NCBI GenBank assembly: GCA_043778225.1
Contig: JAYWGM010000056.1
Coordinates: forward strand, 20,594 to 84,593
Direction of reading: 5' to 3'
DNA length: 64,000 nucleotides
Origin: Deinococcales bacterium
Lineage (GTDB): Bacteria; Deinococcota; Deinococci; Deinococcales; JAAFIG01
Position numbers and translations under genes: made by a program
Shown here: piece by piece, positions 1 through 64,000 of the stretch
Layout of the letters: every line of letters starts with the position of its first letter
Position numbering within the stretch: the first letter of the stretch is position 1
The notes under the pieces: model-generated
Database searches by the model: none
What the model was told of the DNA's origin: nothing
What the model saw: the letters and a program-made list of their open reading frames with translations, nothing else

Positions 1-135
1 AAATACCGCCAAGCCCTGCGTTTAGGTGGCACAAAGGGGTTGCGCGAATTGTTTGCTGCGGCTGGCTTAGAATTGAATTTTGACTCGAGCCACATCGCAG
101 GTCTGATGAAAATTGTTGAAGCAGCGCTCGATTAG
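1..135 (+). CDS. C-terminal end of an M3-family oligoendopeptidase (partial, runs off the window)
   Basis: Frame 1 reads [44 protein letters not shown], resembling the C-terminal LGG...ELFAAAG segment of M3 oligoendopeptidase F-like proteins. Confidence 0.6.
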
Positions 136-1124
136 TAAGCTGGAACTCGAGTTGGTTTTCTAAATTCAATATCCTCGGGTTCGCCACCAGCTTCTCGCAT
201 TTGTAAATTTGGGTTCTGAGCGCGTAAAAATTCGATAATCCCCCAGACCAAATCATCTGGTGTGCTGGCAGCACTGGTAATCCCCACAGCTTTGACACCC
301 TCGAGCCAATCGGCTTTTATATCGGCGGCACTGTCCACACGGTATGCCTCGGGAGTCAGTTCTTCTGCCAACTCAACCAAGCGCATTCCGTTAGAAGATG
401 TCAGACTCGAGACCACTAAGAACAAATCCACCTGTGGGGCAATAACTTTGACGGCAGCTTGACGGTTCTTGGTGGCATAGCAAAGGTCGCTTCTCGAGGG
501 GATGGTTAGGTTTGGGAAGCGTCTTTTGAGAATATCCACGGTTTTATCGGTGTCGTCCACGCTTAGGGTGGTTTGGGTTAGCACAATGCACTTATCAGGG
601 TCTGGTACTAGCACGGTATGTGGGTCTTGCATTTTAGAATCGGCTTTGCGGTTGCCAACAACGTTGACCAGAATTGTGTCTTCTGGAGCTTCGCCAAAAG
701 TTCCAATGATTTCTTGGTGCTGGCTCGAGTCGCCGATTAAGAGAATGCTGTATCCCATACTTGCATAACGCTTAGATTCAGAATGCACTTTAGTCACCAG
801 TGGACAAGTCGCATCCAAAGTTGTCAGACCGCGTTTATTGGCTTCCTCGCGCACTTTGGGCGAAATCCCATGAGCGCTAAAAACCACAGTTTGCCCTTGC
901 CCCTGCATCCCCTCGAGTTCGCTAAGACTTTCCACAAAACGCACACTGTGTTCTGCCTCGAGACGCTGCACCACCGTTTGATTATGGACAATCGCGTGAT
1001 AGGCGACAATATCGCCCTCACCGCTTATTTTGTTCTGTTCGGCAGCTTCTTTCAAGGCATCTATTGCCATGACCACACCGGCACAGTACCCACGCGGACG
1101 AGCCAGAATTACAGTCTCTATCAT
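132..1124 (-). CDS. ispH: 4-hydroxy-3-methylbut-2-enyl diphosphate reductase
   Basis: [48 protein letters not shown] and ASTP motifs; start set at MIETVILA, preceded by TATCCT 6 nt upstream. Confidence 0.97.
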
Positions 1125-1128
1125 GGGT

Positions 1129-2283
1129 TTAGGATAACGCGCCAACTGGGGGCAAGGTGTCTCGAGCCACATTCGCCAAAAATGCTTGAACTTGGGCGGT
1201 CAAACGCGCTGTCTCGAGCAAAAACGCATCATGACCATGAGGGCTGCTGAGTTCCCAGTATTGACCGTTTTGGACAGTTTCGGCAATTTCTCGAGCCTCG
1301 GCTGGCAAGTACAGCAAATCGCTCGAGATGCCAATACTTAACAATGGCACAGCAATCTGCTCGAGTTGGCTAGGGGAGATGTCGAATTTATCCATCGCTT
1401 TGGTAATAGAAATATAGCAGTTGGCATCAAAGCGCTCGAGTAAACGCTCGCCTTGATGCTCGAGGTACGTTTCCATCGCAAAGCGGCTTGGCTCGGTTGG
1501 ACTGGCACGGCGACCTTGGGTGAGACCAAAAGATTCTGGACTGCGAAAAAACAGGGTTGTGATGGCTCGAGCTAACGCTAAGCCCTGTGGTTGGCGGCTG
1601 TATTTACCCGCCTTAAAATCTGGGTCGTTTTGAATCGCCATTCGCGCCAAATGGTTAAACGTAATGCCCCAAGCACTATGGCGGGCTGGCGCACCAATAA
1701 TCACGGCTGCCCCAATCCGTTCTGGGAAAGCCCGTACCCATTCGAGCGCCTGCATTCCGCCCATGCTGCCGCCAATCACGGCTTCGATGCGTTGCACTCC
1801 AAGATGCTCGAGCAGTGCGGCTTGAACTTTTACCATGTCTGGAATAGTGATGTCCGGGAACTGATTGCCATAAGTGCGGTTGGTATTAGGATTGACACTG
1901 CTTGCCCCAGTGCTGCCATAGCAACCGCCCAGCACATTGGCACAAACAATAAAATTCTGGTCGGTGTCGAGCATTCGCCCAGCCCCCAAGGCTTCGGACC
2001 ACCATGAAGCCACGCTGCTCGAGCCAGTTAGGGCATGGCAAACCAGTACAGCGTTGTCTTTGCTGGCGTTGAGTTGCCCATAGGTGCTGTAAGCCACCCG
2101 CACCATTTTCAGTTCGCCGCCTAACTCGAGTTTAAGCGGTTCATGTACAAAAAGCGTGGTGTGGCGCACATCGAGGTCAGAAGGTTTTGGCTCAGGGAAC
2201 AAAACCCGAACTTCAAAGTCGCCAAGTCGTTCAATTTCAAAATTTTGTTCTGGCTTAAAAGAAACGGTCATGATGCTATCCAT
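1129..2283 (-). CDS. metX: homoserine O-acetyltransferase
   Basis: [25 protein letters not shown] nucleophile elbow, RFDAN, HGHDAFL; downstream of metY. Confidence 0.95.
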
Positions 2284-2531
2284 TCGCTACGAAAATCAAA
2301 GGCACAATACTCCAGAATCAGGTTTTCGATTTCCGACTGCAAGGCTTTTTTAAGGCTTTGATTTGAACTCAGTGCCAAGGCGCGTTGCAGGTTCTCGAGT
2401 TGCTGATGCCAGGCTTGGTTTTCTACAGCGCACTCGAGTTTGCCACGTGGAAAACGCCGCTGCTCGAGACCAGTTAAATTTTGAGTCAGCCGACGGCGTG
2501 AACCACAAGTTGGACAATCATCCTCGAGCAT
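2268..2531 (-). CDS. small hypothetical protein with CPTC motif, between metY and metX
   Basis: 87-aa ORF fills the gap exactly: starts 2 nt after the metY stop and overlaps the metX start region. Confidence 0.55.
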   Translation of the reverse strand: MLEDDCPTCGSRRRLTQNLTGLEQRRFPRGKLECAVENQAWHQQLENLQRALALSSNQSLKKALQSEIENLILEYCAFDFRSEWIAS

Positions 2532-2533
2532 TT

Positions 2534-3940
<1,407 letters not shown>

Positions 3941-3954
3941 TTAAAACCCATTCT

Positions 3955-4165
3955 CTTATCTCTGCCGCACTGCGCGGCTGGAATTAGCACCGAAAGGGTT
4001 TTAGAATTTTAGAACCAACTATACAAATTCACTCACCGTTTTCGGTGAGTAAACATTCGCATGGTTGGGGTTTTAGACATAAATTCTTTTTTTCCTAGGT
4101 TGCTGCGACGCTGGGTCGTGCTTTGCACGGTTTTCGAGCCAGTCTCTTGCGTCGCTCTGGATAAG
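3955..4165 (-). ncRNA. SAM-I (S-box) riboswitch with large insertions
   Basis: Minus strand: CTTATCCAGAG...GAGACTGGC...GCAACC...GGTGCTAATTCC...AGATAAG, all conserved SAM-I blocks in order; upstream of metY-metX and followed by a terminator. Confidence 0.88.
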
Positions 4166-4207
4166 TTGGTGGCACGCCTTAGGCGCACAGGTATAAACCT
4201 GACAAGA

Positions 4208-4237
4208 ACTGTAAGATATTTGTGACTATTTTGTCAA
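4208..4237 (-). promoter_or_regulatory. sigma70-type promoter of the met leader
   Basis: TTGACA-18 nt-TACAGT on the minus strand, about 40 nt upstream of the riboswitch. Confidence 0.55.
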
Positions 4238-4265
4238 GTCACTCGAGCGACTGGTGGCGGTTGTG

Positions 4266-4628
4266 TCACTCGAGCGATTTGCGTTCGCGCCGTGCTTCAC
4301 GACGCACTTTTGGGTCTAAGCCAATCATCAAGAAAAAATTCTCGAGTGCATTTTCTTTGCCTTTGACATCGGCATGGGCATCTTCGGCAGTACCGTTGAC
4401 AAACGGCAAGGCTTTGTACAACTCGAGGGCTTTGACAACCACATCCTCGGCTGCTCCTGTTTCGGCAAGTTCAGCGAGTGTGCCATAAATTTCACGGCGA
4501 GACTCAGCGTGATGCGTAAAAACTTCTGGGTTTGGAGTTTCGGGCGCTCTGAGTAAATCCTGTTTGGCAATGCGGCGATAATGCTTTAAGCCACGTAAGA
4601 TTTCTTCACTCGAGTACGTTACATTCAT
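4266..4628 (-). CDS. hypothetical cytoplasmic protein
   Basis: 120-aa ORF MNVTYSSEEILRGLKHYRR... with GGAGG RBS and protein-like composition. Confidence 0.8.
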   Translation of the reverse strand: MNVTYSSEEILRGLKHYRRIAKQDLLRAPETPNPEVFTHHAESRREIYGTLAELAETGAAEDVVVKALELYKALPFVNGTAEDAHADVKGKENALENFFLMIGLDPKVRREARRERKSLE

Positions 4629-4781
4629 GCTGAACCTCCAGAGATAAGAAACACAAAAACCGCCCCGAGGCGGCAACGAAAAGAAAGAGTTCGGAAGTTG
4701 GAATCCACGATGCCCAGAGTATAGTTTTTGTATGTGAAGCGTGTCAACAAAAGTACAAGTGTAGCCGTGTTACTTTGAGTC

Positions 4782-5648
4782 ATGACCGAAGTTCAAAAAG
4801 GTTTTTTAGCTGCCCTGACCGCCAGTGCAATTTGGGGCGGAATGTATGTGGTCTCGAGAATTGTCCTCGAGGTCATACCCCCACTGCCTTTGGTGGCGCT
4901 GCGAATGCTGATTTCAGCCCTGACGATTTTTGCGCTTTATGCCATTTTGCGCCGCGATTGGCGCATCCCTAAAAGTGCTTGGACTCGAGTGGCAGTCATG
5001 GGTTTGGTTGGTTATGCGGTCAGTATTACGGCACAGTTTATTGGTACAAAGCTGGCAGGTGCAGCTTTAGGAAGTTTAATCACGACGGCTTCACCACTTT
5101 TTACAGTGGCAATTGCCGCTCTTTTTGGACTCGAGAAAGTTGCTTCAAGGGCTTGGCTTGGGTTGGGGCTAGGGATGGTGGCGGTTTATTTACTTTCTGG
5201 AGTTGGCGGCGGCAGCGACATCACTGGGGCATTGTGGCTGATTTTAGCCGCCCTGACTTGGGGGATTCTGGGGGTGGTCGGTGGGCAAACGGTGGTAAAA
5301 CTCGATGCTTTTGCGGTCACGGCTTGGGCAAGCCTGATTGGGTTTTTTGCCACGCTTGCCCTGATTCCACTCGAGACCAGCCCGATTCGCTGGGAAGCGA
5401 TTAACTTACCGGTCGTGCTTGGGATCTTGTACCTTGGCATTGTTTCGACGGCGGTGGCTTTTGCGCTTTGGGTCTACGGGGTCTCGAGGGCTGGCAGTGT
5501 GCTGTCTGGGATTGCTTTTTTTGCCCAGCCGGTGGTTGGTTCGCTACTGGGGGCGTTGCTGCTTAGCGAACAACTTGGCTCGAGCTTTGCAATTGCGGCG
5601 GGTTTGCTTTTTTTAGGGGCGTGGTTGGCGCGACCTGTCTCGAGATGA
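4782..5648 (+). CDS. DMT/EamA family transporter
   Basis: About 10 hydrophobic segments; IWGG...R and LYLGIVST...QPVVG...LLSE duplicated EamA pattern. Confidence 0.92.
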   Translation: MTEVQKGFLAALTASAIWGGMYVVSRIVLEVIPPLPLVALRMLISALTIFALYAILRRDWRIPKSAWTRVAVMGLVGYAVSITAQFIGTKLAGAALGSLITTASPLFTVAIAALFGLEKVASRAWLGLGLGMVAVYLLSGVGGGSDITGALWLILAALTWGILGVVGGQTVVKLDAFAVTAWASLIGFFATLALIPLETSPIRWEAINLPVVLGILYLGIVSTAVAFALWVYGVSRAGSVLSGIAFFAQPVVGSLLGALLLSEQLGSSFAIAAGLLFLGAWLARPVSR

Positions 5649-5738
5649 GGTACGGTTATGACCTGCATGTTTCGATCAGGTTTAAGCGGATAATCTAAAA
5701 GCTGGAAAAGGTACTTGAACCTAAAAGTATTTTTGCGA

Positions 5739-7238
5739 TTATGGTGTCCTCAAATAACCTTTAATTTGCTCAAAACCTTTCCACAAACACGCCGCTCCTG
5801 ATGCAACCATATTTTGTGGCGCAAAAAAACCACTGTCGCTAGGAACGGCTGATGTTGGATTCTCGAGGGTTGAAAGCAGAATTTGATTGAGTCTTTTACC
5901 ATGATATTCACGGTTTGATTTGATGTTATCAACAATAATTTCTGAATACTCGTGCAGTATTAAAACAACGCAGATTTCTGGGCGCAGGTTCAATAGGTCT
6001 ACGGCAATTCCAGAAACTAGAAAATCGGCTTTACCCGTTTTGAGCATCTCGAGAATAACCGAAAGCTGTGGGTCTTTCTTCATAATTCGGTACGGGATTC
6101 GAGGTTCTTCATACTCTTCGGATTTGTCTAACACTTCCTCGAGCAATTCGCAAAAAATCCGTTTATCTATTTGCCACTCTTCTTTATTCTCTGGCAAAAG
6201 TAATTCTTGAAGCGTACATTCGCTTTGAAACATACCGGCAGGGGCAACATGAACTGAATTCGGTTGAGCTGCTACACCTTCTGCTGAGCGTGTGCCAAGG
6301 GTGCAACGGTATTGCCGGTCGGCATCTCTATAGACAAATAGCATGGCACAACCAATCGTCGCGGCTCTGCCTACGCCTTGCAAGATTTGAAGCTGCTGAT
6401 TCTGGTCAGTTCCCATTGCTATTTCTATGCGTCTTCGCTGCGGTAATTTTTTGGCGACTCGAGCAAATAAATCTGCTTCACTGCCGCCTTGACTATCAGC
6501 TACTAATTGGCTCATCAATTCCCAGCCTAAAGACTCGGAGGTGTCTAAACCTGTAAAGTAATCTGAAACATACAAGTTCATTTTCGGCGGAGTGTCCGAG
6601 TCAAGATTTTTCAGCGCAAAAGTGCATTTACTAACACCGTTGTCGAGATGATTGCTCCCGTTTTGGCGCAAGGTTTTTGAACTAGCGTAAAACCTATAGT
6701 CGTAATTTGGTAGGTGATCTTGAGCTTTATACGTTAAGTCCATCACAATCTGATTTTGAAAAAATTCTACACCCTTATCTTCAAAAGTATTGTCCGTAAA
6801 TGAACACGGATATATTTTTCCATGTGCAGTCAGAAACGTCACTCGATTGTGATAATACCAGACTAAAAACCGAAGCACCAAACCAGATGCTCGAATTTGG
6901 GTGACTTTCTCGAGTTGGACTTGGCGTTCTTGGATGGTAGCACTATTGACCTGCTTAAACTGCTCAAAGGTGTTGGCAGCCACCAGAGCTAGGCTACTAC
7001 CTGTCCAAATTTTATATCGCTCGAGTAATCCAGAAATTTCTGCTTGATTTAACTCGAGCTTTTCAAGCTGCGCCCGTCTGTTTTTTTTGATACTGCCATC
7101 GGCATACGTACCGCCATTTGGTTTTTTAACCAAGTTTGTGATTTCCCTGTCACTTTTGCCTTGACTTGACATCTCAAGGATTTCAAAAAAATGAGGCTCT
7201 AATTTCTCGAGAATTACAAATCGCTCTAAGTCGTCCAT
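5739..7238 (-). CDS. HTH plus Nudix-like domain protein
   Basis: N-terminal LuxR-like helix pattern (LEMSSQGKSDREI...IKKNRRAQLEKL); C-terminal HVAPAGMFQ...CELLEEVL...GIAVDLLNLRPEIC resembling divergent Nudix folds; AAGGAG RBS before MDDLERF. Confidence 0.6.
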   Translation of the reverse strand: MDDLERFVILEKLEPHFFEILEMSSQGKSDREITNLVKKPNGGTYADGSIKKNRRAQLEKLELNQAEISGLLERYKIWTGSSLALVAANTFEQFKQVNSATIQERQVQLEKVTQIRASGLVLRFLVWYYHNRVTFLTAHGKIYPCSFTDNTFEDKGVEFFQNQIVMDLTYKAQDHLPNYDYRFYASSKTLRQNGSNHLDNGVSKCTFALKNLDSDTPPKMNLYVSDYFTGLDTSESLGWELMSQLVADSQGGSEADLFARVAKKLPQRRRIEIAMGTDQNQQLQILQGVGRAATIGCAMLFVYRDADRQYRCTLGTRSAEGVAAQPNSVHVAPAGMFQSECTLQELLLPENKEEWQIDKRIFCELLEEVLDKSEEYEEPRIPYRIMKKDPQLSVILEMLKTGKADFLVSGIAVDLLNLRPEICVVLILHEYSEIIVDNIKSNREYHGKRLNQILLSTLENPTSAVPSDSGFFAPQNMVASGAACLWKGFEQIKGYLRTP

Positions 7239-7386
7239 AAGAATCTCCTTTTGGGTAGTTCCCACCTACCCCTGTGGGTCTGGCTTTAGTTTTGTATATC
7301 GTAAATAATCTTCCTCAGAAGCGCTTCTTGCACCACAAAAATTCAAAGTTCGTCAGCCATTACTCTTCTCATAGTCGAGGTTTTGT

Positions 7387-7656
7387 ATGAAACAGAATTC
7401 CGCTACACAGTACCAAATTTCGTTGCCAGAAAAGTTCTCTAAGACCCAGTTGAAGTTCATGACCCCCGTCGGAACTTTGGGTTTTTCAAAACCTAAATCC
7501 GAATCTCAACAAGTAGCAAAATTACAAGTGAATTGGACAGCAGTATTGGTCGTAGTTGTGATTGTTTTAGGGGCATTACTTTTACAATCAAAACCAAAAC
7601 CACAAGATAATTGGCTCAAGCCTGTGGAGGGTAGTCAAACCTGTAGTGCGTGCTAA
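7387..7656 (+). CDS. small protein with one hydrophobic segment and a C-terminal CSAC tail
   Basis: GAGG RBS; WTAVLVVVVIVLGALLL hydrophobic stretch; ends KPQDNWLKPVEGSQTCSAC. Confidence 0.6.
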   Translation: MKQNSATQYQISLPEKFSKTQLKFMTPVGTLGFSKPKSESQQVAKLQVNWTAVLVVVVIVLGALLLQSKPKPQDNWLKPVEGSQTCSAC

Positions 7657-7660
7657 GTGC

Positions 7661-7696
7661 TAAAGTTGTGGCTGTGAGGGGGCAGCCACAACTTTA
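7661..7696 (+). promoter_or_regulatory. perfect 14-bp hairpin abutting the start codon of the TPR gene
   Basis: TAAAGTTGTGGCTG-tgaggggg-CAGCCACAACTTTA; the last A is the A of the ATG at 7696. Confidence 0.7.
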
Positions 7697-9336
7697 TGGA
7701 AAATATTTCAGTGCTTATAAGGTTGATTCAAACTGCCCTACAAAACAGTGCTTTTTCACCAGCCTTACTGATTCGAGTTGAGAATTTGCATTTACAGGTC
7801 AATCAATGGCGCGATTTTTATAGCAGCATCAGCCCAATAAATGGAGTATCCCCTTTTGTACTTCGGCTTCGCTTACTTTGCAACGTTCAAGCTGCCATCT
7901 ATCCCGCACTCGAGGAATTTATCAGTGACCCAGAGGTGCAAAAATACCTTAACCAAGCAGAGCTACGCATTTTGTTGGCTCGAGGGTTTTGTACTGTCAA
8001 TAAATACCATAAAGCTGCGGTGTATCTCCAAGATATTGTTGTCCCAGATAATCCACGCTATCAGTTTTGGTATTGGAGCGCAAAGGCACTCATTTGGGTG
8101 AGTCAAAAAAATGAAAATTGTTTTGTGGCTTTTGAAAATGCAAAAACTGTTGTGACTTTGCATGAATATGGGGTGGTTTGCCTGAACCAAGGCGCAGCTT
8201 ATGAAGCCACAGGAAGACTTGTAGAAGCCGAAAACATTTGGCACGAAGCGCTCAAGCATTTAGAATTACCAAGTTTTGCGCTTGCACTTACGCATTATAA
8301 CCTCGGTGAGATGTTACTGGTGAGTCTAAACCCAGAAGCACAACATCAATTTGACTTAGCCTTAAAAATCTCGAGCCACAAAGTTGCCTTACAACTGCGT
8401 TCGACTGCATTGTGTGGACTTGGCGACTGGCAACGCTTACACGGGCATCTGCCTCAAGCCAAAGAGTTTTATCGTCGCGCATTGCTTGCAGCGCAAAAAC
8501 AAAACATCGTTAAAGACCAAATCAATGCTTTTGCAAAACTTAGTTACTTGTGCTTATTGACCAAAGATTTAGAAACTGCCCTCGAGTACCTAAAAAATGC
8601 CACTGCCCTAATTCCAGATGTCCATTCGGATACGTGGGTCTACACCATAGAAGCGCTGGTGCATTTGCGGCGGACAGATTTAGTGGCTGCCGCAAATGCA
8701 CTGACTCAAGCCATTTCGCTTGGCAATATCGCCACCCAACGGGCTAGGGTTATTCGGGCGGAACTCGAGCGACAAAAAGGCAATCCTACCCAAGCCCTAC
8801 TCGAACTCGAGAACTTAGATTTAACCAATGCTGGGGCTAGAGAAACCGTTTTGGTTTTACCCGAACTTTGGGCTTGGGCAAAAACGCAGGGAATGGATTC
8901 GCCAGAACCAATTACCGAACAAAAACGGGTTTTTAAGGTTCAAGCCCTCGACCAATTCGAGGTTTGGATGAACCAGAAAAAAATCCATCTGACCGAGCGA
9001 AGCGCCGAGCTATTGGTGTACTTGCTGCACTACAAAACCCGAAGTGCTGGCGATTTAATTTCTGAACTGTACTACGAAGAATTAACAGCAGAAATTGATT
9101 TAACGCAGCGCTTAAAATTAGTGCAGCAATGCCAAAAGAATTTTAACCATCATTTAAGGCGCTTACGCGAGGTACTGCAATGGAAAGACGTGGTCAGACT
9201 CGAGAAACGCCAGTACCATATCAATCTCGAGGATGCTATTTGGGATTTGGATTGGTTAGAACAAAGTGATCTCAAAACACGCTTCTTGCCAGCCATTCAA
9301 CGGCGTTGGATACAGGACATTGCCGAACCTTTTTAA
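7696..9336 (+). CDS. TPR-repeat protein with C-terminal SARP/OmpR-like winged-helix domain
   Basis: TPR helices (LNQGAAYEATGRLVEAENIWHEAL, ALCGLGDWQRLHGHLPQAKEFYRRAL); C-terminal KVQALDQFEVWMN...AELLVYLLHY...LISELY...HHLRRLREVL. Confidence 0.8.
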   Translation: MENISVLIRLIQTALQNSAFSPALLIRVENLHLQVNQWRDFYSSISPINGVSPFVLRLRLLCNVQAAIYPALEEFISDPEVQKYLNQAELRILLARGFCTVNKYHKAAVYLQDIVVPDNPRYQFWYWSAKALIWVSQKNENCFVAFENAKTVVTLHEYGVVCLNQGAAYEATGRLVEAENIWHEALKHLELPSFALALTHYNLGEMLLVSLNPEAQHQFDLALKISSHKVALQLRSTALCGLGDWQRLHGHLPQAKEFYRRALLAAQKQNIVKDQINAFAKLSYLCLLTKDLETALEYLKNATALIPDVHSDTWVYTIEALVHLRRTDLVAAANALTQAISLGNIATQRARVIRAELERQKGNPTQALLELENLDLTNAGARETVLVLPELWAWAKTQGMDSPEPITEQKRVFKVQALDQFEVWMNQKKIHLTERSAELLVYLLHYKTRSAGDLISELYYEELTAEIDLTQRLKLVQQCQKNFNHHLRRLREVLQWKDVVRLEKRQYHINLEDAIWDLDWLEQSDLKTRFLPAIQRRWIQDIAEPF

Positions 9337-9418
9337 CTTAGGTATAACTTTTGTGCCACTGGGATTTTAGGGGCTTTGTTAGGCTTGGTCTCGAGCCATA
9401 GGGCAACCGAGGTGAAGT

Positions 9419-10777
9419 ATGGCTTGGATGGTCGTGAATTGGTCGGAATTCATGACCGTCCAAATGGGAGGCAGTGTGTTGAATCTCGAGATACGCCCAA
9501 ACACCATTTACTTAAACCAGCAACCGTTGCTACTGACCCAGCCATGGCTCGAGCTTCTACAACTGGCAGCCCTGCACACCCTCGAGTCACCCCCAGACCT
9601 AACCCCGCTTGATGTCCAACAACTCCCCAGTTGGCGTGCTAAATCTGTTGAAGTGATTAAATCCAGCCTGTCTCGAGAACACAAAAAATGGGTCAGACTA
9701 TACGGCGTATCGTTTCTAACTGGACAACTCGGTAAAGCCTTTAGGCTAAATCCAGAATTAACCCCAGTGCTGACTGAATCTGTTGCGGCACTCCAAGAAA
9801 AACTGCGCCCAAAAAGCAATTTACTGGCAAAACTCGAGAACCCAGAAGCCGAAGTCCAAGCCAACCTGATGCTGGCAAAACTGAGTATCGAAAATGGTTT
9901 ACTCGAGAAAGCCTTGGTTGCAATCCAAAACGCCCTCAATGCCAACGCCAGCCCAGTGTTAAAACAAGAAGCCTTATTTTATCAAGCTCGAGTCTACGAA
10001 TTTAGAAGTGAATTTACCGTAGCGCACCAAAGCCTACAGCGCTTAAAAAAGTGCCTCGAATGGCACGAAAAAAACAATTCGCCCAGCCACCCTCGAGCCA
10101 AGGCATGGTTTCAGATTGGAACAGCCCGAATTTATTTGCGCCAAGCCCAGTGGCAAGAAGCCAAAAGCGCCTACTTAGCAGCCAAAAAATACCTCGAGCC
10201 ACACCATTACCGTGAATTGGGGATGGTTTTTAATGGGCTTGGCAGGGTTGCTCAGAACACCACCCATCTGGATGTTGCCCAAAAACACTACGAACAAGCG
10301 CTCGAGTTTTACCACCGTGCCGAGTGGACTTGGGCGGTTCAAGCCACGCTCAACGATTGCGGCGTGGTCTACAAGGAGCGTTGCAAGCTAATCTGGAAGC
10401 GCCAAAATCACCAAGCCCAGAAGCACCTCGAGCAAGCCTTTAGGTACTTTACGCTCTGCCAGCAAAATTGCGAAGCTGCCCAGACGGGCGATGAAAGTGC
10501 GGTACTCGAGATTAACCTTGGCTGGTGCTACCGAATGTTTGAACAATTTGACCTTGCCCGCCAGTGGCTTGAGAAAGCCGTGCAGTTGGCAACAAAAGCC
10601 CGCAATTTATCGGATTTGGGCTGGGCGTATATGGAATACGCCGAACTCGAGTTGGTGACCAATGGCAAGCTGGCGGCGGCAGAAATGTACAGCCGTGCTT
10701 GTGGTGCGTTTGAAGATGGGCAGATTGATTCGGCTCGAGACTTGGCTAAATACAAACTTGAGGAGATGCTGAGGTGA
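9419..10777 (+). CDS. TPR-repeat protein with putative N-terminal winged-helix domain
   Basis: Multiple TPRs (VFNGLGRVAQ...AQKHYEQAL, NLGWCYRMFEQFDLARQWLEKA); N-terminal IYLNQQPLLLT...IKSSLSR; start could alternatively be the GTG at 9476. Confidence 0.75.
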   Translation: MAWMVVNWSEFMTVQMGGSVLNLEIRPNTIYLNQQPLLLTQPWLELLQLAALHTLESPPDLTPLDVQQLPSWRAKSVEVIKSSLSREHKKWVRLYGVSFLTGQLGKAFRLNPELTPVLTESVAALQEKLRPKSNLLAKLENPEAEVQANLMLAKLSIENGLLEKALVAIQNALNANASPVLKQEALFYQARVYEFRSEFTVAHQSLQRLKKCLEWHEKNNSPSHPRAKAWFQIGTARIYLRQAQWQEAKSAYLAAKKYLEPHHYRELGMVFNGLGRVAQNTTHLDVAQKHYEQALEFYHRAEWTWAVQATLNDCGVVYKERCKLIWKRQNHQAQKHLEQAFRYFTLCQQNCEAAQTGDESAVLEINLGWCYRMFEQFDLARQWLEKAVQLATKARNLSDLGWAYMEYAELELVTNGKLAAAEMYSRACGAFEDGQIDSARDLAKYKLEEMLR

Positions 10778-10857
10778 AGCTAACCGCCATACTCGAGATT
10801 GGCGATAGCACTGGCAAGCTTGAGCCAAAATAGTCACACTTTGCATTATCAGGAGGT

Positions 10858-10917
10858 TTATGTACTCGGACGGTTCACCCGCACCAGTGGAATATTTTCG
10901 TTGGCGTATAAGTTCAC
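10858..10917 (-). pseudogene. internally deleted DUF5615/PIN-like toxin remnant
   Basis: A GTG overlapping the DUF433 stop reads MNLYANENIPLVRVNRPST*, i.e. the typical DUF5615 N-terminus (LYANENxPL) joined to its typical C-terminus (LxRVNRP). Confidence 0.65.
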
Positions 10918-11240
10918 GCTGCCTCGTTGAGAATAATGTCTTGTTCAATTTGTTCTTTGTGCATGGCTGCAAATGCCCAAGTGTTGGTCAAATCCTCGGC
11001 TCGCAAACTTGGGTAATCGCGCAACAAATCTGCTTCGGACGCACCAGCCCGACGCAGGGCAACCAGCAACCAAACAGGAACTCGAGTCCGAACCACACAA
11101 ACCTCACCGCCGTTGATATTTGGGCGTTCTTCGATGCCAGCGTAAGCACCTTGCCAGTCTTTTGTGACCCATTGCAGCACAAGGGCTTTCTCGGCAGGAC
11201 TGAGCCTAAAAATTAGGTTTTGCATTTCTTGTAACGACAT
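10914..11240 (-). CDS. DUF433 family antitoxin-like protein
   Basis: IEERPNINGGEVCVVRTRVPVWLLV...GASEADLLRDYPSLRAEDL signature. Confidence 0.9.
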   Translation of the reverse strand: MSLQEMQNLIFRLSPAEKALVLQWVTKDWQGAYAGIEERPNINGGEVCVVRTRVPVWLLVALRRAGASEADLLRDYPSLRAEDLTNTWAFAAMHKEQIEQDIILNEAA

Positions 11241-11460
11241 GACTAGGAGGGTAAACGCCTTGGCTTTGAATGTCAAGAAGTGGCGTTTTTTTAAGAGGAA
11301 GTAAGGCAGTTGGTCAGTGGTACACCATCTCGAGGAGATGCTGAGATGAATGTTACCACCTGAGGCAAGCAAAAATCAGAGGTTTTATAAAGTTGTTACT
11401 GAATAAAAGTGCAATCTGTGCGTATTGTGGGAAAATACCGAGGAATCGAAAGGGGAGTAT

Positions 11461-14400
11461 ATGAACAAATGGTTTATTGGCATTGGTTTAAGTCTGGCAT
11501 TGGTGGCGTGTCCAGCCGTACCAACGATTGAGAGTGTCAAAATAAAATCTGCGTTCAATACAGTTGCGGCTACCGAAACTACCAATTTGGCTATTGAAGT
11601 AAAGGGTTCAGGTGCTTTTGATGCTCGAGTAGACTGGAGTATCGTTCCAAGTCTTGGAAGTGTTACCGCCCAAAGCGAAACCCAAGCCATATACACTGCA
11701 CCACTTGTCTCGAGTGACACCAACATCGTTATTCGTGCCACCTCAAAACTCGATCCAAGTAAATTCGGTGAAACTACCATTCAAATAAAAGCACCAACAA
11801 TTACTAGCCTTACTGCAACACCAAGCAAAACAACCCTCGAGAGTGAAGAAACCACTTCTATCAGTGCAAAACTCGAGGGAACAGGTGCATTCAATACAGA
11901 TGTACTCTGGTCAGTTGTGTCTGGTGGAGGTAGTTTATCAAGTGGCACAGGTAATCCAGTTAATTACACATCCCCAAAAGTTGGAGTAGATACAGATGTG
12001 GTACTGCAAGCCACTGCCGTAGGTGACAACAGCAAAAAACAGAATGTATCGCTAAAAGTTTTAACAGCTAAAATTATAACTGGAATCACCTTAGAGGCAA
12101 CCCCACGCTCAATCCCATCAGCAACAGGAACAAGCAATATCACAGCAACAGTCAATGGTACAGGCGCAATTCTAAATGCGGTGACATGGGAAATCGTTAG
12201 TGGTGGCGGAAACCTCATTAACCCGACAGATACCAATGTAACCTACACAGCACCCACTGTTTCGGTAGATACCATCGTGACCATCAAAGCCACCAGCAAA
12301 GCTAACCCCAGCCAGAGTGCCACAATTACCCTGAGTGTGGTCATTCCGCCAGTGGTTTCTGGTATCAACTTGACCGCAACACCAAACAGTATTGTTGCCA
12401 CTACAGGCGTGAGTACCATCAGTTCGACAATTATTGGCTCTGGTTCGATTCAAAATGCAGTGACATGGGAAATCGTTAGCGGTGGCGGAACACTCAGCAA
12501 TGCCACAGATACCAGCGTGACTTTTACTGCTCCAAATGTGACCGTAGAAACCATTGTTACCATTAGAGCCACCAGCAAAACTGACTCGAGTAAAACAGCC
12601 ACAACCACCATTACAGTCACAATCCCAACGGTGGTCTCCGGTATTACCCTAAGTGCAACAGCCCGTACCATTGCATCCGGAACGGGTAGCAGCACCATCA
12701 GTGCAGTAATAACGGGTTCTGGCACATTCCAGAACGCAGTGACATGGGAGATTGCCAGTGGTGGCGGAACACTTAGCAATTCTACAGATACCAGCGTGAC
12801 CTACACTGCACCCAGCATTGTTCAAGACACCATTGCGACCTTAAAAGCCACCAGTAAAACCGACTTGAGCAAAACCGACACGATAAGTTTAATTGTGATC
12901 GCACCAACTGTAGTAAATAGTGTCCAAGTGACTTCTACCCCAAGCATTATTAAGTCAAATGCCACAACAACCCTGAGTGCCGTTATCAGTGGCACAGGCA
13001 ACCCAAATCCAAATGCCAAATGGGAAATTGTAAGTGGTGGTGGGGCGCTCAGTTCAGTATCAGGTGCAAGTGTGACCTATGCGCCAGCCGTGGTGACTAC
13101 AGACACTAACGTGGTAATTAAAGCCACCTCGAGCGACGATGCCAGCAAGTCCGCCAGCAAAACCGTGGTGGTTGAACCTATTCCAACAATTACTGGGATT
13201 AGTGTTTCGATGCCATTTACCACCGTTCAAGCAAATGGCAGTATTGCTTTAGGTGCGAGTATCACTGGTTATGGGAATCCTGATTTAAGTGTCAAATGGA
13301 GTGTTGTAGGCAATCAAGGCACGTTGACCAATACAACAGGTGCCGCTACAACCTTGAACGCCCCAAATGTAACCGCTCAAACCAAAATTCAAATCAAAGC
13401 TGAAAGTGTCCAGGACTCGAGTAAATCCACCTTGACAGAAATAACAATCAATCCCAAACCACCCATCGAAGTGATTACAACCCCAGCCAGTGTTAGTGTT
13501 AATGCTACCCAAGCAGTAGCGATAAGCGCAGTCGTGAATTACGCTCAAAATGCAAGCGTGGCTTGGACAAGTTCGATAGGAATACTTACACCAAATGGTA
13601 ACTCTGCGATATGGAAAGCCCCAAATGTTTTGGTGGATACAACAGCCACCATTACAGCCACTTCTATAGAGGACTCGAGCAAAAAAACAACCATCAGTGT
13701 CAACATTAAAGCGGCTGTCATTGAGGTTTATGCACTACCATTGCATCCAGCTTACAACGATGCGGGTTTTAACTTTGGAACTGGGGTGAGTCCAGCCAGT
13801 ATTGCTGTAGCGTATGGTATTCATTTTCACTTGGCGGCTCGAGCCAATGGCGAAAGTATAGGTGGTACATGGGCTGTTGGAAACGCTGGAATTGTTCAAC
13901 TAATGTCTACAAACACAACCAATGGCTCGGCAAACGTAGCACGATTTGTTGGTAGAGGTATTGGTCAAAGTAGCACCGTTACATTTACAGCACCAGGTGG
14001 TCAACAACGACAAATTCAAGCCAATATTGGAGCAATAGAACCCAAGCGACTACCAACCGCCTGTGCCAATGGCGATGGTGGTTATGTTGCCATTCGTCCA
14101 GATGGACGATACGTTATCAGTGGTAACCTCAATGGTTTAGGACTGCCCAATATTTCGGGAGTGGTTTCCGAAACAATACTTGGTTCAGCTACATCCAGAA
14201 CTTTGCGCGGTTGTATTACAGGCATCAACACCATTACCTTATTAACAACTGACCCAAGTGTTTCTTATACATCGGGGGAATTCAACTTAACAGGCAGTAA
14301 CTTACAAGCCCTGACTGAAACGAGACACTGTCCTATTCTGAGCGTCCAACAAAAATACTATACAGGTCATTTGGTATGTCAAGATCGTACTGGTTTGGCA

Positions 14401-16629
14401 TGGGGTGCAAATTACAATGGTCAATTTGGAGCAGATTTACCACTGGATGGTACAAAACGAGCCTTGCGTTCAAATGGCGGAAGTGGCTTTGCTTGGATTA
14501 CAACCACCGAACAATACTCGGTTGGGATGCAATGGAATGGTGCAGCTTGGGCAACAGGTAACTGGTTTCATAACTGGGCGGACAACGGCGGTACGGGCGA
14601 TAGTCGAAACTGGGAATATGTACCTGTTCTTAATAGCATGGTTTCGTGTGATATAGACAATGAATTAACCGTTTGCATACCTCCAGAACGAACCCAACTG
14701 ATTATTCATGGAGTTGGCACAAGTGGCAACCGCACAGGAAAATTACACTACCGCCCCGAAGCCTTTGCAATTCCGACAGGAGAAATTGCCGTTGCGGTAG
14801 CCGTTGGTCAAGAAAGTATATTGCTGCTGACAGAAACTGGTGTTTACCGCCGTGGGGTACTGGGTATTTCACCAACCCAACCATCTTGCGGATGCTGGGA
14901 ACGGGTCAGCAACATTACTGGAACACCTGTAGAAATAGCAGCTACAAAAGCGTGGTACATCATCAAAACCACAGATGGCGCATACCGAAATACCAACGGA
15001 AATTCGGGATTCATGCCAATGAATGCTGTAAACCCAGATGCAACTTTTGTGGTCGAACCACCTAGCGTTAATTTACTTCAACGTGTGATGAGTGTTGCCC
15101 AAATAAGTTTAGCGGGATTTAGCAACAACGAATTTTACGTTGCCTCGCAAGACTCGAGTGTTGAAACCGAAATTGGAAATTGGATCAATGGCAAAAGAGA
15201 ACTGCGCCTTCACTGTACCAAATCAGGCGTGAGTACCAACGTGATTATCACCCATAAAATCTTCCCGAATATCACAAAAGCCATACCTGTAACCTGCACA
15301 GGCAATCAAAATCCACGAATTGTTCGTTTTTACGAACGCAATAACAACATAAACCCTAAGCCGTGGGACAGCCTAAAACTACAATGGCAAATTGAAGAAC
15401 CCGAAGGTCAATCCATGACTTGTAAACTTGACTTGGATGGTAATGGAACTTGGGATCATACTCAAAGTAATTGCAATGACAGTCTGGATTACTCCCATGT
15501 TTGGAACAACACACAATCAGGAGCGCAAAACATTAAATTGCGAGTTGAAGACACCTATGGCGGGGCAGCAGAAGTTTATCTGGGTTTCACAGTTCAATCC
15601 ACCAATAAAGCCCCTGTAATCTCGAGTTTCACTGTTACCCCCTCGAGTGGTACAGCGCCAATAACCGTAACCTATAACTGGTCTGTCTCCGACCCAGACA
15701 ACGACCCAACAACTTGTCAGTTAGATACCAATGGCGATGGCACATATGAGTATTCTTACCCCTGCTCGAGCCGTAATTCGCAAACGCACACGTTTAACAA
15801 TAATGGCAGTTACACCTCGAGAATCCGCGTGACAGATGGGCGCGGCGGGGAATTCAGTGCTTCTCGAGTGGTGAGTTTATCAGAGGCTATAGTCCCTCAG
15901 CCATTAAACGTGATTTTTGATGCGTCTGGTTTATCTGGACTTATTTCAATAAATGTACAAACATCAGATCAATCTGCAACGTGCATACTTTTTATCGCAG
16001 TACCGTACCAAAAAAGAATAGTTCCATGCAATACTTCTGATTACATAATTGAAGTTGACGCAAGATCGTATGACTTAGCGCTTAGTATTTATAATAGTAC
16101 ATCAAGTAAAATAGTGGTTAAGAACGTTAATGTCACAACCTCTCAGCAGGAAGAATTCTCGGCAACTCAAAATATGCCGCTTGTCAATCTAGGCGTTCCA
16201 GAGAATATAGACTTAAACAAACTTTCAATCTGCTTATCGAAAAGCTTTTTTCTTGAACTTATAGAATCTTTGCTCTTAGTTCAAGAAATAAAAACAGGAC
16301 GTTCGTATGATTTTCAAAATTACTCTTCACAAATCTTAGCTGCGGCAGCAGAAAGTCCATCTGCGCTTGATCAAGCCTATTTGGATATTATCAAAGAAAT
16401 AGGCTTCGATTTTGCTGTTTCAGAAACCAAACTCAAAATCCTTGATTTACGAACTGGTGCCGCTAAATTAGCCGCCGGAAAGCTATTGAATTATAATACA
16501 TTCACTAAATGGGGAAGAAACGCATTTAGATCAGTCGGTCCAACGCTACGTGTGGGTGCTGGTAAAATTTTTATTGGAATTACGGTAGTAAAAGTTTCAT
16601 TTGAAGCTGGAAGATGCTACGCATCTTAA
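11461..16629 (+). CDS. very large surface lipoprotein with Ig-like repeats, an RCC1-like middle region and PKD domains
   Basis: GGGGAG RBS; lipobox LVAC; about 8 Thr/Ser-rich ~93-aa repeats (VTWEIVSGGG...YTAP...ATSK); WGANYNGQFG; two CxLDxxGxGT PKD-like modules. Confidence 0.85.
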   Translation: MNKWFIGIGLSLALVACPAVPTIESVKIKSAFNTVAATETTNLAIEVKGSGAFDARVDWSIVPSLGSVTAQSETQAIYTAPLVSSDTNIVIRATSKLDPSKFGETTIQIKAPTITSLTATPSKTTLESEETTSISAKLEGTGAFNTDVLWSVVSGGGSLSSGTGNPVNYTSPKVGVDTDVVLQATAVGDNSKKQNVSLKVLTAKIITGITLEATPRSIPSATGTSNITATVNGTGAILNAVTWEIVSGGGNLINPTDTNVTYTAPTVSVDTIVTIKATSKANPSQSATITLSVVIPPVVSGINLTATPNSIVATTGVSTISSTIIGSGSIQNAVTWEIVSGGGTLSNATDTSVTFTAPNVTVETIVTIRATSKTDSSKTATTTITVTIPTVVSGITLSATARTIASGTGSSTISAVITGSGTFQNAVTWEIASGGGTLSNSTDTSVTYTAPSIVQDTIATLKATSKTDLSKTDTISLIVIAPTVVNSVQVTSTPSIIKSNATTTLSAVISGTGNPNPNAKWEIVSGGGALSSVSGASVTYAPAVVTTDTNVVIKATSSDDASKSASKTVVVEPIPTITGISVSMPFTTVQANGSIALGASITGYGNPDLSVKWSVVGNQGTLTNTTGAATTLNAPNVTAQTKIQIKAESVQDSSKSTLTEITINPKPPIEVITTPASVSVNATQAVAISAVVNYAQNASVAWTSSIGILTPNGNSAIWKAPNVLVDTTATITATSIEDSSKKTTISVNIKAAVIEVYALPLHPAYNDAGFNFGTGVSPASIAVAYGIHFHLAARANGESIGGTWAVGNAGIVQLMSTNTTNGSANVARFVGRGIGQSSTVTFTAPGGQQRQIQANIGAIEPKRLPTACANGDGGYVAIRPDGRYVISGNLNGLGLPNISGVVSETILGSATSRTLRGCITGINTITLLTTDPSVSYTSGEFNLTGSNLQALTETRHCPILSVQQKYYTGHLVCQDRTGLAWGANYNGQFGADLPLDGTKRALRSNGGSGFAWITTTEQYSVGMQWNGAAWATGNWFHNWADNGGTGDSRNWEYVPVLNSMVSCDIDNELTVCIPPERTQLIIHGVGTSGNRTGKLHYRPEAFAIPTGEIAVAVAVGQESILLLTETGVYRRGVLGISPTQPSCGCWERVSNITGTPVEIAATKAWYIIKTTDGAYRNTNGNSGFMPMNAVNPDATFVVEPPSVNLLQRVMSVAQISLAGFSNNEFYVASQDSSVETEIGNWINGKRELRLHCTKSGVSTNVIITHKIFPNITKAIPVTCTGNQNPRIVRFYERNNNINPKPWDSLKLQWQIEEPEGQSMTCKLDLDGNGTWDHTQSNCNDSLDYSHVWNNTQSGAQNIKLRVEDTYGGAAEVYLGFTVQSTNKAPVISSFTVTPSSGTAPITVTYNWSVSDPDNDPTTCQLDTNGDGTYEYSYPCSSRNSQTHTFNNNGSYTSRIRVTDGRGGEFSASRVVSLSEAIVPQPLNVIFDASGLSGLISINVQTSDQSATCILFIAVPYQKRIVPCNTSDYIIEVDARSYDLALSIYNSTSSKIVVKNVNVTTSQQEEFSATQNMPLVNLGVPENIDLNKLSICLSKSFFLELIESLLLVQEIKTGRSYDFQNYSSQILAAAAESPSALDQAYLDIIKEIGFDFAVSETKLKILDLRTGAAKLAAGKLLNYNTFTKWGRNAFRSVGPTLRVGAGKIFIGITVVKVSFEAGRCYAS
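11870..13170 (+). repeat. intragenic tandem repeats with ~279-nt period
   Basis: GTGACATGGGA...GGTGGCGGAA recurs at 12181, 12460 and 12739, with degenerate copies on either side. Confidence 0.85.
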
Positions 16630-16662
16630 ATCAAATACTTTGAGCCAATGCTTGAGAGGCGT

Positions 16663-16686
16663 AGGGCGTTTAAAATTCGCCCTTTT
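16663..16686 (+). terminator. putative terminator after the lipoprotein gene
   Basis: AGGGCG-tttaaaatt-CGCCCT followed by TTT. Confidence 0.4.
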
Positions 16687-16763
16687 ACATTCCCACTAGC
16701 ACGCATCCCTCGAGACTGCCAAACCGCCTAGGCTTATGCACTCGGCTCAACGGAGATTAAAAA

Positions 16764-17054
16764 ATGGCAAATTCTAAAAAATTAAGCGAGCCAGACCAAA
16801 TAGACACAAATTCCACCCGAGACACTGCAACACAAGAACCCTTTGTAGAACTAGAAACAGACCCCAGAATTGCGGAAATAAGAAGTAAAATTTTGGATAC
16901 CAAAGAAAACCTTGAGGCTTTTCTCGAACAATATCCAAATACGACTCTGTTGTTGATGCACCTCGAGAAAGTCCGAGTGGCTTTTAAGGTTCCGCCTTAT
17001 CTGCAAATTTTCGAGGATGGCACAGTAGTAGATACACGTGGTTCACAGAATTAA
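16764..17054 (+). CDS. hypothetical protein
   Basis: 96-aa ORF with GGAG RBS. Confidence 0.6.
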   Translation: MANSKKLSEPDQIDTNSTRDTATQEPFVELETDPRIAEIRSKILDTKENLEAFLEQYPNTTLLLMHLEKVRVAFKVPPYLQIFEDGTVVDTRGSQN

Positions 17055-17120
17055 ACTATCGGCTCGAGTTTCTACATGGCTTTGGCTCGAGCCACGGCGG
17101 TTACGTTGTATACTGGTTTC

Positions 17121-17531
17121 ATGGCTCGAGACACTTTTCACCAAGCAGTACGAATTGCCCTCGAGAAAGCTGGTTGGCTCATCACTCATGACCCTTTTTC
17201 TTTTGAATTTGGTGATACTAACTTTGAAATTGACCTTGGTGCAGAATCCCTTATCGCGGCTGAACGTGAAGCGGAGTTAATCGCCGTTGAGATTAAAAGT
17301 TTTTTGTCTAAGTCTGCGTTATTTGATTTTCACTTAGCGCTTGGGCAGTTCTTGAATTATCGGTTTGCCCTCGAGCAAACCGACCCCAAACGCAAATTGT
17401 TTTTGGCGATTCCCGAAGATGCTTACTTCGATTTTTTCCAACGTCCTTTTGTGCAAAAAATCCTTACACATCACAGTGTTGCGTTAATTGTCTACAATGC
17501 TCAGTCAGAGGTGATTTTGCTATGGCTATAA
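17121..17531 (+). CDS. xisH: XisH family protein
   Basis: MARDTFHQAVRIALEKAGWLITHDP...IDLGAE...IAVEIKSF...ALGQFLNYR signature. Confidence 0.95.
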   Translation: MARDTFHQAVRIALEKAGWLITHDPFSFEFGDTNFEIDLGAESLIAAEREAELIAVEIKSFLSKSALFDFHLALGQFLNYRFALEQTDPKRKLFLAIPEDAYFDFFQRPFVQKILTHHSVALIVYNAQSEVILLWL

Positions 17532-17857
17532 ATTTACAAGCGGCTATCCATGCTGTTTTTGATAATCTCAAAGGGCGCAATGTGCAATTGTCTAATGGTA
17601 TTGAACGCCAATTTCTGCTCGATGATATAAACGGGCATTATCAGCTTTTGCATATTGGCTGGGATGGCTTAAAACCAGTTCGTAATATTTTGGTTCATAT
17701 GGATATTAAATCAGATTTAATTTGGGTTCAGTGTGATTACACTGAGTATCAAATTGTGGATTTATTACTCGAGCAGGGCTTAACACAGCAGCAAATCGTG
17801 CTGGCTTTTCATGCACCTTATAAGCGTCAGTACACGGGTTTTGCACTTGGTCAATGA
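17522..17857 (+). CDS. xisI: XisI family protein
   Basis: HYQLLHIGW...HMDIK...IWVQCDYTE...IVLAFHAPYKRQYTGFA; overlaps the xisH stop. Confidence 0.95.
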   Translation: MAINLQAAIHAVFDNLKGRNVQLSNGIERQFLLDDINGHYQLLHIGWDGLKPVRNILVHMDIKSDLIWVQCDYTEYQIVDLLLEQGLTQQQIVLAFHAPYKRQYTGFALGQ

Positions 17858-17859
17858 CA

Positions 17860-18009
17860 TTATTTGTTCTCGCGCAGGTGTAAAAGGAGTTTATCAAGGT
17901 CAAGGCTTTGACTTTTAAGAACACGTAGCGGAGGTCGTTGCAAGCCTGCAAATCCTTTCTTTTCGGATGTTTGGGGTTGTACTTTTGGGGTTTTGAGGGT
18001 CGTGTTCAT
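17860..18009 (-). CDS. putative 49-aa small protein (below the ORF-track cutoff)
   Basis: MNTTLKTPKVQPQTSEKKGFAGLQRPPLRVLKSQSLDLDKLLLHLRENK*; fills the gap and stops 2 nt from the convergent xisI stop. Confidence 0.4.
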   Translation of the reverse strand: MNTTLKTPKVQPQTSEKKGFAGLQRPPLRVLKSQSLDLDKLLLHLRENK

Positions 18010-18138
18010 GGTACAAAGTGTAGTCTTTTTTGGTCATTTGCTCAAGTATCAGCACTTATGCACTTCTCGAGTTCTGTACGGCTTTGGCTCATGCGTATGG
18101 CTCGAGTTTGTTCTACTTCGATTATTTGGCGACATCAG

Positions 18139-18540
18139 TTAGCCAGATTCAGCAAATAAACTTGACTGTGGCTCTTGGGGTTGCGTGGCTCGAGGTGGGC
18201 TGCTGCGTTTTTTGGCTGGCTCGAGCAGCAACGTTTTGGTCGGTTTTGAAACCCTCGTTCGAAGTGGCGGCACTTGTATCACGACCTCTGGTACTAGGGT
18301 CGTTTCAAGACTGGTCTCGAGCAATGCCTTGGCTTTGGCGCGGCGAGCTTCAGGTGGCAGATGCCCCGCCCGCCAACCACGGTTACAAGCATGACACCAA
18401 TAGGCTTGGTCGCCATCACGGGTGTCTTTGAGCATCAGGGCAGCCATGCAGATGGGACACCCAAGATTGAAGCCATGTCCCGAGACTCGCTCGACTGAAT
18501 TGGTTTTGAAGCTGATTGGTTTAGAAGTAAGACGACCCAT
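18139..18540 (-). CDS. zinc-ribbon protein with low-complexity tail
   Basis: CPIC...WCHAC pair of CxxC motifs; directly downstream of dnaB. Confidence 0.6.
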   Translation of the reverse strand: MGRLTSKPISFKTNSVERVSGHGFNLGCPICMAALMLKDTRDGDQAYWCHACNRGWRAGHLPPEARRAKAKALLETSLETTLVPEVVIQVPPLRTRVSKPTKTLLLEPAKKRSSPPRATQPQEPQSSLFAESG

Positions 18541-18597
18541 AGTGATATGATTATAACGTATAAAGGGGTATAAATTTCAAGAGGAGCGTATAGCTGC

Positions 18598-21180
18598 TTA
18601 AACACCATCTTTAGCAAGGTCATTGAATCTAACGTGCTGCGAATGAAATTGCAACTCGACCGTGCCAACCGGACCATTGCGCTGCTTGCCAATAATAATT
18701 TCGGCAATGCCTTGTTTTTCTGAGTCCTTGTGGTAATACTCGTCGCGGTAAATAAAAGAAACAAGGTCAGCGTCCTGCTCAATTGCTCCAGATTCACGTA
18801 AATCAGACAGCATCGGACGATGATTGGGGCGCGATTCGACCTGACGGCTTAACTGACTCAGTACCACCACCGGAATGTTCAGTTCTCGAGCCAAGGATTT
18901 TAGCCCACGTGAAATGGTCGAGATTTCCTGCTGCCGATTTTCGCCGCCGCCTTTGGATGTGCCACTGCCAGACATCAGTTGCATATAGTCAATGACGATT
19001 AAATGTAAATCTTTTTCTGCCATTAAGCGCCTCGATTTACTTCGTAATTCGGTAACAGTTAAATCCGAAGCATCATCTATAAAAAGCGGCGCTTCGGACA
19101 ACTTGCCAGCCGCATTGACCAAGCGTTCAAAGTCTTTTTCGTTCAGCGCACCCTGCCTCACCCGATTCATGTCAACTCGAGCTTCGGCGCACATCATTCG
19201 CAGCACCAATTGTGAAGCGGGCATCTCGAGACTAAAAACCGCCACGGCTTTGTTGTAGCGCACGCTGATATTTTGGGCGATAGAGAGTGCAAAAGCCGTG
19301 TTGTGAACACAAATATCTTGGGCGATAAAGTTAGAGCCATCTGGAACAGTTAGGTCGTAGACTTGTTGAGGCTCGAGCGGGACAATAGAAACAATTTCAT
19401 CCCAGTACAAATCTGGACTCGAGAGAAATGCGAGTCGCTCATCATTGAGGATTTGATTGTAACGTGCCAGCCTTGAACGCGGTAAGTTGCGTTTTGTATG
19501 AGGGTTAAACCCAGTAGCTTGATTAACTTCGCCACTTTGGATGCACAATTGGGTTAAAGATAGGTTTGCTCGAGCCGCAGCAGCTTTGACAAAAGCCCAT
19601 GCTTCTTTTGGAACATGACCGAGATTGCTAAGACCTTTTGACAGTGTAAATTCTCTGGTAGCTTTCTCACCTAGCCAACCAATTTGATTTTGATAGATTT
19701 GTATAGATTCAGGGTCAGTTATTTCGACCCGCCAGCTACGAGGTGTTTTTTGCCAGAATTTGGCTATAATTCCAAACCGAGTTAATGCGTGTTGAACATC
19801 TCGAGCAAGGAACTCTGAAGCAACTGTAAATTCAATTCGAGCCTGTTTACCCATGGCATAAATCGTTCCATCACAAGAAAAGAGAATTCTTAAAAATTCG
19901 CCGAGCTGCAATTGATTAAATCGCCAAACCACATTGGGGAATCTTTTCTTGAGTGCTGATTTACCCCACAAGCTTAAAGCACGCAGCCAGTCAGTGACAG
20001 GATTATTTGCATTTTTTCGATTACCTCGAGTCCATGTATGAGAAATACGAAAATCAATACCATCTCGGTGCATTTCAACACTCGGGAATTGTTGCTCGAG
20101 TATACTCTTGAAGTCTTGTATAAGTTCGGGGTCTGTATTTGTCCAACGTGGAGATGTTTGAGTCAATCCACCTTCAGCGATAAAGTAAGCCATCAGACGA
20201 ATAAGTTCGAATGGTGTACTCGAGTCGTCTCCAAAACTCGGTACGGCTCGAGGAATAGCGATTTTGTCTCCAACCGTTAAATCATGAAGCGGAGTCCAGC
20301 CTTGCACGGTTAAAAACGGATGATGACCTGTCACTTCAACTTCGCGTCCTAATTTTGTGGTGACCCTAAAAATAGGTTTAATTCCACTGTCTATCCAAGC
20401 CGAAATTCTGGTCGGTCGGACTGTGCCATTGTCTGAGATTCCATAAACACAGCTTCTTTTCTCGAGAATGAATTGCTCGAGTGGAATGCGTTCTCCAGTG
20501 TGTGGGTCATCTATGAGCGTATGTGCCGTTAAGCACTTGCCCATACTTGGACGCGCTGCAATGACATTCAAAGACCCCGGTTGTAAGCCCGTTGTCATTT
20601 CGTCTAAGTCCCTGAAACCTGTTGCCACACCAGTTATAAAGTCGCTGTCACTCGAGATTTTAGAAATGTACTCAAAGGTTTCGTTGACCAGCGTATTCAT
20701 GTTTTGAAAAGGTTGCTGACTTTTTTTCTGCGCCACTTCAAAGACCAGTTTTTCGGCTCTGTCCATCAGTTCTTCGGCAGGTGCAGCTTCGTCGTAAGCC
20801 ATCTGCATAATTTTGCTCGAGGCGTTAATTAAGCCGCGCAGATTGCTTTTTTCGACCACAATATCAGCATAGAATTTGGCATAAACACTGGTCGGCACAC
20901 CATCGGATAAACCCACCAAATACGCCACGCCGCCGACTTCCTCGAGTTGGTCCTTGGTGCGGAGTTCTTCGATGAGTGTGACTGAATCGGCTGGGTTGCC
21001 TCGAGAAATCAGGTTTTCGATGGCGGCAAAGATTTTACGGTTGGCTTCTTTGTAAAATTGGTCGGGTTTGAGCGTACCTTCTAAGCTGTGATAAGCATCG
21101 TTGTCGAGTAAAATACTTCCCAGTACGCTGGCTTCTGCGTCTAGGTTATGCGGTGGGATACGTCCGTGGAGTTCTTCCAT
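18598..21180 (-). CDS. dnaB: replicative DNA helicase with intein
   Basis: IPPHNLDAEASVLGSIL, TGFRDLD, ARPSMGK/TAFAL, FSLEM, IDYMQL, LSQLSRQVESR, SDLRESGAIEQDAD, KQRNGP. Confidence 0.98.
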   Translation of the reverse strand: MEELHGRIPPHNLDAEASVLGSILLDNDAYHSLEGTLKPDQFYKEANRKIFAAIENLISRGNPADSVTLIEELRTKDQLEEVGGVAYLVGLSDGVPTSVYAKFYADIVVEKSNLRGLINASSKIMQMAYDEAAPAEELMDRAEKLVFEVAQKKSQQPFQNMNTLVNETFEYISKISSDSDFITGVATGFRDLDEMTTGLQPGSLNVIAARPSMGKCLTAHTLIDDPHTGERIPLEQFILEKRSCVYGISDNGTVRPTRISAWIDSGIKPIFRVTTKLGREVEVTGHHPFLTVQGWTPLHDLTVGDKIAIPRAVPSFGDDSSTPFELIRLMAYFIAEGGLTQTSPRWTNTDPELIQDFKSILEQQFPSVEMHRDGIDFRISHTWTRGNRKNANNPVTDWLRALSLWGKSALKKRFPNVVWRFNQLQLGEFLRILFSCDGTIYAMGKQARIEFTVASEFLARDVQHALTRFGIIAKFWQKTPRSWRVEITDPESIQIYQNQIGWLGEKATREFTLSKGLSNLGHVPKEAWAFVKAAAARANLSLTQLCIQSGEVNQATGFNPHTKRNLPRSRLARYNQILNDERLAFLSSPDLYWDEIVSIVPLEPQQVYDLTVPDGSNFIAQDICVHNTAFALSIAQNISVRYNKAVAVFSLEMPASQLVLRMMCAEARVDMNRVRQGALNEKDFERLVNAAGKLSEAPLFIDDASDLTVTELRSKSRRLMAEKDLHLIVIDYMQLMSGSGTSKGGGENRQQEISTISRGLKSLARELNIPVVVLSQLSRQVESRPNHRPMLSDLRESGAIEQDADLVSFIYRDEYYHKDSEKQGIAEIIIGKQRNGPVGTVELQFHSQHVRFNDLAKDGV
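19300..20535 (-). mobile_element. 412-aa intein with LAGLIDADG homing endonuclease, inserted in the DnaB Walker A motif
   Basis: Starts CLTAH after GK; block B VTGHHPF; LMAYFIAEG and FLRILFSCDG motifs; ends VYDLTV...ICVHN followed by T. Confidence 0.95.
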
Positions 21181-21183
21181 AAT

Positions 21184-21636
21184 TTATAGAGGACGTGCCA
21201 TGACCACAACCCAAGCGCCGTTGTACTGGGCTGCACCGACTTCGGTGTAATTGGCGTTGGTCATTGCCCAACAGTGAACTTTTGAATTTTTCCACCACGA
21301 AACGGCTTTAGAACTGCCGCCATTGCCCAAAAAAATAATTTCCGACATTCTCGAGTATCGGTAGCCAGCCCGAACAACTCGAGTCTGTGGTCCAACGCCT
21401 TGAAAATAATGAGAGACAAAGCGTTTTGAACCCATGTTGAGGGCGTGTTGTCGGGCGGCTTTGGCAAGTGTGTTGTTCCAACGCATTGCACCGATTCTTG
21501 TGCCACCCGCGCCATTACAGCGTGTGCCAGAAGTCCTCAAGGCATTGATTTGCGCCACCACTCGAGCTTCTAAGCTACTTTGGGCAGTCGCAAGACTCGA
21601 AATTAGGACAATTGAAATAAGGATAAGCAGACGCAT
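21184..21636 (-). CDS. secreted CAP/SCP domain protein
   Basis: Signal peptide; INALR...WNNTLAKAARQHA...SH...W..SKVHCWAM...YTEVG. Confidence 0.9.
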   Translation of the reverse strand: MRLLILISIVLISSLATAQSSLEARVVAQINALRTSGTRCNGAGGTRIGAMRWNNTLAKAARQHALNMGSKRFVSHYFQGVGPQTRVVRAGYRYSRMSEIIFLGNGGSSKAVSWWKNSKVHCWAMTNANYTEVGAAQYNGAWVVVMARPL

Positions 21637-21684
21637 GGCTCGAGATGATAACCTAATTTTTGGCTCGAGTCATGCGCCTTGGTT

Positions 21685-22095
21685 TTAGGGCTTAATTTTG
21701 AAAAAAGAATTACCATCTACGCTGTGAGTATCGCTGCCAAGTATCCGCCACATCACCACATATGTGCCAGTTTTAAGTTTGGGCTTGAGGCTAATTTGCA
21801 CATTTTTGGTTGTGCCTTTGGCTTGGGTACTCGAGTCGGCTCGAGCGGTGGCATCGTTTTTTAGGGCGATTTTACTGTTGACAAATGTCCGCAGTGCGCC
21901 GTTGCTGAGTTCGCCAGTGTAGGCATAGACCTTGAAGGTACTAAACGAGGCTTCGATGGCTTCGTTAAACGTAATCTCGATGGTTTTTGGAGCGCTGACC
22001 GTCGTGCCTTTACCGGGGACAATTTTGACCACTTTAGAGTGGGCGACGGCAAGGCTTAGGAGCAAAAACAGGGTCACGGCAACAATTTTTTTCAT
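21685..22095 (-). CDS. copC: copper resistance protein CopC
   Basis: Signal peptide ending AVA|H (N-terminal His), ITFNE, GTYVVMWRILGSDTHSVDG. Confidence 0.9.
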   Translation of the reverse strand: MKKIVAVTLFLLLSLAVAHSKVVKIVPGKGTTVSAPKTIEITFNEAIEASFSTFKVYAYTGELSNGALRTFVNSKIALKNDATARADSSTQAKGTTKNVQISLKPKLKTGTYVVMWRILGSDTHSVDGNSFFKIKP

Positions 22096-22104
22096 GGGTT
22101 TCCT

Positions 22105-22250
22105 TTATTCGGTGTGGCACGACCTTGACTATTTTTGGTGCGGCAAAACGCTGTCTATTTCGGTGCGGCACGACCTTGACTATTTTGGTGCGGCACGACC
22201 TTGACTATTTTGGTGCGGCAAAACGCTGTCTATTTCGGTGCGGCAAAACG
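22105..22250 (-). repeat. six-unit 25-nt tandem array spanning the mbnH stop and the copC RBS
   Basis: Core GGTG(C/T)GGCA at 22111, 22137, 22162, 22187, 22212 and 22237, with two linker variants. Confidence 0.9.
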
Positions 22251-23213
22251 AGGGTCTTTAATAAATTCGTAATCGGTCAGGGCTTTTAAGAATTCGATTA
22301 AATCCTGCATTTCGGCTTTGCTTAAACCCATCGGACGCATCAGTGCGTCCACATTGGGGTTGTCTTCGCCACCTTTGTTGTAATGCTCAAGGGTCTTCTC
22401 GAGGGTTGGGATGCTGCCATTGTGCATATACGGTGCGGTCAGGGCAACATTACGCAATGTTGGCACTTTGAACTTCCCAGCGTCCTCTTGGCGGTTGGTG
22501 ATTCGGGCTAAACCAAGGTCGGGATTGGTTTTGCTTAAACCTGTGTTGTGCAGTGTTTCGGTCGTGAAATTAAAACCATTGTGGCAATGAAAACAATCGC
22601 CTGTTTCGCCAAAAAAGAGTTCCATGCCACGAATCGCGGCTGAGGTCATGGCTTTTTCGTTGCCAGCACGGTACTTATCGTAAGCGCTGCGGTTGGTGAT
22701 AAGCGTGCGCTCAAAACTGGCTATTGCTTTGGTGATGTTAAGCATCGTTACGCCATCTGCAAAAACCTTCTTAAAAGCAGTGGCATAAGCTGGAATTTGT
22801 TTGAGGCGTTGTACCAGCACACTGGGTTCAATCCCCATTTCGTCATGAGCCGTAATCGGACCCATGGCTTGTAACTCGAGGCTGGGGCTGCCACCTTCCC
22901 AAAAGTAACTTTTGCGCCATGCCACATTGCCAAGACTTGGCGCGTTACGGCTGCCTTTTTGCCCTCGAATGCCCGTTGAAACCGCGTTACCGGCGTTGGA
23001 AAAAGCAAAGGCTTGAACATGGCAAATCGAGCAAGAGAGCGTATTATCAGCAGACAAGCGTTGGTCATAAAAAAGTTTGCGTCCCAACTGAATTTTATCT
23101 GGAGTCTGAGGATTGTTCTCGGGAATCCGAACAGCAGGAAAGTACGACTGGGCTAAAACAGTGCAGCCCAAAAAAAACAGTAAAAATAAAACTCGAGATG
23201 GCAGGATTTTCAT
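22230..23213 (-). CDS. mbnH: di-heme cytochrome c peroxidase, MbnH/MauG family
   Basis: LGRKLFYDQRLS, CSICH, RNAPSLGN, CFHCH, FKVPTLRNVALTAPYMHNGS; immediately downstream of mbnP. Confidence 0.85.
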   Translation of the reverse strand: MKILPSRVLFLLFFLGCTVLAQSYFPAVRIPENNPQTPDKIQLGRKLFYDQRLSADNTLSCSICHVQAFAFSNAGNAVSTGIRGQKGSRNAPSLGNVAWRKSYFWEGGSPSLELQAMGPITAHDEMGIEPSVLVQRLKQIPAYATAFKKVFADGVTMLNITKAIASFERTLITNRSAYDKYRAGNEKAMTSAAIRGMELFFGETGDCFHCHNGFNFTTETLHNTGLSKTNPDLGLARITNRQEDAGKFKVPTLRNVALTAPYMHNGSIPTLEKTLEHYNKGGEDNPNVDALMRPMGLSKAEMQDLIEFLKALTDYEFIKDPRFAAPK

Positions 23214-23235
23214 AGTACCCCAACGTATGGCTGTC

Positions 23236-24075
23236 TTACTGCGCGATTGTCCAAGCACCAAGTAAATTCAAATAGGCTTGCCCGATGTTTGCCCCGCCGT
23301 GCATGACTCGTAGCGCGGCTTGGCTTAAATCCCAGTTTGCAGCCCCGTTTGGTCCTTTACTAAAGACTTTCTCGAGGTCAAGGTTGATGGTGCTGCTGTT
23401 TTTACCGTTCACAGCAATTTTAATTTTATTGGCAACCAAATCAAACTGATTGATATTTAAGCGCCAATTGTCTGTTCCCATGTGCAGTAACCATGGCTGA
23501 CTCTTGCCTGCTACAGTTGTTTTTCCCTCGAGCCGAAAGAAAATATAGCCCGGATTCCATGCCCAGAACATCCCACTCTCGAGTCCGAGCGGCATTGGGA
23601 TGGTACTGGCATCACGGTGATTGAGGTCTTTAGGTACACCAATTTCAAAGCGAATGCCTTTGTACTCGGCGGCTGGGGCAGAAATGCTAAAAATGGTTTC
23701 GCCCGTGGTGGTCTTGGCATTGAACATTTGTCCACCCTCGAGCATTTTTCCTGCCATGCTGGTGTTGGCGGTTGCACCACTGTGGTTTATCATCCCGCCA
23801 GCATTCAAACCCTCAAACGAAGTCAGGCTTAAACCCGCCACCGCTTGGCTCGAGCCATCGGCTTTGACCAGTTGGACATTGGAAACATAAAATTTAAGTA
23901 AGTCCACACTGTACTCTGCGCCGCCAGACGTTCTGTAGGTTTTGCCTAACTCGAGCGGTGCATTGCCCATTCGTAAATTGACTTTTAATTCGTGTTTAAC
24001 CATTGCGTTCTGAGCGCTCGAGAGACCGAGTAAGGCAATCGAAACCAAAGTTGTGCCGAGTAATAATTTTTTCAT
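23236..24075 (-). CDS. mbnP: MbnP-family copper-binding protein
   Basis: Signal peptide; LKFYVSNVQL, FEIGVPKDLNH, MFWAWNPGYIFFRLEG (WxW motif), LHMG. Confidence 0.85.
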   Translation of the reverse strand: MKKLLLGTTLVSIALLGLSSAQNAMVKHELKVNLRMGNAPLELGKTYRTSGGAEYSVDLLKFYVSNVQLVKADGSSQAVAGLSLTSFEGLNAGGMINHSGATANTSMAGKMLEGGQMFNAKTTTGETIFSISAPAAEYKGIRFEIGVPKDLNHRDASTIPMPLGLESGMFWAWNPGYIFFRLEGKTTVAGKSQPWLLHMGTDNWRLNINQFDLVANKIKIAVNGKNSSTINLDLEKVFSKGPNGAANWDLSQAALRVMHGGANIGQAYLNLLGAWTIAQ

Positions 24076-24509
24076 AAGATTTCCTTTTTGAACCTTTGAA
24101 GATAAAGCGTGCAAATAAACACGCCAACCATCATCAGGCTCGAGATAACACACCAAAAGCACCATGCCAGAATCACAAAGGCTTCTAAGTAAGTAAAGTA
24201 GAGGTAACTCAGTACCCCAAGGCTCGAGATTGCCAATAAGATTTTTGGTGCTACCGTCTCGAGCGGGCGTTCTTGTAAAATCGCATAGGTGGCTGTGCCA
24301 AGGAGTAGCAAAAACACCGCAATGCCATAAGCCGAAACTGGGATGCCAAGAATTTTAGAGTATTCACTGGCTTGGACTTTATCGCAACCTGCAATTGGAC
24401 AGACCAGACTCGAGTATCCAAGGCTGTGCAGCAGTAAGTACAGCGCCACCAATGCACCCAACAATGCAAACACAGCACTGAACATCAGGGGTGCGAGTGG
24501 ATTTTTCAT
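24072..24509 (-). CDS. vitamin K epoxide reductase (VKOR) family membrane protein
   Basis: CPIAGCDKVQASEYSKILGIPVSAYG, YLEAFVILAWCFWCVIS; four TM segments; start overlaps the dsbA stop. Confidence 0.93.
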   Translation of the reverse strand: MKNPLAPLMFSAVFALLGALVALYLLLHSLGYSSLVCPIAGCDKVQASEYSKILGIPVSAYGIAVFLLLLGTATYAILQERPLETVAPKILLAISSLGVLSYLYFTYLEAFVILAWCFWCVISSLMMVGVFICTLYLQRFKKEIL

Positions 24510-25216
24510 TTTGTACCGACTTTTTCTAGAATCGCTTTGAAGGCTTCGATGGGCAGCGCCCCAGCCACCAAATAACCGTTGACCACAAAAGAAGGCGTGG
24601 AATTCAAACCAACTTTGCGTCCCATGTTTACATCGGCGGCAATTGCATCTTTGGCATTGTCTGACTTTAGGCACTCGAGAAAACTGGTTTTGTTCAATCC
24701 AGCAAATTCAGCAAATTGCTGGCTGGCAGTTTCACTCGAGGAATTGCTCCATTGGCTCTGCCCACGAAACAAAATGGCTTTGTAATTCTCAAAACGCCCG
24801 CTTTGGTTGGCACACGCCGCTGCTTGTGCTGCCAGTGGTGCGTTGGCGTGTTGCGCCAACGGAAAATCGCGGTAGGCAAACCGCACCAAACCAGTGTCTA
24901 TAAAATCGGTTTTGAACTGACTTTCTGTTTGGGTGGCAAACGTAGCACAAGCTGGACACTGATAATCCGAGAATTCAACAATCGTATTTTTGGCGTTGCT
25001 CGAGCCACTGATAAAACGTGCGCCTTCGAGGGCATTGACGGCAACTTTACGCAACTCGAGATTCTGAGTTGTGCCGTTATTGGTATACGAAATGTTCAGG
25101 GTTTCGCCGTCATCGCTTGGGGCTTGTGGACGTGTGACAAAGAAAATAATCCCAATGCCAAGCAGCGCCACGCCCACCAAAGCAACCAAAAAGGTATTGC
25201 GTTGTTGAGAATTCAT
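24506..25216 (-). CDS. DsbA/BdbD-type thioredoxin-fold oxidoreductase
   Basis: N-terminal membrane anchor; EFSDYQCPAC, RDFPL, STPSFVVNG (cis-Pro loop); GGAGGA RBS. Confidence 0.92.
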   Translation of the reverse strand: MNSQQRNTFLVALVGVALLGIGIIFFVTRPQAPSDDGETLNISYTNNGTTQNLELRKVAVNALEGARFISGSSNAKNTIVEFSDYQCPACATFATQTESQFKTDFIDTGLVRFAYRDFPLAQHANAPLAAQAAACANQSGRFENYKAILFRGQSQWSNSSSETASQQFAEFAGLNKTSFLECLKSDNAKDAIAADVNMGRKVGLNSTPSFVVNGYLVAGALPIEAFKAILEKVGTK

Positions 25217-25251
25217 AATGTCCTCCAGCGTTAATTCAAATAACTTGGTAT

Positions 25252-25596
25252 TCAAATTAACGCTGGCGGCGCTCGAGCCAATCTGGTCAGTGGTACTCGA
25301 GCCACAATCTGGAACTCGAGGTTTAAGTTGTGCAAAATAAGCTGTGATGCTCGAGGTAGACTGTTTTCTAAAGTTAAAACTGCAAAAGTGCTTGAACCAC
25401 AAAAATCACAGTGTTTTGGGTGGGCATGGGCGGCTGACCATTGTGGGGTTTCATCACTCGAGGCGTGAGTGTGCAGTCCGAGTTGTAGCACTCGAGATTC
25501 AAAGCCCGGTGCAAGATGGTGTGTACTGAACCAAAGCATCAAGATTGCCAGTAAACTGGCTCGAGCTAAATAGAAAACTCGTTTTTGCCGACGCAT
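25252..25596 (-). CDS. DUF2946/CruR-like leader protein with CxxC and a C-terminal RAPP motif
   Basis: Basic-hydrophobic N-terminus, His-rich segment, HCDFC, ends LARAPPALI*; first ORF of the copper operon. Confidence 0.75.
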   Translation of the reverse strand: MRRQKRVFYLARASLLAILMLWFSTHHLAPGFESRVLQLGLHTHASSDETPQWSAAHAHPKHCDFCGSSTFAVLTLENSLPRASQLILHNLNLEFQIVARVPLTRLARAPPALI

Positions 25597-25629
25597 AGAA
25601 AAAGTATAAGCCCTAAAGTGAAGGACAGA

Positions 25630-26412
25630 TTATGAAATTTTTCGGGTCTTGGTAAATAACCGAGCGGTGTTGCTGACAAAATCGGTGTCGTAGACTTGGG
25701 CTTCTTGGTTTTTGGTGTCCAGCACTTCGCGGGCATCAAAGACAAAACACGTACCTTCATAATCAGCTTCAGCATTTTCGATGTTCTGGAAATAATTTAA
25801 GATTCCACCCTCGAGTTGTAAAATCTCAAAGCCACGCATGGCTTGCCAAGCGGTTGTTTTTTCGCAGCGAATGCCACCCGTACAGTACATCGCTACGGTT
25901 TTATTTTGGGTTTGCCATTCGGGCAAATGAGTCTCGAGATAGCTTGCGAAATCCCTGAAATTATCGATATTTGGGTTAATTGCGCCCTTAAAATGTCCGA
26001 GTTCAAATTCAAAACTGTTGCGGTTATCAATTAGAATCACATCGTCGCGCTGCAATAATTCACGCCAAATGATTGGCGAGACATCTGTTCCCTTAAAGTT
26101 TTGGGTATCTATGCCAGCCACCCCAAGTGGCACGATTTCGGGTTTAACTTTAACTTTGAGGCGCTTAAAGACTTGTTGGCTACAAGTGGTGCGTTTATAA
26201 AAAAGTTTTGCAAATCTCGAGTCTGTTTCTAGGGCATCGCGCACGATTTGAAGCGCTTGGCTTGAGCCACAGAGCATTCCATTGATGCCTTCGGTCGCCA
26301 ATAAAATCGTACCCAGAACTTCTGCTTCTAAACAGACTTGCTCGAGGTGGTCTCGAGTCTCGTTTGGGTTCTCGAGCTTGATAAAGCGGTAAAACGCATC
26401 ATGGAACAACAT
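25630..26412 (-). CDS. trhO: rhodanese-family tRNA uridine(34) hydroxylase
   Basis: GTILLATEGING, FKRLKVKVKPEIV, IDNRNSFEFELGHFKGA, MYCTGGIRCEK, LEGGILNY, CFVFD. Confidence 0.9.
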   Translation of the reverse strand: MLFHDAFYRFIKLENPNETRDHLEQVCLEAEVLGTILLATEGINGMLCGSSQALQIVRDALETDSRFAKLFYKRTTCSQQVFKRLKVKVKPEIVPLGVAGIDTQNFKGTDVSPIIWRELLQRDDVILIDNRNSFEFELGHFKGAINPNIDNFRDFASYLETHLPEWQTQNKTVAMYCTGGIRCEKTTAWQAMRGFEILQLEGGILNYFQNIENAEADYEGTCFVFDAREVLDTKNQEAQVYDTDFVSNTARLFTKTRKIS

Positions 26413-26476
26413 CAGTCTATCTTACAATGTTCCCCAGAACAAACGCCCTGATGATTGTGGTGTTAAATGTAAATCT

Positions 26477-28732
26477 ATGCTGAGCGTTTGTTTAATCGGT
26501 CTACCTCAGTTTTTTTATGCCGAACAAGCCCTGAATGTCAAGGGTAAGCCAGCTACATTGTTGGCGTTGATTGCGGCACATCATCCGACTGGTTTAAGTC
26601 GCGCCCAAGCCGAGCGCTATTTATGGGGGCGCGAAGCTGCTCAGAATTTACGTCAAGCAATTTATAGTTTGCGTCAATTGCCTTTTGCGAACGATTGGCT
26701 GCTGGTTTCAGATAAGTTGCTTTTGCAAAATATAACCTTGATTAGCTCAGAAACAGACCTTGAATTGATGCAGGGTATGGAAAGTTTACTCAGCGATGAA
26801 GGACTTGAGTGGCTGAGTATCCAACGCGAAAAAAAGCGTTTAGAACGCCGCAGTCACCTCCTACAAACTGCCCTACAAAGCCAAGGTCAAGCTCAGATTC
26901 AACTGCTTGAGGAGTTATTGCAACTTGACCCACTGCATGAAAGTGCAGTTCAGTTATTGATTTCGGCTTATTTGCAAAATCGGGCTCGAGTCAAAGCGAT
27001 TGAGGTATTTGAGCGTTTCAAAACAGTTTTACGAACCGAACTGAATGGCTCACCACTGGCAGCTACAGTCGCCCTGCTCGAGACGGGTAGATTGGCTATC
27101 CCAGACTTTGAGCGTTTTAAGCGAGCTTATGCCGTGGTTGGTGTTTTGGATACAGCTTTAATCGCTAAACTACTTGAACGTGACGAATTAGAAGTGGCTG
27201 AGGTTTTGACTGGCTTTGAATTGCCCAACTTGGAAAAAGTACGCTCCGAAACCCCACAGGCGATTTGGCAACTGTTGAACCGCCGTGCTGCACTAGCCTT
27301 AGCCGATTCAGCAGAAAGAGCCGCTAGGCACTGGCTTGAGGCAGGGGAGACCACTCAAGCAGCCACGGCTTGGCTGGATTTTGCCGAGCAGCGTTTTGGT
27401 ACAGATTTAGGTCAGTCTTTGGCGCTGAGTCAAAAAGTGCTTGGACTCGAGACCAACATCACTTTGCAGCTTCGGTCATATTTGCTTCAACAGCGTATCT
27501 TTGAAATTCAAGCCAATTGGCAGGCTTTAGAGGCTTTGGTTGGTCAATTATTTACCTTGGCGCGGACAAGTCAAGACGACAATGTTGAATTTGCTGCCTA
27601 TCAAGTACAGGCTTCTTGGCTGCTGCGAACAGGTCAAGCCCAAACTGCCCTAGAAGTAAGTTTAGATGCGACTCGAGCCGCCAAACGCTTAAACGACCCT
27701 GTAAAACTCGAGCAGGTAAGTTTACTGCAAGGCACTGCTTATTTGCAGCTTGGGAATTTCCCAGAAGCCAAAAAACTGCTCGGTTCATTGGTTCAGGCTA
27801 CAGCCCCAACAACCCGTTTATCGGCTTGCTCCAATTTGGGGGCTATCGAGGGGTTCAGTAACAATTTAGAAAGCGCCCTTGATTATTTTGAACAAGCCTT
27901 GCAACTGGCGCGGCAAACCCAAAACTTAGCGATTTCGGCACGGGTGGTACAAAACATCGCCACGACTGCCGAAAAACTCGAGCGCTTTGAACGTGCCAAG
28001 ACTGGTTGGCGCGAAGCCATTGGGATTGCTGAGCAAATATCCGATTCACACAGCTTGGGTGTGGCATATGCCAATTTAGCCCTGACCCACTTTAAGGCTG
28101 GGCAAGTCGGTTTAGCCATGAACACTGCCCTCGAGACCCTAGAAATTCAACCACTCAGTCCAGCCGCTCGGTTTACTGCCCTGAACACCCAAGCGGCGGT
28201 GTGGCGCTATCTCGCCGATGAACAAGCAGCCCTAGGGTTGTACCAATCGGCTTTAGAACTTGCCCAAAGTCAAGAAAATGCCCGTTGGATTGCCGATACC
28301 GAGTGTAACTTGGCATTTATGGCGTGGTTAGCCAACCCAGCCCTCGAGCCAGCGTTTTTAGCCAGCTTAGAAGCCCCCGCCACCGCCAATGTGATTGAAG
28401 AAATGAAACTCGAGTACGGGCTGTACAGCCATAACCCAATTCAGATTCGGGCGTTGTTGCCCAAACCCCTCGAGCGTCCGAGGCGGCGTTTAATCCACGC
28501 CATTGTTGAAGTGCGCCTAGCCATCCTCGAGCAAACAAGCACCGATGCAGATTTAGAAGCCCTGCTGAAGGCTGAGCCATTCCTAGAAACCCGTTTTGGT
28601 TGGTTGGTGCTTGCCCAATGGCTCGAGCAGCAAGGTCTGGATAGCCGTCAAGCCAAGGGTGCAGCCCGCCGAGTTTTTGCACAGCAATGCCAAGGTTTAC
28701 CGCGTTCCATAACTGCATTGACGCTCGATTGA
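26477..28732 (+). CDS. SARP/BTAD-domain transcriptional activator with TPR repeats
   Basis: N-terminal wHTH (LLALIAAH...LSRAQA..YLW...NLRQAIYSLR); BTAD (LLQLDPLHESAVQLLI...LRTELNGSP); C-terminal TPRs. Confidence 0.88.
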   Translation: MLSVCLIGLPQFFYAEQALNVKGKPATLLALIAAHHPTGLSRAQAERYLWGREAAQNLRQAIYSLRQLPFANDWLLVSDKLLLQNITLISSETDLELMQGMESLLSDEGLEWLSIQREKKRLERRSHLLQTALQSQGQAQIQLLEELLQLDPLHESAVQLLISAYLQNRARVKAIEVFERFKTVLRTELNGSPLAATVALLETGRLAIPDFERFKRAYAVVGVLDTALIAKLLERDELEVAEVLTGFELPNLEKVRSETPQAIWQLLNRRAALALADSAERAARHWLEAGETTQAATAWLDFAEQRFGTDLGQSLALSQKVLGLETNITLQLRSYLLQQRIFEIQANWQALEALVGQLFTLARTSQDDNVEFAAYQVQASWLLRTGQAQTALEVSLDATRAAKRLNDPVKLEQVSLLQGTAYLQLGNFPEAKKLLGSLVQATAPTTRLSACSNLGAIEGFSNNLESALDYFEQALQLARQTQNLAISARVVQNIATTAEKLERFERAKTGWREAIGIAEQISDSHSLGVAYANLALTHFKAGQVGLAMNTALETLEIQPLSPAARFTALNTQAAVWRYLADEQAALGLYQSALELAQSQENARWIADTECNLAFMAWLANPALEPAFLASLEAPATANVIEEMKLEYGLYSHNPIQIRALLPKPLERPRRRLIHAIVEVRLAILEQTSTDADLEALLKAEPFLETRFGWLVLAQWLEQQGLDSRQAKGAARRVFAQQCQGLPRSITALTLD

Positions 28733-28750
28733 CGCGACCCATTGCACAAT
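28717..28750 (+). promoter_or_regulatory. SARP-type direct-repeat operator and promoter
   Basis: ATTGACGC at 28717 and 28728 (11-nt period), then CACAAT -10 box at 28745 and ATG 6 nt after it. Confidence 0.55.
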
Positions 28751-28756
28751 AACCCC

Positions 28757-28939
28757 ATGTACACCCGCGACGAAAGTACCTATATTTTGCGTCTTTGGTC
28801 AGATGGCGGAACGTACCGCGTGCAACTCGAGGATTTACGCAACCACGAAAAACAATTGTTTTTGGATGTGCGTGAATTCGAGGTTTTTCTCGAGGAGCGC
28901 GTGGCTTGGCAAGTCAAAAAGGAAAAGGTGGAGATATGA
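28757..28939 (+). CDS. small protein of the YILRLW type found next to BTAD regulators
   Basis: MYTRDESTYILRLWSDGGTYRVQLEDLRNHEKQLF...FL; stop overlaps the next ATG (ATGA). Confidence 0.7.
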   Translation: MYTRDESTYILRLWSDGGTYRVQLEDLRNHEKQLFLDVREFEVFLEERVAWQVKKEKVEI

Positions 28940-30126
28940 AAAAAGAACTTTGTGGCGTGGTGATTGGTGTGGGACTGACTCTGGGCGCTCTGGCTTTGGC
29001 GCAAAGTGTGCAACGCACCCTGAATGTGCTGGTCAATGGGCAAGTAAACGCAGACAAAGCGATTGTGGTGAACAACACCAGTTATGTACCAGCTCGGGTG
29101 TTGCGAAATTTTGGTGTGACAGTCACGGCACAAGGCAATAATTTACTCCTGAATGGCATGGGTGGCTCGAGTCCGAGCGGTGCTGCAAGTAATCCTGTCT
29201 CGAGCAATGCTGGTGCGGCTGGCACAACCCAGTTGGCTGGCTCGAGTGGACAACTGAACACCGCCTACACCATTGGTAAGAATACGCCAATAAACTTTAA
29301 CTTGACTGCGGCAAGCTATAGCCTCGAGCCAGTCAGTATTCAAAATGAAGTTTACTCGGCAAATCAAAACCAGAAACTCTTGGTGCTGCGTTTTGTGGTG
29401 CAGAACCCCGCGCCAAGGGACTTGCTAGTCAGTTGGCGTAGCCTGAACATCACGGCGGTGGATGATAAAGATGTCAATCATAAATTCGAGGCGTATTGGG
29501 CGCGAACAGGTGAGGTTGCCGATTATGCCGCCAATCTCAAACCCTCACAGCGCGTGGATTTGACCACGGCTTGGGCAGTTCCAGCCAATGTACGAATTGT
29601 GAAGTTACTCATCGAAGGCGAAGCCAATGCGCCTATTTTGCGTTACGACCTGAGTGGTAAAATTGCGCCTTTGGCAGCACCATACAGCACCGACGGTTTT
29701 ACTGCCCTGCCAGAAGTTGCAGCCCAAATCGGACAGAGTTATATCCTTAAAAATTTCTCGGCTCGAGTCGAACAAATTGCCTTCAGCAACGCCCAAATCG
29801 AAGGGCGTACCCCAGAAGCGGGTAAACGGTTTTTGGTTGCCACCATCAGCCTTAAAAACCTCAGTAAAAACCAAGGCTTACGGGTAGACCGCAACACCAT
29901 TTTGGCGGGATTGCTCGATGCCGATGGCGGAACTCGAGGCAACGACAATTATTTGGTGCGACCATCCAACGGCGAGTTTTTTGAAGCCCCCGAAGTGCGC
30001 CCCAGTGCAGAGGTACGTTTTAATGCCTATTACGAAGTCGAGAACAGCTTGGGCTTAAAAACTTTCACCCTGCGCGAAGGCGAAAGCGGACGGGTATTTG
30101 CCTATAACCTAAGCGACTTGCGTTAA
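28936..30126 (+). CDS. secreted protein with two Ig-like (DUF4352-like) domains
   Basis: GGAG RBS; signal peptide ending ALA|Q; duplicated LVLRFVVQN / FLVATISLKN modules. Confidence 0.8.
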   Translation: MKKELCGVVIGVGLTLGALALAQSVQRTLNVLVNGQVNADKAIVVNNTSYVPARVLRNFGVTVTAQGNNLLLNGMGGSSPSGAASNPVSSNAGAAGTTQLAGSSGQLNTAYTIGKNTPINFNLTAASYSLEPVSIQNEVYSANQNQKLLVLRFVVQNPAPRDLLVSWRSLNITAVDDKDVNHKFEAYWARTGEVADYAANLKPSQRVDLTTAWAVPANVRIVKLLIEGEANAPILRYDLSGKIAPLAAPYSTDGFTALPEVAAQIGQSYILKNFSARVEQIAFSNAQIEGRTPEAGKRFLVATISLKNLSKNQGLRVDRNTILAGLLDADGGTRGNDNYLVRPSNGEFFEAPEVRPSAEVRFNAYYEVENSLGLKTFTLREGESGRVFAYNLSDLR

Positions 30127-30183
30127 TTGAAATGATGCTGTTCTCGGGTTTTACGGCTCGAGGTGCTGGGTTTTGGAGGAACA

Positions 30184-32841
30184 ATGAAAATTTTACTGAT
30201 GCTGACTTGGTTTCTTTTTGGTGGTTTGGCTTATGCCCAAAACCTCTGCCAAACTTGGGCAGTTCCTAGCACCCAAGTCGCACCCTTTTCGGGTTTGGTC
30301 TTCTCGAGCAACGCCAAAATCAAAGCCGTAGAAGCCTTTATCAACAACACTTGGCAACTCTTACCCAGCCAGAACATTGCACCCGATAAACTCGAGTGGC
30401 TTGTACCAATGGCAGACCCAGACCGTGGTGGACAAATCAAAGTACGGGCATTGGTCTCGAGCCAAACCAACCCTACCCAAGCCCAAGTGCAAATCTGCCC
30501 CGAAAAAAGCCTGACGGTGGCTGCCCTACCCGCAGTCGGTGCAACAAATTCGCTTTCTAAAATCCAAGCGGTGTGGCAAAAAAACCTCCAAACCCTCAAA
30601 ACTAGTTTGGGCGCATTTGGCGAATACACCCTGCCCGAAACCATCGAAAATGGTGTTCTCGAGCAATTTCCAGTGCCTGTGCAACCGATCATTCTGCTCG
30701 AGTTGCTACTGAGAAGTAAAAATAATCTTCAGGCTTTAGCCGAGGGCAGCGCCCCAGTCTTGGGTGGTTTAAGTCGTGAGCAAAAAACCTTGTTTGCTCG
30801 TGTGCTGCAAGCCCTGCCAGTCTCGAGTCCAGCCCCGCTTAAACTCAGTCCGCCCAGACCGCTTTTTACCATTTCAAACAATAAAAAATCCTTGCCAGAG
30901 CTTGAGCATATTTTGTTCAAAAAGTCTCAGAATTTATCATCGTTGGTTGGTTGTACCGAAAGCACCATGATCGCTTCGCAGCTTCGGGATTGTTTGAACT
31001 GGCAGCAAGAAATCAGCAGTTGGAACGATGCCGAAAGCGCCTATAAAAATGATGCCTACAAAGTTTTAGGAGCAATGTCATTGGCTGGAATGGTGATTCC
31101 ACCACTCGAGGTGGCTGCAACGGTTGCGGGCTTGGCGGTTTATTTGCATCAACTGACCATCGAGGCAATGGATGGCTTATTCCCCTCGAGTTTAGAACCC
31201 TTAAAAGTTAATATGCCACCACGGGCTTTATTTGAAGATGTTGAAAATGCGCCATCAGGACTACTGCCGTTGCGCTGGCAAGACGAAGTAGAAGTGGTTG
31301 CCAAAACCAAAGGCTATAAACTTAATGCCCTAGCGATTGGTGATGGTTTACTCAACAGTATTGGGTATACCAAGGTTATCATTGGGGCAAGCAAATCAGC
31401 CCGAATTTTTGGTCGAGAACTTGGTAAGACTGAATTAGCACAAGATATTGGCGATATTGGTGCTGAAGCAATCAAAGCAGTGCTTGCCGAAGCTGGCTTA
31501 AACCAGAGTATCCAAGATGCCTTACCGGGTTTTGATACCCCCGCTAGAACCATCACCGCTGCTTTAATACGACCAGAATCGCTGGATGTTTTTGTCCAAC
31601 CCGCCGATGGGACGTTTGTGGTCAGACCTCAAGAATCTGGTGTGGATTACTTTGGTTTACGTGACCGTGACCGCCGCAATTTTAGTTTGACCTTTGAGTC
31701 CGAAGAAAAAAATAATTACTTTCCAAACGGTTTGGTGGCTCGAGCCAAACTTGATTTAAGCGTACCCAAACTGGCTTTGCGTTTTACGTCTCGAGATAAA
31801 GTCAAGCCCGGTGAAACTGTGAATATCGGTGTGACCATCGAGAATGCCTACTTAAAACGCGCTATATTTGACCAACCAAGAATTGGTGATATTAAGGCAT
31901 TAAACGGTGATGGAACATCTTTTACCTATACAGCCCCAAAAGATGTTGTCATACCGAAAGGACAGACAAGCATCGTGGTTCAACTGACTTTCCGTCATAG
32001 CACACGCCGCGATATTACAGGTACGTTGCTGATGCGAATCGAAGCTACCCCAAGAATTGTGCTTTCGCCCGGTGGTGGCTGTTTGACCAGCGAGGGTAAG
32101 CGCCAACTGAAAGCCCAAGTCTTTGATTTGCAAAATCCCAAACTCACATGGCAGGTGCTTTCTGGGACAGGTTCAATTTCGCAGTCTGGCTTGTACACAG
32201 CCATCAAAAATCCTCCTGTCCAGGAAGTGGTTATCGAAGCCAAAGCCACTGGCACGGCGGGTGAAACAGTACGCACAGTCACGCAAACCTTGCGTCTTAC
32301 GGTGGGCAAATGCACTTGCTTTGCCGAATTTAGTACACCGGACGGACGATTTACGGGCAGAACCATGTATTTTGACAAAAGTGGCAGCACCTTGCGTATT
32401 GCTGGTCCGATTGTGATGTTCACCCCACAAAGTGTGGTCAATCAAAGTATCACCAATGCAGTACAACAATCGATTATTTTTGGTGCAACCTTGCAAGGTG
32501 GACAGGTCAGTTCAGAAAGTATTGTGGTGTTTAATAATCTTAAATACAACTGGAATGGCGCTCAGTTGCTGCGCTCAATGGTTGCCGATTCTCGAGACGG
32601 CGCAGATGTGCGGTACACCATCAGCAAACAAACCCCAGACCGACTCGAGGGCAGTCTAAGCGGTAATTGGGTATCAAAAGATTTTGACCGCGTAGAAAAA
32701 TGGCGTGAAAATCGGGTTGGCGGGACAGTTGAAGTCTGGGGTAAGGTTTTTGCACGACTTGACTTTATTGCTGTTCGCGGTGCATTGGTGGCTGGAGGAA
32801 TAACTGTTGGTACAAAGGATGTTGGTAAATGTCTCAAGTAG
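30184..32841 (+). CDS. large secreted hypothetical protein with Ig-like segments
   Basis: GGAGGA RBS; signal peptide AYA|Q; LTWQVLSGTGSISQSGLYTA Ig-like motif. Confidence 0.8.
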   Translation: MKILLMLTWFLFGGLAYAQNLCQTWAVPSTQVAPFSGLVFSSNAKIKAVEAFINNTWQLLPSQNIAPDKLEWLVPMADPDRGGQIKVRALVSSQTNPTQAQVQICPEKSLTVAALPAVGATNSLSKIQAVWQKNLQTLKTSLGAFGEYTLPETIENGVLEQFPVPVQPIILLELLLRSKNNLQALAEGSAPVLGGLSREQKTLFARVLQALPVSSPAPLKLSPPRPLFTISNNKKSLPELEHILFKKSQNLSSLVGCTESTMIASQLRDCLNWQQEISSWNDAESAYKNDAYKVLGAMSLAGMVIPPLEVAATVAGLAVYLHQLTIEAMDGLFPSSLEPLKVNMPPRALFEDVENAPSGLLPLRWQDEVEVVAKTKGYKLNALAIGDGLLNSIGYTKVIIGASKSARIFGRELGKTELAQDIGDIGAEAIKAVLAEAGLNQSIQDALPGFDTPARTITAALIRPESLDVFVQPADGTFVVRPQESGVDYFGLRDRDRRNFSLTFESEEKNNYFPNGLVARAKLDLSVPKLALRFTSRDKVKPGETVNIGVTIENAYLKRAIFDQPRIGDIKALNGDGTSFTYTAPKDVVIPKGQTSIVVQLTFRHSTRRDITGTLLMRIEATPRIVLSPGGGCLTSEGKRQLKAQVFDLQNPKLTWQVLSGTGSISQSGLYTAIKNPPVQEVVIEAKATGTAGETVRTVTQTLRLTVGKCTCFAEFSTPDGRFTGRTMYFDKSGSTLRIAGPIVMFTPQSVVNQSITNAVQQSIIFGATLQGGQVSSESIVVFNNLKYNWNGAQLLRSMVADSRDGADVRYTISKQTPDRLEGSLSGNWVSKDFDRVEKWRENRVGGTVEVWGKVFARLDFIAVRGALVAGGITVGTKDVGKCLK

Positions 32842-33302
32842 CTCGTACCTTGTTGTTTGTTTGTGTTTGCCTTGGTGCGGCAATGGCTGCACCTCTACTC
32901 GGCTCGAGCAGCGATTTTTCAAATACGGCTTTTTGTAAAACCTATCAGTGCCAGCGCATCGCCCAAGATGTGGTTGTTTCTGGTTTAATCGAAGACAGGT
33001 ACAAGCTAAACGCCGACCCTAGCCGTGGCATTTTGCCTGTGCTGGTGGTTTACACGCAAAACAACCGACTCAAGGGGGTCAGTTTTGAATATGGTACGAA
33101 TATTCAAAACTGGCTTGCCGATGGTGACAGCCTTAATCAAATGCTGCGAGATTTAGCCCTCGAGGTGCTAGGAGTGCGTTGGGATGCTACACAAATCCTT
33201 AATCCAAAACAAGTAATCCACGCCAGAAAGCGGCTTTTGGGGGATGTTGAATTAATTCCCGCAAGGGCTCAGGTTGCAAATTCAAAGCCTCTAAATCCGT
33301 AA
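32829..33302 (+). CDS. secreted hypothetical protein, probably 3'-truncated
   Basis: Signal peptide; start overlaps the upstream stop; the last ~35 codons run antisense over the Nudix gene. Confidence 0.55.
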   Translation: MSQVARTLLFVCVCLGAAMAAPLLGSSSDFSNTAFCKTYQCQRIAQDVVVSGLIEDRYKLNADPSRGILPVLVVYTQNNRLKGVSFEYGTNIQNWLADGDSLNQMLRDLALEVLGVRWDATQILNPKQVIHARKRLLGDVELIPARAQVANSKPLNP

Positions 33303-33630
33303 TATCCGCCCAGAAGAACTCGAGATGCGCCTCTCTCGAGTTCACATTTGTGTCGGCTAGGCTCGCTTCAAACAAATGATTGATTTCAAAATGCACAGTG
33401 TCACCCAGTTTCAAAGTTGCCTCTACTGCCCCAAGGTAACGCCCAATGGTCGCAGTGCAACCCAGTTCTTCCAACAGTTCTCGAGCAATTGCAATTGGCA
33501 CAGACTCACCGATTTCGACGTGACCACCAGGTAGAAAAGTGTGATTCGCACCAATGGCTCGAGCCAGTAAGACTTTATTTCCCAGCCTAATAACTGCCCG
33601 CCCCAGAAGATGAAAACGCTGATTTACCAC
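33199..33630 (-). CDS. NUDIX hydrolase
   Basis: Nudix box LPGGHVEIGESVPIAIARELLEELG. Confidence 0.92.
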   Translation of the reverse strand: MVNQRFHLLGRAVIRLGNKVLLARAIGANHTFLPGGHVEIGESVPIAIARELLEELGCTATIGRYLGAVEATLKLGDTVHFEINHLFEASLADTNVNSREAHLEFFWADITDLEALNLQPEPLRELIQHPPKAAFWRGLLVLD

Positions 33631-34016
33631 AAAACCTTAACATCAATCGAATCTTCAAAAGCCTGGTCAGCACTTATTAAAATTAATCCTTCAACCTTGG
33701 CTTGTGCATAAATTGCTCGATCAAAAGGGTCACCCTGCGGTAATTGCACACTTGAAGTTTCAAGTCCATGCTGTAAAGAAAACGGTAAGTCTCGAGCGCC
33801 AATTTTTTGTAAATGCGAATCAAATTGCGGAAGAATATGAACCGCTTCTGGCATCTTTCCGATACGGTATTTCATGGCGATTTCCCAAGCCGTAATACTC
33901 GAAACAAGTAATTCAGCATCAGGATTATCGAGAACGCGACGAACCACCGATGATAATTTTTTTGGTTCACGAATGACCCAAATAAAAACATGGGTATCCA
34001 AAAGGTATGATTTCAT
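33624..34016 (-). CDS. vapC: VapC PIN-domain toxin
   Basis: YLLDTHVFIW, VSSITAWEIAMK, GDPFDRAIYAQA...LISAD. Confidence 0.93.
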   Translation of the reverse strand: MKSYLLDTHVFIWVIREPKKLSSVVRRVLDNPDAELLVSSITAWEIAMKYRIGKMPEAVHILPQFDSHLQKIGARDLPFSLQHGLETSSVQLPQGDPFDRAIYAQAKVEGLILISADQAFEDSIDVKVLW

Positions 34017-34246
34017 TTGAACATCTCAAAATCCATTTGCTCCATGCAGCGCTGGTCAAAATCTGGTTCAAGTGGAAAGTCTAAGAAACCCAATTCACGT
34101 TTTCTTGGTTTGTTCTCGAGCGGTAAGAATCGAATTAAGGGTTTTCCGCGCCTGGCTAAAATAATCTGTTCGCCGTTCAAAGCACGGTCTATCAGTTGTG
34201 AGAGCTGCGTTTTGGCTTCGTAGACATTGACTGTTATGGTTTCCAT
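34013..34246 (-). CDS. Phd/YefM family antitoxin
   Basis: VNVYEAKTQLSQLIDRALNGEQIILARRGKP; ATGA overlap with vapC. Confidence 0.92.
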   Translation of the reverse strand: METITVNVYEAKTQLSQLIDRALNGEQIILARRGKPLIRFLPLENKPRKRELGFLDFPLEPDFDQRCMEQMDFEMFK

Positions 34247-34277
34247 AGTAGACCAAGTTTAGCATAGTAGACCAAGT
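34244..34277 (-). promoter_or_regulatory. direct-repeat operator of the TA pair
   Basis: CATAGTAGACCAAGT exact copies at 34244 and 34263, covering the -10 region and the start codon. Confidence 0.6.
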
Positions 34278-34371
34278 AATTCCTATCCTAAAGCAAATAA
34301 AGCTGCCTGTACTGTCTTTTGGCTTCAGGTATCGCCCTAAATTCCTTAAACTCGAGAATAAACGACCCTTG

Positions 34372-34395
34372 TTATTGAGAATCAATTATCAGTAA
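34372..34395 (+). promoter_or_regulatory. Fur/Zur-family box upstream of the COG0523 gene
   Basis: TTATTGAGAA-TCAA-TTATCAGTAA imperfect palindrome, similar to the box at 36460. Confidence 0.7.
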
Positions 34396-34396
34396 G

Positions 34397-35599
34397 ATGC
34401 GCCAGATGAATACTGCTCCTTTACCCGTAATCGTGTTATCTGGCTTTCTTGGCAGTGGCAAAACCACGCTCCTCAATCATATTTTGGCAAACCGTGAAGG
34501 CAAACGGGTGGCAGTGATTGTCAATGATATGTCCGAAGTCAACATAGACGCGCAAATTGTGCAAAACGAAGCCCATTTATCCAGAACCGAAGAAAAGCTA
34601 ATCGAAATGAGTAACGGCTGTATCTGCTGCACCCTGCGCGAAGACCTGCTACTCGAGGTTGGAAAACTGGCTAAGGAAGGGCGTTTTGATTATGTGATTA
34701 TCGAATCCACGGGTATTTCCGAGCCGCTACCGGTTGCCGAAACCTTTACTTTTGAAGATGAAAACGGACAGAGCCTAAACAGCATTGCGCGGCTTGATAC
34801 GATGGTCACAGTCGTGGATGGGTACAACTGGCTGCGCGACTGGGATGCTGCCCAGAGCCTACGCGAACGCGGCGAAACGGCAGGCGAAGGCGATGAGCGC
34901 ACCGTTACTGATTTACTGGTCGAGCAAGTTGAATTTGCCAATGTGCTGCTCTTAAACAAAACCGATTTGTGTACGGTTGAAGAAATCTCGAGACTCGAGG
35001 GGATACTGCATCATCTCAATCCAGTGGCTAAAATTATTCACTCGAGCTTTGGCAAAGTTGCCTTAGATAAGGTGCTGGGAACTGGTTTATTTGATTTTGA
35101 CCAAGCCAGTCAAAATGCAGGTTGGTTGCGTGAAGCAAGGGGCGAACACACCCCAGAAACCGAGGAGTATGGCATCTCGAGTTTTGTGTACCGTTCGCGT
35201 AAACCATTTCACCCCGAACGTTTTCATAAAGCCTTGCAAGGAAATTTTGTAGGCGTGGTACGTTCCAAAGGGCATTTTTGGCTGGCTTCACGCATGGAAT
35301 ACGCGGGTTCATGGGCGCAAGCTGGGCGCGTAGCACGGTTTGATATGGCGGGTTTTTGGTGGGCAGCCGTGGATAAATCGCAACGCTCCGACGATCCAGA
35401 ATTCTTGGGGTATCTCGAGGATATTTGGGCAGAACTTTATGGCGACCGCCGCCAAGAAATTGTCTTTATTGGCGTAAAAATGGACAAAGCCCTGATTGAA
35501 AACCAGTTAAATGCTGCGCTGCTGACCGATTCGGAAATGCTCGAGCCTGAAAAATGGGAATTTTACGCTGACCCATTTCCAATTTGGGGCAACGAATGA
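34397..35599 (+). CDS. COG0523 (CobW/YciC/ZigA) zinc metallochaperone GTPase
   Basis: [65 protein letters not shown]; start may be 34406. Confidence 0.95.
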
Positions 35600-36441
35600 A
35601 ACGATGGCTATACTTACTGGCAATAGTGTTGTGTTTTGCCAGCGCCCAAAATAAACCCAAAACCGTGCTGGTCAGTTTTCTGCCACTTCTCGAGAGTGCC
35701 GAGCGAATTGCTGGGAATCGGCTCGAGGTGCGGATGTTGCTACCGGCTGGTGCAAGTCCGCATACTTTCGACCCAACGCCAAAGGATGTTTTAACGGTGC
35801 GTAATGCCGATTTACTGCTGGCTAATGGCTACGGCATTGATGCGTGGTTCGAGCGTTTATGGCGGGCGGGTGGGCAGCAAGCCCGTTTGATTAAACTGGC
35901 AGAGAAAGCCGAATTTCTTAGAATTGGAGAACCCGGACGGATAGATGCCCATGTCTGGCTCGATGCCAGCATCATGGCGAGTATGGCTCGAGAAATCGGT
36001 CAAGCCTACGCACTTTTTGACCCACCAAATGCCAATTTGTACCGTCTGGCAGCCGAACTCGAGCAGCAACGTTTACTGGCACTGCACCAAGAAATAAAAT
36101 TGTCGCTCGAGCCAATTAAAAATGCTGGGCTGGTGGTTTTTCATAATGCTTGGAATTATTTTGTGCGGGCGTATGGGCTGCGGGTTGCCGCAGTTGTGCG
36201 GGTTCAAGCCGAACGCGACCCGAGTGCTAAGGAAATTGCCGAGATTGTGCGCCTGATGCGCCGTGAGAATATCAAAGCGATTTTTGTTGAACCGCAATTA
36301 TCAGACCGCGTGGCTCGAGTGGTCGCCGCCGAGGTTGGTGCAAAGGTTTTTGTACTTGACCCCGAAGGCTCGAGTTTAGCTAAGGATTACACGGGTTTGA
36401 TGCGTTACAACGCAGCCGCTCTACTCAAAGCCTTGCGTTAA
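35596..36441 (+). CDS. ZnuA/TroA-family metal ABC transporter substrate-binding protein
   Basis: Signal peptide; [33 protein letters not shown]. Confidence 0.92.
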
Positions 36442-36459
36442 AAATTTGGCTTGCAAAAT

Positions 36460-36487
36460 GCTTATTGATAATGTATTCTCAATAAGC
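36460..36487 (+). promoter_or_regulatory. Fur/Zur-family box upstream of the aztD-like gene
   Basis: GCTTATTGATAA-TGTA-TTCTCAATAAGC, near-perfect 12-4-12 palindrome. Confidence 0.75.
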
Positions 36488-36515
36488 AAAACTGATAGCC
36501 CAAGGAGAACCACCC

Positions 36516-37676
36516 ATGAAAAAGACTGTTTTATTCGCCCTGCTGTGTGCAGGCATTTCCGTAACTGTGGCACAAGAAGCCGAAACCATCAGCGCCCGCT
36601 TGGTCTACAGCGACGCAAAAACCAATACCTTGAATGTCATGAACGTTGCTGACCGCAAGAAAATTGCTTCGTTCAGCACCCCAGGGAAAATTACTTATGT
36701 CCAAGCCAGTGGCAGCAAGCAACACTTAATCGCGGCGCACCGTGCCGATAACCGCATCACGGTACTGAATTCTGGTCTAAGCACCGAAGACCATGGCGAC
36801 CATAAAGACCTCAAAGAAGCCGCACCGTATATCACTGCGACCATGAACGTTGGTAAACAACCAACCCATTATTTTGTTCACGATAAAACAATCGCCTTTT
36901 TTAACGATGGCGACGGCACAGTCTCTATTCTCGATGAGGATAAACTGGGTTTAAGCATGGATTTTGAACAAATCAAAACGGCTCAACCCGACCACGGCGC
37001 TCTGGTTGTTCTCGAGAATCAGGTGCTGGTTGGCTACTTGCGCCTCGGGCGGATAGATGTCTTCGAGCGCAAAACAGGTAAGCTCCAACAGACCCTCGAG
37101 GGATGCCCAGCCTTGCACGGCGAAGCCATGCACTCGAGCGGAATGTACTGGGGTTGCGGCGATGGTGTGATGCTGGTCAAAAGAGACGGTGAAAAATTTA
37201 GCGCCACCAAAATTGCTAATCCTGCTGGCACACCCGCCAATACCCGAGTTGGCACACTGGCAGAATCGAGCAAGCACAATTTTGTGATTGGTAACTTTGG
37301 TAAAGGTATTGCTTTTGTAGACCCAACCAAAGCTGTTCTCGAGATCATGGCATTACCGGCTAACCCAGTCAAAATGGAATTCCTCGAGAATGGTGTCCTG
37401 ATTGTGCTGACCGTCGATGGGAATTTACACAGTCTTGATGTAACTAAACGCAGCGTGATTGCCAGTGTCAATGTCACCCCAGCCGTGCGAACCACAGGCG
37501 AGGGCATTGTCCGACCATCGTTTGCGATCATGCAAGACCGTGTTTTTGTGACCAACCCAGAACAAGGCATTATTGTTGAAGTCAACACCAGCAAAATGTC
37601 GGTGGCACGACGCATCGCCGTTGGTGGCACACCAGCCAGCATTGCAATCAGCATGGCACAGGGCGTGAAGCACTAA
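36516..37676 (+). CDS. AztD-like periplasmic zinc metallochaperone (beta-propeller)
   Basis: AAGGAG RBS; signal peptide; EDHGDH, PTHY, FNDGDG, DHGA, CPALHGEA, GCGDG motifs. Confidence 0.75.
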   Translation: MKKTVLFALLCAGISVTVAQEAETISARLVYSDAKTNTLNVMNVADRKKIASFSTPGKITYVQASGSKQHLIAAHRADNRITVLNSGLSTEDHGDHKDLKEAAPYITATMNVGKQPTHYFVHDKTIAFFNDGDGTVSILDEDKLGLSMDFEQIKTAQPDHGALVVLENQVLVGYLRLGRIDVFERKTGKLQQTLEGCPALHGEAMHSSGMYWGCGDGVMLVKRDGEKFSATKIANPAGTPANTRVGTLAESSKHNFVIGNFGKGIAFVDPTKAVLEIMALPANPVKMEFLENGVLIVLTVDGNLHSLDVTKRSVIASVNVTPAVRTTGEGIVRPSFAIMQDRVFVTNPEQGIIVEVNTSKMSVARRIAVGGTPASIAISMAQGVKH

Positions 37677-37686
37677 GAATTATTTG

Positions 37687-37719
37687 GTGAAAACCCTGCT
37701 TTTGGCAGGGTTTTTTCAC
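37687..37719 (+). terminator. intrinsic terminator
   Basis: AAAACCCTGC-tttt-GGCAGGGTTTTTT. Confidence 0.85.
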
Positions 37720-37734
37720 GTCTCGAGGTTCACC

Positions 37735-38235
37735 ATGAATGCAACTCAAAATCCAATGACGGTACAAATGTGGCTCTGGGGTTTAGATGCCATGCGCGGT
37801 GATTTGGTGGCTCGAGGATTTATCAAAACCACTCGCCCGAGCAATTCGGAATCAAGTATTTATGTGCAAGAAAACTTGTCGCTGCACGGACATGGTATTT
37901 GGCTCGAGACCGAAACCGAAATTCTGGTGTACCGTCGCCCAAGTAAAAACTGGTATGCCTTACCCAAAACTGCCAAGGTTTGTATTGAACACTTTACCCA
38001 AAATAGTCTAGCTTGGTGCGATTTTGCCCGACCCAGACAACTGAGCCATCGTCTGGCTTTAGCCATTGTTAAACCTATTATTCTCGAGTACGAAGACTGG
38101 TTATTTGCGCGGCATGGCGATATTCGTCTTTCACAACTCAAATCCATTCCCAATCAGAAGGTTCGTCGGGCAGTTGCTGCATGGCGCGACTTTACTGGCG
38201 TACAATCAAAGCAGAGGAATCATGCAAATAACTAA
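37735..38235 (+). CDS. hypothetical protein
   Basis: GAGG RBS before MNATQNPM; 166 aa; overlaps the slyD start. Confidence 0.65.
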   Translation: MNATQNPMTVQMWLWGLDAMRGDLVARGFIKTTRPSNSESSIYVQENLSLHGHGIWLETETEILVYRRPSKNWYALPKTAKVCIEHFTQNSLAWCDFARPRQLSHRLALAIVKPIILEYEDWLFARHGDIRLSQLKSIPNQKVRRAVAAWRDFTGVQSKQRNHANN

Positions 38236-38692
38236 AAATACCGTTGTGCAACTTGAATACGAAGCTAAACTCGAGGGTGTAGTCGTGGCGCACACCCATA
38301 AACCTAAATTGCTTTTAATTGGTCATGAACGCGACCTTCCGCCCGGACTCGAGGAAGCGCTGCTTGGAAAAACCGCCCCGCTCGAGTTTAGCGCCAGTTT
38401 TGCTTATCCACCTATGGACGAAAGCAAAGTTACCAAAGTTACTGCCTCGCAACTGCCGATAGAAAATCCTGTGGTTGGTTCAAAGTTCAGTGCCTCAGAT
38501 GCCAACGGGCAAGCGCTTGAGGCTCGAGTGACCGCCCTTGATGGCGACAGCCTTACCGTGGACATGAACCACCCTCGGGCTGGAAAAACCCTCGAGTACA
38601 GCATTCAAATTTTAGCTACTCGAGTTGCAGAGGCTGGAGAACTCGAGCATGGACACGCCCATGGGGCTGGTGGGGTCGAACACAATCATTAA
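38222..38692 (+). CDS. slyD: SlyD FKBP-type peptidyl-prolyl isomerase
   Basis: MQITKNTVVQLEY, LPPGLEEAL, VDMNHPRAGKTL, His-rich tail ELEHGHAHGAGG. Confidence 0.9.
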   Translation: MQITKNTVVQLEYEAKLEGVVVAHTHKPKLLLIGHERDLPPGLEEALLGKTAPLEFSASFAYPPMDESKVTKVTASQLPIENPVVGSKFSASDANGQALEARVTALDGDSLTVDMNHPRAGKTLEYSIQILATRVAEAGELEHGHAHGAGGVEHNH

Positions 38693-38721
38693 GATGAGTG
38701 AGGCTTCATCTCTAAACTGTT

Positions 38722-39570
38722 ATGCTCCTCAGCGTGGATTTTTTCTTACAAGCTGTGATTCTTGGACTGGTCGAGGGCATCACCGAGTTTTTGCCTATCT
38801 CGAGTACCGGACATTTAATTGTTGCCGAGAGCTTACTTGGTTTTTCAGACCCCAATAAAACTTTTACTGTGGTGATTCAAATCGGTGCGATTCTGGCGGT
38901 GGTGCTGTATTATTTTAAGGATTTATTGGCTCGAGTCAGCGGTTTATTTGGCGGGCAAGCCACTGCCCAAAAATTCTGGCTAAATTTAATTATTGCCACC
39001 ATTCCAGCCGCCGTGATTGGTTTGTTGCTCGAGGAGGCGCTGGGATTTCTTGATACGCCTTTGACAGTTGCCTTAGCGCTCATTATTGGTGGAATTATTT
39101 TGTATCTTCTCGAGACTGTTCGAGGTCAACAAAACACCGAGCCAGAATCACTTGAACCGATGATTGACAGCATCACCCCGCGTCAAGCCCTTTTGATTGG
39201 CGCATTTCAAGTGCTGGCGGTAGTTTTTCCGGGGACTTCAAGAAGTGGCGCAAGCATTGTTGGCGGTTGGCTGGTTGGCTTAAATCGTGTCACCGCCACC
39301 GCTTTTTCGTTTTATATGGGCATTCCAACCCTAGGTGCAGCCGGGCTTTACAAGCTCTATAAAGCCCGAGACGAACTTGGCAGTTTACCGGGCGGGTCAA
39401 CTGCCTTAATTGTCGGTAGCGTGGTCAGCTTGGTGACAGCATTTTTAGCCGTCACTTGGCTTCTAAAATTTGTCTCGAGAAATAACTTTAAGGGCTTTGC
39501 AATTTACCGCATTGTGGCTGGCGTGGTGATTTTAATTTTACTCGCCACCAATGTCATCCCCAACGGCTAA
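38722..39570 (+). CDS. uppP: undecaprenyl-diphosphate phosphatase
   Basis: [44 protein letters not shown]. Confidence 0.97.
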
Positions 39571-40121
39571 CCACCGAGAATATCGGCTTGTTTTTGCTCA
39601 AAGGTTTTTTCGGCTTTAGCAATAAATTCGTCGGTTATTTTTTGCACTTCGGCTTCGCCGCGTTTGACATCATCTTGGCTGGCGAGTTTATCTTTCTCGA
39701 GTTGCTTAACAGCTTTATTGGCATCCTGCCGAACGTTGCGAATCGCCACTTTGGCTTCTTCGGCGTATTTCTGGGCGGTTTTCACCAAGTCTTTACGGCG
39801 TTCTTCGGTCAAAGTCGGAATGGTAATATAGAGTGCATCGCCTTTGTTGGCTGGGTTTAAGCCGAGGTCGGAATCTCGAATGGCTTTTTCGATTCCATTT
39901 AAGCTGCTGCGGTCAAATGGCGTGACCACCAAGGTTCTCGAGTCTGGCACAGTAATATTTGCCATTTGGTTAATTGGCATTTCTGAGCCGTAATAATCCA
40001 TCGTGACTTTGACCAACATTCCGGGGTTGGCTCGACCTGTTCGTAGCACACTCAAGTGATGATCGAGCGATTCGATGGCTTTGCTCATGCGGTTGCGGGC
40101 ATCGGATAAAATTTCTTTCAT
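39567..40121 (-). CDS. frr: ribosome recycling factor
   Basis: [33 protein letters not shown]. Confidence 0.98.
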
Positions 40122-40244
40122 AATCGCGCTATTCTACCCCGAGAAGGCATGAAACTCTAGCTGCTTGGACTTATCAAAAAACTCGAGGCTCGTACCATTG
40201 CCAAGCTGCAAGTTTTATTGCTGATTTGCTCGAGCAGGATGAGT

Positions 40245-41810
40245 TCAGCGCACCTCGAGCAGCACAAAACCGTAGGGTGAAAGTTTGACCTGATAATTAT
40301 TTTTCATGGCGGCAAGATTTTTACCGTGGGTCAACTCGCGCACTGTTCCACCAAGCTCGAGTAAGGTTTTTTTGGTGCTTAGGGTTGCCACTTGTGGGTC
40401 TGAATCCAGATTGATGACGACCGCGATTTTTTGGTCTTTGTAGGCTCGAGTAAAGGCAAACACGCGGTCATTGCCAGTGTTGATTGGTTCATAGCCACCA
40501 ACCCGCAGGGCTGGGTTGGCTTGTCGAATCCGAATTAAATTTTTATAAAGTGTCCATAGGCTGCCCGCCTTTTGTTGGGCTGCGACATTGATATTTTCTT
40601 CGCTGCTGCTAAAAAGTTGCCAAGGCTGGACGCTCGAGAAACCAGCAAATGCTCCATTACTCCAACGCATCGGGGTGCGCTTGGCTTCGTCTCGAGAACT
40701 GGCGGCGTTGGGCATTCCGATTTCTTCGCCATAATAAATAAATGGCGTTCCGGGCAACGTTAAGAGCATTGCAGCAGCACTGCGGTAGCGTCCAGCATTA
40801 AAAAACTTCATTCGCTCGAGGTCGTGGTTGCTGGTAAAAATGGCATCCACGGCTTCTTTGGGGTAACTGCTTGCGACTCGAGCTAAGACTTGCTGCACTG
40901 CGCCGGGGTTAGCGCGGTTGGCGGTTTCGCGCACGGCTCTACCGAGGTCAAAATTAAAGCCCATTTTCTGACCTGTGCCATTTTGGAAATACTTGGCGAC
41001 GGTTTCGGTGTTGGTCCAGATTTCTGAAACCACGGTTGCATCGGCTTTAATACCTTTGACAAACTGCGTAAAGTCGGTTTGCCAATCCATATCAGCTTGG
41101 GTGTCTGGTGTGTTGCCGTCGGTTTCCTCAAATAAATAGCGCGGTGCATCCACCCGAAAACCGTCCACCCCAAGCTCGAGCCAGTATTTGGCAGCCGCAA
41201 ACATCGCCTCGCGCACATTGGCATTGCGCCAATTGAGGTCGGGCATTCCCTCCCAAAAAACGCCATAGTAATACTCGGTTTTGCTTGAGCTAACGGGATG
41301 CCATGCTGGGTTGCCGCCTACCCACGGTTGTTTCCAGCCTGGATTTTGGTCGCGCCAGTTGTACCAACTTTTTTTGTCGCCACCCGCTAAGGCATTTAAA
41401 AACCACGGATGAGACCGAGCCGTATGATTTGGCACATAATCTAAAATCACCCGAATGCCACGGGCTTTGGCGGCGGCTAAAAAGACCTTAAAATCCTCGA
41501 GTGTGCCAAAATCGGGGTTGATGCCTTGGTAATCGGTGATGTCATAACCATGATAACTTGGGCTTGGATGAATTGGATTGAGCCAAAGGGCGTTAATTCC
41601 CAAATCTTTGAGGTAATCGAGTCTCGAGGTTAAACCCGCCAAGTCGCCTTTTCCGTCGCCGTTGGAATCTTGGAATGAGCGTACAAAAACCTGATAAAAA
41701 ACACTGTTGGCGTACCACGTCTCCGCCCGCGAACTCGGCGCTCGAGAACCAAGCAACTGAGCCGAGGCGATGCCAAAAAGCAACAAGGCGATCAAAGTTT
41801 TTTTGAACAT
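40245..41810 (-). CDS. secreted GH13 alpha-amylase family glycosidase
   Basis: Signal peptide; FYQVFVRSFQDSNGDGKGD, SYHGYD, VPNHT, DGFRVDA, SEIW, NHD, YYGEEIGM. Confidence 0.93.
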   Translation of the reverse strand: MFKKTLIALLLFGIASAQLLGSRAPSSRAETWYANSVFYQVFVRSFQDSNGDGKGDLAGLTSRLDYLKDLGINALWLNPIHPSPSYHGYDITDYQGINPDFGTLEDFKVFLAAAKARGIRVILDYVPNHTARSHPWFLNALAGGDKKSWYNWRDQNPGWKQPWVGGNPAWHPVSSSKTEYYYGVFWEGMPDLNWRNANVREAMFAAAKYWLELGVDGFRVDAPRYLFEETDGNTPDTQADMDWQTDFTQFVKGIKADATVVSEIWTNTETVAKYFQNGTGQKMGFNFDLGRAVRETANRANPGAVQQVLARVASSYPKEAVDAIFTSNHDLERMKFFNAGRYRSAAAMLLTLPGTPFIYYGEEIGMPNAASSRDEAKRTPMRWSNGAFAGFSSVQPWQLFSSSEENINVAAQQKAGSLWTLYKNLIRIRQANPALRVGGYEPINTGNDRVFAFTRAYKDQKIAVVINLDSDPQVATLSTKKTLLELGGTVRELTHGKNLAAMKNNYQVKLSPYGFVLLEVR

Positions 41811-41819
41811 AGAGCTAGT

Positions 41820-42569
41820 TTAACTCAAGTTCTCGACCAAATCACGTTTTTTAAGGGCGATATAGGCTTCCCAAACCTGTTCTCGAGCCAAACCTAAATT
41901 GAGATGCACTTCCCAAAGGCTGACTGCCCCATTGAGAACATCGTAAACCTGAAACTCGAGGTCGGTGAGTTCAACATTTTTCTTGGCAAAAAGTCCAAGC
42001 AAACCTTTGGTTTTGGGCTCTTTCTTGCGTAATCGTAAGGCTTTTAAGCGCTCCGGGGTGCATGGAGATTTTTCTGAAGACAACAGCCGTTTTTGCATCA
42101 ATTGCTTGATGATGCTGTTGAGCGTAGCTGTATTGAGTTCTGTATTGATCAATAAATCTTCAAAAGTAGTCCCGTTGGCATGGTTCAAGACTCGAGCCTC
42201 AAATTCGTTCAAATCAAGGCTGGTGTGTTTTTCGGCATAAAAATAGCCATCGAGTTTGGTTGGGACTTCAAACTTTTTTTCCTCGATTGTGCTGCCGCTT
42301 TGCAGTTTATTGCGGTCAGCTTCGGTAATGCTTTTCAGTGGGGCTGGAATCCCCTCGACAAAATCAAGGCTGTAATTGTGCCAAGTCAGGGCTTCTTGCA
42401 CAGCTGGAAAACCAAATGTCCAGCCATGTTGGGCATGAACCAGTGTTCCGTACTCGAGGAATAAATTGATTTCTGTGCCATCGCGTTTTTGTAAACGCAA
42501 ACGACCAGTTCGACGTTTGGCTTGCTCCTGTGCTAACTCGGTCATCAGGCTAGAATTTTGATTGTTCAT
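41820..42569 (-). CDS. DUF4388/PATAN-like domain protein
   Basis: RTGRLRL...LFLEYGTLVHA...G..AV...LTW N-terminal domain followed by two wHTH-like repeats. Confidence 0.65.
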   Translation of the reverse strand: MNNQNSSLMTELAQEQAKRRTGRLRLQKRDGTEINLFLEYGTLVHAQHGWTFGFPAVQEALTWHNYSLDFVEGIPAPLKSITEADRNKLQSGSTIEEKKFEVPTKLDGYFYAEKHTSLDLNEFEARVLNHANGTTFEDLLINTELNTATLNSIIKQLMQKRLLSSEKSPCTPERLKALRLRKKEPKTKGLLGLFAKKNVELTDLEFQVYDVLNGAVSLWEVHLNLGLAREQVWEAYIALKKRDLVENLS

Positions 42570-42709
42570 GATTACTTAGGATTATAGCCTAAAGGTTGCG
42601 GTATTAACGACTGGGGATTTGTCACTCGAGACCAAGCCAACGTTAAAATGATAAGCCATGGCAGTATTACTTTAGGAATGGTTTTCTGGACATATTTTTT
42701 ATAGCTGCG

Positions 42710-42770
42710 GATTTGTACTGCAATACCGAACTGAAAGATTTGTACTGCAATACCGAACCGATTTTGTACC
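42710..42770. repeat. direct repeat upstream of the cox operon
   Basis: GATTTGTACTGCAATACCGAAC exact at 42710 and 42737, partial third copy at 42760. Confidence 0.85.
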
Positions 42771-42882
42771 TCGAGACACAAGTTTTAGGGCAAATTTTAA
42801 GCTAAACTAGACAAGTCCCAAAATTAACTCGAGTGACCGCCGTATGCCGGAGGCTCGAAAATTTATTCTAGGAGCGTGGCAG

Positions 42883-43758
42883 ATGTTTCCAGCAAACTTC
42901 GAGTACATTCGTTCTCACTCAACCGACGAGGCTTTTACCGCCCTGCAAGAACATGGCAGTGAGGCTCGAGTTCTGGCGGGTGGGCAGAGTTTAATTCCAG
43001 CCATGCGCTACCGATTGGCGCGTCCAGCCGTTTTGGTGGACATTAACCCGATTAAAGAATTGTCGTATTTGCACGAAAAAGATGGTTTTTTGCTGATTGG
43101 CGCAACCACCCGAGATGCGGCGCTCGAGTTCAATCAAAATATCTTGGCACGCTACAGCCTGATAACGGCAGTCTCGAGGGTGGTTGCCGACCCGATTGTG
43201 CGCCAAATGGGAACAGTCGTGGGCAGCATTTGCCACAACGACCCCTCGGGCGATTGGACTGCTACCGCGCTGGCATCTCGAGCCACGATGATTGTGCGTG
43301 GCGCAAATGGTACTCGAGAAATATCCATAGATGATTTTTTGCTCGATTCATTCACCACCGCCATTGAAGAAGGTGAAATGGCAATCGAAGTGCGAATTCC
43401 AATTCCCGATGCCCAGACCCAAGGCAGTTACCAAAAAATCGAACGCAAAGTCGGCGATTACGCGACCTGTGCGGCGGCGGTTCAAATTTCCTTAAATCCA
43501 GATGGCACAATCCGCGAGGCTGGAATTGCGATTACGGCGGCTGGTCCAATTGCGATGCGGGTCGCGGCTGCCGAAGCAATGCTGCGCGGACAGCGCCCGA
43601 GTGCCGAGTTAATCAAAGCATCAGCTGCCGAAGCCCCGAAAATTGCCAGTCCAAACGCTGACCAACGTGGCAGTGCCGAGTATAAAAAAGACATGACTCG
43701 AGTCTTGGTTGGGCGCGGTATCCAAGAATCGTTGCAACGCTTGGGGGTTGGTGTATGA
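42883..43758 (+). CDS. coxM: CO dehydrogenase medium (FAD) subunit
   Basis: [46 protein letters not shown]. Confidence 0.93.
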
Positions 43759-44219
43759 GCCAAGTTTCTTTACATCTCAATGGCAAAACAGTTTCCGCCG
43801 AAATCGAAAACCGCACGCTCTTGGTGCATTTTATACGAGAACAAGCTCACCTGACCGGTACACACGTTGGCTGTGACTCGAGCAGTTGCGGTGTCTGTAC
43901 GGTTTTGATGGATGGTGTACCGGTCAAATCCTGTACCGTTTTTGCCGTCATGGCACAAGGGCATGAAATTAAAACTGTCGAGTCGCTCGCACCCGGCGGC
44001 GTGCTGCATCCAATTCAGCAAGCCTTCTGGGACCAACACGGTTTGCAGTGCGGTTACTGTACCCCCGGAATGATGATGACCAGTTTAGCGCTGCTCGAGC
44101 AGAACCCAAACCCAAGCGAACACGAAATTCGCGAAGGTCTGAGTGGCAATCTTTGCCGTTGCACTGGGTACAACAACATTGTTAAAGCTGTGCAGCAAGC
44201 TGCTAAAAGTATGGGGTGA
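43755..44219 (+). CDS. coxS: CO dehydrogenase small [2Fe-2S] subunit
   Basis: [12 protein letters not shown]...[20 protein letters not shown]. Confidence 0.96.
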
Positions 44220-44220
44220 A

Positions 44221-44286
44221 AGGGTTAAAAGGTCAAAAGTTCAAGTATTTTACTTTTAACCTTTTCTACTTTTAACCTTTTAACCT
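44221..44286. repeat. inverted repeat built from GGTTAAAA/TTTTAACC octamers, between coxS and coxL
   Basis: AGGGTTAAAAGGTCAAAAGT...ACTTTTAACCTTTTAACCT. Confidence 0.65.
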
Positions 44287-44303
44287 CTCTAAAAGGAGTA
44301 TGT

Positions 44304-46643
44304 ATGACAACCGAAAAACACGCCATGGGTAAATCCATGAAACGCAAAGAAGACCCGCGTTTTTTGCAAGGCAAAGGCAACTATATAGATGATATAAACC
44401 TGCCAGAGCAACTCTGGATGGCATTGGTGCATAGCCCGTATCCTCATGCCAACATTAAGGGTATAGACTCGAGTGCTGCGATGCAGATTCCGGGTGCGGT
44501 GGCGGTTGTGACCAGCAAAGAACTCAATGCCAATGGGGTTGGCTGGCTGCCGACTTTTCATGGCTTAGATAAGCAAATGGTCTTGGCGGATGGCAAAGTT
44601 TTGTACCAGTACCAAGAAGTGGCGGCGGTCTATGCCGAAACTCGAGAAGCGGCTTACGATATGGCAGAACTGGTCGAGGTGGATTATGAACCACTGCCTG
44701 TCATGGCTGACCCCTACAAATCCATGACCGACGAAGTGCTGCTGCGCCCAGACCGCGCCAACGCGACCAACCATATTTTTAATTGGAATGTCGGCAAAAA
44801 AGACGAAACCGATGCGGCGCTATCGTCAGCCGAACACGTTGTTAAACAACACATGAAGTTCCAAAGGGTTCATGCTGCGCCGCTCGAGCCTTGTGGTTGT
44901 ATTGCCGAATTTGATGTCATGGGGCGCTTGCAGTTTTATGTGACTTCCCAAGCGCCACACGTCTACCGCACCGCCTTGTTTTTGGTGCTTGGCATTCCCG
45001 AGGATAAAATCCGTGTCATTAGCCCAGACCTTGGTGGTGGCTTTGGCAATAAAGTGCCAGTCTATCCCGGCTATGTTTGTGCAATTGCGGGGGCATTGGT
45101 CTTAAAGCGTCCGGTCAAATGGATTGAAACCCGCACCGAAAATATGACCTCGAGTTTTGCCCGCGATTACCACATGGACATCGAAATTGGTGCAACCAAA
45201 GAAGGCAAGTTGACCGCCTTAAAAGTCAATACGGTTGCCGACCACGGGGCATTTGACGCGGCGGCTGACCCCAGCAAATACCCAGCCGGAATGTTTGGGA
45301 TTGTTACGGGCAGTTATGATTTCCCCAATGCCTATGCCAATTTGGATGCCTATTTTACCAATAAAATGCCCGGTGGCGTTGCCTACCGTTGCAGTTTTCG
45401 GGTGACTGAAGCCAGTTATTGTATCGAACGTGCCATGGATATTCTCGCCGATGAACTCCAAATAGACCCTGCCGAGCTTCGCCGCAAAAACTTTGTCCAA
45501 CCCGAGCAGTTTCCATATCAATCGCCCTTAAATTTTATTTATGACTCTGGCGATTACGAAAAAACCATGGATGTTGCGCTTGAGCGAATCGGCTATCAAG
45601 AATTGCTGCTCGAGCAGCGCCAAAAACGTGCCAAAGGCGAGTTGATGGGCATTGGGCTATCCACTTTTACCGAAGTGACTGGCGCAGGACCAAGCAAACA
45701 CTTTGATATTTTAGGCATTAAAATGTTTGATGGGGCAGAAATCCGTATTCATCCAAGCGGCTCGGGGATTATTCGCACCGGCACAAAATCCCAAGGACAA
45801 GGACACGAAACCACTTGGGCGCAAATTGTTGCCGAAGAACTTGGTTTAGACCCACAGAATTTCTTGGTCGAAGAAGGCGACACCGATACCGCTCCGTATG
45901 GTTTAGGCACATATGCCAGCCGCAGTACCCCAGTAGCGGGTGGGGCGCTGGCACTGGCTGCCCGCAAAATCCGTGAAAAAGCCCGAAAAATTGCGGCTCA
46001 CGTTCTCGAGGTTTCCGAACACGACCTCGAGTGGAAAGACTACAAATTTAATGTCATGGGTGCGCCCGGCAAAAGCATCACGATGAAAGAAATTGCCTTT
46101 GCTGCCTACACCAACCCCGGCGACAACGAACCCGGACTCGAGACAACCCTCTATTACGACCCACCAAATATGGTTTTTCCACATGGTACCTATGTGGCGG
46201 TGGTGGATGTAGACCGCGAGACGGGCGAAACCAAGGTGCGGCGCTTTTTAGCCATAGATGACTGTGGCACGATTATCAATCCAATGATTGTTGAGGGACA
46301 AGTTCACGGTGGCTTAACCGAAGGTTTTGCGATTGCGTTTATGCAAGAAATTGCTTATGACGACGAGGGCAACAACCTCAGCACCAATTTTACCGATTAC
46401 CTTGTTCCGACCAGTCTCGAGTCACCGCATTGGGAAACCGGACACACCGTCACCCCCAGCCCGCATCATCCAATTGGCGCAAAATCAGTCGGCGAAAGCC
46501 CCAATGTCGGTAGTCCAGCTGCTTTTGTCAATGCGGTCATAGATGCACTTTCGCCGCTTGGCATCAAGCACATTGATATGCCACTGACTCGAGAAAAAGT
46601 CTGGAGTGCCATTCGAGCCGCCGAAGCCCAAGCCGCCGATTAA
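44304..46643 (+). CDS. coxL: form I aerobic (Mo,Cu) CO dehydrogenase large subunit
   Basis: Active-site motif VAYRCSFR; RKEDPRF, GGGFGNK, GQGHETT, GQVHGG; AAGGAG RBS. Confidence 0.96.
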   Translation: MTTEKHAMGKSMKRKEDPRFLQGKGNYIDDINLPEQLWMALVHSPYPHANIKGIDSSAAMQIPGAVAVVTSKELNANGVGWLPTFHGLDKQMVLADGKVLYQYQEVAAVYAETREAAYDMAELVEVDYEPLPVMADPYKSMTDEVLLRPDRANATNHIFNWNVGKKDETDAALSSAEHVVKQHMKFQRVHAAPLEPCGCIAEFDVMGRLQFYVTSQAPHVYRTALFLVLGIPEDKIRVISPDLGGGFGNKVPVYPGYVCAIAGALVLKRPVKWIETRTENMTSSFARDYHMDIEIGATKEGKLTALKVNTVADHGAFDAAADPSKYPAGMFGIVTGSYDFPNAYANLDAYFTNKMPGGVAYRCSFRVTEASYCIERAMDILADELQIDPAELRRKNFVQPEQFPYQSPLNFIYDSGDYEKTMDVALERIGYQELLLEQRQKRAKGELMGIGLSTFTEVTGAGPSKHFDILGIKMFDGAEIRIHPSGSGIIRTGTKSQGQGHETTWAQIVAEELGLDPQNFLVEEGDTDTAPYGLGTYASRSTPVAGGALALAARKIREKARKIAAHVLEVSEHDLEWKDYKFNVMGAPGKSITMKEIAFAAYTNPGDNEPGLETTLYYDPPNMVFPHGTYVAVVDVDRETGETKVRRFLAIDDCGTIINPMIVEGQVHGGLTEGFAIAFMQEIAYDDEGNNLSTNFTDYLVPTSLESPHWETGHTVTPSPHHPIGAKSVGESPNVGSPAAFVNAVIDALSPLGIKHIDMPLTREKVWSAIRAAEAQAAD

Positions 46644-46677
46644 AATCAAATGGGCGTGCTGCGCCCAAAAAGCAACC

Positions 46678-46701
46678 GTAGGGGCGAGGTACGCCTCGCC
46701 C
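46678..46701 (+). repeat. GTAG-type REP-like palindrome
   Basis: GTAG overlapping GGGCGAGG-tacg-CCTCGCCC in the coxL-coxG spacer. Confidence 0.5.
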
Positions 46702-46719
46702 ACTTTAAGGGGTGATGTT

Positions 46720-47169
46720 TTGAAACTCGAGTATAGTGGTACAGAACAAGTTCCATTGGGGCAAGAAGCCGTTTGGGCTTTTATCAATGACCCGCAAAAA
46801 GTCGCCTCGTGCTTGCCCGATGTCAAAACAGTCACGGTGCATGACGATAAAAATTTTGATGCCACCGTCAGTATTGGTTTAGGTCCGGTGCGCGGCAGTT
46901 TTAAGTTTAAGATTACGCTCGAGCCTCAAGTCGGTGGGCAGCGAATGAATGTCAAAATTTCTGGCGGTGGCTTTGGCAGTGTGGTGGATTTGTTGGCTGG
47001 CGCGGACTTAAAAGACAATGGCGACAGCACCACCACGCTGGATTGGAGCGGTGCAGCCACAATGCGCGGACCGATTGCCACGGTCGGCGGACGGGTGCTG
47101 GATGCCCAAGCCCAAAAGTTAATCGCTGGAACATTTGCCAATGTCAAAACCCGAATGGCAGGGGGATAA
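46720..47169 (+). CDS. coxG: CoxG (SRPBCC) protein
   Basis: TTG start; VWAFINDPQKVASCLP, GLGPVRGSF, GPIATVGGRVL. Confidence 0.88.
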   Translation: MKLEYSGTEQVPLGQEAVWAFINDPQKVASCLPDVKTVTVHDDKNFDATVSIGLGPVRGSFKFKITLEPQVGGQRMNVKISGGGFGSVVDLLAGADLKDNGDSTTTLDWSGAATMRGPIATVGGRVLDAQAQKLIAGTFANVKTRMAGG

Positions 47170-47357
47170 GGGCAAGGGTTAAAAGGTTAAAAGCGACCAT
47201 GCCCGATAGGTGCGTGTTTATGGTCAAGAAGGGCAAAAGCGACCCAGCCCGTCAGCGATTCCGCCCGTCAGGTGCGTGTATGGAATCAAGACAGGTGCAT
47301 CTTTAGGGTCAAGAAGGTTAAAAGTACGCCTTTATTTTAGCTACTCGAGGAACGTTT

Positions 47358-48053
47358 ATGGGTGATCATATTTCTAAACATTGGGCTACTCCGATTTTGC
47401 GGCGGTCACTCGAGAATGCCGATGTTGTTAATTCGGATTTGATTGAGCTTTTTTACACGCATCGCAAAGCTGACCTTGAGGCTCGAGGGGTTAAACAGGC
47501 TAATTTATATTCCTCGGGCGATGATTTATTGAGTCGTTATGACAACGCCAATTTGAAGGCTTTGTTTGCTTTTGTTTCCGAAAGTGTCTTTGAAATTGCT
47601 GCCGAAATGAACGCTGGTATTTGGCAGGGCATGGGCGCAAGCCAAATGCAGATGCACGTGGTTGGGGCGTGGTTTCAGATTCAGAATCGCTATGGTTTCC
47701 ACGATATTCATAACCATGGTAATTGCTCTTGGAGCGGGGTCTATTATGTGCAAATAGACCCACTCGAGCGCCGTCAAGACCATGCCACTCTGGGCGCGAT
47801 GAATGGCATCACACGGTTTTATGGGCATCAGTTGGGTTTATTGGGTGGCGCACATATGGATTTGGGCAATGCCTATTTACAGCAAAGCAATGTTGACATT
47901 GTGCCAAAAGCTGGCGATTTAATCGTTTTTCCTAGCTGGCTAAACCACAAAGCCATGCCCTATGATGGCGATAAAGACCGTATTATTATTTCGTTTAACG
48001 CCCAAGTTCATGGCATAAAAGGCAATCAGGCATTTGATTATGGATTTCACTAA
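47358..48053 (+). CDS. putative 2OG-Fe(II) oxygenase (TIGR02466-like)
   Basis: GAGG RBS; HDIHNH...WSGVYY...GDLIVFPSWLNH...RIIISFN. Confidence 0.82.
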   Translation: MGDHISKHWATPILRRSLENADVVNSDLIELFYTHRKADLEARGVKQANLYSSGDDLLSRYDNANLKALFAFVSESVFEIAAEMNAGIWQGMGASQMQMHVVGAWFQIQNRYGFHDIHNHGNCSWSGVYYVQIDPLERRQDHATLGAMNGITRFYGHQLGLLGGAHMDLGNAYLQQSNVDIVPKAGDLIVFPSWLNHKAMPYDGDKDRIIISFNAQVHGIKGNQAFDYGFH

Positions 48054-48062
48054 AGGCACATC

Positions 48063-49139
48063 ATGAACACCGATTTTTACCAAACCGTTCTGAGCCTAAA
48101 AAACGCTGGCTCGAGCTTTGTGACCGCCACAGTCGTCTCGAGACGTGCGCCAGTTTCGTCGCATTTGGGCGATAAAGCGATTATTTTTGCCTCTGGACAG
48201 ATGCAGGGTTTTGTGGGTGGTTCGTGCAGCCGAGAAATCGTGCGAAAACAGGCGCTTGAGGCATTGCAAACGGGTAAGCCGAGGTTGGTACTGATTCGTC
48301 CAGATGCGACGCTCGAGACTTTGCAACACGCTTTTGATGCGGAAGGAATCGTTGTTCCTATGACCTGTGCGTCCGAAGGTGCAGTGGATGTCTACCTCGA
48401 GCCGCACAGTCCTGCGCCGCTTTTGTTGGTGGCTGGGTTTACACCTGTGGCACAAGCTGTGGCAAAAATGGCGGTTTTACTCGAGTACAACATTGTGCGA
48501 ATCGTGACCCAAGCCGAACTGCGTGACCTCGAGCCAAATAGTGCCATCGCCCTGTCTGAATTACCTGCCTTCCTCGAGCAACTTTCGGTTCAGACTCGAA
48601 CCACCTTATCAGCCGTGGTTGCGACCCAAGGGCATTACGACGAACCAGTTCTCGAGGCGCTGCTGTTGGCGGGTGTTGGTTTTGTCTCGCTGCTCGCCAG
48701 TCGTAAACGAGCCGTAACCGTGCGCGAACTGCTCGAGTTACAAGGCGTACCGCTCGAGTTAGTCAATCAAATACAAAATCCTGCGGGACTGGACATCAAC
48801 GCCAAAACCCCAGCCGAAGTGGCGGTCAGTATCCTTGCCCAAATCATCAAAGCCCGAGACTCGAGCCAAGCCATGTTTACCAACTCGAGTCAATATCAGG
48901 GTTTTCGTAGGGGCGACGGAGCTTCCAGCGACGGGGGTAGCGACGGGGGTAGCGACGGGGGCAGCAACCGAAGTGAGAATTCACGTTTTGCGATTTCACC
49001 CGTGGATGGCGAACGTATCGAAATTGCGTCGGCGGTTCATTTTGCGGATTACCACGGTCTGACGTATTATTTTACTTGCGCCAATTGCAAACGCCGTTTT
49101 CTCAAAGACCCACAGAGTTTTCTGTCGGTGACTGCATGA
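48063..49139 (+). CDS. XdhC/CoxF-type Moco chaperone fused to a YHS domain
   Basis: GFVGGSC, MTCASEGAVDVYLEP, ATQGHYD, ASRKR, PAGLDI...PAEVAVSILA; C-terminal PVDG...YYFTCANCKRRF. Confidence 0.88.
   Translation: MNTDFYQTVLSLKNAGSSFVTATVVSRRAPVSSHLGDKAIIFASGQMQGFVGGSCSREIVRKQALEALQTGKPRLVLIRPDATLETLQHAFDAEGIVVPMTCASEGAVDVYLEPHSPAPLLLVAGFTPVAQAVAKMAVLLEYNIVRIVTQAELRDLEPNSAIALSELPAFLEQLSVQTRTTLSAVVATQGHYDEPVLEALLLAGVGFVSLLASRKRAVTVRELLELQGVPLELVNQIQNPAGLDINAKTPAEVAVSILAQIIKARDSSQAMFTNSSQYQGFRRGDGASSDGGSDGGSDGGSNRSENSRFAISPVDGERIEIASAVHFADYHGLTYYFTCANCKRRFLKDPQSFLSVTA
48928..48963 (+). repeat. 12-nt in-frame tandem repeat (SDGG x3)
   Basis: AGCGACGGGGG(T/C) x3 in the XdhC-YHS linker. Confidence 0.85.
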
Positions 49140-50059
49140 TTGCCGATTTACGGGCGCGTTTTGCCGACAAAGGCTTTATTGCCTCGGATGATTTTGCAGT
49201 CGCCTTGCAGTTAATGCTTTCGCTCGAGAAGCCGCTTTTGATCGAAGGTCCGGCTGGGGTGGGTAAAACCGAAAGCGCTAAAGTCTTGTCTGAAGCCCTT
49301 GGCACACGTTTGATTCGTTTGCAATGCTACGAGGGTCTGGATGCCTCGAGTGCCTTATACGAATGGAATTATCCAAAACAAATGTTGCGAATCCGTCTGA
49401 CTGAAGGTTCTGGAAGCCTCGAAGACCGAGAAGCCCAGATTTTTTCCGAAGCCTTTTTACTTAAACGCCCATTGCTTGAGGCGATTACCCAAGAAACCGC
49501 ACCAGTGCTGTTGATTGACGAAATAGACCGAGCCGATGAAGCCTTTGAAGCCTTTTTGCTCGAGTTGTTGGCAGAGTTTCAAATCAGCATCCCAGAACTT
49601 GGCACGATTAAAGCCATAAACCGCCCACGGGTGATTTTGACCAGCAATCGCTCGAGGGAACTTTCCGATGCCCTGCGGCGGCGCTGCCTGTACTTGTGGC
49701 AGTCCTACCCAAGCATGGCGCAAGAACTCGAGATTTTGCGTGCCAGATTGCCGAACATCAATCAGCGTTTGGCGCTGCAAATCGCCACAGTCATGGAGGA
49801 ACTGCGGCGTTTGCCATTTCACAAAGTTCCGGGGGTAGCCGAAACACTCGATTGGGGACTGGCGCTGATGAATCTGCACCACGATGCGCTCGATGCCCAA
49901 GCGGTGCATTTAACTCGAGGCTGTATCCTCAAAGCCCGCGAGGATTGGGTGCTTTTAGAAAATAATTTGCCAGCTTTAGAGAAAATTTGGAATCAAGAAA
50001 TTGGGCAACGTCCAAAACTCGAAACTGATTTTGGGATTGGTACAGTCACCGTCAGGTAG
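49136..50059 (+). CDS. coxD: CoxD MoxR-type AAA+ ATPase
   Basis: EGPAGVGKTE, RLQCYEGLD...LYEWNY, LLIDEIDRAD, LSDALRRRC; ATGA overlap with the upstream gene. Confidence 0.92.
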   Translation: MIADLRARFADKGFIASDDFAVALQLMLSLEKPLLIEGPAGVGKTESAKVLSEALGTRLIRLQCYEGLDASSALYEWNYPKQMLRIRLTEGSGSLEDREAQIFSEAFLLKRPLLEAITQETAPVLLIDEIDRADEAFEAFLLELLAEFQISIPELGTIKAINRPRVILTSNRSRELSDALRRRCLYLWQSYPSMAQELEILRARLPNINQRLALQIATVMEELRRLPFHKVPGVAETLDWGLALMNLHHDALDAQAVHLTRGCILKAREDWVLLENNLPALEKIWNQEIGQRPKLETDFGIGTVTVR

Positions 50060-50061
50060 GT

Positions 50062-51252
50062 ATGGCACTACTCGAGAAAATAACTGCATTTTGTGAAGTC
50101 CTACGAACTCAGCATCAGTTCAAAATTGGTGTGGCAGAGGTGTCAGATGCCCTGCGCTCGCTCGAGCTTGTGGATGTCACCACTGGCTTAGAAGTGACAA
50201 AGACGGCGCTACGAATCGTGATTTGTGGCAAACTTGAGGAGATAGCTGTTTTTGACCGAGCCTTCCAGAGTTTTTTCTTCCCAGAGCGTCAAGGAATCGC
50301 CCAGCCCTTGATGCCGTCGCAGCCCAAGCAGCTGACCGAACAACCAGCTAACAATCCGAGTCTCGAGCCACAAGCCAAGCCCGAGTCTGAAAACCCCGAA
50401 GACGACCCAGATTTCGCAGGGTCTAATCCAAAGTATTCGCCTGATGATGACGATTCAAAGGCGACGCTTACCCAGCAATGGCTGCGTGGCTTATTTAGTG
50501 CTGCCAACCGTCAGTCCGAAGCACCCAAAGTCAGCCCCGATGGTCTCGAGCTAATGCTGTTGGCGGCGGCACAAGTTATCCGCGATTTACGTCTTGGTCG
50601 CTCGAGAAAATGGCGCACCCTGCCCAGTGGCTCGAGATTTGATTTTCGTAAAACGCTGCGTAAAAGCCTTGGTACAGGCGGTGAAGCGATTTTCCCGTAT
50701 TGGCTTGGGCATCCCAAACGCAATCCGCGAATTGTGCTGCTGCTGGATGGCAGTCGTTCAATGACCGAGCATACGCAGCCTGTGTTGCAATTTGCTTACG
50801 CCTTGGTGCAGCGCTCAAAGCGGGTGGATGTCTTTACATTCTCGACTGACTTGACCGATATTTCCCAATTCTTTTATCAGCGCCGTCTTGAGTTACCAAA
50901 CTTAAAAGCTGCTTGGGGTGGCGGTACACAAATTGGCGAGAATTTTCGTGTTTTTTTGCGTGACCACGCGGCTCGTGTCCTGACCCCAGATACCTTGGTG
51001 CTGATTTCTAGCGATGGCTTGGAGGTTGGCGAAACTCAGATTCTCGAGTCGGCAATGCGTGAAATAAAACGCCGTTCGGCTGGAATCATCTGGCTTAATC
51101 CGCTCGCCAGTCACCCAGAATTTATCCCCACGGCTCGAGGCATGAAAACCGCTTTGCCGTTTATAAATCAACTCACCCATGCCAGTACACCTCAGCATTT
51201 CTCGAGTCTGCTCAAGCTAAACCACAGCAATCTGGACTCGAACCGAATTTAG
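50062..51252 (+). CDS. coxE: CoxE VWA-domain protein
   Basis: DFRKTLRKS, LLDGSRSM (MIDAS), WGGGTQIG, SDGL, IWLNPL. Confidence 0.92.
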   Translation: MALLEKITAFCEVLRTQHQFKIGVAEVSDALRSLELVDVTTGLEVTKTALRIVICGKLEEIAVFDRAFQSFFFPERQGIAQPLMPSQPKQLTEQPANNPSLEPQAKPESENPEDDPDFAGSNPKYSPDDDDSKATLTQQWLRGLFSAANRQSEAPKVSPDGLELMLLAAAQVIRDLRLGRSRKWRTLPSGSRFDFRKTLRKSLGTGGEAIFPYWLGHPKRNPRIVLLLDGSRSMTEHTQPVLQFAYALVQRSKRVDVFTFSTDLTDISQFFYQRRLELPNLKAAWGGGTQIGENFRVFLRDHAARVLTPDTLVLISSDGLEVGETQILESAMREIKRRSAGIIWLNPLASHPEFIPTARGMKTALPFINQLTHASTPQHFSSLLKLNHSNLDSNRI

Positions 51253-53262
51253 GGCGGCATTGCCGGAAATATCCAACTCGAGTTGGTCGGTCAAATCGTT
51301 GAGGCTGATGCCTTTGGTGTGTGGCTCAACATCGTCGCGGGTGGCATGACCATAGCCGTGTGGGATGCTGACCACGCCGCGAGCCATATCTGCACTGATT
51401 TCAAGCGGGATGGTGACTGTGCCAACCCTCGAGCTAATTTGCAGCTTTGCGCCATCGCTCGCGCCAAGGCTTTTGGCATCATCTGGGTGCAAAAGGGCAG
51501 TGCAGCGCGGTTGGTCGCGGTTGAGGCGCTTGACATGGTGCATCCAAGAATTATTGCTGCGGAGTTCTCGCCGCCCAATCAGCATATAGCCATCGGTGCT
51601 GGTCTCGAGGTCGTTCTCGAGCCGTTCAAGGTCGGCTAAAACCAAATCTGGGGACAGGCGAATGCGCTTTTCGGGGGTTTGCAAGCGCTCTGGGCATTGC
51701 TCGGTCAGTTCGCCTAGGTCTATGCCGTGTGGATGAGCGATTAACTGCTCGAGGCTCAGTTTATATTTGCCGCGTTCCAAGCCATCTGCGATGATTTCAG
51801 CAGGGTCTCGAGCCGCCTCACCGCCCATACGGTGTGCCAGTTCGCCGATGATTTCCCAGTCGTACTTGGCATCCGCCGATTTTTCGAGGGTCGGTTGGCT
51901 GTACTTGGCAAAATTCTGGATTGCCAAAGATAAGAACGTCACATCATAATGGGCGGTCTCGAGTCCCATGGCGGGTGGCAAAATAATATCGGCATGGCGG
52001 GTCGTTTCGGTGATGTACGGGTCTATGGCAACCATAAACTCGAGCGATTCCAGCGCTGCCTCGAGGTTTTTGCCGTTTGGGGTGCTTAAAACTGGGTTGC
52101 CACAAGTGATCACTAAAGCACGAATTTGGTCTTGCCCCTTGGTCAGCATTTCTTCGGCTAGGGCTGCCACTGGAAATTCGCCATTGGCTTCGGGCAAGCC
52201 GCGTACTCTGGTGTGGCTGCGCCCAAACGCCCAATCGCCTTTGCTGCGAACTGTCTCAAAAGCTGGGGCTGGAAACATCATCCCGCCAGCTTTGTCAAAG
52301 TTGCCCGTCAGGATATTGAGGGCATAGACCAGCCACTGACAAACTGTGCCAAATTTTTGCACCGACAAACCAATTCGCCCATATGCCACAGCACTTTTAG
52401 CGCTCGAGAACTCGCGGGTTAAGCGTTTAATTTCCTCGCTCGAGATGCCAACTCGCGCTGCCACCCGCTCTGGAGTAAATGGTGTAACTGCTTGGCGAAT
52501 TTCCTCGAGTCCATCGGTCAACGCCTCGAGTTTGCCCATTTTGACCAGCCCTTCGGCAAACAGCGTTTGAACCATTGCCAGCAGCAAAAAAGCATCGCTG
52601 CTGGGGGTGATAAAATGGTGTTCGCTGGCAACTTTGGCGGTTTCGGAACGCCGTGGGTCAATCACCACGACTTTTCCACCTTTGGCTTGAATGTTTTTTA
52701 AGTGGTCTTTGACTCCTGGGGCGGTCATCAGGCTGCCATTGCTGGTCAATGGATTTGCGCCAAGAATCAACCAATAATTGGTACGACTAATGTCCGGTAC
52801 GGGCAGTAGGTTGGGATTGCCAAGCATTAAACCACTGATGACTTGCTGCGGCAATTGGTCAACACTGGTGGCGCTAAAGCGGTTTCTCGAGCCAATGGCA
52901 CGAATTAGATTGGGCATACTCAATAGTGTCCCGGAATTATGCACCGCCGGATTACCGATAAAAAAAGCAATTGCATTTGCGCCGTCTCGAGCCTTGATTG
53001 TCGAAAGTTTTATGGCAACTTCTGTAAAGGCTTCCTGCCACGAAATATGCTCCCAGCCTGTGGCAGTGCGCTTGACTGGGGTGCGTAACCTGTTTGGGTC
53101 GGTGTTCATGTCTGCCAGCGCGGTGGCTTTTGGGCAGATATGACCTTTGGAGAACGGGTCGGCAGCATCGCCGCGAATGCTTTTAACCACATTCCCCTCG
53201 AGTTCAATCTCGAGTCCACAAATGGCTTCGCACAGGTTACAAGCTCGGTATTTGGTTGTCAT
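51217..53262 (-). CDS. molybdopterin-dependent oxidoreductase (DMSO reductase superfamily)
   Basis: CNLCEAICG...CPK [4Fe-4S] motif, VVIDPRRSETA, ETTRHADIILP, RSNNSW. Confidence 0.92.
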   Translation of the reverse strand: MTTKYRACNLCEAICGLEIELEGNVVKSIRGDAADPFSKGHICPKATALADMNTDPNRLRTPVKRTATGWEHISWQEAFTEVAIKLSTIKARDGANAIAFFIGNPAVHNSGTLLSMPNLIRAIGSRNRFSATSVDQLPQQVISGLMLGNPNLLPVPDISRTNYWLILGANPLTSNGSLMTAPGVKDHLKNIQAKGGKVVVIDPRRSETAKVASEHHFITPSSDAFLLLAMVQTLFAEGLVKMGKLEALTDGLEEIRQAVTPFTPERVAARVGISSEEIKRLTREFSSAKSAVAYGRIGLSVQKFGTVCQWLVYALNILTGNFDKAGGMMFPAPAFETVRSKGDWAFGRSHTRVRGLPEANGEFPVAALAEEMLTKGQDQIRALVITCGNPVLSTPNGKNLEAALESLEFMVAIDPYITETTRHADIILPPAMGLETAHYDVTFLSLAIQNFAKYSQPTLEKSADAKYDWEIIGELAHRMGGEAARDPAEIIADGLERGKYKLSLEQLIAHPHGIDLGELTEQCPERLQTPEKRIRLSPDLVLADLERLENDLETSTDGYMLIGRRELRSNNSWMHHVKRLNRDQPRCTALLHPDDAKSLGASDGAKLQISSRVGTVTIPLEISADMARGVVSIPHGYGHATRDDVEPHTKGISLNDLTDQLELDISGNAALNSVRVQIAVV

Positions 53263-53350
53263 GATACTTAGAAGTTTACTCTAAATTTATGGTCTGGTCT
53301 CTGGTTCAAAAAACTTTATCCTAGGGGTAGGTCATATATCTTCTGGTGCT

Positions 53351-53752
53351 TTAATTTAAGAACTGAAAATTTTGACCACGAAGATTGGCTTTCTCAGATA
53401 TATTCGCAATTGCGGTACGATTCCAAGTAAACAAGACAGCTTCGTTCTCAGTTTTTTCAATGGAAACGCTACTCTGTAAAAAAGTAGCTTTCAAGGTGTT
53501 TTCGACTGAGAATATGGGCTTGTATTTGGATGATATTTGGGTTGGTGTATTGAACGTTCCTTGACGTTTATGTTTTTTTCGCCATGATAGTTCTCCTACT
53601 GTCATTAGCGTGGCCATAACTTCAGGATGCACATAACGAGCCTTCAATTCCGTAACAACAGCGTCATAAAAATCCTCAGTTAGATTTGATTCAGCAAAAC
53701 GCACCATCAATTCGTTATCTAGGTCATTTATTGTCATTTGCTGTATATTCAT
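53351..53752 (-). CDS. hypothetical protein (AT-rich)
   Basis: 133-aa ORF coupled by ATGA overlap to the upstream metallopeptidase-like gene. Confidence 0.6.
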   Translation of the reverse strand: MNIQQMTINDLDNELMVRFAESNLTEDFYDAVVTELKARYVHPEVMATLMTVGELSWRKKHKRQGTFNTPTQISSKYKPIFSVENTLKATFLQSSVSIEKTENEAVLFTWNRTAIANISEKANLRGQNFQFLN

Positions 53753-54330
53753 GGCTGCTCCTGCAAATCCAAATCTAGTCTTGCCAAAACCATTTGGATC
53801 ATAGCATATCCTCGTGAATCATCAATGAACAATTCGGTACGTTGAAAAATAAAAGCTGTCAAGGATTCGGCAAAATACTCTCTGGTGTTTTTCAACCCAT
53901 AATGACCTAATGCAAAGGATGATGGCATCAACGTAGTATGATGAAATAGGTCTAGATGGTACTTGAGTAAAAAATTGTAAATATGATGTCCAACTTCATG
54001 AACCAGCGTTCGTTGTACAGCTTGCTGAGCTGTTAATGCTAAACAACTGATACTCCAAAATTTTAATTTTTCATAGATTTGACCATAGTCACGATTATTG
54101 CTTCGATGCAAACCTACTTGAATTGTTTGAAGTTTGAAATCGTATTGACCATTTATCGGATTACCATCATCATCTGTTAATTCACGGACAAATTCGATGC
54201 TTGCAAGTGGAAATTTTAGCAAAAATAAGATCAAACCTGTAGACTCGAGGACTGATACCAGAATTTGCGTTTCTGCTTGTTTTAATGGGGAAATTAGTCT
54301 TTGTGTGAATAATAGCTTGGAATCTGACAC
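53749..54330 (-). CDS. HExxH zinc-metallopeptidase-like protein (AT-rich)
   Basis: TLVHEVGHH and downstream Y...NTREYFAES gluzincin-like motifs. Confidence 0.7.
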   Translation of the reverse strand: MSDSKLLFTQRLISPLKQAETQILVSVLESTGLILFLLKFPLASIEFVRELTDDDGNPINGQYDFKLQTIQVGLHRSNNRDYGQIYEKLKFWSISCLALTAQQAVQRTLVHEVGHHIYNFLLKYHLDLFHHTTLMPSSFALGHYGLKNTREYFAESLTAFIFQRTELFIDDSRGYAMIQMVLARLDLDLQEQP

Positions 54331-54387
54331 AATAAAGTTTTACCACGACCAATTAAAGAATCAGTCTATGTACGGTATACTTGTCCC

Positions 54388-55029
54388 GTGAAGACACTGC
54401 TGATTGATTATGGTTCTGGAAATTTACACAGTGCCGCCAAAGCACTCGAGGCATCTGGTTTTAATTCCAATGGTCACGAGCTTGTGGTCTCGAGTAACCC
54501 GCAAGACGCTTTGGATGCCGATGCTTTGGTCTTGCCCGGGCAGGGTCATTTTCGTCAGGTGATGGAGGCGTTTACTGATTCGGGTTTTGAAGCGGTGGTA
54601 CGGGCGCATTTGGCTGCCCAAAAGGCATTTTTGGGGATTTGTGTCGGGATGCAGATTTTATACGAAAGCAGTGAAGAATCGGCATTGCCCGGTTTGGGCT
54701 TACTGGCTGGACGCTTAAAGCGTTTTCCGAAAGGGTTGCCGGTGCCGCAAATGCAGTGGAATAAACTCGAGAAAATTGGCTCGAGTCCGTTGTTGCAAGG
54801 TCTCGAGGCTGGTGCCTTTGCCTATTTTGTGCATTCGTATTATCTGCCAGAAGGAAGTGCCGAGCATGGCGCAATCACCGACTATGGGGTGCGTTTTTTA
54901 AGTGTGGTCTCGAGCGGTAATCTTCATGCGACCCAGTTTCATCCCGAAAAGTCGCAAGCTGTTGGTTTACAAATGCTCGAGAATTTTAGAATCTGGGCAG
55001 AGGCGTACTCGAGAAGAATTGTGATTTAG
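54388..55029 (+). CDS. hisH: imidazole glycerol phosphate synthase glutaminase subunit
   Basis: IDYGSGNLHS, LPGQG, GICVGMQ, YFVHSY, QFHPEKS. Confidence 0.97.
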   Translation: MKTLLIDYGSGNLHSAAKALEASGFNSNGHELVVSSNPQDALDADALVLPGQGHFRQVMEAFTDSGFEAVVRAHLAAQKAFLGICVGMQILYESSEESALPGLGLLAGRLKRFPKGLPVPQMQWNKLEKIGSSPLLQGLEAGAFAYFVHSYYLPEGSAEHGAITDYGVRFLSVVSSGNLHATQFHPEKSQAVGLQMLENFRIWAEAYSRRIVI

Positions 55030-55326
55030 ATCGTTTTTTACTGGCTTTGGCTGATTGTTGTTTAACTCACTTTGTAGGCAACAAGCTCCTTTGATGCTTT
55101 CAGATGAAAAGCTCTTGATCTTGATGGTCTTAAAATTATACTTACTGAACAGGGTTTCTACGCATTTACTGAACCTAGCGCGTCCTACTCTACTGTATGG
55201 GATTGATAAAGAAATGATAAACTTTGTAACCAAAAATACTATTAGATTGAAGTCGTGAACGACGTTATCAATCAAATCACGACTAGAAAAGAACCATAAA
55301 GCACGAGCTTTTGTGATTTGCAAAAA

Positions 55327-55935
55327 ATGTCGCTTATTCATACACTCCAAGACACGATGGATAGCATTCAATACCGCCCCGGCGCAATTATTCTCTACCC
55401 AGGCAGAGCCGACATGGTGTATCGGCTCAAAACTGGCTTGGTTCGTCTGCACACCATGGACAACGAAGGCAACGGTTTGACTTTACGCTACATCAGACCG
55501 AGCGAATTTTTTGGCGAAGAAGCCTTGACTGGACTCGAGCGACAACATTTTGCCGAAAGCGTGACCCACAGCACGGTCGAGATGTTCAAAGCAAAATCGG
55601 TCACCCCAGAAATCGCCACCGACTTAAATGTTTGTCTTGCCAAAGCCCTTGGGCGCAGTTATCTGAGTATTTCTAGCCTTGCCAGTCAACGTTTGCGCTC
55701 GAGAATCGCAGCAGCCTTGATTGAACTCTCCGAGACAGCCTTAGGGATTTTATCCGCCACAGGCGAGCGCCAAGTGCTTGCCACCCACGACGACTTGGCG
55801 GCGGCAGTTGGCAGTGTACGTGAAACCGTTACCAAAGTGATTGGCGAGTTGTCTCGAGAAGGGGCAATAGACAGTGGTTATGGCAGAATCACGCTCCGAG
55901 ACTTAAATGGTTTAAGAACAATTGCCCTCGAGTAG
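55327..55935 (+). CDS. ddrI: Crp/Fnr family regulator, DdrI-like
   Basis: YRPGAIILYPG..D..YR...GLVRLHTMD..GNGLTLRY, FGEEAL, ATHDDLAAAVGSVRETVTKV match Deinococcus DdrI as recalled. Confidence 0.8.
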   Translation: MSLIHTLQDTMDSIQYRPGAIILYPGRADMVYRLKTGLVRLHTMDNEGNGLTLRYIRPSEFFGEEALTGLERQHFAESVTHSTVEMFKAKSVTPEIATDLNVCLAKALGRSYLSISSLASQRLRSRIAAALIELSETALGILSATGERQVLATHDDLAAAVGSVRETVTKVIGELSREGAIDSGYGRITLRDLNGLRTIALE

Positions 55936-55980
55936 TCTATTTTCTGACGATTGGCTCACAAAGCGGTTTATAATTAGCGG

Positions 55981-57012
55981 GTGCATCCTGAAATTTTCAA
56001 ACTTCCCGACGATTTGTTCAAAGGTATCTTTCTGCTTTCTGGACTTGGTGGCTTCTCGATAGCCTGGTACGGTGTCTTAATCACCTTAGGCGTGATGATT
56101 GGCGCGGTGATTGCCACAAGGGTGGCAGAGCGGCGCGGCTTAAATACCAACCTGTTATCCGACATGGTTTTCTGGTCGGTCGTCTGGGGCGTGGTCGGCG
56201 CTCGGCTTGGTTATATTCTGACCAGCCCTAGTAATTTTATTTACACTTCACAAAGCACCATTTTTTCTTGGCTTGGCAAAATTGTTAATGTCCGCGAGGG
56301 TGGACTGTCCATTCACGGTGGTGTAATCCTTGGCATTCTGGTACTGATGTACTATGCCCGTCGGTACAAAATCAATTTTTATCAGTACATAGACCTGTAC
56401 GCACCGGGATTGGCGCTTGGCATTATTGGTGGGCGTTTAGGAAATTTCTTTAATGGCTCAGATACGATAGGGCGCATCACGACCCTGCCTATTGGTTGGA
56501 CTTTCCCCGGCTGGGGCGAAGATATTCTTGGTATTTTTACTGCCGAGCGTAATTGGGCTGGAATGCCCGGACTGTGCAAAGCCGCCTCTGGCGAGGTTTC
56601 GGTTTCGCCGCTTTGTCAAGTCGGGGTTGAATACTTGCGTGGACCCGTCCATCTGACCCAGATTTATGGTGTTTTTATTGGCGTTGCACTGTTGATTATG
56701 ATTTTTTACTGGCTGCGCTCTAAGCGCCCCGGTTGGGTTTTTTGGAACACGATGCTTTGGTACAGCATTATGCGAGCGGGAATTGAAGAGACTTTTCGCC
56801 TTAATCCACTGTCTTGGAAGGTTTTTGAGAGTGCCGACCTTGGAATTGGGCTGTTTACTTTTACCCAACTTTTCAGCATTCCGATTATCATCATCAGTTT
56901 AATTATGCTTAACCGCATCAAAAACCAACCCGAGCAACCTTGGACAGAAAATGCGCCAACCCCCAATAAGCCTCTGGTCTCGAGTGCCGCTGTGGAGTTG
57001 CCTAAAACATGA
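55981..57012 (+). CDS. lgt: prolipoprotein diacylglyceryl transferase
   Basis: WYGVLI, GARLGY, GGLSIHGG, GRLGNFFNG, HLTQIY. Confidence 0.95.
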   Translation: MHPEIFKLPDDLFKGIFLLSGLGGFSIAWYGVLITLGVMIGAVIATRVAERRGLNTNLLSDMVFWSVVWGVVGARLGYILTSPSNFIYTSQSTIFSWLGKIVNVREGGLSIHGGVILGILVLMYYARRYKINFYQYIDLYAPGLALGIIGGRLGNFFNGSDTIGRITTLPIGWTFPGWGEDILGIFTAERNWAGMPGLCKAASGEVSVSPLCQVGVEYLRGPVHLTQIYGVFIGVALLIMIFYWLRSKRPGWVFWNTMLWYSIMRAGIEETFRLNPLSWKVFESADLGIGLFTFTQLFSIPIIIISLIMLNRIKNQPEQPWTENAPTPNKPLVSSAAVELPKT

Positions 57013-58442
57013 GCCTCGCGGTGGTGATTCTGGCAGCCGGACAGGGGACACGCATGAAGAGTACCCTGCCAAAAATGTTGCATCAGGCGGCGGGTAGACC
57101 ACTTTTGGGTCATGTCATCGAACGGGCTAAAGAACTCGAGCCAGTTAAAATCGTGGTGATTACGGGTCATGGTGCAGAACAAATCGAGAGTCACTTTGCG
57201 TCCGAGCCTGTGGTTTTTGCACGGCAACTCGAGCAACTTGGTACAGCCCATGCTTTCTTATGCGCCAAAGATGCCTTAGATGGTCATGACGGTGATGTTT
57301 TTGTGCTGTACGGAGATACGCCACTGATGACCTTTGAGACCCTAAAGTCAGCACTCGAGGCGCACCGAGCTGCCAAAGCTGGCATGACTGTGATTACAGG
57401 GATTCTTGAGGATGCGACTGGTTATGGGCGAATTGTGCGCGATAATAGGGGAGATGTGCTGCGGATTGTTGAACAAAAAGCCGCCACCGAAGCCGAAAAA
57501 GCCATTCAGGAATGGAACTCTGGAATGTATATTTTTGACTCGAGTGCTTTTGCTTTGGCTGCTCAGATTGGCAATAACAACAGTGCCAAAGAGTATTACC
57601 TGACCGATATTCTCGAGCTATACCGCGCCAATAAGCCAGTCTTGGCACAAATCGCGGCTTCTTCAGAACTCGAGGGCAGCAATGACCGTGTGCAATTGGC
57701 AGCCGCCGATAAAACCTTGCGTGATCGAATCCGTGTTCGTCATATGAAAAATGGGGTGACATTATGTGACCCGAGCAATACCTACATAGATGATACAGTC
57801 ATTATCGGGCAAGATGTGATTCTCGAGCCGGGCGTGATTTTGCAGGGGTCTACCCAAATTGCTTCTGGTAGTACCATTGGCGCATACAGCATCCTGAGCG
57901 ATTCAAAACTCGAGGGGGCAGTGCAAGTCAAGCCGCATAGTGTTCTCGAAGGCGCAATTTTGCGCGGTGGGGTTCAGGTTGGACCATTTGCCAGAATTCG
58001 GGCTGGGACAATTCTCGAGACCGATGTCCATGTTGGCAACTTTGTCGAAATTAAAAACTCGCACTTACTCGAGGGTGCTAAAGCCGGGCATCTGGCATAT
58101 ATTGGCGATGCCAGCGTCGGGCGCGAAGTTAATTTTTCGGCTGGGGCAATCACCGCTAATTTTGACGGCTTGGATAAATTCCGCACCGAAATTAAGGACG
58201 GTGCGTTTATCGGTACAAATGTAACTTTGGTTGCGCCAGTGACGATTGAAACTGGTGCATTTATTGCGGCGGGTAGCGTCATTACCACCGATATACAAGA
58301 AGGCGCATTAGGTGTAACGCGCAGCCCGCAAAAAGTCCTCGAGAACTGGGCAGTTAAATACTGGACACAAAAACTCGAGACCACCAAGACCTATAAATTG
58401 CCGTTCATCCGAAAGTGGTTGGCTGGACGTATATCAGATTAG
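57009..58442 (+). CDS. glmU: bifunctional UDP-GlcNAc pyrophosphorylase / glucosamine-1-phosphate acetyltransferase
   Basis: LAAGQGTRMKS, GYGRIVR, EYYLTD, hexapeptide repeats, GNFVEIKN, HLAYIGD. Confidence 0.98.
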   Translation: MSLAVVILAAGQGTRMKSTLPKMLHQAAGRPLLGHVIERAKELEPVKIVVITGHGAEQIESHFASEPVVFARQLEQLGTAHAFLCAKDALDGHDGDVFVLYGDTPLMTFETLKSALEAHRAAKAGMTVITGILEDATGYGRIVRDNRGDVLRIVEQKAATEAEKAIQEWNSGMYIFDSSAFALAAQIGNNNSAKEYYLTDILELYRANKPVLAQIAASSELEGSNDRVQLAAADKTLRDRIRVRHMKNGVTLCDPSNTYIDDTVIIGQDVILEPGVILQGSTQIASGSTIGAYSILSDSKLEGAVQVKPHSVLEGAILRGGVQVGPFARIRAGTILETDVHVGNFVEIKNSHLLEGAKAGHLAYIGDASVGREVNFSAGAITANFDGLDKFRTEIKDGAFIGTNVTLVAPVTIETGAFIAAGSVITTDIQEGALGVTRSPQKVLENWAVKYWTQKLETTKTYKLPFIRKWLAGRISD

Positions 58443-58554
58443 GAACTTTACGGGTCAAAAATCCATCTGAACTTCATAAAACCCGAGTACGCTTTACTTA
58501 GCTTGACAAATCACTGACATCTCGCCCTGAAACTGCACCATAAGGAGAACCATC

Positions 58555-58758
58555 ATGCCAAACCTAGGACCACTCGAAATCATTGTTATTCTGTTGCTCG
58601 CGCTTGTGTTTTTTGGAGCAAAACGCTTACCGGAATTGGGTAAGGGACTCGGGCAAGGTATCCGCGAATTTCGTAAAGCTGGTAAAGACATTCGTGCCGA
58701 ACTCGACGATAGTTTCAAAGACGAACCCAAGCCTGTCAGCACCACCGATAAGGCATAA
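58555..58758 (+). CDS. tatA: twin-arginine translocase TatA
   Basis: LGPLEIIVILLLALVFFGAKRLPELGKGLGQGIREFRK. Confidence 0.96.
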   Translation: MPNLGPLEIIVILLLALVFFGAKRLPELGKGLGQGIREFRKAGKDIRAELDDSFKDEPKPVSTTDKA

Positions 58759-58766
58759 CGCCGCTC

Positions 58767-59561
58767 ATGGCAGCTCGAGAATTACAAAACGAAACTTTTA
58801 AGGAAGCACCGCTCCTCGACCATCTCGAGGAGTTGCGCCTACGGATTATTTGGAGTGCTGTTGCTTGGATTGTTGGCGGTGGCATTACTTTTGCCAACCT
58901 TGGCTTTGCGATAGACTTACTTAAACGCCCACTCGAGGTCTACAGCAAAGGCAAAGGACTCGAAGTCGAAATTATTTCATTGCGGATTACCGAGCAACTT
59001 TCGGCTTCGTTCTTGGTGGCAGCCGTTGGCGGTTTGATTTTCGCCATGCCAATGCTGATTTACCAACTTTGGGCATTTGTCGCACCTGGATTAACCAAGC
59101 GTGAACGGGGTTATGCTTTTCCGTTCATTTTTGGCTCGGTACTGGCGTTTTTGGCGGGTATTGCCTTTGCATATTTTATTGCCTTACCAGCCGCGATGCA
59201 GTTTTTAATCGGATTTTTACCGGGCGTGAAAACCACGCTGCCGATTGGCGATTATATCAGCGATGTGATTACGCCTTTGGTGATGTTTGGCATTCTTTTT
59301 CAGTTGCCAGTGATCATGTTTTTAATCGCAAAAATTGGTGTTATCTCGAGTCAATTTTTTATCAAGCAACGGCGCATTGCGGTCTTTGCAATCGTGGTGG
59401 TGGCAGCCTTTGCGACACCCTCGAGTGACCCCGTAAACCTTGCGATTATTAGTTTTCCACTGATTATTTTGTATGAGTTAGGAATTTCTCTGGCAAAACT
59501 GGCAGAACGCCAAAATGCAGTGCTGGCAGCCAAGGGCTTACTCGAGGATGAAGAGAGTTGA
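58767..59561 (+). CDS. tatC: twin-arginine translocase TatC
   Basis: LLDHLEELRLR, YQLWAFVAPGL, FQLP, ATP..DP, LYE. Confidence 0.96.
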   Translation: MAARELQNETFKEAPLLDHLEELRLRIIWSAVAWIVGGGITFANLGFAIDLLKRPLEVYSKGKGLEVEIISLRITEQLSASFLVAAVGGLIFAMPMLIYQLWAFVAPGLTKRERGYAFPFIFGSVLAFLAGIAFAYFIALPAAMQFLIGFLPGVKTTLPIGDYISDVITPLVMFGILFQLPVIMFLIAKIGVISSQFFIKQRRIAVFAIVVVAAFATPSSDPVNLAIISFPLIILYELGISLAKLAERQNAVLAAKGLLEDEES

Positions 59562-59586
59562 CAAAACACCCTCGAGCCAGTAGCCT
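59558..59586 (+). promoter_or_regulatory. sigma70-type promoter of the aro leader
   Basis: TTGACA-17 nt-TAGCCT. Confidence 0.6.
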
Positions 59587-59595
59587 CTATAAGAC

Positions 59596-59625
59596 ATGAA
59601 AATTACTTCTTGGTATACGATTTAA
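59596..59625 (+). CDS. putative aromatic amino-acid leader peptide MKITSWYTI
   Basis: 9-codon ORF with adjacent Trp-Tyr codons, between the promoter and two terminator hairpins upstream of CM-DAHP synthase. Confidence 0.6.
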   Translation: MKITSWYTI

Positions 59626-59680
59626 GGCACTCGGACAGGCTCGAGTGTCTTTTTGCTTCGGCTTTTGCCGAAGTTTTTTA
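59626..59680 (+). terminator. tandem attenuator hairpins
   Basis: GGCACTCG-n8-CGAGTGTC-TTTTT and CTTCGGC-tttt-GCCGAAG-TTTTTT. Confidence 0.75.
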
Positions 59681-59717
59681 TTGACAACATTTCACATTCT
59701 CTCAAAAGGAAAAAATC

Positions 59718-60794
59718 ATGACTGACTCAATTATAGAAACATTGCGTATTCAAGTGGACAACATTAACCTCGAGATTTTAGCGGCGCTTTCTAAGCGAGC
59801 CGAAATGGTCAAGCAAATTGGAGCGCGTCAGACCGAAATGGGAATGAGCCATTTTGACCCAAAACGCGAATCTGCCATGCTCGAGCAACTCGAACGAGCC
59901 AATTCAGGTGCATTTCCAAACAGCACCATCAAACAACTCTTCAAAGAAATTTTTAAGGCTTCCCTCGACCTTGAAGAGCGTGAGGACAAGCCAAAACTCA
60001 AATACAGCCGCAAAACCAAAACCGAAGACAGTGCTGTGGTTATCTCGAGGGGCAGTGTCTCAGTGCAATTTGGCGGCGGCGTGAAAACCATGATTGCTGG
60101 ACCATGCAGCATCGAAAGCCTAGAACAAACGATGCAAGCTGCCGAAATTGTCAAGCGACAGGGCATCACGATGTTTCGCGGTGGGGCATACAAACCACGT
60201 ACCAGTCCTTATGGTTTTCAGGGCTTGGGTGTGGCTGGTTTACAAATTGGCGCACAAGCGGCTCGAGAACATGGTTTATTGTTTGTGACCGAAGTCATGG
60301 ACACCCGAGATGTGGCGGTCTGTGCCGAATATGCCGATATGCTCCAAGTCGGAACTCGCAATGCCCAGAATTTTGCCTTGCTGCGTGAAGTCGGTAAAAG
60401 CGGCAAGCCAGTGCTGTTAAAACGCGGTTTCTCGAGTACCATCGAAGAATGGCTGTTGACCGCCGAATATATTTTATCCGAGGGCAACGAGCGCGTGGTC
60501 TTGTGCGAACGCGGCATTCGCACCTTCGAGAAAGCCACCCGTAATACTTTAGACATTTCGGCAGTGGCGGTGGCTAAACTCGAGACTCATTTACCGATTA
60601 TTGTGGATGTGACCCATGCAGCCGGACGGCGTGATATTTTGATTCCACTGGCAAAAGCAGCCTTAGCAGTTGGCGCAGATGGCGTTCATGTGGAAGTCCA
60701 CCCAGACCCAGCCACAGCATTGTCGGATAATCAACAGCAACTCGACTTTGCTGGATTTGAGGTGTTTATGGCTGCGATTAAGCCGATGCTGTGA
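59718..60794 (+). CDS. bifunctional chorismate mutase / DAHP synthase (type I-beta)
   Basis: N-terminal AroQ domain (LRIQVDNIN...FDPKRE...FKEIFKAS); IAGPCSIES, RGGAYKPRTSPY, LLKRG, CERGIRTF. Confidence 0.96.
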   Translation: MTDSIIETLRIQVDNINLEILAALSKRAEMVKQIGARQTEMGMSHFDPKRESAMLEQLERANSGAFPNSTIKQLFKEIFKASLDLEEREDKPKLKYSRKTKTEDSAVVISRGSVSVQFGGGVKTMIAGPCSIESLEQTMQAAEIVKRQGITMFRGGAYKPRTSPYGFQGLGVAGLQIGAQAAREHGLLFVTEVMDTRDVAVCAEYADMLQVGTRNAQNFALLREVGKSGKPVLLKRGFSSTIEEWLLTAEYILSEGNERVVLCERGIRTFEKATRNTLDISAVAVAKLETHLPIIVDVTHAAGRRDILIPLAKAALAVGADGVHVEVHPDPATALSDNQQQLDFAGFEVFMAAIKPML

Positions 60795-60825
60795 TGCAAA
60801 TTGGTCATGAAAAAAAGTGACTGGT

Positions 60826-60929
60826 TACGGACTCCCTCCAGCGCGGAGCGCTGACCCCCTCAATGAGGGGGTTTAGACCTTGAACCCCCTCAACGAGGGG
60901 GTCGCCGCTTGCGGCGGGGGGAGTTCGTA
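60826..60929. repeat. multi-hairpin palindromic element between convergent genes
   Basis: Outer stem TACGGACTCCCTCC / GGGGGGAGTTCGTA enclosing four hairpins, two of them ACCCCCTC-aay-GAGGGGGT. Confidence 0.85.
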
Positions 60930-60952
60930 GGAGTATACGTTTTTCTTACCGC

Positions 60953-62509
60953 TTACATCAGGCTCGAGACATCAAAAGCAGCCTTGACTTCTCCATACTC
61001 AGTATCCATTTGTGCCAGTTGCAATTTGCCGCTGAGTTCGTCGTTGACACCATGCCAATAGGTGTAGGATTCAATCACCCAAATTCCGGATTCCCTTGTT
61101 CCGTTGCCACTGCCTTTGACCCCACCAAATGGCATATGCGCTTCTGCGCCGGTGGTGCTGTTGTTGATGCTGCTCATACCCGCCTGAATCTGGTCTTTGA
61201 ACTGGTACGCCCACATTCGGTTGTTGGTGTAAATTGCACTCGAGAGTCCGTAGTCTACGCTGTTGGCAGTTTCGATGGCTTCGTCAATGCCATTGACTTT
61301 AACAATGCTAACGGTCGGTCCAAAGACCTCGGTTTTGAAGATGTTCATCTCTTTGGTCACACCCGCCCAGACGGTTGGTGAGCCAAAAAAGCCAGTGCTT
61401 GGGTCGCCAATAAAATTTTCCTTGTTGGCATCGGTAATACGTCTCGAGCCATAAAGCAGCCTCGCGCCGTCAGCTTGTGCCATGTCGTAATGGGTATCCC
61501 AGCCTTGGTAAAAGCGTTCGTTGATAAAAGGTCCGTACAGCACATCCTCGTGCAGAATTGGGTCGCCAATTTTAATGCTTTTGACTTGCTCGAGGAATTT
61601 TTCAATGAACGCATCATGAATTGGTTCATCCAGAATTAAATTACCAAGGCTGGTGCAGCGCTGTCCGCCCGTACCAAAAGCCGACCACAGCGCCCCAGCC
61701 ACAGCGTTATCAAGGTCAGCATCGCGCATCACAATCATTGGGTTTTTGCCGCCTAATTCTAAAGTCGGATGTGTTAAATTGCGCCCAGCCACTTCGCCAA
61801 TTTTACGACCAACCGCCGTGCTGCCCGTGAAGGCAATTTTATTTAAGCGTTTTTCGTCCATCATGCTGACCAAGTATTCACCAGCCGCACCAGCGCCACC
61901 ACCAAAAACAACGTTTAGCACACCATCTGGCAGACCACCTTCCTCGAGCAATTTGGCAAAAGCAAATGAGGTTGCGGCGGCATCTTCGGACGGTTTCCAA
62001 ATAATGCTGTTACCTGTTACGAGGGCTGGAATGATTTTCCAACTCGGCACAGCCACAGGAAAATTCCCAGCCGTAATCACGCCCACCACGCCCAACGGAC
62101 GGCGGTAGGTGGAAAGTTCTTTGTTGTGCATCTCCGATGGCACGGTTTGCCCGTACAATCTGCGCCCTTCGGACTGAAAAAAATGACAGGTGTCAATGGC
62201 TTCTTGGACATCGCCCCTTGCTTCTTTGAGGGTTTTGCCCATTTCTCGAGATAATAACTGCGACAGTGCTTCTTTTTCGCGTTCGATGGCTTTACCGATG
62301 TTACCAATAATCTGCCCACGAATTGGGGCTGGGGTTTTGCGCCAGACTTCAAAGCCAGCTTTGGCTGCCACACAAGCATCTCGCACTTGCTCGAGACTGG
62401 ATTCTGGGAATTCCCCAAGCACGTCTTCGAGGTTACTCGAGTTATGCGAAAGAAAGGTTTTTTGGCTCGAGATGGCTTTTCCACCGACGATGTTTGCATA
62501 GGTTTTCAT
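60953..62509 (-). CDS. aldehyde dehydrogenase
   Basis: TAGNFP, WKPSE, FTGSTAVG, LELGGKN, GQRCTS, EVFGP, PFGGVKGSG. Confidence 0.95.
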   Translation of the reverse strand: MKTYANIVGGKAISSQKTFLSHNSSNLEDVLGEFPESSLEQVRDACVAAKAGFEVWRKTPAPIRGQIIGNIGKAIEREKEALSQLLSREMGKTLKEARGDVQEAIDTCHFFQSEGRRLYGQTVPSEMHNKELSTYRRPLGVVGVITAGNFPVAVPSWKIIPALVTGNSIIWKPSEDAAATSFAFAKLLEEGGLPDGVLNVVFGGGAGAAGEYLVSMMDEKRLNKIAFTGSTAVGRKIGEVAGRNLTHPTLELGGKNPMIVMRDADLDNAVAGALWSAFGTGGQRCTSLGNLILDEPIHDAFIEKFLEQVKSIKIGDPILHEDVLYGPFINERFYQGWDTHYDMAQADGARLLYGSRRITDANKENFIGDPSTGFFGSPTVWAGVTKEMNIFKTEVFGPTVSIVKVNGIDEAIETANSVDYGLSSAIYTNNRMWAYQFKDQIQAGMSSINNSTTGAEAHMPFGGVKGSGNGTRESGIWVIESYTYWHGVNDELSGKLQLAQMDTEYGEVKAAFDVSSLM

Positions 62510-62635
62510 AGTTTTGTCCTTTTGTTTATCCAATTAGCAAATGGCTTGGGCTTAGTCAGGGCAAGGGCGACCACAAGCAGTTCTGCCTGTGAGGTGCGTG
62601 TTTTGAATCAAGACGGGTTGCTCCTACAGTTGGGT

Positions 62636-63532
62636 TTAGGTTCTTTGGTTGGTTTGGGTGCTAAAGGTGCTTTCAAAAATCTTGTCAGCATTGCCTGCTT
62701 CAAAACCTTCTCGACGGTGTTGGCGCTTAATTTGGGTTGGCTCGAGGTGCATAAATTGCGGTAGCACACGGCGTTCGGCAAATTCAATATACGAACCAGA
62801 AATACGTTTTGTTTCGCCGCTCGAGAACTCCACATCAATCATTTCGGCAACGGTGCTGGATTGCAATAAAAATCCGTCGGGGCTTTGTTTGACTTCGCCG
62901 CCTGCATTGTTGAGCTTCAAGCCGTGCTTTTTAAGAAATTCGTTAAAACCTAGGCAAGTATTGTGTGGCGCTGGCAGGTTATGCACTGAGACCGTGAAAT
63001 GATTGAGGTAATAGCGGTTATAAATCACCCAAGCGGCATATTCGGATTCGGCTTGGAGGGTTTCGTAATCCTCGAGCGTCGGCAATTGCCATAAGGGGCT
63101 GTGCAAAAAAGTATCCACCGCTAGACCATTGTCTAAGTCTAGGTCGTCTACAGGGTCGCTTGGCACTTGGTTGGTGTAACGGGTAACAATTTGCTGCGCC
63201 TCGAGACTCAAGTCTGCGACTCGCAATTCGGAAACAAAAATTCTTGGGTATTTTGGGTCGGGTGGGCTGTACCAAAAAGCATCGAGTTTTTTGTGCTTAA
63301 AGGCATAAGCCTCGCGGCGCTCAAAACCATAATGTAAAAAAATCTTTTCAAACGATTTCATGCCCAGTTGCGGTACGCCCATGGTTCTAAAAGCAATGTG
63401 GTCATTTTCGATTTCGGTGACACTCGAGATTAACTTTTCTTGGGTCATTGCCGAGATGACTTTCTGCACATCAGGCACTCTTGTTTGGTAACGGCGCATC
63501 AAACCAGCCAGCACTATTTCTAACGCATTCAT
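62636..63532 (-). CDS. DUF1338 family protein (HglS-like 2-oxoadipate dioxygenase/decarboxylase)
   Basis: ENDHIAFRT, RIFVSEL, ESEYAAW, NHFTVSV, LLQSST, YIEFAER, GFEAGNADKIFEST. Confidence 0.85.
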   Translation of the reverse strand: MNALEIVLAGLMRRYQTRVPDVQKVISAMTQEKLISSVTEIENDHIAFRTMGVPQLGMKSFEKIFLHYGFERREAYAFKHKKLDAFWYSPPDPKYPRIFVSELRVADLSLEAQQIVTRYTNQVPSDPVDDLDLDNGLAVDTFLHSPLWQLPTLEDYETLQAESEYAAWVIYNRYYLNHFTVSVHNLPAPHNTCLGFNEFLKKHGLKLNNAGGEVKQSPDGFLLQSSTVAEMIDVEFSSGETKRISGSYIEFAERRVLPQFMHLEPTQIKRQHRREGFEAGNADKIFESTFSTQTNQRT

Positions 63533-63589
63533 TTTACACCTCTTATGCCTAGATTACTCGAGATAGGCGCTAGTGGTCAAAGTTAAAAC

Positions 63590-63904
63590 TTAACTCGAAG
63601 CATAAAGCCGAATTGGAAGGTGCTTTTGGTACAATATAAAGTCTTGGTCTTTGGTCAGAATGGCGACGTTCCACTCGAGCGCACAAGCACAAATCAGACA
63701 ATCAGTATTTGAGGATTGTATGCCTTTTGAGCGCAGTAAATTAAAAATTGCGGCGGCATTTTCAAAAACACTTGTTTGAATAAGACGACCTGGAAAGAAC
63801 CGTAGAAAGGTGCGAAAACCAACAAAACGATCAATTTCTCGTAAGCCTGAAAGGATTTCTTGGCGAATCTCGCCGAGCATTTCGACTTGTCCCGCCCGAA
63901 TCAG
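63590..63904 (-). pseudogene. vapC: vapC PIN toxin, 5'-truncated by an IS insertion
   Basis: LIRAGQVEMLGEIRQEILSG...TDCLICACA...ILTKDQDF present; the N-terminal DT motif is missing and the frame runs into an IS end. Confidence 0.75.
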
Positions 63905-64000
63905 TAGGGCAAACGCACCAACTATGCCTTGCCTGATAAACCAAGTAACGATAGCAAGTAATCATCATGTAATAACGCCTTCAAACGTTTCCGTCGCTTA
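63905..64000 (-). mobile_element. right end of a probable ISAs1-family insertion sequence (partial)
   Basis: Minus-strand frame KRRKRLKALLHDDYLLSLLGLSGKA* (63922-63999) resembles ISAs1 transposase C-termini; followed by GGTGCGTTTGCCCTA, similar to ISAs1 terminal inverted repeats. Confidence 0.65.

Follow-up and report, generated by a model that had tools for sequence, protein, structure and literature searches.

Highly iterated palindromes have been studied in one phylum only, and their function has been open for three decades. HIP1 (GCGATCGC) of cyanobacteria is described in three publications (PMC5861425, PMC4390886, PMC13756078) as a palindrome that is 15-300x over-represented genome-wide, in genes as well as spacers, more conserved than background, rare in imported DNA, built around the target of a methyltransferase and unexplained in function. 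Exceptional cyanobacteria possess alternate HIPs (GrCGyC, rCCGGy, GCsGC), i.e. the word varies by lineage, with a matching methyltransferase (Elhai 2015; PMC4390886). Short words of another kind, the DUS of Neisseria and the USS of Pasteurellaceae, likewise occur genome-wide and within coding DNA and are spread by a transformation-linked transmission bias. They are 9-12 bases long, non-palindromic, found about once per kb and served by a known or inferred uptake receptor, and they also distort proteomes. In E. coli, a Vsr repair bias tied to the Dcm methyltransferase target CCWGG shifts oligonucleotide abundance.

The preliminary description of the present DNA likened the palindrome CTCGAG to HIP1. 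This likeness held on the descriptive features tested, namely hyper-abundance, occurrence in every frame and outside genes, an excess beyond codon nulls, site conservation and scarcity in imported DNA. We found no published report of CTCGAG hyper-abundance in the literature.

Abundance of CTCGAG in the window and the genome

The window, i.e. the whole stretch of 64,000 bases analysed here, contains 384 copies of CTCGAG (1..64000, unstranded; ~6 per kb, in genes of both strands and in intergenic DNA), as compared to 8.0 expected from 100 dinucleotide-preserving shuffles (s.d. 2.65, largest 15), none of which reached 384. That the word is everywhere was thus borne out, down to the local counts given earlier: exactly 17 sites fall within bases 1-2000, and three copies (at 26341, 26352 and 26371) share 36 bases of coding sequence (26341..26376, unstranded), in the 5′ part of a minus-strand ORF for a UPF0176/rhodanese protein (25630-26412). 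The genome (G000) is that of an uncultured relative of Deinococcus, its nearest named records being 'Deinococcales bacterium' MAGs, which agrees with a placement in Deinococcota. Throughout the 4,029,277-base assembly (4.03 Mb), CTCGAG occurs 24,877 times, or once per 162 bp. This is 26.7x the zero-order expectation and places it ahead of all other hexamers by ~3x, with 4-11 sites per kb on every contig among those listed. Non-coding and coding DNA have the same density (6.19 and 6.17 per kb, respectively), which is flat with respect to gene starts and ends, and the flanking sequence is nearly random. All three reading frames carry the word (CTC-GAG, 12,782; xCT-CGA-Gxx, 4,358; xxC-TCG-AGx, 4,496), the genome-wide excess being real and not confined to the Leu-Glu frame.

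Spacing between sites is near exponential (mean 161, median 117, CV 1.0). Apart from a 3-base codon effect, no phasing or periodicity was detected genome-wide, nor the quasi-periodic spacing reported for HIP1; a spacing of 6 is absent and one of 7 enriched. Origin-like clusters were not found in the genome either: the densest 400 bp contain 11 sites, clusters are mostly coding, and the two non-coding ones correspond to short ORFs and a tandem repeat.

Could the excess stem from biased codon or amino-acid use, or from an artefact of assembly or library? High-GC relatives do prefer the codons CTC and GAG, which makes both CTCGAG and the reverse word GAGCTC common, and high-GC Trueperaceae reach 1.57x and 1.13x over a codon-preserving null. 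G000, in contrast, has a GC content of 48.7%, uses CTC for 9% of Leu and GAG for 23% of Glu codons outside CTCGAG, and contains only 24 GAGCTC sites. Shuffles preserving the protein and per-gene codon usage left an excess of 7.9x, 11.7x and 14.1x in the three frames, and under a first-order codon (dicodon) expectation the off-frame excess was still 1.65x and 2.07x. As the excess outlasts every null and is equal in non-coding DNA, codon bias alone does not suffice, just as the preliminary description had argued. Recurrence of the trait contradicts an artefact: of 80 named loci, which stem from independent projects, 18 show it, including one record titled as a 5.09 Mb chromosome. We consider this explanation already refuted. 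The imprint on the proteome is large: 69% of Leu-Glu pairs are spelled CTCGAG (2% expected), Leu-Glu is the most over-used dipeptide (O/E 2.33, ~10,000 extra pairs), and the word takes in 29-36% of the TCG and CGA codons. Codon-pair odds ratios of 43 and 22 translate into S of ~3-4.

The word had also been placed in non-coding hairpins such as a SAM terminator, a claim that was confirmed only in part. A GC-rich inverted repeat followed by a T-run (3893..3932, minus strand; read from the letters, unfolded) appears terminator-like, has CTCGAG at its centre (3915-3920) and lies directly upstream of a Cys/Met-metabolism gene (2534-3886). On the minus strand it comes after a full-length, sub-threshold match to the SAM-I riboswitch (RF00162; 3953..4167, minus strand; 33.3 bits against a gathering score of 44.4, E 2e-5), which at ~2x the model length holds an insertion. 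The Rfam search of the window returned nothing at gathering score.

Age of the sites and distribution across the phylum

CTCGAG sites are old. Five genomes of the same genus have kept 63-76% of them (control hexamers, 23-35%) and four other genera 32-60% (controls, 13-17%), so that the comparison of gain and loss at orthologous positions shows retention above controls both within and across genera. Where the amino acid is conserved, Leu-CTC was kept in 74-84% of cases within CTCGAG versus 26-50% outside, and all six positions evolve 2-5x slower, even on the youngest branches. The sites are therefore common to five genera, with the synonymous positions inside the word protected. Gain per one-off neighbour was not raised (1/40 versus 0.027 in controls), in a comparison of low power; the remaining one-off neighbours are probably the constrained ones.

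Genome-wide, 19 CTCGAG-free gaps of at least 1.5 kb were observed where 2.4 are expected, and 12 of them have a GC content of 0.39 or below (0.487 genome-wide). Within the window, the longest run free of CTCGAG (1,315 bp; 13838..15153, unstranded) lies inside an ORF of 1,734 aa (11425-16629) that matched no Pfam family, carries 2.9 sites per kb as compared to 6.2 genome-wide, and belongs to a 5.7-18.3 kb stretch without orthologous DNA in the five same-genus genomes. CTCGAG is scarce in recently imported DNA and is acquired with residence; its absence flags imported DNA in these genomes. We are confident that a real, word-specific and long-maintained bias at the DNA level keeps CTCGAG in place. 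Such a bias also built the word up in the past, wherever the sequence tolerates it.

Conservation across genera might reflect weak direct selection for a cellular function of each site, as a chromosome-level binding or marking site that serves nucleoid organisation, or the timing of replication and segregation through a SeqA-like reader of hemimethylated sites, with a high and even density being kept. The equal density in coding and non-coding DNA fits this idea, as does the even scatter that a CV of 1.0 denotes, and in Nocardia an orphan CTCGAG methylase has been connected with clusters of the motif around the replication origin (Blow 2016, main text). On the other hand, the sites of G000 are unphased, form no origin-like clusters and show no change in density around genes, and a same-genus relative manages without the excess (G191 versus G247, see below). 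We regard a per-site function as unlikely, bearing in mind that per-site selection and biased transmission predict the same conservation and are not separated by these data.

Comparison with other Deinococcota revealed a gradation from mild excess to hyper-abundance: 4-7 sites per kb in the family of G000, 1.5-3.5 in Trueperaceae and Meiothermus-like genomes, and depletion in Deinococcus. In named Meiothermus/Thermaceae loci, CTCGAG exceeds the codon-preserving expectation 3.4x, with 4-8x in the off-frames, and non-coding DNA has 2.1 sites per kb. A second hyper-abundant lineage is represented by G247 (7.0 sites per kb), whereas G191, a 95% complete genome with the same genus label, has an O/E of 1.1 and no palindrome avoidance. 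G247 yielded 5 C5, 2 N4/N6 and 7 gamma-class methyltransferase matches; G191 had zero matches in these families. The two genomes align in few pieces, at only 65-72% DNA identity, and methyltransferases are one among many differences between them. Most other 6-bp palindromes are almost eliminated from G000. Deinococcus avoids palindromes as well, CTCGAG included, indicating that purging alone does not entail the rise of the word.

Methylation, repair and DNA exchange as candidate causes

A link to an orphan methyltransferase, suggested in the preliminary description, finds support in cultured relatives. Meiothermus ruber, M. chliarophilus and Marinithermus hydrothermalis carry m6A on 94-99.5% of their CTCGAG sites, deposited by M.Mru1279II, M.Mch9957IV and M.Mhy14884I, respectively, and no cognate restriction enzyme is listed for the word in these three species (Blow 2016, S3 Table). 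Neither Meiothermus, Thermus, Truepera nor Deinococc- is named in the main text of that study, and the study does not report CTCGAG abundance. For G000 and its family, the link stays putative. Its ~18 DNA methyltransferase genes, five of them full-length C5 enzymes, have a specificity that is unreadable from sequence, and none of seven traced across 21 relatives proved family-wide. In the f4 genome G019, the only Eco57I-family gene encodes a protein of 447 aa with M.TaqI architecture; it lacks an ortholog in G000 and clusters solely with Thermus-like genomes. At full length its best match is L013, which is 20% identical to it and was found in no more than 3 of the 13 family genomes. An XhoI-type endonuclease (PF04555) had no match in G000 (89% complete), a result of little weight, since the 14 control genomes gave no match to the family.

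The suggested repair bias, in a simple Vsr-like or MutH-like form, found no support. In Vsr-type very-short-patch repair coupled to a cytosine methylase, T:G mismatches in near-cognate sites are turned into C:G, which would create CTCGAG as it does CCWGG in E. coli. The five C5 genes of G000 are compatible with this, and m5C does occur naturally on CTCGAG, in Halorubrum (PMC8112702) as well as in R. palustris and Nocardia, whose table rows come with V. proteins (Blow 2016, S3). Yet Vsr (PF03852) was not found in any of the 21 relatives, the 13 family genomes among them, while the control search matched E. coli, B. subtilis and Caulobacter. Moreover, the T and A positions, beyond the reach of such repair, are protected as well as C and G; among one-off neighbours, the T-variants TTCGAG and CTTGAG are the most frequent rather than the rarest; and at the inner C, the faster change of C to T mirrors a genome-wide 1.6x CpG effect. 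For the family of G000, this model is effectively refuted.

In a methyl-directed mismatch-repair ratchet (Elhai 2015), the parental strand is marked by methylation and mismatches at or close to a site are repaired toward its intact, methylated form, so that old sites are protected and new ones fixed. Protection of all six positions, T2 and A5 included, agrees with it, as do the orphan CTCGAG methylases of cultured relatives, and protection without a visible rise in gain is what a protect-only mechanism would produce. But MutH-family genes (PF02976; control matched E. coli) turned up in only two of the 13 family genomes, G003 and G005, with none in G000, and a protection of 2-5x would by itself yield a 2-5x excess, not 27x. 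In PMC4390886, the model is built on a G-m5C signal and saturates at about one site per 1,000 bases, as opposed to one per 162 here. We deem the ratchet improbable.

Equally improbable is a genuine uptake sequence like DUS or USS. A surface receptor would prefer DNA containing CTCGAG, and uptake bias together with recombination would spread the word. Recombination is pervasive, imported DNA lacks CTCGAG, and HIP1 was recently proposed to be such a sequence (PMC13756078). ComEC was present in five of five genomes searched, among them, equally, the motif-free G191; competence thus does not discriminate. Furthermore, a palindromic 6-mer is far shorter than known uptake sequences, CTCGAG is ~6x denser than those of Neisseria and Haemophilus, and Thermus DNA uptake is not known to have a sequence preference.

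The explanation we favour, with something short of even confidence, is that methylation-marked CTCGAG is preferred during recombination or transformation. A restriction-less adenine methyltransferase would probably act on CTCGAG, as happens in cultured Meiothermus and Marinithermus, and methylation may favour the DNA bearing the word in natural transformation, recombination and heteroduplex repair. Alleles with the word would then spread and alleles losing it be removed, a drive by biased transmission that could equal a population-scaled advantage of ~3-4 per site; the same recombination-heavy, restriction-rich lifestyle might purge most other 6-bp palindromes. Among three genomes that are 91-93% identical, the majority tree is contradicted by 382 of 684 informative sites, which cluster in short tracts, and 6 of 10 CTCGAG sites unique to one genome differ from the other two at three or more bases, as expected of imported tracts. 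Recombination breakpoints were not enriched at CTCGAG (16/29 versus 14.8 ± 2.2 expected; low power). According to a preprint (bioRxiv 10.1101/2024.09.10.611283), natural transformation of Synechococcus PCC 7002 increases more than 100-fold with methylated HIP1, which belongs to no restriction system, and a correlation of HIP1 abundance with DNA-transfer genes is reported in PMC13756078.

More speculatively, CTCGAG in Deinococcota and HIP1 in cyanobacteria may be independent inventions, in which a restriction-less methyltransferase makes a palindrome a 'kin mark' read by the machinery of DNA exchange or repair. In populations that recombine, the mark would spread by its own drive until saturation, while palindromes targeted by circulating restriction enzymes would be removed. 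Every stage would then be on offer in the phylum: avoidance in Deinococcus, mild excess in Meiothermus and Marinithermus with orphan methylases, saturation in two uncultured lineages, and, in G191, loss or primary lack of the word, of palindrome avoidance and of DNA methyltransferases. Comparative genomics could in that case identify the reader of the mark, which would be testable in Meiothermus.

CTCGAG in relation to known systems

New here are the age of the sites, the gradation across the phylum, the contrast between G247 and G191, the elimination of other palindromes, and the failure of the Vsr and MutH models. A second case allows a general explanation of highly iterated palindromes to be tested, beyond a cyanobacterial peculiarity, with another word, another methylation chemistry in relatives and a density able to rewrite proteins. 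It is also tractable: the gradation reaches cultured, transformable genera with already published CTCGAG methylases, and G247 and G191 differ at once in word, palindrome avoidance and methyltransferase content. Codon-usage, dipeptide and k-mer statistics are all biased by such words, with possible effects on the binning of these MAGs and on gene calling in them.

The Vsr/Dcm system resembles the present case in shifting the abundance of a methyltransferase target, a probable one for CTCGAG, but its effect on CCWGG is small and base-specific, whereas CTCGAG is protected at all six positions and Vsr was not found in the 21 relatives. The orphan CTCGAG methyltransferases of cultured Deinococcota share word and phylum with G000, and named Meiothermus loci are mildly enriched, but no ortholog of these enzymes was found in G000. 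Alternate HIPs are replacements inside one phylum; CTCGAG, in contrast, is graded over several families and avoided in Deinococcus. Relative to HIP1 itself, a cyanobacterial octamer with m5C methylation and reportedly quasi-periodic spacing, CTCGAG is a hexamer of another phylum, has published m6A methylation in relatives, is exponentially spaced, and exceeds the saturation density of the HIP1 model (one per 162 bp versus about one per 1,000; PMC4390886). With these differences, CTCGAG in G000 belongs with HIP1 among the 'highly iterated palindromes', as a plain word of six bases under DNA-level bias.

Abundance and coding context of CTCGAG

The window contains 384 copies of the palindrome CTCGAG; shuffles that preserve dinucleotides predict 8.0, and the highest count in any shuffle was 15. 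The 17 copies that the preliminary description had counted by eye in the first 2 kb were all recovered, as were its three copies at 26341-26376. The window corresponds to bases 20594-84593 of contig C56 in assembly G000. Genome-wide, this assembly (4,029,277 bases in 107 contigs, GC 48.7%) holds 24,877 sites, i.e. one per 162 bp or 26.7 times the zero-order expectation, with 4-11 sites per kb on each contig listed. CTCGAG is the top hexamer, about threefold ahead of runners-up that are overlaps of CTCGAG itself. The ratio of observed to expected counts (O/E) under a maximal-order Markov model was dropped: CTCGAG itself dominates the sub-words, which leaves the ratio without information. The excess is real and strong.

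The word is a bare hexamer, its flanks being near random with a slight deficit of C before and G after it. Spacing between sites in G000 is near exponential (mean 161, median 117, coefficient of variation 1.0), with a 3-base periodicity due to the preferred reading frame. A spacing of 6 never occurs, since it would make GAGCTC; spacings of 8-14 are depleted. Spacing 7, which yields CTCGAG-N-CTCGAG, is over-represented: of its 123 cases 97 are coding, and the middle base is uniform. This enrichment could hint at a reader preferring adjacent sites. One-off neighbours of the word had an O/E of 1.2-1.4 via transitions and 0.15-0.95 via transversions. Elsewhere in G000, beyond the window (contig C51, 80540-80690), six tandem copies of a ~24-base unit, each with a CTCGAG, lie directly downstream of a gene and make up one of the densest site clusters of the genome. 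Imported DNA is devoid of the word: 19 CTCGAG-free gaps of at least 1.5 kb were found as opposed to 2.4 expected, 12 of the 19 having a GC content of 0.39 or less.

To separate coding from DNA-level effects, a gene proxy was built from 3,262 long ORFs that do not overlap and together span 87% of the genome. Site density was 6.17 per kb in coding and 6.19 per kb in non-coding DNA, and all three frames were populated (CTC-GAG, 12,782; xCT-CGA-Gxx, 4,358; xxC-TCG-AGx, 4,496). When synonymous codons were shuffled within each gene, preserving proteins and codon usage, excesses of 7.9-, 11.7- and 14.1-fold remained across the three frames. Even over a first-order codon (dicodon) expectation, a null in which each term already includes five of the six word bases, the off-frame excess was 1.65- and 2.07-fold. 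Outside CTCGAG, CTC makes up 9% of Leu codons and GAG 23% of Glu codons, and yet 69% of Leu-Glu pairs are spelled CTCGAG as compared to 2% expected; Leu-Glu is the proteome's most over-represented dipeptide (O/E 2.33; 18,532 pairs), and 36% of CGA and 29% of TCG codons lie inside the word. The preliminary description had named codon-preserving shuffles and confinement to the Leu-Glu frame as possible undoings of its claim; since the excess survived the shuffles in every frame and the dicodon null in the off-frames, neither undoes it, and codon bias as the cause is excluded, or nearly so.

Distribution across Deinococcota and conservation of sites

All 13 sampled genomes of the hyper-abundant family around G000, from five genera, carried 4.3-6.8 sites per kb, with GAGCTC nearly absent in most, and the ten family genomes of the phylum sample gave the same tally. 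Among named records, the nearest are 'Deinococcales bacterium' metagenome-assembled genomes (MAGs) from many independent projects, one record being titled a 5.09 Mb chromosome. Because the excess recurs across the records of independent projects, an assembly artefact can be regarded as excluded or very nearly so.

The comparison with other Deinococcota proposed in the preliminary description revealed a graded excess. Among 80 named loci in six groups, assessed against a codon-preserving null, the excess amounted to 6.7-fold in the hyper-abundant group, 6.5-fold in low-GC Trueperaceae MAGs (in all frames, with non-coding equal to coding density at ~1.5 per kb), 3.4-fold in Meiothermus/Thermaceae (4-8-fold off-frame; 2.1 per kb in non-coding DNA) and 1.6-fold in high-GC Trueperaceae. 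Deinococcus loci were depleted (0.45 times the expectation), and their 50 kb of non-coding DNA held a single site. In four of the six groups CTCGAG ranked first among the palindromes. Whole-genome counts in 301 genomes agreed; the set includes one unpublished genome (G259), on which no claim depends. The 100 genomes of a genus inferred to be Deinococcus had 26-1,010 sites each, whereas within the same family G247 had 24,536 in 3.5 Mb and G190 had 13,562 in 3.8 Mb. G191, which bears the genus label of G247, had 683 in 2.3 Mb. In sampled DNA both had a GC content of 0.50, but the O/E of CTCGAG was 28 in G247 versus 1.1 in G191; these two genomes are not close, sharing 65-72% DNA identity in few alignable pieces.

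We then followed individual sites, as the preliminary description had suggested, and found them kept above control hexamers within and across genera. Alignments of five same-genus genomes show 77-82% identity (tree (((G001,G003,G005),G000),G006,G007)). Within the genus, 63-76% of G000 sites were retained at the orthologous position as compared to 23-35% for control hexamers, and across four other family genera, which are much GC-richer (54-62% in the DNA fetched), 32-60% versus 13-17%. Alignment in every one of the four genera was obtained for 36 sites, of which 26 were common to at least one genus and eight to all four. For the neighbouring family the figure was one shared site in 15 (control, 0.09). 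In ispH, 4 of 10 sites were common with a second hyper-abundant lineage, although this is a single gene and convergence at Leu-Glu is possible. Where the amino acid was conserved, Leu-CTC was retained in 74-84% of cases inside CTCGAG and 26-50% outside, and Glu-GAG in 83-91% and 39-69%, respectively, with four-fold sites overall 43-56% identical. On the youngest branches all six positions, and so also the T and the A, evolved 2-5 times more slowly than matched background. The odds ratios for codon pairs, 43 and 22, correspond to a population-scaled bias of ~3-4. Direct selection on a chromosomal function is an unlikely keeper of the sites; their density is flat with respect to gene starts and ends, and a search for origin-like clusters in G000 returned none.

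Parsimony had pointed to a net decay of CTCGAG in the genus, with losses to gains of 22:5 (G000 branch), 27:5 (clade stem) and 20:4 (clade tips), as compared to 30:141 and 39:68 for control words. We withdraw this inference, which fails an outgroup-free test: if sites are soon regained where they were lost, parallel regains would pass for losses against a distant outgroup. In the close trio, CTCGAG occurred in three, two and one genomes at 75, 18 and 10 positions, and the two-to-one ratio of 1.8 compares with 2.0 predicted by a stationary two-state model at 85% occupancy. Requiring agreement of three lineages gave losses of 46/246 versus 103/387 for controls, themselves skewed to constrained positions (odds ratio 0.63, P = 0.027); with 12 stable neighbours only, this design is powerless for gains. 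A CTCGAG-specific 5-methylcytosine signature was rejected, as the C-to-T excess at the inner C, which accounts for 9 of 20 losses at the tips, mirrors a genome-wide 1.6-fold CpG effect. Between the window and G001, G003 and G005, youngest-branch C-to-T change was 0.032 per site at CpG and 0.020 at other cytosines, which could reflect some cytosine methylation that overlaps CpG and has nothing to do with CTCGAG.

The window has other notable features. A 12.5-kb stretch (5739-18300; GC 0.448) has no orthologous DNA in the five same-genus genomes; of its four large ORFs (508, 546, 452 and 1,734 aa), three lack a Pfam match and one has TPR repeats only, and it carries 4.9 CTCGAG per kb overall and 2.9 per kb in the 1,734-aa ORF. 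On the minus strand, a gene for the replicative helicase DnaB (18598-21180; Pfam DnaB, DnaB_C, Intein_splicing, LAGLIDADG_3) includes an intein bearing a homing-endonuclease domain of the LAGLIDADG type and is covered only partially by DNA matches in these genomes. A REP-like dispersed repeat of ~43 bases without CTCGAG (47191-47233, intergenic between 46643 and 48063) has ~23 copies in G000 with at most six substitutions, several at contig ends, and many in all five relatives. A 34-base stretch (40229-40262) matches a tandem array of 25-base period on contig C429 of G007, with 100% identity in each of four consecutive registers. Finally, a sub-threshold Rfam match to the SAM-I riboswitch (3953-4167, minus strand; 33.3 versus a gathering score of 44.4 bits) lies upstream of a Cys/Met-metabolism PLP enzyme; the model has 108 positions and the match 215 bases, so that one helix probably contains an insertion.

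Purged palindromes, methyltransferases and repair

CTCGAG abundance is coupled with the avoidance of other palindromes. In G000, 24 of the 64 palindromic hexamers had an O/E below 0.03 and 34 below 0.1; AGGCCT, GACGTC and GGGCCC occur once each in 4 Mb, GAGCTC 24 times, and the remaining palindromes of the form NTCGAN', purged as well, 34 (TTCGAA), 49 (GTCGAC) and 224 times (ATCGAT). The avoidance is visible in the window too. Of 4,032 non-palindromic hexamers, 54 were below 0.03, most of those listed containing GGCC (O/E 0.009). AAATTT, CAATTG, AGCGCT and TTGCAA were enriched about twofold. Leftover sites of purged palindromes are scattered across native DNA, and their origin as imports was rejected (5.5% in CTCGAG-poor DNA versus 2.5% of random positions). 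The purge is equally strong in G247 (25 of 63 other palindromes in sampled DNA) and absent from G191 (2 of 63).

G000 encodes ~18 DNA methyltransferases. Seven of them were traced through 21 relatives, and not one was family-wide: the TaqI-like L013 was present in 3 of 13 family genomes, L007 in 7 of 8 genus genomes and in no other genus, and L010, L002, L003 and L008 with its neighbour were likewise rejected. A kinship of L016 with long gamma-class proteins of three other genomes (G190, G009, G011) was also dismissed, these being unrelated; gamma-class frames of ~500 aa split into several unrelated clusters. G247 had matches to five C5, two N4/N6 and seven gamma-class enzymes, including counterparts (52-63% identity) of three C5 enzymes of the genus of G000 that the other family genera lack, whereas none of these three classes was found in G191 (95% complete, five contigs). 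Downstream of the sole C5 methyltransferase of G190 (L239; contig C11, 82462-86457) come a Vsr gene that overlaps it and an SNF2/ResIII helicase, an arrangement that resembles a dcm-vsr module. No XhoI-type endonuclease was detected in G000, by a search that matched no control genome either.

A repair ratchet, which would keep CTCGAG through biased repair, is improbable. Vsr occurred in none of the 21 relatives around G000, in a search validated by controls, and Vsr-type repair is excluded or nearly excluded as the cause; MutH was present in 2 of 13 family genomes. That CTCGAG is an uptake signal proper is also quite doubtful; the competence protein ComEC was found in all five genomes searched, including G191. 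The three closest genomes recombine pervasively: of their 684 informative sites, 382 contradict the majority tree, in short tracts. The breakpoints are not enriched at CTCGAG.

CTCGAG and the cyanobacterial HIP1

We found no published report of CTCGAG abundance; the supplements of PMC13756078, PMC5861425 and a bioRxiv preprint lay outside our search and may hold palindrome surveys beyond cyanobacteria, and 'Deinococc-' is absent from Elhai 2015 and a 2026 GBE paper. Blow et al. 2016 (S3 Table) list m6A CTCGAG enzymes, and no restriction enzyme cognate to them, in three cultured Deinococcota, with 99.5% of sites methylated in Meiothermus ruber, 94.1% in M. chliarophilus and 94.6% in Marinithermus hydrothermalis, whose enzyme belongs to the Eco57I family by IMG annotation (S5). 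As a proxy we used the sole Eco57I-family gene of an f4 genome (G019; 447 aa, M.TaqI architecture), which groups solely with Thermus-like genomes and has no ortholog in G000. Our analysis adds the phylum-wide CTCGAG gradient, the G247/G191 contrast and the coupling with palindrome purging, together with the near or full exclusion of Vsr and MutH, a check of the published methylases and the correction of the decay inference.

Our best reading of the mechanism, held tentatively, is that CTCGAG, when marked by methylation, would be favoured during DNA exchange. For HIP1, the highly iterated palindrome of cyanobacteria, a preprint (bioRxiv 10.1101/2024.09.10.611283) describes a more than 100-fold rise in natural transformation when the sites are methylated, with no restriction system involved. 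The likeness to HIP1 that the preliminary description raised holds at the level of description: with CTCGAG, a second phylum has a HIP-type word, and the phenomenon is old, acts at the level of DNA and is specific to the word.

Follow-up and report, generated by a model that had tools for sequence, protein, structure and literature searches.

Background

Control by a riboswitch and control by a leader-peptide attenuator are commonly presented as alternatives. Methionine is specified by a single codon and, to our knowledge, no classical attenuator for this amino acid has been described, while mgtA/mgtL is the sole well-studied hybrid that we know of and joins unrelated signals. In plants, CGS1/MTO1 is an arrest peptide that responds to SAM and concerns Met/SAM homeostasis.

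In the mgtA leader of Salmonella and E. coli, a Mg2+-sensing RNA is joined to mgtL, an ORF with proline codons (Park et al. 2010, cited in PMC6460261) and, as described in PMC6460261, slow translation of mgtL raises transcription of the downstream gene, the Pro substitutions having been designed to retain riboswitch pairing. For D. deserti, Table S9 of PMC4007540 lists Deide_09379 (MMFRFLSKMRMLRCS), a leader peptide of Met-tRNA ligase that was predicted from dRNA-seq and has the transcription start site at its ATG. Here we describe a short ORF (mini-ORF) located within a predicted SAM-I aptamer upstream of metY and metX in an uncultured Deinococcales family. As far as the account in PMC6460261 goes, this leader and that of mgtA each join a ligand-sensing RNA to a short ORF with codons reporting on tRNA or amino acid, and in both the ORF overlaps RNA needed for riboswitch pairing. 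The mgtA ligand is Mg2+ and its two signals are disparate, whereas the metY leader would combine sensing of an end product (SAM) and of its precursor (Met-tRNA) for one pathway; moreover, the metY-leader ORF is nested in P3 of a well-defined aptamer with an intrinsic terminator as read-out. The mgtA/mgtL system belongs to Proteobacteria and mgtL has been tested experimentally, while the metY-leader ORF belongs to Deinococcota and is known from sequence. The likeness is functional and not one of homology; ligand, phylum and peptide all differ.

The metG attenuator of D. deserti, as presented in PMC4007540, resembles the metY leader in having a short variable ORF, cognate codons, a downstream terminator and the same AUG-CGA-AUG. 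Its type of ORF is leaderless or nearly so, opens the transcript and stands alone, in contrast to the metY-leader ORF, which has a Shine-Dalgarno (SD) sequence and is enclosed in a riboswitch helix, approximately 120 nt from the 5' end of the transcript. In TnaC (as covered in PMC8429421) and CGS1 the speed of leader-ORF translation sets the expression of a downstream metabolic gene, as would be the case here, but these have a long conserved exit-tunnel sequence and the metY-leader ORF keeps only R-M and one residue. A full-text literature search, with most subscription journals outside its coverage, did not turn up any SAM riboswitch that has a leader ORF embedded in it.

Results and discussion

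The metY-metX leader and its enlarged aptamer

The window (the whole 64,000-nucleotide stretch of DNA that was analysed) carries on its minus strand a leader followed by a terminator and by metY and metX, which form an operon (Table 1), i.e. a SAM-I expression platform and a Met gene context; metY has its own SD sequence, AAGGAG, at 3860..3855. We predict the metY-metX leader to be a SAM-I transcription-termination riboswitch, an assignment that we regard as reasonably probable as part of the best explanation given below. In the aptamer, P1 is formed by CTTATC (4165..4160) and GATAAG (3960..3955), and the folding energy of the leader was better than that of 200/200 shuffled sequences (z = -4.2). 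Among the aligned leaders the SAM-I core, CUUAUC..AGAG, GCAACC, GGUGCUAA..CC and AGAUAAG, forms invariant columns, and RNAalifold gave 30 pairs, seven of these with compensatory changes, in P1, P2, the P3 base and P4. The putative antiterminator strand GAGAATGGG overlaps P1 by 1 nt and has 8-9 pairs with the terminator across leaders. Metty-type leaders conserve CCCCTTCTCGAGAAAGGAGGGG and the Ts behind it.

Table 1 Leader elements and genes of the metY-metX locus, in the direction of transcription
Feature	Position	Strand	Remarks
Promoter-like site TTGACA, 18 nt, TACAGT	4237..4208	minus	10/12 consensus matches; both boxes conserved in genus alignment; predicted
Predicted SAM-I (S-box) aptamer, 215 nt	4167..3953	minus	RF00162, 33.3 bits, E 1.1e-5
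Extra hairpin CCGTGCAAAGCACG within P2	4130..4117	minus	RF00162 alignment and fold
P3 helix, 117 nt	4103..3987	minus	Base GCAACC 4103..4098 with GGTGC 3991..3987, plus ~100-nt extension
Shine-Dalgarno-like AGGA	4096..4093	minus	12 nt before mini-ORF ATG; pairs with CCC 3998..3996 in folded P3
Leader mini-ORF MSKTPTMRMFTHRKR and stop	4080..4033	minus	15 codons plus stop; start, frame and R-M core kept in 21/21 leaders
Putative sensor codons AUG-CGA-AUG (Met7-Arg8-Met9)	4062..4054	minus	CGA-AUG invariant across family leaders; also in metG leader ORFs
Apical hairpin ACTCACCG-AAAA-CGGTGAGT of P3 extension	4050..4031	minus	Holds codons 11-15 and stop
Putative antiterminator 5' strand GAGAATGGG	3955..3947	minus	8/9 pairs with CCCCTTCTC of terminator; putative role
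Intrinsic terminator	3926..3893	minus	Stem 3926..3905, T-run 3899..3893
metY, O-acetylhomoserine sulfhydrylase, 437 aa	3847..2534	minus	PF01053 457 bits; TIGR01326 681.8 bits, cut-off 495
metX, homoserine O-acetyltransferase, 384 aa	2283..1129	minus	NF001209 382.5 bits, cut-off 331; PF00561; downstream of metY

The RF00162 match came from a permissive search and spans the full model (1-108) with a score below the gathering score of 44.4 bits; at gathering thresholds no match was reported over positions 1..12000 of the window. Compared to the model, the window aptamer has a P3 loop of 92 nt instead of 3 and a P2 of 40 nt instead of 19, and homologous family aptamers that do not have the P2 insert score 67-80 bits. 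Hence, the low score is due to the two insertions, and the leaders of genus g1 as a whole score 33-38 bits, under the cut-off. Long riboswitch insertions that drop Rfam scores below threshold in this way may hide functional ORFs. The extra P2 hairpin is present in the leader alignment in genera g1 and g3, not in g4 and g5, and the g2 leaders are also without it. The same genome has a canonical SAM-I copy of 119 nt upstream of metK; the metY leader shares with this copy and with RF00162 the P1-P4 core, the terminator platform and a methionine/sulfur gene context, but differs in its P3, which is approximately 100 nt longer and holds an SD sequence and an ORF, and, in g1 and g3, in the P2 hairpin. 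The P3 extension of the window aptamer folds as a long imperfect hairpin (~100 nt). Run on 17 leaders aligned by MAFFT, RNAalifold recovered only the apical hairpin of the extension (with GC/GU/AU variation); the structure of the extension is taken from per-sequence folds, with covariation there being described and not counted.

The mini-ORF in the window

The preliminary description reported a Met-rich mini-ORF nested in the P3 insertion of the SAM riboswitch, and we confirm its coordinates, strand, sequence (ATG TCT AAA ACC CCA ACC ATG CGA ATG TTT ACT CAC CGA AAA CGG TGA) and Met content, 3/15, at codons 1, 7 and 9. The sequence also bears out the reported AGGA-12 nt-ATG spacing and the location of the stop codon (4035..4033) in the inserted hairpin, specifically inside the 3' strand of the apical P3 hairpin. 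The SD spacing had been called long, which is true of the 12 nt in this genome but peculiar to it, relatives having 4-8 nt. The frame is open further upstream, to a GTG at 4188, and the mini-ORF lies wholly within P3 such that a regulatory ORF and a ligand-sensing RNA would share the same nucleotides.

At least three Met are found in 25 of the window's 377 ATG-ORFs of 10-30 codons and the Met count is therefore unremarkable by itself, while MRM occurs in one of the 377 only, the mini-ORF. Its significance comes from the comparison with relatives and not from the window alone.

Conservation of start, frame and sensor codons across the family

An RF00162 survey of the family, which is known from metagenome-assembled genomes only and of which we know no cultured member, revealed a long aptamer of 198-281 nt in 19/19 genomes. 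Every one of these was read, and the mini-ORF is present in the long aptamers of all 19; the leaders with the mini-ORF span five genera. The 21 distinct leaders counted in the following are kin, and the counts overstate their independence. A check proposed for the mini-ORF was whether relatives' met leaders keep its ATG, Met codons and frame, and they do so in 21/21. Specifically, in 21/21 distinct leaders the ATG that comes first downstream of the P3 base (GCAACC) shares its frame with an invariant CGA-ATG, with no stop between; the distance from this ATG to CGA-ATG is 21, 24, 27 or 99 nt, and in one leader (L058) a 72-nt (24-codon) insertion preserves the frame. An SD-like run is located 4-12 nt upstream of the ATG in 20/21, the leader without it being L044, whereas the combination of in-frame ATG and SD arose in 0.14-3.2% of the shuffling trials per sequence. 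The P3 extension measures 97-189 nt in the 21 leaders, and the ATG is kept while its flanks diverge in sequence and length between lineages. The word CTCGAG is common genome-wide and inflates similarity at ATG-CTC-GAG.

The encoded peptides vary between 13 and 47 codons in length, the position of the stop differs, and TAA, TGA and TAG are exchanged for each other. Both the N- and the C-terminal parts are variable and only [M/N/T]-R-M-[F/P/L/R] is kept; variable termini and stop around a kept R-M core constitute a leader-peptide signature, as in classical leader peptides. At the RNA level, CGAAUG is invariant in the 5' arm of P3, while its partner in the 3' arm varies (AUUUG, AUUCG, UUCGC, UUGCAU, or unpaired); hence, it is the coding strand as such that is constrained. 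Two properties of attenuators are consequently found in these leaders: a short ORF with an SD sequence and an AUG start, conserved in position and frame, and enrichment in codons for the amino acid of the regulated genes. Internal Met accounts for 13% of the leader codons compared to 1.9% in the genome's long ORFs, although one leader (L011) has a single internal Met. A metagenome scan with a strict pattern for the mini-ORF leader gave 0 matches.

The CGA-AUG module in metG leaders

The same CGA-AUG module is present in metG leader mini-ORFs that have no riboswitch, in this genome, in its family and in Deinococcus. The metG leader ORF of this genome, MSRKSWRMPRCALQP, carries TGG-CGA-ATG and is followed by a terminator; CGA ATG CCA is found in 8/8 readable metG leaders of the family, where a TATACT -10 box lies a few nt upstream of the mini-ORF start. 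Among 23 Met-rich metG leader ORFs of Deinococcus, 18 have CGA-ATG and 16 have ATG-CGA-ATG, and other Arg codons in these peptides are mostly CGC, CGG, CGT or AGG. One of the Deinococcus ORFs found here is identical, letter for letter, to the D. deserti peptide MMFRFLSKMRMLRCS, its codons being AUG-CGA-AUG. A search for a second ATGCGAATG met-leader ORF in the genome of the window gave 34 occurrences, of which small ORFs hold 11, and apart from the mini-ORF none lies in an obvious met leader.

That CGA might act as a rare codon was rejected; it accounts for 18% of the Arg codons (9.8 per 1000) in this genome, which encodes tRNA-Arg(UCG), though only inside an array of 26 tRNAs. Since CGA is invariant yet not rare, amino-acid coding is insufficient to account for it and a further constraint acts at the RNA level or on this specific codon. 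In its two settings the module points to a conserved codon-level methionine sensor.

Folding of the leader with and without a ribosome footprint

In the minimum-energy fold of P3, 3-4 of the 4 nt of the SD-like run are paired in 20/20 leaders having one, and translation could therefore take place only briefly, during transcription. With a 30-nt footprint placed on CGA-AUG, equilibrium folding still formed P1 and the P3 base in 19/20 leaders, and the antiterminator count was unchanged; hence, any effect of a ribosome must be steric or kinetic. A classical 2:3 antiterminator made by the freed 3' arm was rejected, its complementarity being no better than in shuffles: against the P1 5' strand, the P4-antiterminator region and the terminator 5' strand no z < -2 was obtained in 21, 21 and 20 tests, respectively. 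In this window the 3' arm could apparently pair with the 5' strand of P1, but this pairing is not conserved and was rejected as well. Ribosome-set alternative pairings (1:2, 2:3, 3:4), a third property of attenuators, did not appear in these folds, and the metY leader differs from classical attenuators in having no detectable 2:3 pairing by the arm opposite the ORF. As there is no 2:3 helix, the mini-ORF, if it regulates, would do so by blocking aptamer folding.

A proposed mechanism and its alternatives

Through the conserved mini-ORF, a single leader RNA probably responds to SAM as well as to charged Met-tRNA. The explanation that we favour, and believe to be somewhat more probable than all others together, is that the mini-ORF is translated and, from within the SAM aptamer of the metY-metX leader, serves as an attenuator that senses Met-tRNA; its translation, ribosome stalling and an effect on termination are what we infer from comparing sequences. 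In this model the 5' arm of P3 would present the SD sequence, the AUG and, 6-8 codons on, the sensor codons (AUG-)CGA-AUG, and the 3' arm would pair back over all three, such that the SD sequence would be exposed only before the nascent RNA zips up. A ribosome loaded co-transcriptionally would hold P3 open during translation. With Met-tRNA(Met) plentiful it would clear the Met codons and terminate, P3 would close, SAM would bind and transcription would terminate. With Met-tRNA scarce the ribosome would dwell on CGA-AUG, and the aptamer would still be unfolded by the time RNA polymerase arrived at the decision point; this would allow the antiterminator to form, and metY-metX would be transcribed even in the presence of SAM. 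Termination would thus occur only with SAM present and Met codons decoded fast. With the leader ORF inside an aptamer helix, the ribosome would act on formation of the ligand pocket and not on a separate expression platform. Leaders of this kind would be compact natural two-input regulatory parts, testable by reporters and toeprinting.

The preliminary description allowed that the ORF could be due to chance in a structured insertion. The window statistics given above and the local SD spacing of 12 nt are compatible with this, but it is contradicted by the conservation in 19/19 genomes and 21/21 leaders of five genera with diverged flanks, and we consider it extremely improbable. If instead CGAAUG and the P3 extension were a structural or factor-binding motif of the methionine regulon, with an incidental and untranslated ORF, this would fit that CGA is fixed at the nucleotide level despite five other Arg codons and is not rare, that CATG(G)CGAATGCC is alike in metG and metY leaders although these differ by 1 nt, which shifts the upstream frame, that UGGCGAAUGCCA in metG leaders could form a 4-bp hairpin, and that SAM-I P3 tolerates insertions. 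Such a mini-hairpin is however impossible in most metY leaders, and the metG motif sits in a mini-ORF just after the TATACT -10 box or, in D. deserti, at the mapped transcription start site (as listed in PMC4007540). A motif acting as RNA alone also leaves unexplained the in-frame first ATG in 21/21 leaders, the SD-like run in 20/21 compared to 0.1-3% in shuffles, the multiple-of-three indels and the exchanged but kept stops, and we find it quite unlikely.

Two further explanations accept translation. The nascent R-M-[F/P/L] could act as an arrest peptide that senses free methionine, SAM or another ligand and not the supply of Met-tRNA; the residue pattern [M/N/T]-R-M-[F/P/L/R] is fixed and not Met codons alone, the Arg does not vary, R-M is usually followed by Pro or Phe, and ligand-dependent precedents exist, e.g. 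TnaC (as covered in PMC8429421). Only 3-4 residues are conserved, however, and the upstream (exit-tunnel) residues are not; the extra Met codons are variably placed (MCMRM, MRMRM, HRM, MMRMP), as codon sensing would predict, and the regulated genes include metG, for which tRNA charging is the natural signal. We judge an arrest peptide unlikely. Alternatively, the ORF could be translated without sensing an amino acid, as a guard against P3 misfolding, for ribosome-RNA polymerase coupling, as a shield against Rho or RNase, or for the reset of SAM-bound aptamers. With the SD sequence buried in P3, ribosome loading and aptamer folding necessarily compete, folding constrained by a footprint gives no codon-specific alternative structure, and the stop position is free, all of which suits a generic role. 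It has no need for the invariant CGA-AUG, though, and leaves unexplained both the same module in metG attenuators and the Cys-codon counterpart in Deinococcus described below; we hold it to be distinctly improbable.

A Cys-codon counterpart in Deinococcus

Three SAM-I aptamers of Deinococcus have SD sequences and ORFs embedded in P3 that end in Cys codons (TCCRRC, SCRRC and PCCC before the stop), and two of the three leaders are located upstream of an alkanesulfonate-monooxygenase-like gene. Tentatively, as an idea that we rate possible but somewhat short of probable, Deinococcales may have made the solvent-exposed P3 of SAM-I a slot for amino-acid-specific leader ORFs, with a Met version (AUG-CGA-AUG) before metY in one whole family and a Cys version (UGY runs) in the three Deinococcus leaders, two of these before a sulfonate-assimilation gene. 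Such leaders would act as two-input gates with ribosome-controlled aptamer folding, and the invariant CGA-AUG, which is also found in the metG attenuators of two families, would serve as a specialised slow-decoding sensor pair in which the P-site Arg codon sensitises the ribosome to the supply of Met-tRNA. An SD sequence with an ORF was also looked for in P3 helices of the size seen in Thermus and Meiothermus (~50 nt), and none was found there. Finally, outside the family, the order-level survey gave SAM-I matches of 97-180 nt among the best 150 of 235.

Position of the mini-ORF within the aptamer

The Met-codon mini-ORF (the P3 ORF) lies in helix P3 of a SAM-I (S-box) riboswitch aptamer, and our reading agrees with the preliminary description with respect to its sequence, its position and its stop codon in the inserted hairpin (see the table). 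The Rfam SAM-I model RF00162 matches over its full length with 33.3 bits (E = 1.1e-5), and in a search at gathering thresholds (gathering score 44.4) it was unreported because of two insertions, one in the P3 loop (92 nt; 3 nt in the model) and one in P2 (40 nt; 19 nt in the model). By its core and context the leader belongs to the SAM-I riboswitches; a promoter-like TTGACA-18-TACAGT precedes the aptamer and the operon order is metY (TIGR01326, 682 bits) followed by metX (NF001209, 383 bits). The folding energy of the leader is -90.7 kcal/mol (z = -4.2; equalled in 0 of 200 shuffles), and its P3 folds as a single long imperfect hairpin.

The extra P2 hairpin recurs in the homologous g1 and g3 leaders and is missing from g2, g4 and g5 (g1 to g5 being the five genera of an uncultured Deinococcales family with 19 genomes). 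At the place of the GC-rich hairpin 5' of P1, two other, Thermus-sized genomes of the order (leader loci L067 and L068) have CCGCGCC-GGG-GCGCGG. Between metY and metX is an 87-aa ORF whose last 16 nt are shared with the start of metX and which has no match in Pfam or NCBIfam. CTCGAG is found within the terminator loop and ATG-CTC-GAG at several ORF starts.

Features of the leader and of related leaders (window positions, or genome:contig with G000 as the own genome; L numbers are leader loci of relatives)
Feature	Position or locus	Strand	Sequence or description
P3 ORF	4080..4033	-	AGGA, 12 nt, ATG TCT AAA ACC CCA ACC ATG CGA ATG TTT ACT CAC CGA AAA CGG TGA; peptide MSKTPTMRMFTHRKR
Apical hairpin	4050..4031		stop codon in 3' strand
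RF00162 match	4167..3953	-	
Extra P2 hairpin	4117-4130	-	CCGTGCAAAGCACG
Hairpin immediately 5' of P1	4173-4189	-	GTGCGCC-TAA-GGCGTGC
Intrinsic terminator	3926..3905	-	stem, then T-run; 3' of aptamer
87-aa ORF	2268-2531	-	
P3 ORF peptide	L005		MTQLFTMRMFNHRLG
P3 ORF peptide	L009		MTQTCTMRMFNHRMVFGVAL
P3 ORF peptide	L010		MLKPMCTNRMFSHRMVTDFGV
P3 ORF peptide	L011		MFYTQQNRMPKHR
P3 ORF peptide	L012		MLDATTMCMRMLRHRIGARPRFTLMQAARA
P3 ORF peptide	L013		MLKTKHNQMRMFNRQTVD
P3 ORF peptide	L014		MLETTYTMRMPCGQLVRGFAL
P3 ORF peptide	L015		MTESQMRMRMFSDRTVRSVLI
P3 ORF peptide	L028		MLETQYNMRMFRRQTVI
P3 ORF peptide	L057		MLETIKMCTRMFSHRMVAGLVSI
P3 ORF peptide	L060		MLTGNHMRMPTRRTVRGVLV
P3 ORF peptide	L044 (G013:C1:11731-11928)		MTDSRRMRMR
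Family metG leader	G000:C63 ~72,445-72,600 (beyond window); L097-L104		TATACT, near-leaderless ..SWRMP.. mini-ORF, terminator
tRNA array	G000:C19:9937-14171 (beyond window)		26 genes on one strand, ~4.2 kb
Cys-type P3 ORFs	L083 (G052:C22), L084 (G161:C10), L085 (G162:C7); aptamer from ~1520 of oriented locus		MTDTRFNPPVLPTCCRRC; MTRIPFNTTVSPASCRRC; TTSLFHRQTQAPRPGYPCCC (TTG start; other two ATG)
Second mini-ORF of Cys-type leaders	~215-245 nt from aptamer start, 3' of aptamer		SD GGAAAGGAAC; MCATRCWP (two genomes), MCMLRCRR (one)

Conservation of the P3 ORF

Short ATG-ORFs (10-30 codons) number 377 in the whole window and 25 of them have at least three Met codons, so the P3 ORF is not special on window evidence alone. 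We compared 21 distinct leaders, 17 plus L057, L058, L044 and L060, the last four coming from a search that set no condition on the ORF region; the family genomes are all MAGs and the compared sequences are kin. Beyond the P3 base strand GCAACC, the first ATG shares its frame with an invariant CGA-ATG in 21/21 leaders, at a distance of 21, 24, 27 or 99 nt that is free of stops, and an SD-like run (AGGA, GGAG, AAGG, AGGG or GGGA) ends 4-12 nt 5' of this ATG in all except L044. When the segments were shuffled, an in-frame ATG with SD appeared in only 0.14-3.2% of the trials per sequence. The preliminary description had considered that the ORF could be chance, which the comparison of leaders contradicts; of the features that it proposed to follow in relatives (ATG, Met codons and frame), the ATG, the frame and the Met codon of CGA-ATG are kept throughout. 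Its remark on a long SD spacing holds for this genome (12 nt) but for no other, the closest relatives having AGGA-5 nt-ATG. Relative to its sister L057, L058 carries a 72-nt (24-codon) insertion within the ORF that keeps the frame; a second frame of this GC-rich insertion is also open, so only its being a multiple of three counts.

The constant part of the peptide is [M/N/T]-R-M-[F/P/L/R] only, and the peptides differ in their N-terminal residues, in length (10-47 codons) and in where the stop lies; TAA, TGA and TAG replace each other, yet a stop is always kept. In classical leader peptides, too, it is the regulatory codons alone that matter. Of the P3-ORF codons, 13% are internal Met, vs 1.9% across 1,019 long ORFs in the own genome.

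Distribution of the long aptamer

A DNA search of 41 relatives identified the leader in 7/7 other genomes of the genus (67-77% identity), and 185,579 species, each represented by one genome, gave 16 loci when scanned with an exact pattern, all in MAGs labelled Deinococcales or Deinococcota; a metagenome scan gave no match. An unbiased RF00162 survey of the family showed the long aptamer (198-281 nt) in 19/19 genomes, most of which additionally have a short canonical SAM-I copy, located 5' of metK in the own genome. SAM-I was predicted in 146 of 151 genomes of the order; matches beyond the family are 97-180 nt (among the matches listed, the best 150 of 235), 13 matches from five Deinococcus genomes are 91-180 nt, and none of the Thermus- and Meiothermus-sized P3 helices examined in the order has an SD with ORF. 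The literature searched, the coverage of which is incomplete, gave no case of a leader ORF embedded in a SAM riboswitch.

Two genomes (L060 and L044) have a second long copy 5' of a metY paralogue. In L044 this copy has a metK-type core (CTTCATC..GATGAGG), its P3 ORF reads CGA ATG CGA ATG and lacks the SD-like run, and an obvious terminator 3' of the aptamer was not found; a hairpin GGAAGGAAC..TCCTTCC 5' of the metY-paralogue SD suggests translational control.

Structure of the P3 extension

Folded singly, P3 of each leader forms a long hairpin, in which the purine run is always on the 5' arm right before the ATG and, in 20/20 leaders having an SD-like run, 3-4 of its 4 nt are paired. Its partners are wholly different between lineages (AGG:CCC in the window, UCAAGGA:UUCUUGA in g5, GGAAGA:CUCUUCC in L014 and UUGAAAGGCUU:AAGCUUUUCAA in L012), so the stem is real. 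The consensus structure from MAFFT and RNAalifold contains P1, P2, P4, the base of P3 and the apical hairpin, and 7 of its 30 pairs show compensatory changes; the body of the P3 extension is absent from it. In genus g1, P1 is just 6 bp with a 1-nt overlap with the putative antiterminator.

The CGA-AUG module in metG leaders

Upstream of metG (PF09334) in the own genome, a TATACT box is followed after a few nt by ATG AGT CGG AAG TCA TGG CGA ATG CCA AGG TGC GCC CTG CAA CCC TAG, encoding MSRKSWRMPRCALQP, and then by a terminator. A query with this upstream region matched 10/19 family genomes and gave eight readable leaders; CGA ATG CCA is invariant in the mini-ORF of all eight (..WRMP.., once ..GRMP..). 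A dRNA-seq study of D. deserti describes 14 putative leader peptides with the ATG at the mapped TSS (-1 in one), among them Deide_09379, MMFRFLSKMRMLRCS, preceding Met-tRNA ligase and MTALCCPSTR preceding Cys-tRNA ligase (PMC4007540). The metG leader of the family and the D. deserti metG leader peptide have a homologous design. One Deinococcus genome encodes exactly the published peptide, with ATG CGA ATG and its two remaining Arg codons CGC. Among 30 Deinococcus loci upstream of metG, 23 have a Met-rich mini-ORF, six have none by our filter and one lacks the metG anchor; CGA-ATG is present in 18 of the 23 and ATG-CGA-ATG in 16 (typically ..MMRMP..), the other Arg codons being mostly CGC, CGG, CGT or AGG. 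Judged by sequence, the module (CGA-AUG, often AUG-CGA-AUG) is common to the P3 ORF and the stand-alone methionine attenuators of the order.

GCGAAUG(CC) may possibly have a role at the RNA level. In P3, CGAAUG is invariant while its 3'-arm partner changes (AUUUG, AUUCG, UUCGC, UCGU, UUGCAU in another register, or none), which points to a constraint on the sequence of that strand itself; that the module recurs in an entirely different RNA context argues for action at the level of translation. CGA is not rare (18% of the Arg codons in the own genome); tRNA-Arg(UCG) is confined to the 26-tRNA array and tRNA-Arg(ACG) is encoded elsewhere. Work in yeast indicates that a P-site CGA decoded by inosine retards reading of the codon after it, and one idea, by analogy, is that an inosine-read CGA would make CGA-AUG a sensitised sensor. 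Within the 68 tRNAs of the assembly, Arg anticodons GCG and UCG occur only in the array.

Proposed mechanism

Our data demonstrate the anatomy and conservation of the P3 ORF; for its action we propose that a ribosome would load on the SD before the 3' arm, about 90 nt later, is made and, while translating, keep hold of the P3 5' arm. When Met-tRNA is scarce it would linger at CGA-AUG, and the delay could push aptamer folding beyond the commitment of RNA polymerase, such that the antiterminator (GAGAATGGG with CCCCTTCTC) prevails; SAM and quick Met decoding would both be needed for termination. The arrangement resembles the mgtA leader with mgtL (PMC6460261), where some nucleotides serve both the ligand-sensing RNA and the regulatory ORF, as they do here in the SAM-I aptamer and the P3 ORF.

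Classical attenuators would be functionally similar, but the window leader differs from them with respect to alternative pairing. With a 30-nt footprint forced unpaired in equilibrium folding, P1 and the P3 base still form in 19/20 leaders, and pairing of the freed 3' arm with the P1 5' strand, the P4-antiterminator region or the terminator is no better than in shuffles. A classical 2:3 helix was rejected on these grounds, and the effect would therefore have to be steric or kinetic. A 3'-arm pairing seen in the window leader is not conserved.

Cysteine codons in Deinococcus leaders

A DNA similarity search revealed a SAM-I aptamer with a 100-113-nt P3 in 3 of 111 Deinococcus genomes (one scores 55.8 bits). 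Each P3 has AGGAGA, three nt, and then an ORF with Cys codons at its end (..TCCRRC, ..SCRRC and ..PCCC). Two of these leaders precede a small gene together with one that resembles alkanesulfonate monooxygenase genes (489 bits, slightly below the cut-off of 510), and the third precedes what we take, by eye, to be a protein with an ABC substrate-binding-like N-terminus. In this small sample the sequences suggest that each kind of leader has its own sensor codons, a sulfur-assimilation gene being located 3' of two of the three. All three second mini-ORFs use CGA for the Arg that precedes their second Cys (CGA TGT), an echo of CGA-AUG in the Met leaders.

Follow-up and report, generated by a model that had tools for sequence, protein, structure and literature searches.

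The window, a stretch of 64,000 nucleotides from a Deinococcales bacterium (contig JAYWGM010000056.1 of assembly GCA_043778225.1), carries an open reading frame of 114 aa at the head of the gene order dsbA, vkor, mbnP, mbnH and copC, followed by a CAP-domain gene and an intein-bearing dnaB; trhO lies upstream (Table 1). The first-pass annotation had described a TATACT box, an export-like N-terminus, a His-rich linker, HCDFC, a terminal ARAPPALI* and a gap of 35 nt from the leader stop to the dsbA ATG (25216), and all of these were present, on the minus strand; a plus-strand reading of the same interval was dropped, since it contained many stops. The cargo that it had named, DsbA-VKOR-MbnPH-CopC, was confirmed by matches to the Pfam families Thioredoxin_4/DSBA, VKOR, MbnP, CCP_MauG and CopC; against TIGR04052, the mbnP-like protein scored below that model's cut-off. 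The genome also encodes Rho and a heme-copper oxidase subunit.

Table 1. Leader, regulatory elements and cargo genes in the window
Feature	Coordinates	Strand	Basis or remark
Predicted -10 element TATACT (leaderless promoter)	25603..25608	-	6 nt before leader ATG 25596
Leader ORF, probable diverged DUF2946 member (CruR/CutF-like)	25252..25596	-	Pfam PF11162, ortholog L016, coding selection
Hydrophobic segment, residues 7-23, predicted export-signal or signal-anchor-like	25528..25578	-	Hydropathy; AlphaFold2 helix
His-rich linker, residues 26-62	25411..25521	-	7 of the leader's 8 His
C63-D-F-C66 (CxxC), candidate copper site	25399..25410	-	Invariant, 47-row alignment
R108-A-P-P111 arrest motif	25264..25275	-	41 residues past CxxC, 3 before stop
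Predicted mRNA hairpin over dsbA Shine-Dalgarno	25222..25269	-	18-bp core and 2 outer pairs
Shine-Dalgarno GGAGGA of dsbA	25221..25226	-	Sequence
dsbA-like membrane-anchored thioredoxin-fold protein (CPAC)	24506..25216	-	PF13462 E 2e-38, PF01323 E 2e-15
VKOR, start overlapping dsbA stop	24072..24509	-	PF07884 E 8e-23; sole VKOR found in genome
mbnP-like copper-binding protein, WxW (WAW), start overlapping vkor stop	23236..24075	-	PF20243 E 4e-35
mbnH-like di-heme peroxidase	22230..23213	-	PF03150 E 5e-55; TIGR04039 297 bits, cut-off 363
copC	21685..22095	-	PF04234 E 1e-17

The leader frame and its family

HCDFC occupies residues 62-66 of the leader, and ARAPPALI* positions 107-114 and the stop codon. 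H57 and H62 were invariant in an alignment of 10 rows, as were P110 and P111 in one of 47 rows. The N-terminus is basic (MRRQKR) and leads into hydrophobic residues 7-23, with a best 17-residue Kyte-Doolittle mean of 1.95. AlphaFold2 modelled residues 2-28 as a helix (pLDDT 93-97 over residues 1-20) and predicted no compact or globular fold for the leader (pTM 0.33; pLDDT 55-58 over residues 41-80). Comparison with four same-genus orthologs indicated that the frame is under coding selection, with pS of 0.70-0.78 and pN of 0.30-0.51. Six of the 26,872 stop-to-stop frames of at least 60 aa in this genome end in R[AG]PP, and two of the 26,872, the leader being one, combine this end with a CxxC 38-47 residues upstream. 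The second such frame (contig C1) was rejected as a chance occurrence, as it lacks a signal-like N-terminus and lies antisense to a long gene near that gene's end, and no second leader was found in this genome using a wider pattern and a profile. The dsbA frame is itself open for 62 codons 5' of its ATG (25213-25402, minus strand), overlapping the leader in another frame, with no sign of use.

The first-pass annotation had proposed a profile search for DUF2946. Against Pfam PF11162, the leader aligned over profile positions 2-117 of 117 with 17.6 bits (E 0.007), below the cut-off of 23.7, whereas its syntenic ortholog L016, which is 50% identical, scored 24.2 bits and lay above it; the cut-off was passed by 3 of 9 relatives of the leader. 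We built a search profile from ten Deinococcota leaders, and this profile matched 47 cluster representatives, of which 17 of the 46 scanned passed the PF11162 cut-off. It matched 105 of 364 Deinococcota genomes, widening the family in this phylum from one row of a supplementary table (PMC9426467) to a set that Pfam partly misses. By transitive sequence homology, the leader is probably a diverged member of DUF2946 (CruR/CutF).

The score below the cut-off, and a word-indexed protein search with the leader that returned one match only (63% identity), would suit a frame without function, or one that encodes a free copper-binding protein, beside which the hairpin described below would be incidental. 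The coding selection and the conserved promoter argue against this reading, as do the lack of a predicted globular fold and the terminal RAPP, a motif otherwise avoided by proteomes (PMC12992588), and we consider it extremely unlikely. The frame is very probably a stalling leader that acts in cis.

Of 90 distinct phylum loci inspected, 89 came out of a longer list of profile matches and one was found beside a VKOR gene. We kept 87 complete loci; in one of the other three the contig ended within the locus, and the remaining two had RSPP or RASP in place of the motif. The terminal motif in the 87 was RAPP, RGPP or HAPP, and the distance from the CxxC to this motif was 41-45 residues (41-42 in 79), a spacing that the profile used favours. 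HAPP replaces RAPP throughout one genus (L019, L020, proteins P0004 and P0009-P0015), with the CxxC and a 42-residue spacing kept. Since the Arg is critical in studied arrest peptides, HAPP leaders may stall weakly or differently.

A TATACT or TACACT box was found 6-7 nt ahead of the leader start in all six same-genus loci. More widely, TANNNT occurred at a gap of 5-7 nt in 49 of the 87 leaders, compared to 7 of 87 at control gaps of 12-14 nt. The modal gap for TANNNT across this genome was also 6 nt (seen in 250 of the 2,077 long ORFs, with other gaps accounting for about 35 each), and leaderless starts are the norm in the phylum (PMC12340547). The predicted leaderless start of the leader is therefore ordinary for both genome and phylum. 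A weak hairpin (25626-25610, followed by TTATACTTTT) had been flagged as terminator-like and was set aside, as its z was only -1.4 and its T run shares bases with the conserved -10 box.

Genes behind the leaders

YcnI/DUF1775 was the first gene behind 49 of the 87 leaders, MbnP behind 10, CopC and PCuAC behind 7 each, YtkA-like behind 3 (2 of them weak), DsbA behind 3 and CopD behind 1; the remaining 7 had no assignment. A copper gene lay directly behind the leader in 77 of the 87 loci, and among the 80 assigned first genes there was no oxidase or efflux component. DsbA and VKOR were found downstream of the leader in five loci, all from the window's family, within the 0.65-4.9 kb (median 3 kb) of downstream DNA examined per locus. 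Four of these are of the window's genus, and the fifth, in another genus, is arranged leader-copC-copD-like-dsbA-vkor. In genera g3 and g5, dsbA-vkor lies away from the leader, with no leader in its 1.5-kb flanks. As judged from gene order, it is copper handling that stays associated with the leader, and DsbA-VKOR is a family-level addition.

Several features of the surrounding DNA were recorded. Between mbnH and copC, beginning within the last codons of mbnH, a 25-nt unit is tandemly repeated about 5-6 times, its two variants alternating (22108-22257). The mbnH-copC gap measures 134 nt in the window, compared to about 9 nt in L016 and about 270 nt in L017, and therefore looks lineage-specific. 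The CAP-domain gene (21184-21684, minus strand) and dnaB lie 3' of copC on the same strand, and a TATCAT box ending 8 nt upstream of the CAP start may give them a promoter of their own. The intein of dnaB (18598-21180, minus strand) has LAGLIDADG domains, and a related intein-like stretch is present on contig C32 (80120-80836). At L031:1825-2016 (G004), the leader stop is directly followed by what looks like the C-terminal half of a copC-like gene, with an intact copC next, which reads as a mid-operon deletion or an assembly join.

A predicted hairpin over the dsbA Shine-Dalgarno

An SD-masking hairpin, for which the first-pass annotation had suggested folding the mRNA, was predicted at the junction of leader and dsbA, with an 18-bp core. 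Its 5' arm (25266-25249) consists of the codons for Pro111, Ala, Leu and Ile, the stop and 3 nt, and its 3' arm spans 25242-25225. The fold, which corresponds to inverted repeat I3, had a predicted energy of -32.4 kcal/mol (z -5.0), and none of 200 shuffles was as stable. The 35-nt spacer between leader and dsbA is almost fully paired in the predicted fold, and in the free mRNA four of the six bases of GGAGGA had a predicted unpaired probability of at most 0.01. No terminator was called at the hairpin, and the bases after it read GGACAUUAUG instead of forming a U run; Rfam returned nothing at gathering score over 21000-27000. A pattern scan of metagenome contigs gave 168 matches, none of which was confirmed, so that there is no close copy to provide covariation for the 18-bp helix. 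The DNA stretch occurs unchanged in two DNA contig sets of one study, which may be its source. Our literature search did not find an SD-masking hairpin behind Deinococcota DUF2946 leaders, and supplementary datasets may still list such loci.

When a ribosome footprint was forced onto the leader, the predicted cost of opening the dsbA RBS fell from 20.1 to about 5.5 kcal/mol. Opening was seen only with the P site at codons 107/108-114, a range that includes the stall position P110. The drop in opening cost (15.3 kcal/mol) was reached by none of 25 synonymous recodings, and among 190 ordinary gene pairs from the same genome no drop was as large as 10 kcal/mol. With the footprint on the last leader codon the RBS was open as well (3.7 kcal/mol), and a terminating ribosome would thus suffice. 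This would be in keeping with a leader that senses no metal and either monitors secretion or simply couples translation, its hairpin being opened by every ribosome that passes or terminates. The cargo proteins all look exported, and RAPP leaders of sec genes exist (PMC10951233). However, the CxxC is invariant at a fixed distance of 41-42 residues, and copper genes are the neighbours in 77 of the 87 loci. We regard a switch that does not sense metal as very unlikely. The arrest peptides SecM, ApdA and ApdP, which monitor secretion and head sec/yidC genes, differ from the leader here in carrying no metal motif (PMC10951233).

To gauge recurrence, the tail arm of each locus was compared with foreign tail arms for pairing against the RBS region of that locus, a test used instead of a GC-matched control that was too small (23 pairs, 4 of them high GC). 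The own arm ranked in the best 5% in 17 of 24 loci with at most 75 nt from PP to ATG, a bin that was set after the folds were seen and that holds kin, the loci tested falling by eye into about six or seven lineages. Later-fetched short-spacer loci gave 9 of 13. Little sign of pairing was seen at longer spacers, with 9 of 63 loci in the best 5%. The window locus had the strongest own-arm pairing (z -8.2). The pairing arms differ in sequence between lineages, and in several of these the SD is among the paired bases. Under a stricter criterion fixed ahead of the second batch (spacer at most 65 nt, drop at least 5 kcal/mol), 5 of 17 loci in the second batch and 9 of 14 in the first qualified, against a background of 5-12 of 190. 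The 18-bp helix of the window was not reproduced in the two other dsbA-first loci. In G002 the own arm was no better than foreign arms (z +0.5; drop 3.6 kcal/mol), and in G007 the spacer is about 340 nt long and the footprint had no effect. This long spacer (L017:3143-3482) contains palindromic elements, which we take to be REP-like, and a duplicate of the leader's last codons.

The distance from PP to ATG exceeds 110 nt in 36 of the 87 loci, with pairing at background level, and resembles the 162-nt spacer of CruR. Rho is present in the genome, and the read-out might be dominated by transcription, with stall relief exposing the mRNA to Rho, transcription ending, and the hairpin being a pause site or side feature. 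The short and almost fully paired spacer of the window speaks against this, as does the placement of the pairing on the SD in several lineages. An excess of C over G did not discriminate, being seen at 31 of 36 long and 20 of 24 short spacers. We consider dominance of a Rho read-out distinctly unlikely here, and the predicted hairpin is probably what reads out the stall.

Input, read-out and direction of the putative switch

Only two DUF2946 leaders have been dissected so far, and these work in opposite directions with different read-outs. CruR (Bp2923) of Bordetella pertussis, a DUF2946/PF11162 member, shares with the leader here an export-like N-terminus (predicted here), the CxxC, RAPP three residues before the stop and the first place in the operon, and it has also been reported without a compact fold. 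The two differ in the spacing from CxxC to RAPP, which at 41 residues is 4 below the 45 of CruR, where the change given as tolerated is -2 (Roy et al., PMC9426467). CruR further has a 45-nt 5' leader rather than a predicted leaderless start, a 162-nt spacer with Rho termination rather than a 35-nt spacer with a predicted SD-masking hairpin, and a TonB-dependent transporter rather than DsbA-VKOR as its first cargo. CutF of Rhodobacter capsulatus (cutFOG) resembles it as a DUF2946 leader with a short spacer and a stem-loop, predicted for the locus here, that shields the SD until the stalled ribosome opens it (PMC9973294; 10.1101/2025.02.05.636593). CutF is EF-P dependent and has CxxxC and PPP instead of CxxC and RAPP. 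When copper is in excess it induces a detoxifying oxidase, whereas the cargo here is of acquisition type; unlike in CutF, the anti-SD arm here is formed by the leader's own last codons. The locus is an extension of a known mechanism, in which CruR-type motifs are combined with a predicted CutF-type RNA switch, and sensor and read-out therefore look modular. What is added here is the predicted hairpin read-out for Deinococcota DUF2946 leaders, and the clean helix in a 35-nt spacer makes sensor and read-out separately testable by a few point mutants.

RAPP/RGPP uORFs also precede DsbA/thioredoxin, YcnI and PCuAC genes, as with Streptomyces SLIV_27375. They share the C-terminal motif, a localization signal (predicted here) and a conserved Cys pair with the leader here, and are likewise followed by a thioredoxin-fold or copper-chaperone gene, although SLIV_27375 itself has four predicted transmembrane segments and non-CxxC cysteines (PMC12992588). 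The word Deinococc is absent from the main text of that report and from the supplements searched. Homology, motif conservation, gene context and the predicted SD-masking hairpin all support the view of the first-pass annotation that the frame heads a copper operon as a cis-acting leader of the CruR/CutF type. Its claims to novelty did not hold: Roy et al. (2022, PMC9426467) had reported Deinococcus homologs with CopC and MbnPH-like cargo, Fujiwara et al. (2025, PMC12992588) had raised a link to DsbA and disulfides for RAPP uORFs, and Ozturk et al. had described the SD-shielding stem-loop of CutF (PMC9973294) and proposed disulfide-driven release (10.1101/2025.02.05.636593). The occurrence in another phylum, the cargo and the disulfide idea are therefore all precedented.

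In the explanation that we favour, a ribosome translating the leader would arrest at P110/P111 of RAPP, as in CruR, where toeprinting placed Pro-Pro of the arrested chain in the P and A sites (PMC12992588). Since RAPP arrest places the first Pro in the P site (PMC10951233), P110 would occupy it here. Stalled there, the ribosome would sit on the 5' arm of the hairpin and, as the folding energies suggest, free the dsbA RBS; because the leader's last codons are predicted to fold onto this site, the stall likely corresponds to cargo on. The overlapping start and stop codons of dsbA, vkor and mbnP could carry the switch downstream through translational coupling, to which Rho could add polarity. Copper at the nascent CxxC would then release the ribosome, as it does in CruR, the hairpin would close and the cargo would be off. 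The CxxC would lie just outside the exit tunnel at arrest. A CruR-type input would in this way be wired to a CutF/SecM-type output, with DsbA-VKOR read as a passenger added to the copper operon within the window's family.

Copper is likely to be the main signal. As to direction, YcnI and the CopC/CopD-domain protein YcnJ of B. subtilis support growth under copper limitation (PMC13344008; PMC8424229), MbnP binds copper once MbnH has modified its WxW (PMC11951088), and CruR-headed operons are copper-repressed or starvation-induced (PMC9426467). Because the cargo is of this copper-limitation and copper-binding type, and by analogy with the CruR-like motifs, we lean towards copper turning the cargo off. 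For the scheme as a whole, from a RAPP stall that frees the dsbA RBS to its relief by copper at the nascent CxxC, we would put the chances at about even.

Copper could instead prolong the stall and open the hairpin, as in CutF, so that the cargo is on in copper excess and DsbA-VKOR, CopC and MbnPH serve envelope protection. DsbA-like proteins take part in copper tolerance (Scs system), and the leader retains its export-like N-terminus. An SD-masking stem with a short spacer is, moreover, the CutF read-out (PMC9973294). The motifs, however, are those of CruR and not the CxxxC and PPP of CutF, and the first cargo genes are of acquisition or chaperone types, with no oxidase or efflux component among the 80 assigned. 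These observations make the opposite direction unlikely.

The suggestion of the first-pass annotation that the CxxC may report envelope disulfide status, in feedback with DsbA/VKOR, found weak support among the loci, where DsbA was first in 3 of 87 and DsbA-VKOR present in 5, compared to copper genes in 77. In such a circuit, a periplasmic CxxC oxidized by DsbA would release the stall, DsbA-VKOR would thereby switch off its own production, and copper would compete for the cysteines. dsbA would indeed be the gene directly gated here, and DsbA-VKOR occurs in leader-headed copper operons of two genera at different positions. A disulfide-driven release has been proposed for CutF (10.1101/2025.02.05.636593), and DsbA/thioredoxin genes are enriched behind RAPP uORFs (PMC12992588). 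On the other hand, the CxxC is invariant everywhere, also outside the one family with DsbA-VKOR; the dsbA-vkor cassette stands apart from the leader in genera g3 and g5, and this genome has another DsbB-DsbA pair. At the stall, C66 would be only 44 residues from the P site, which is marginal for periplasmic exposure. We judge disulfide feedback to be improbable. The same low expectation applies to a broader picture, in which a single CruR-type sensor in Deinococcota might serve two read-outs, the hairpin where the spacer is short and another where it is long. DsbA-VKOR would have been captured here, and the nascent CxxC would weigh copper against periplasmic oxidation by the gated oxidase, giving a self-regulating disulfide sensor at the level of translation.

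A second copper/disulfide cluster, copC-dsbB-dsbA, lies at G000:C74:1914-3460 (locus L084), and the 1.9 kb upstream of it contained no CxxC-RAPP leader. The two disulfide-generating systems found in this genome each adjoin copC. In three related loci, a gene beside mbnP (L016:5691-6092, L019:5950-6376 and L020:2187-2618) encodes an exported product of about 135 aa that has a conserved Cys pair, is absent from the window and is a possible DsbA substrate.
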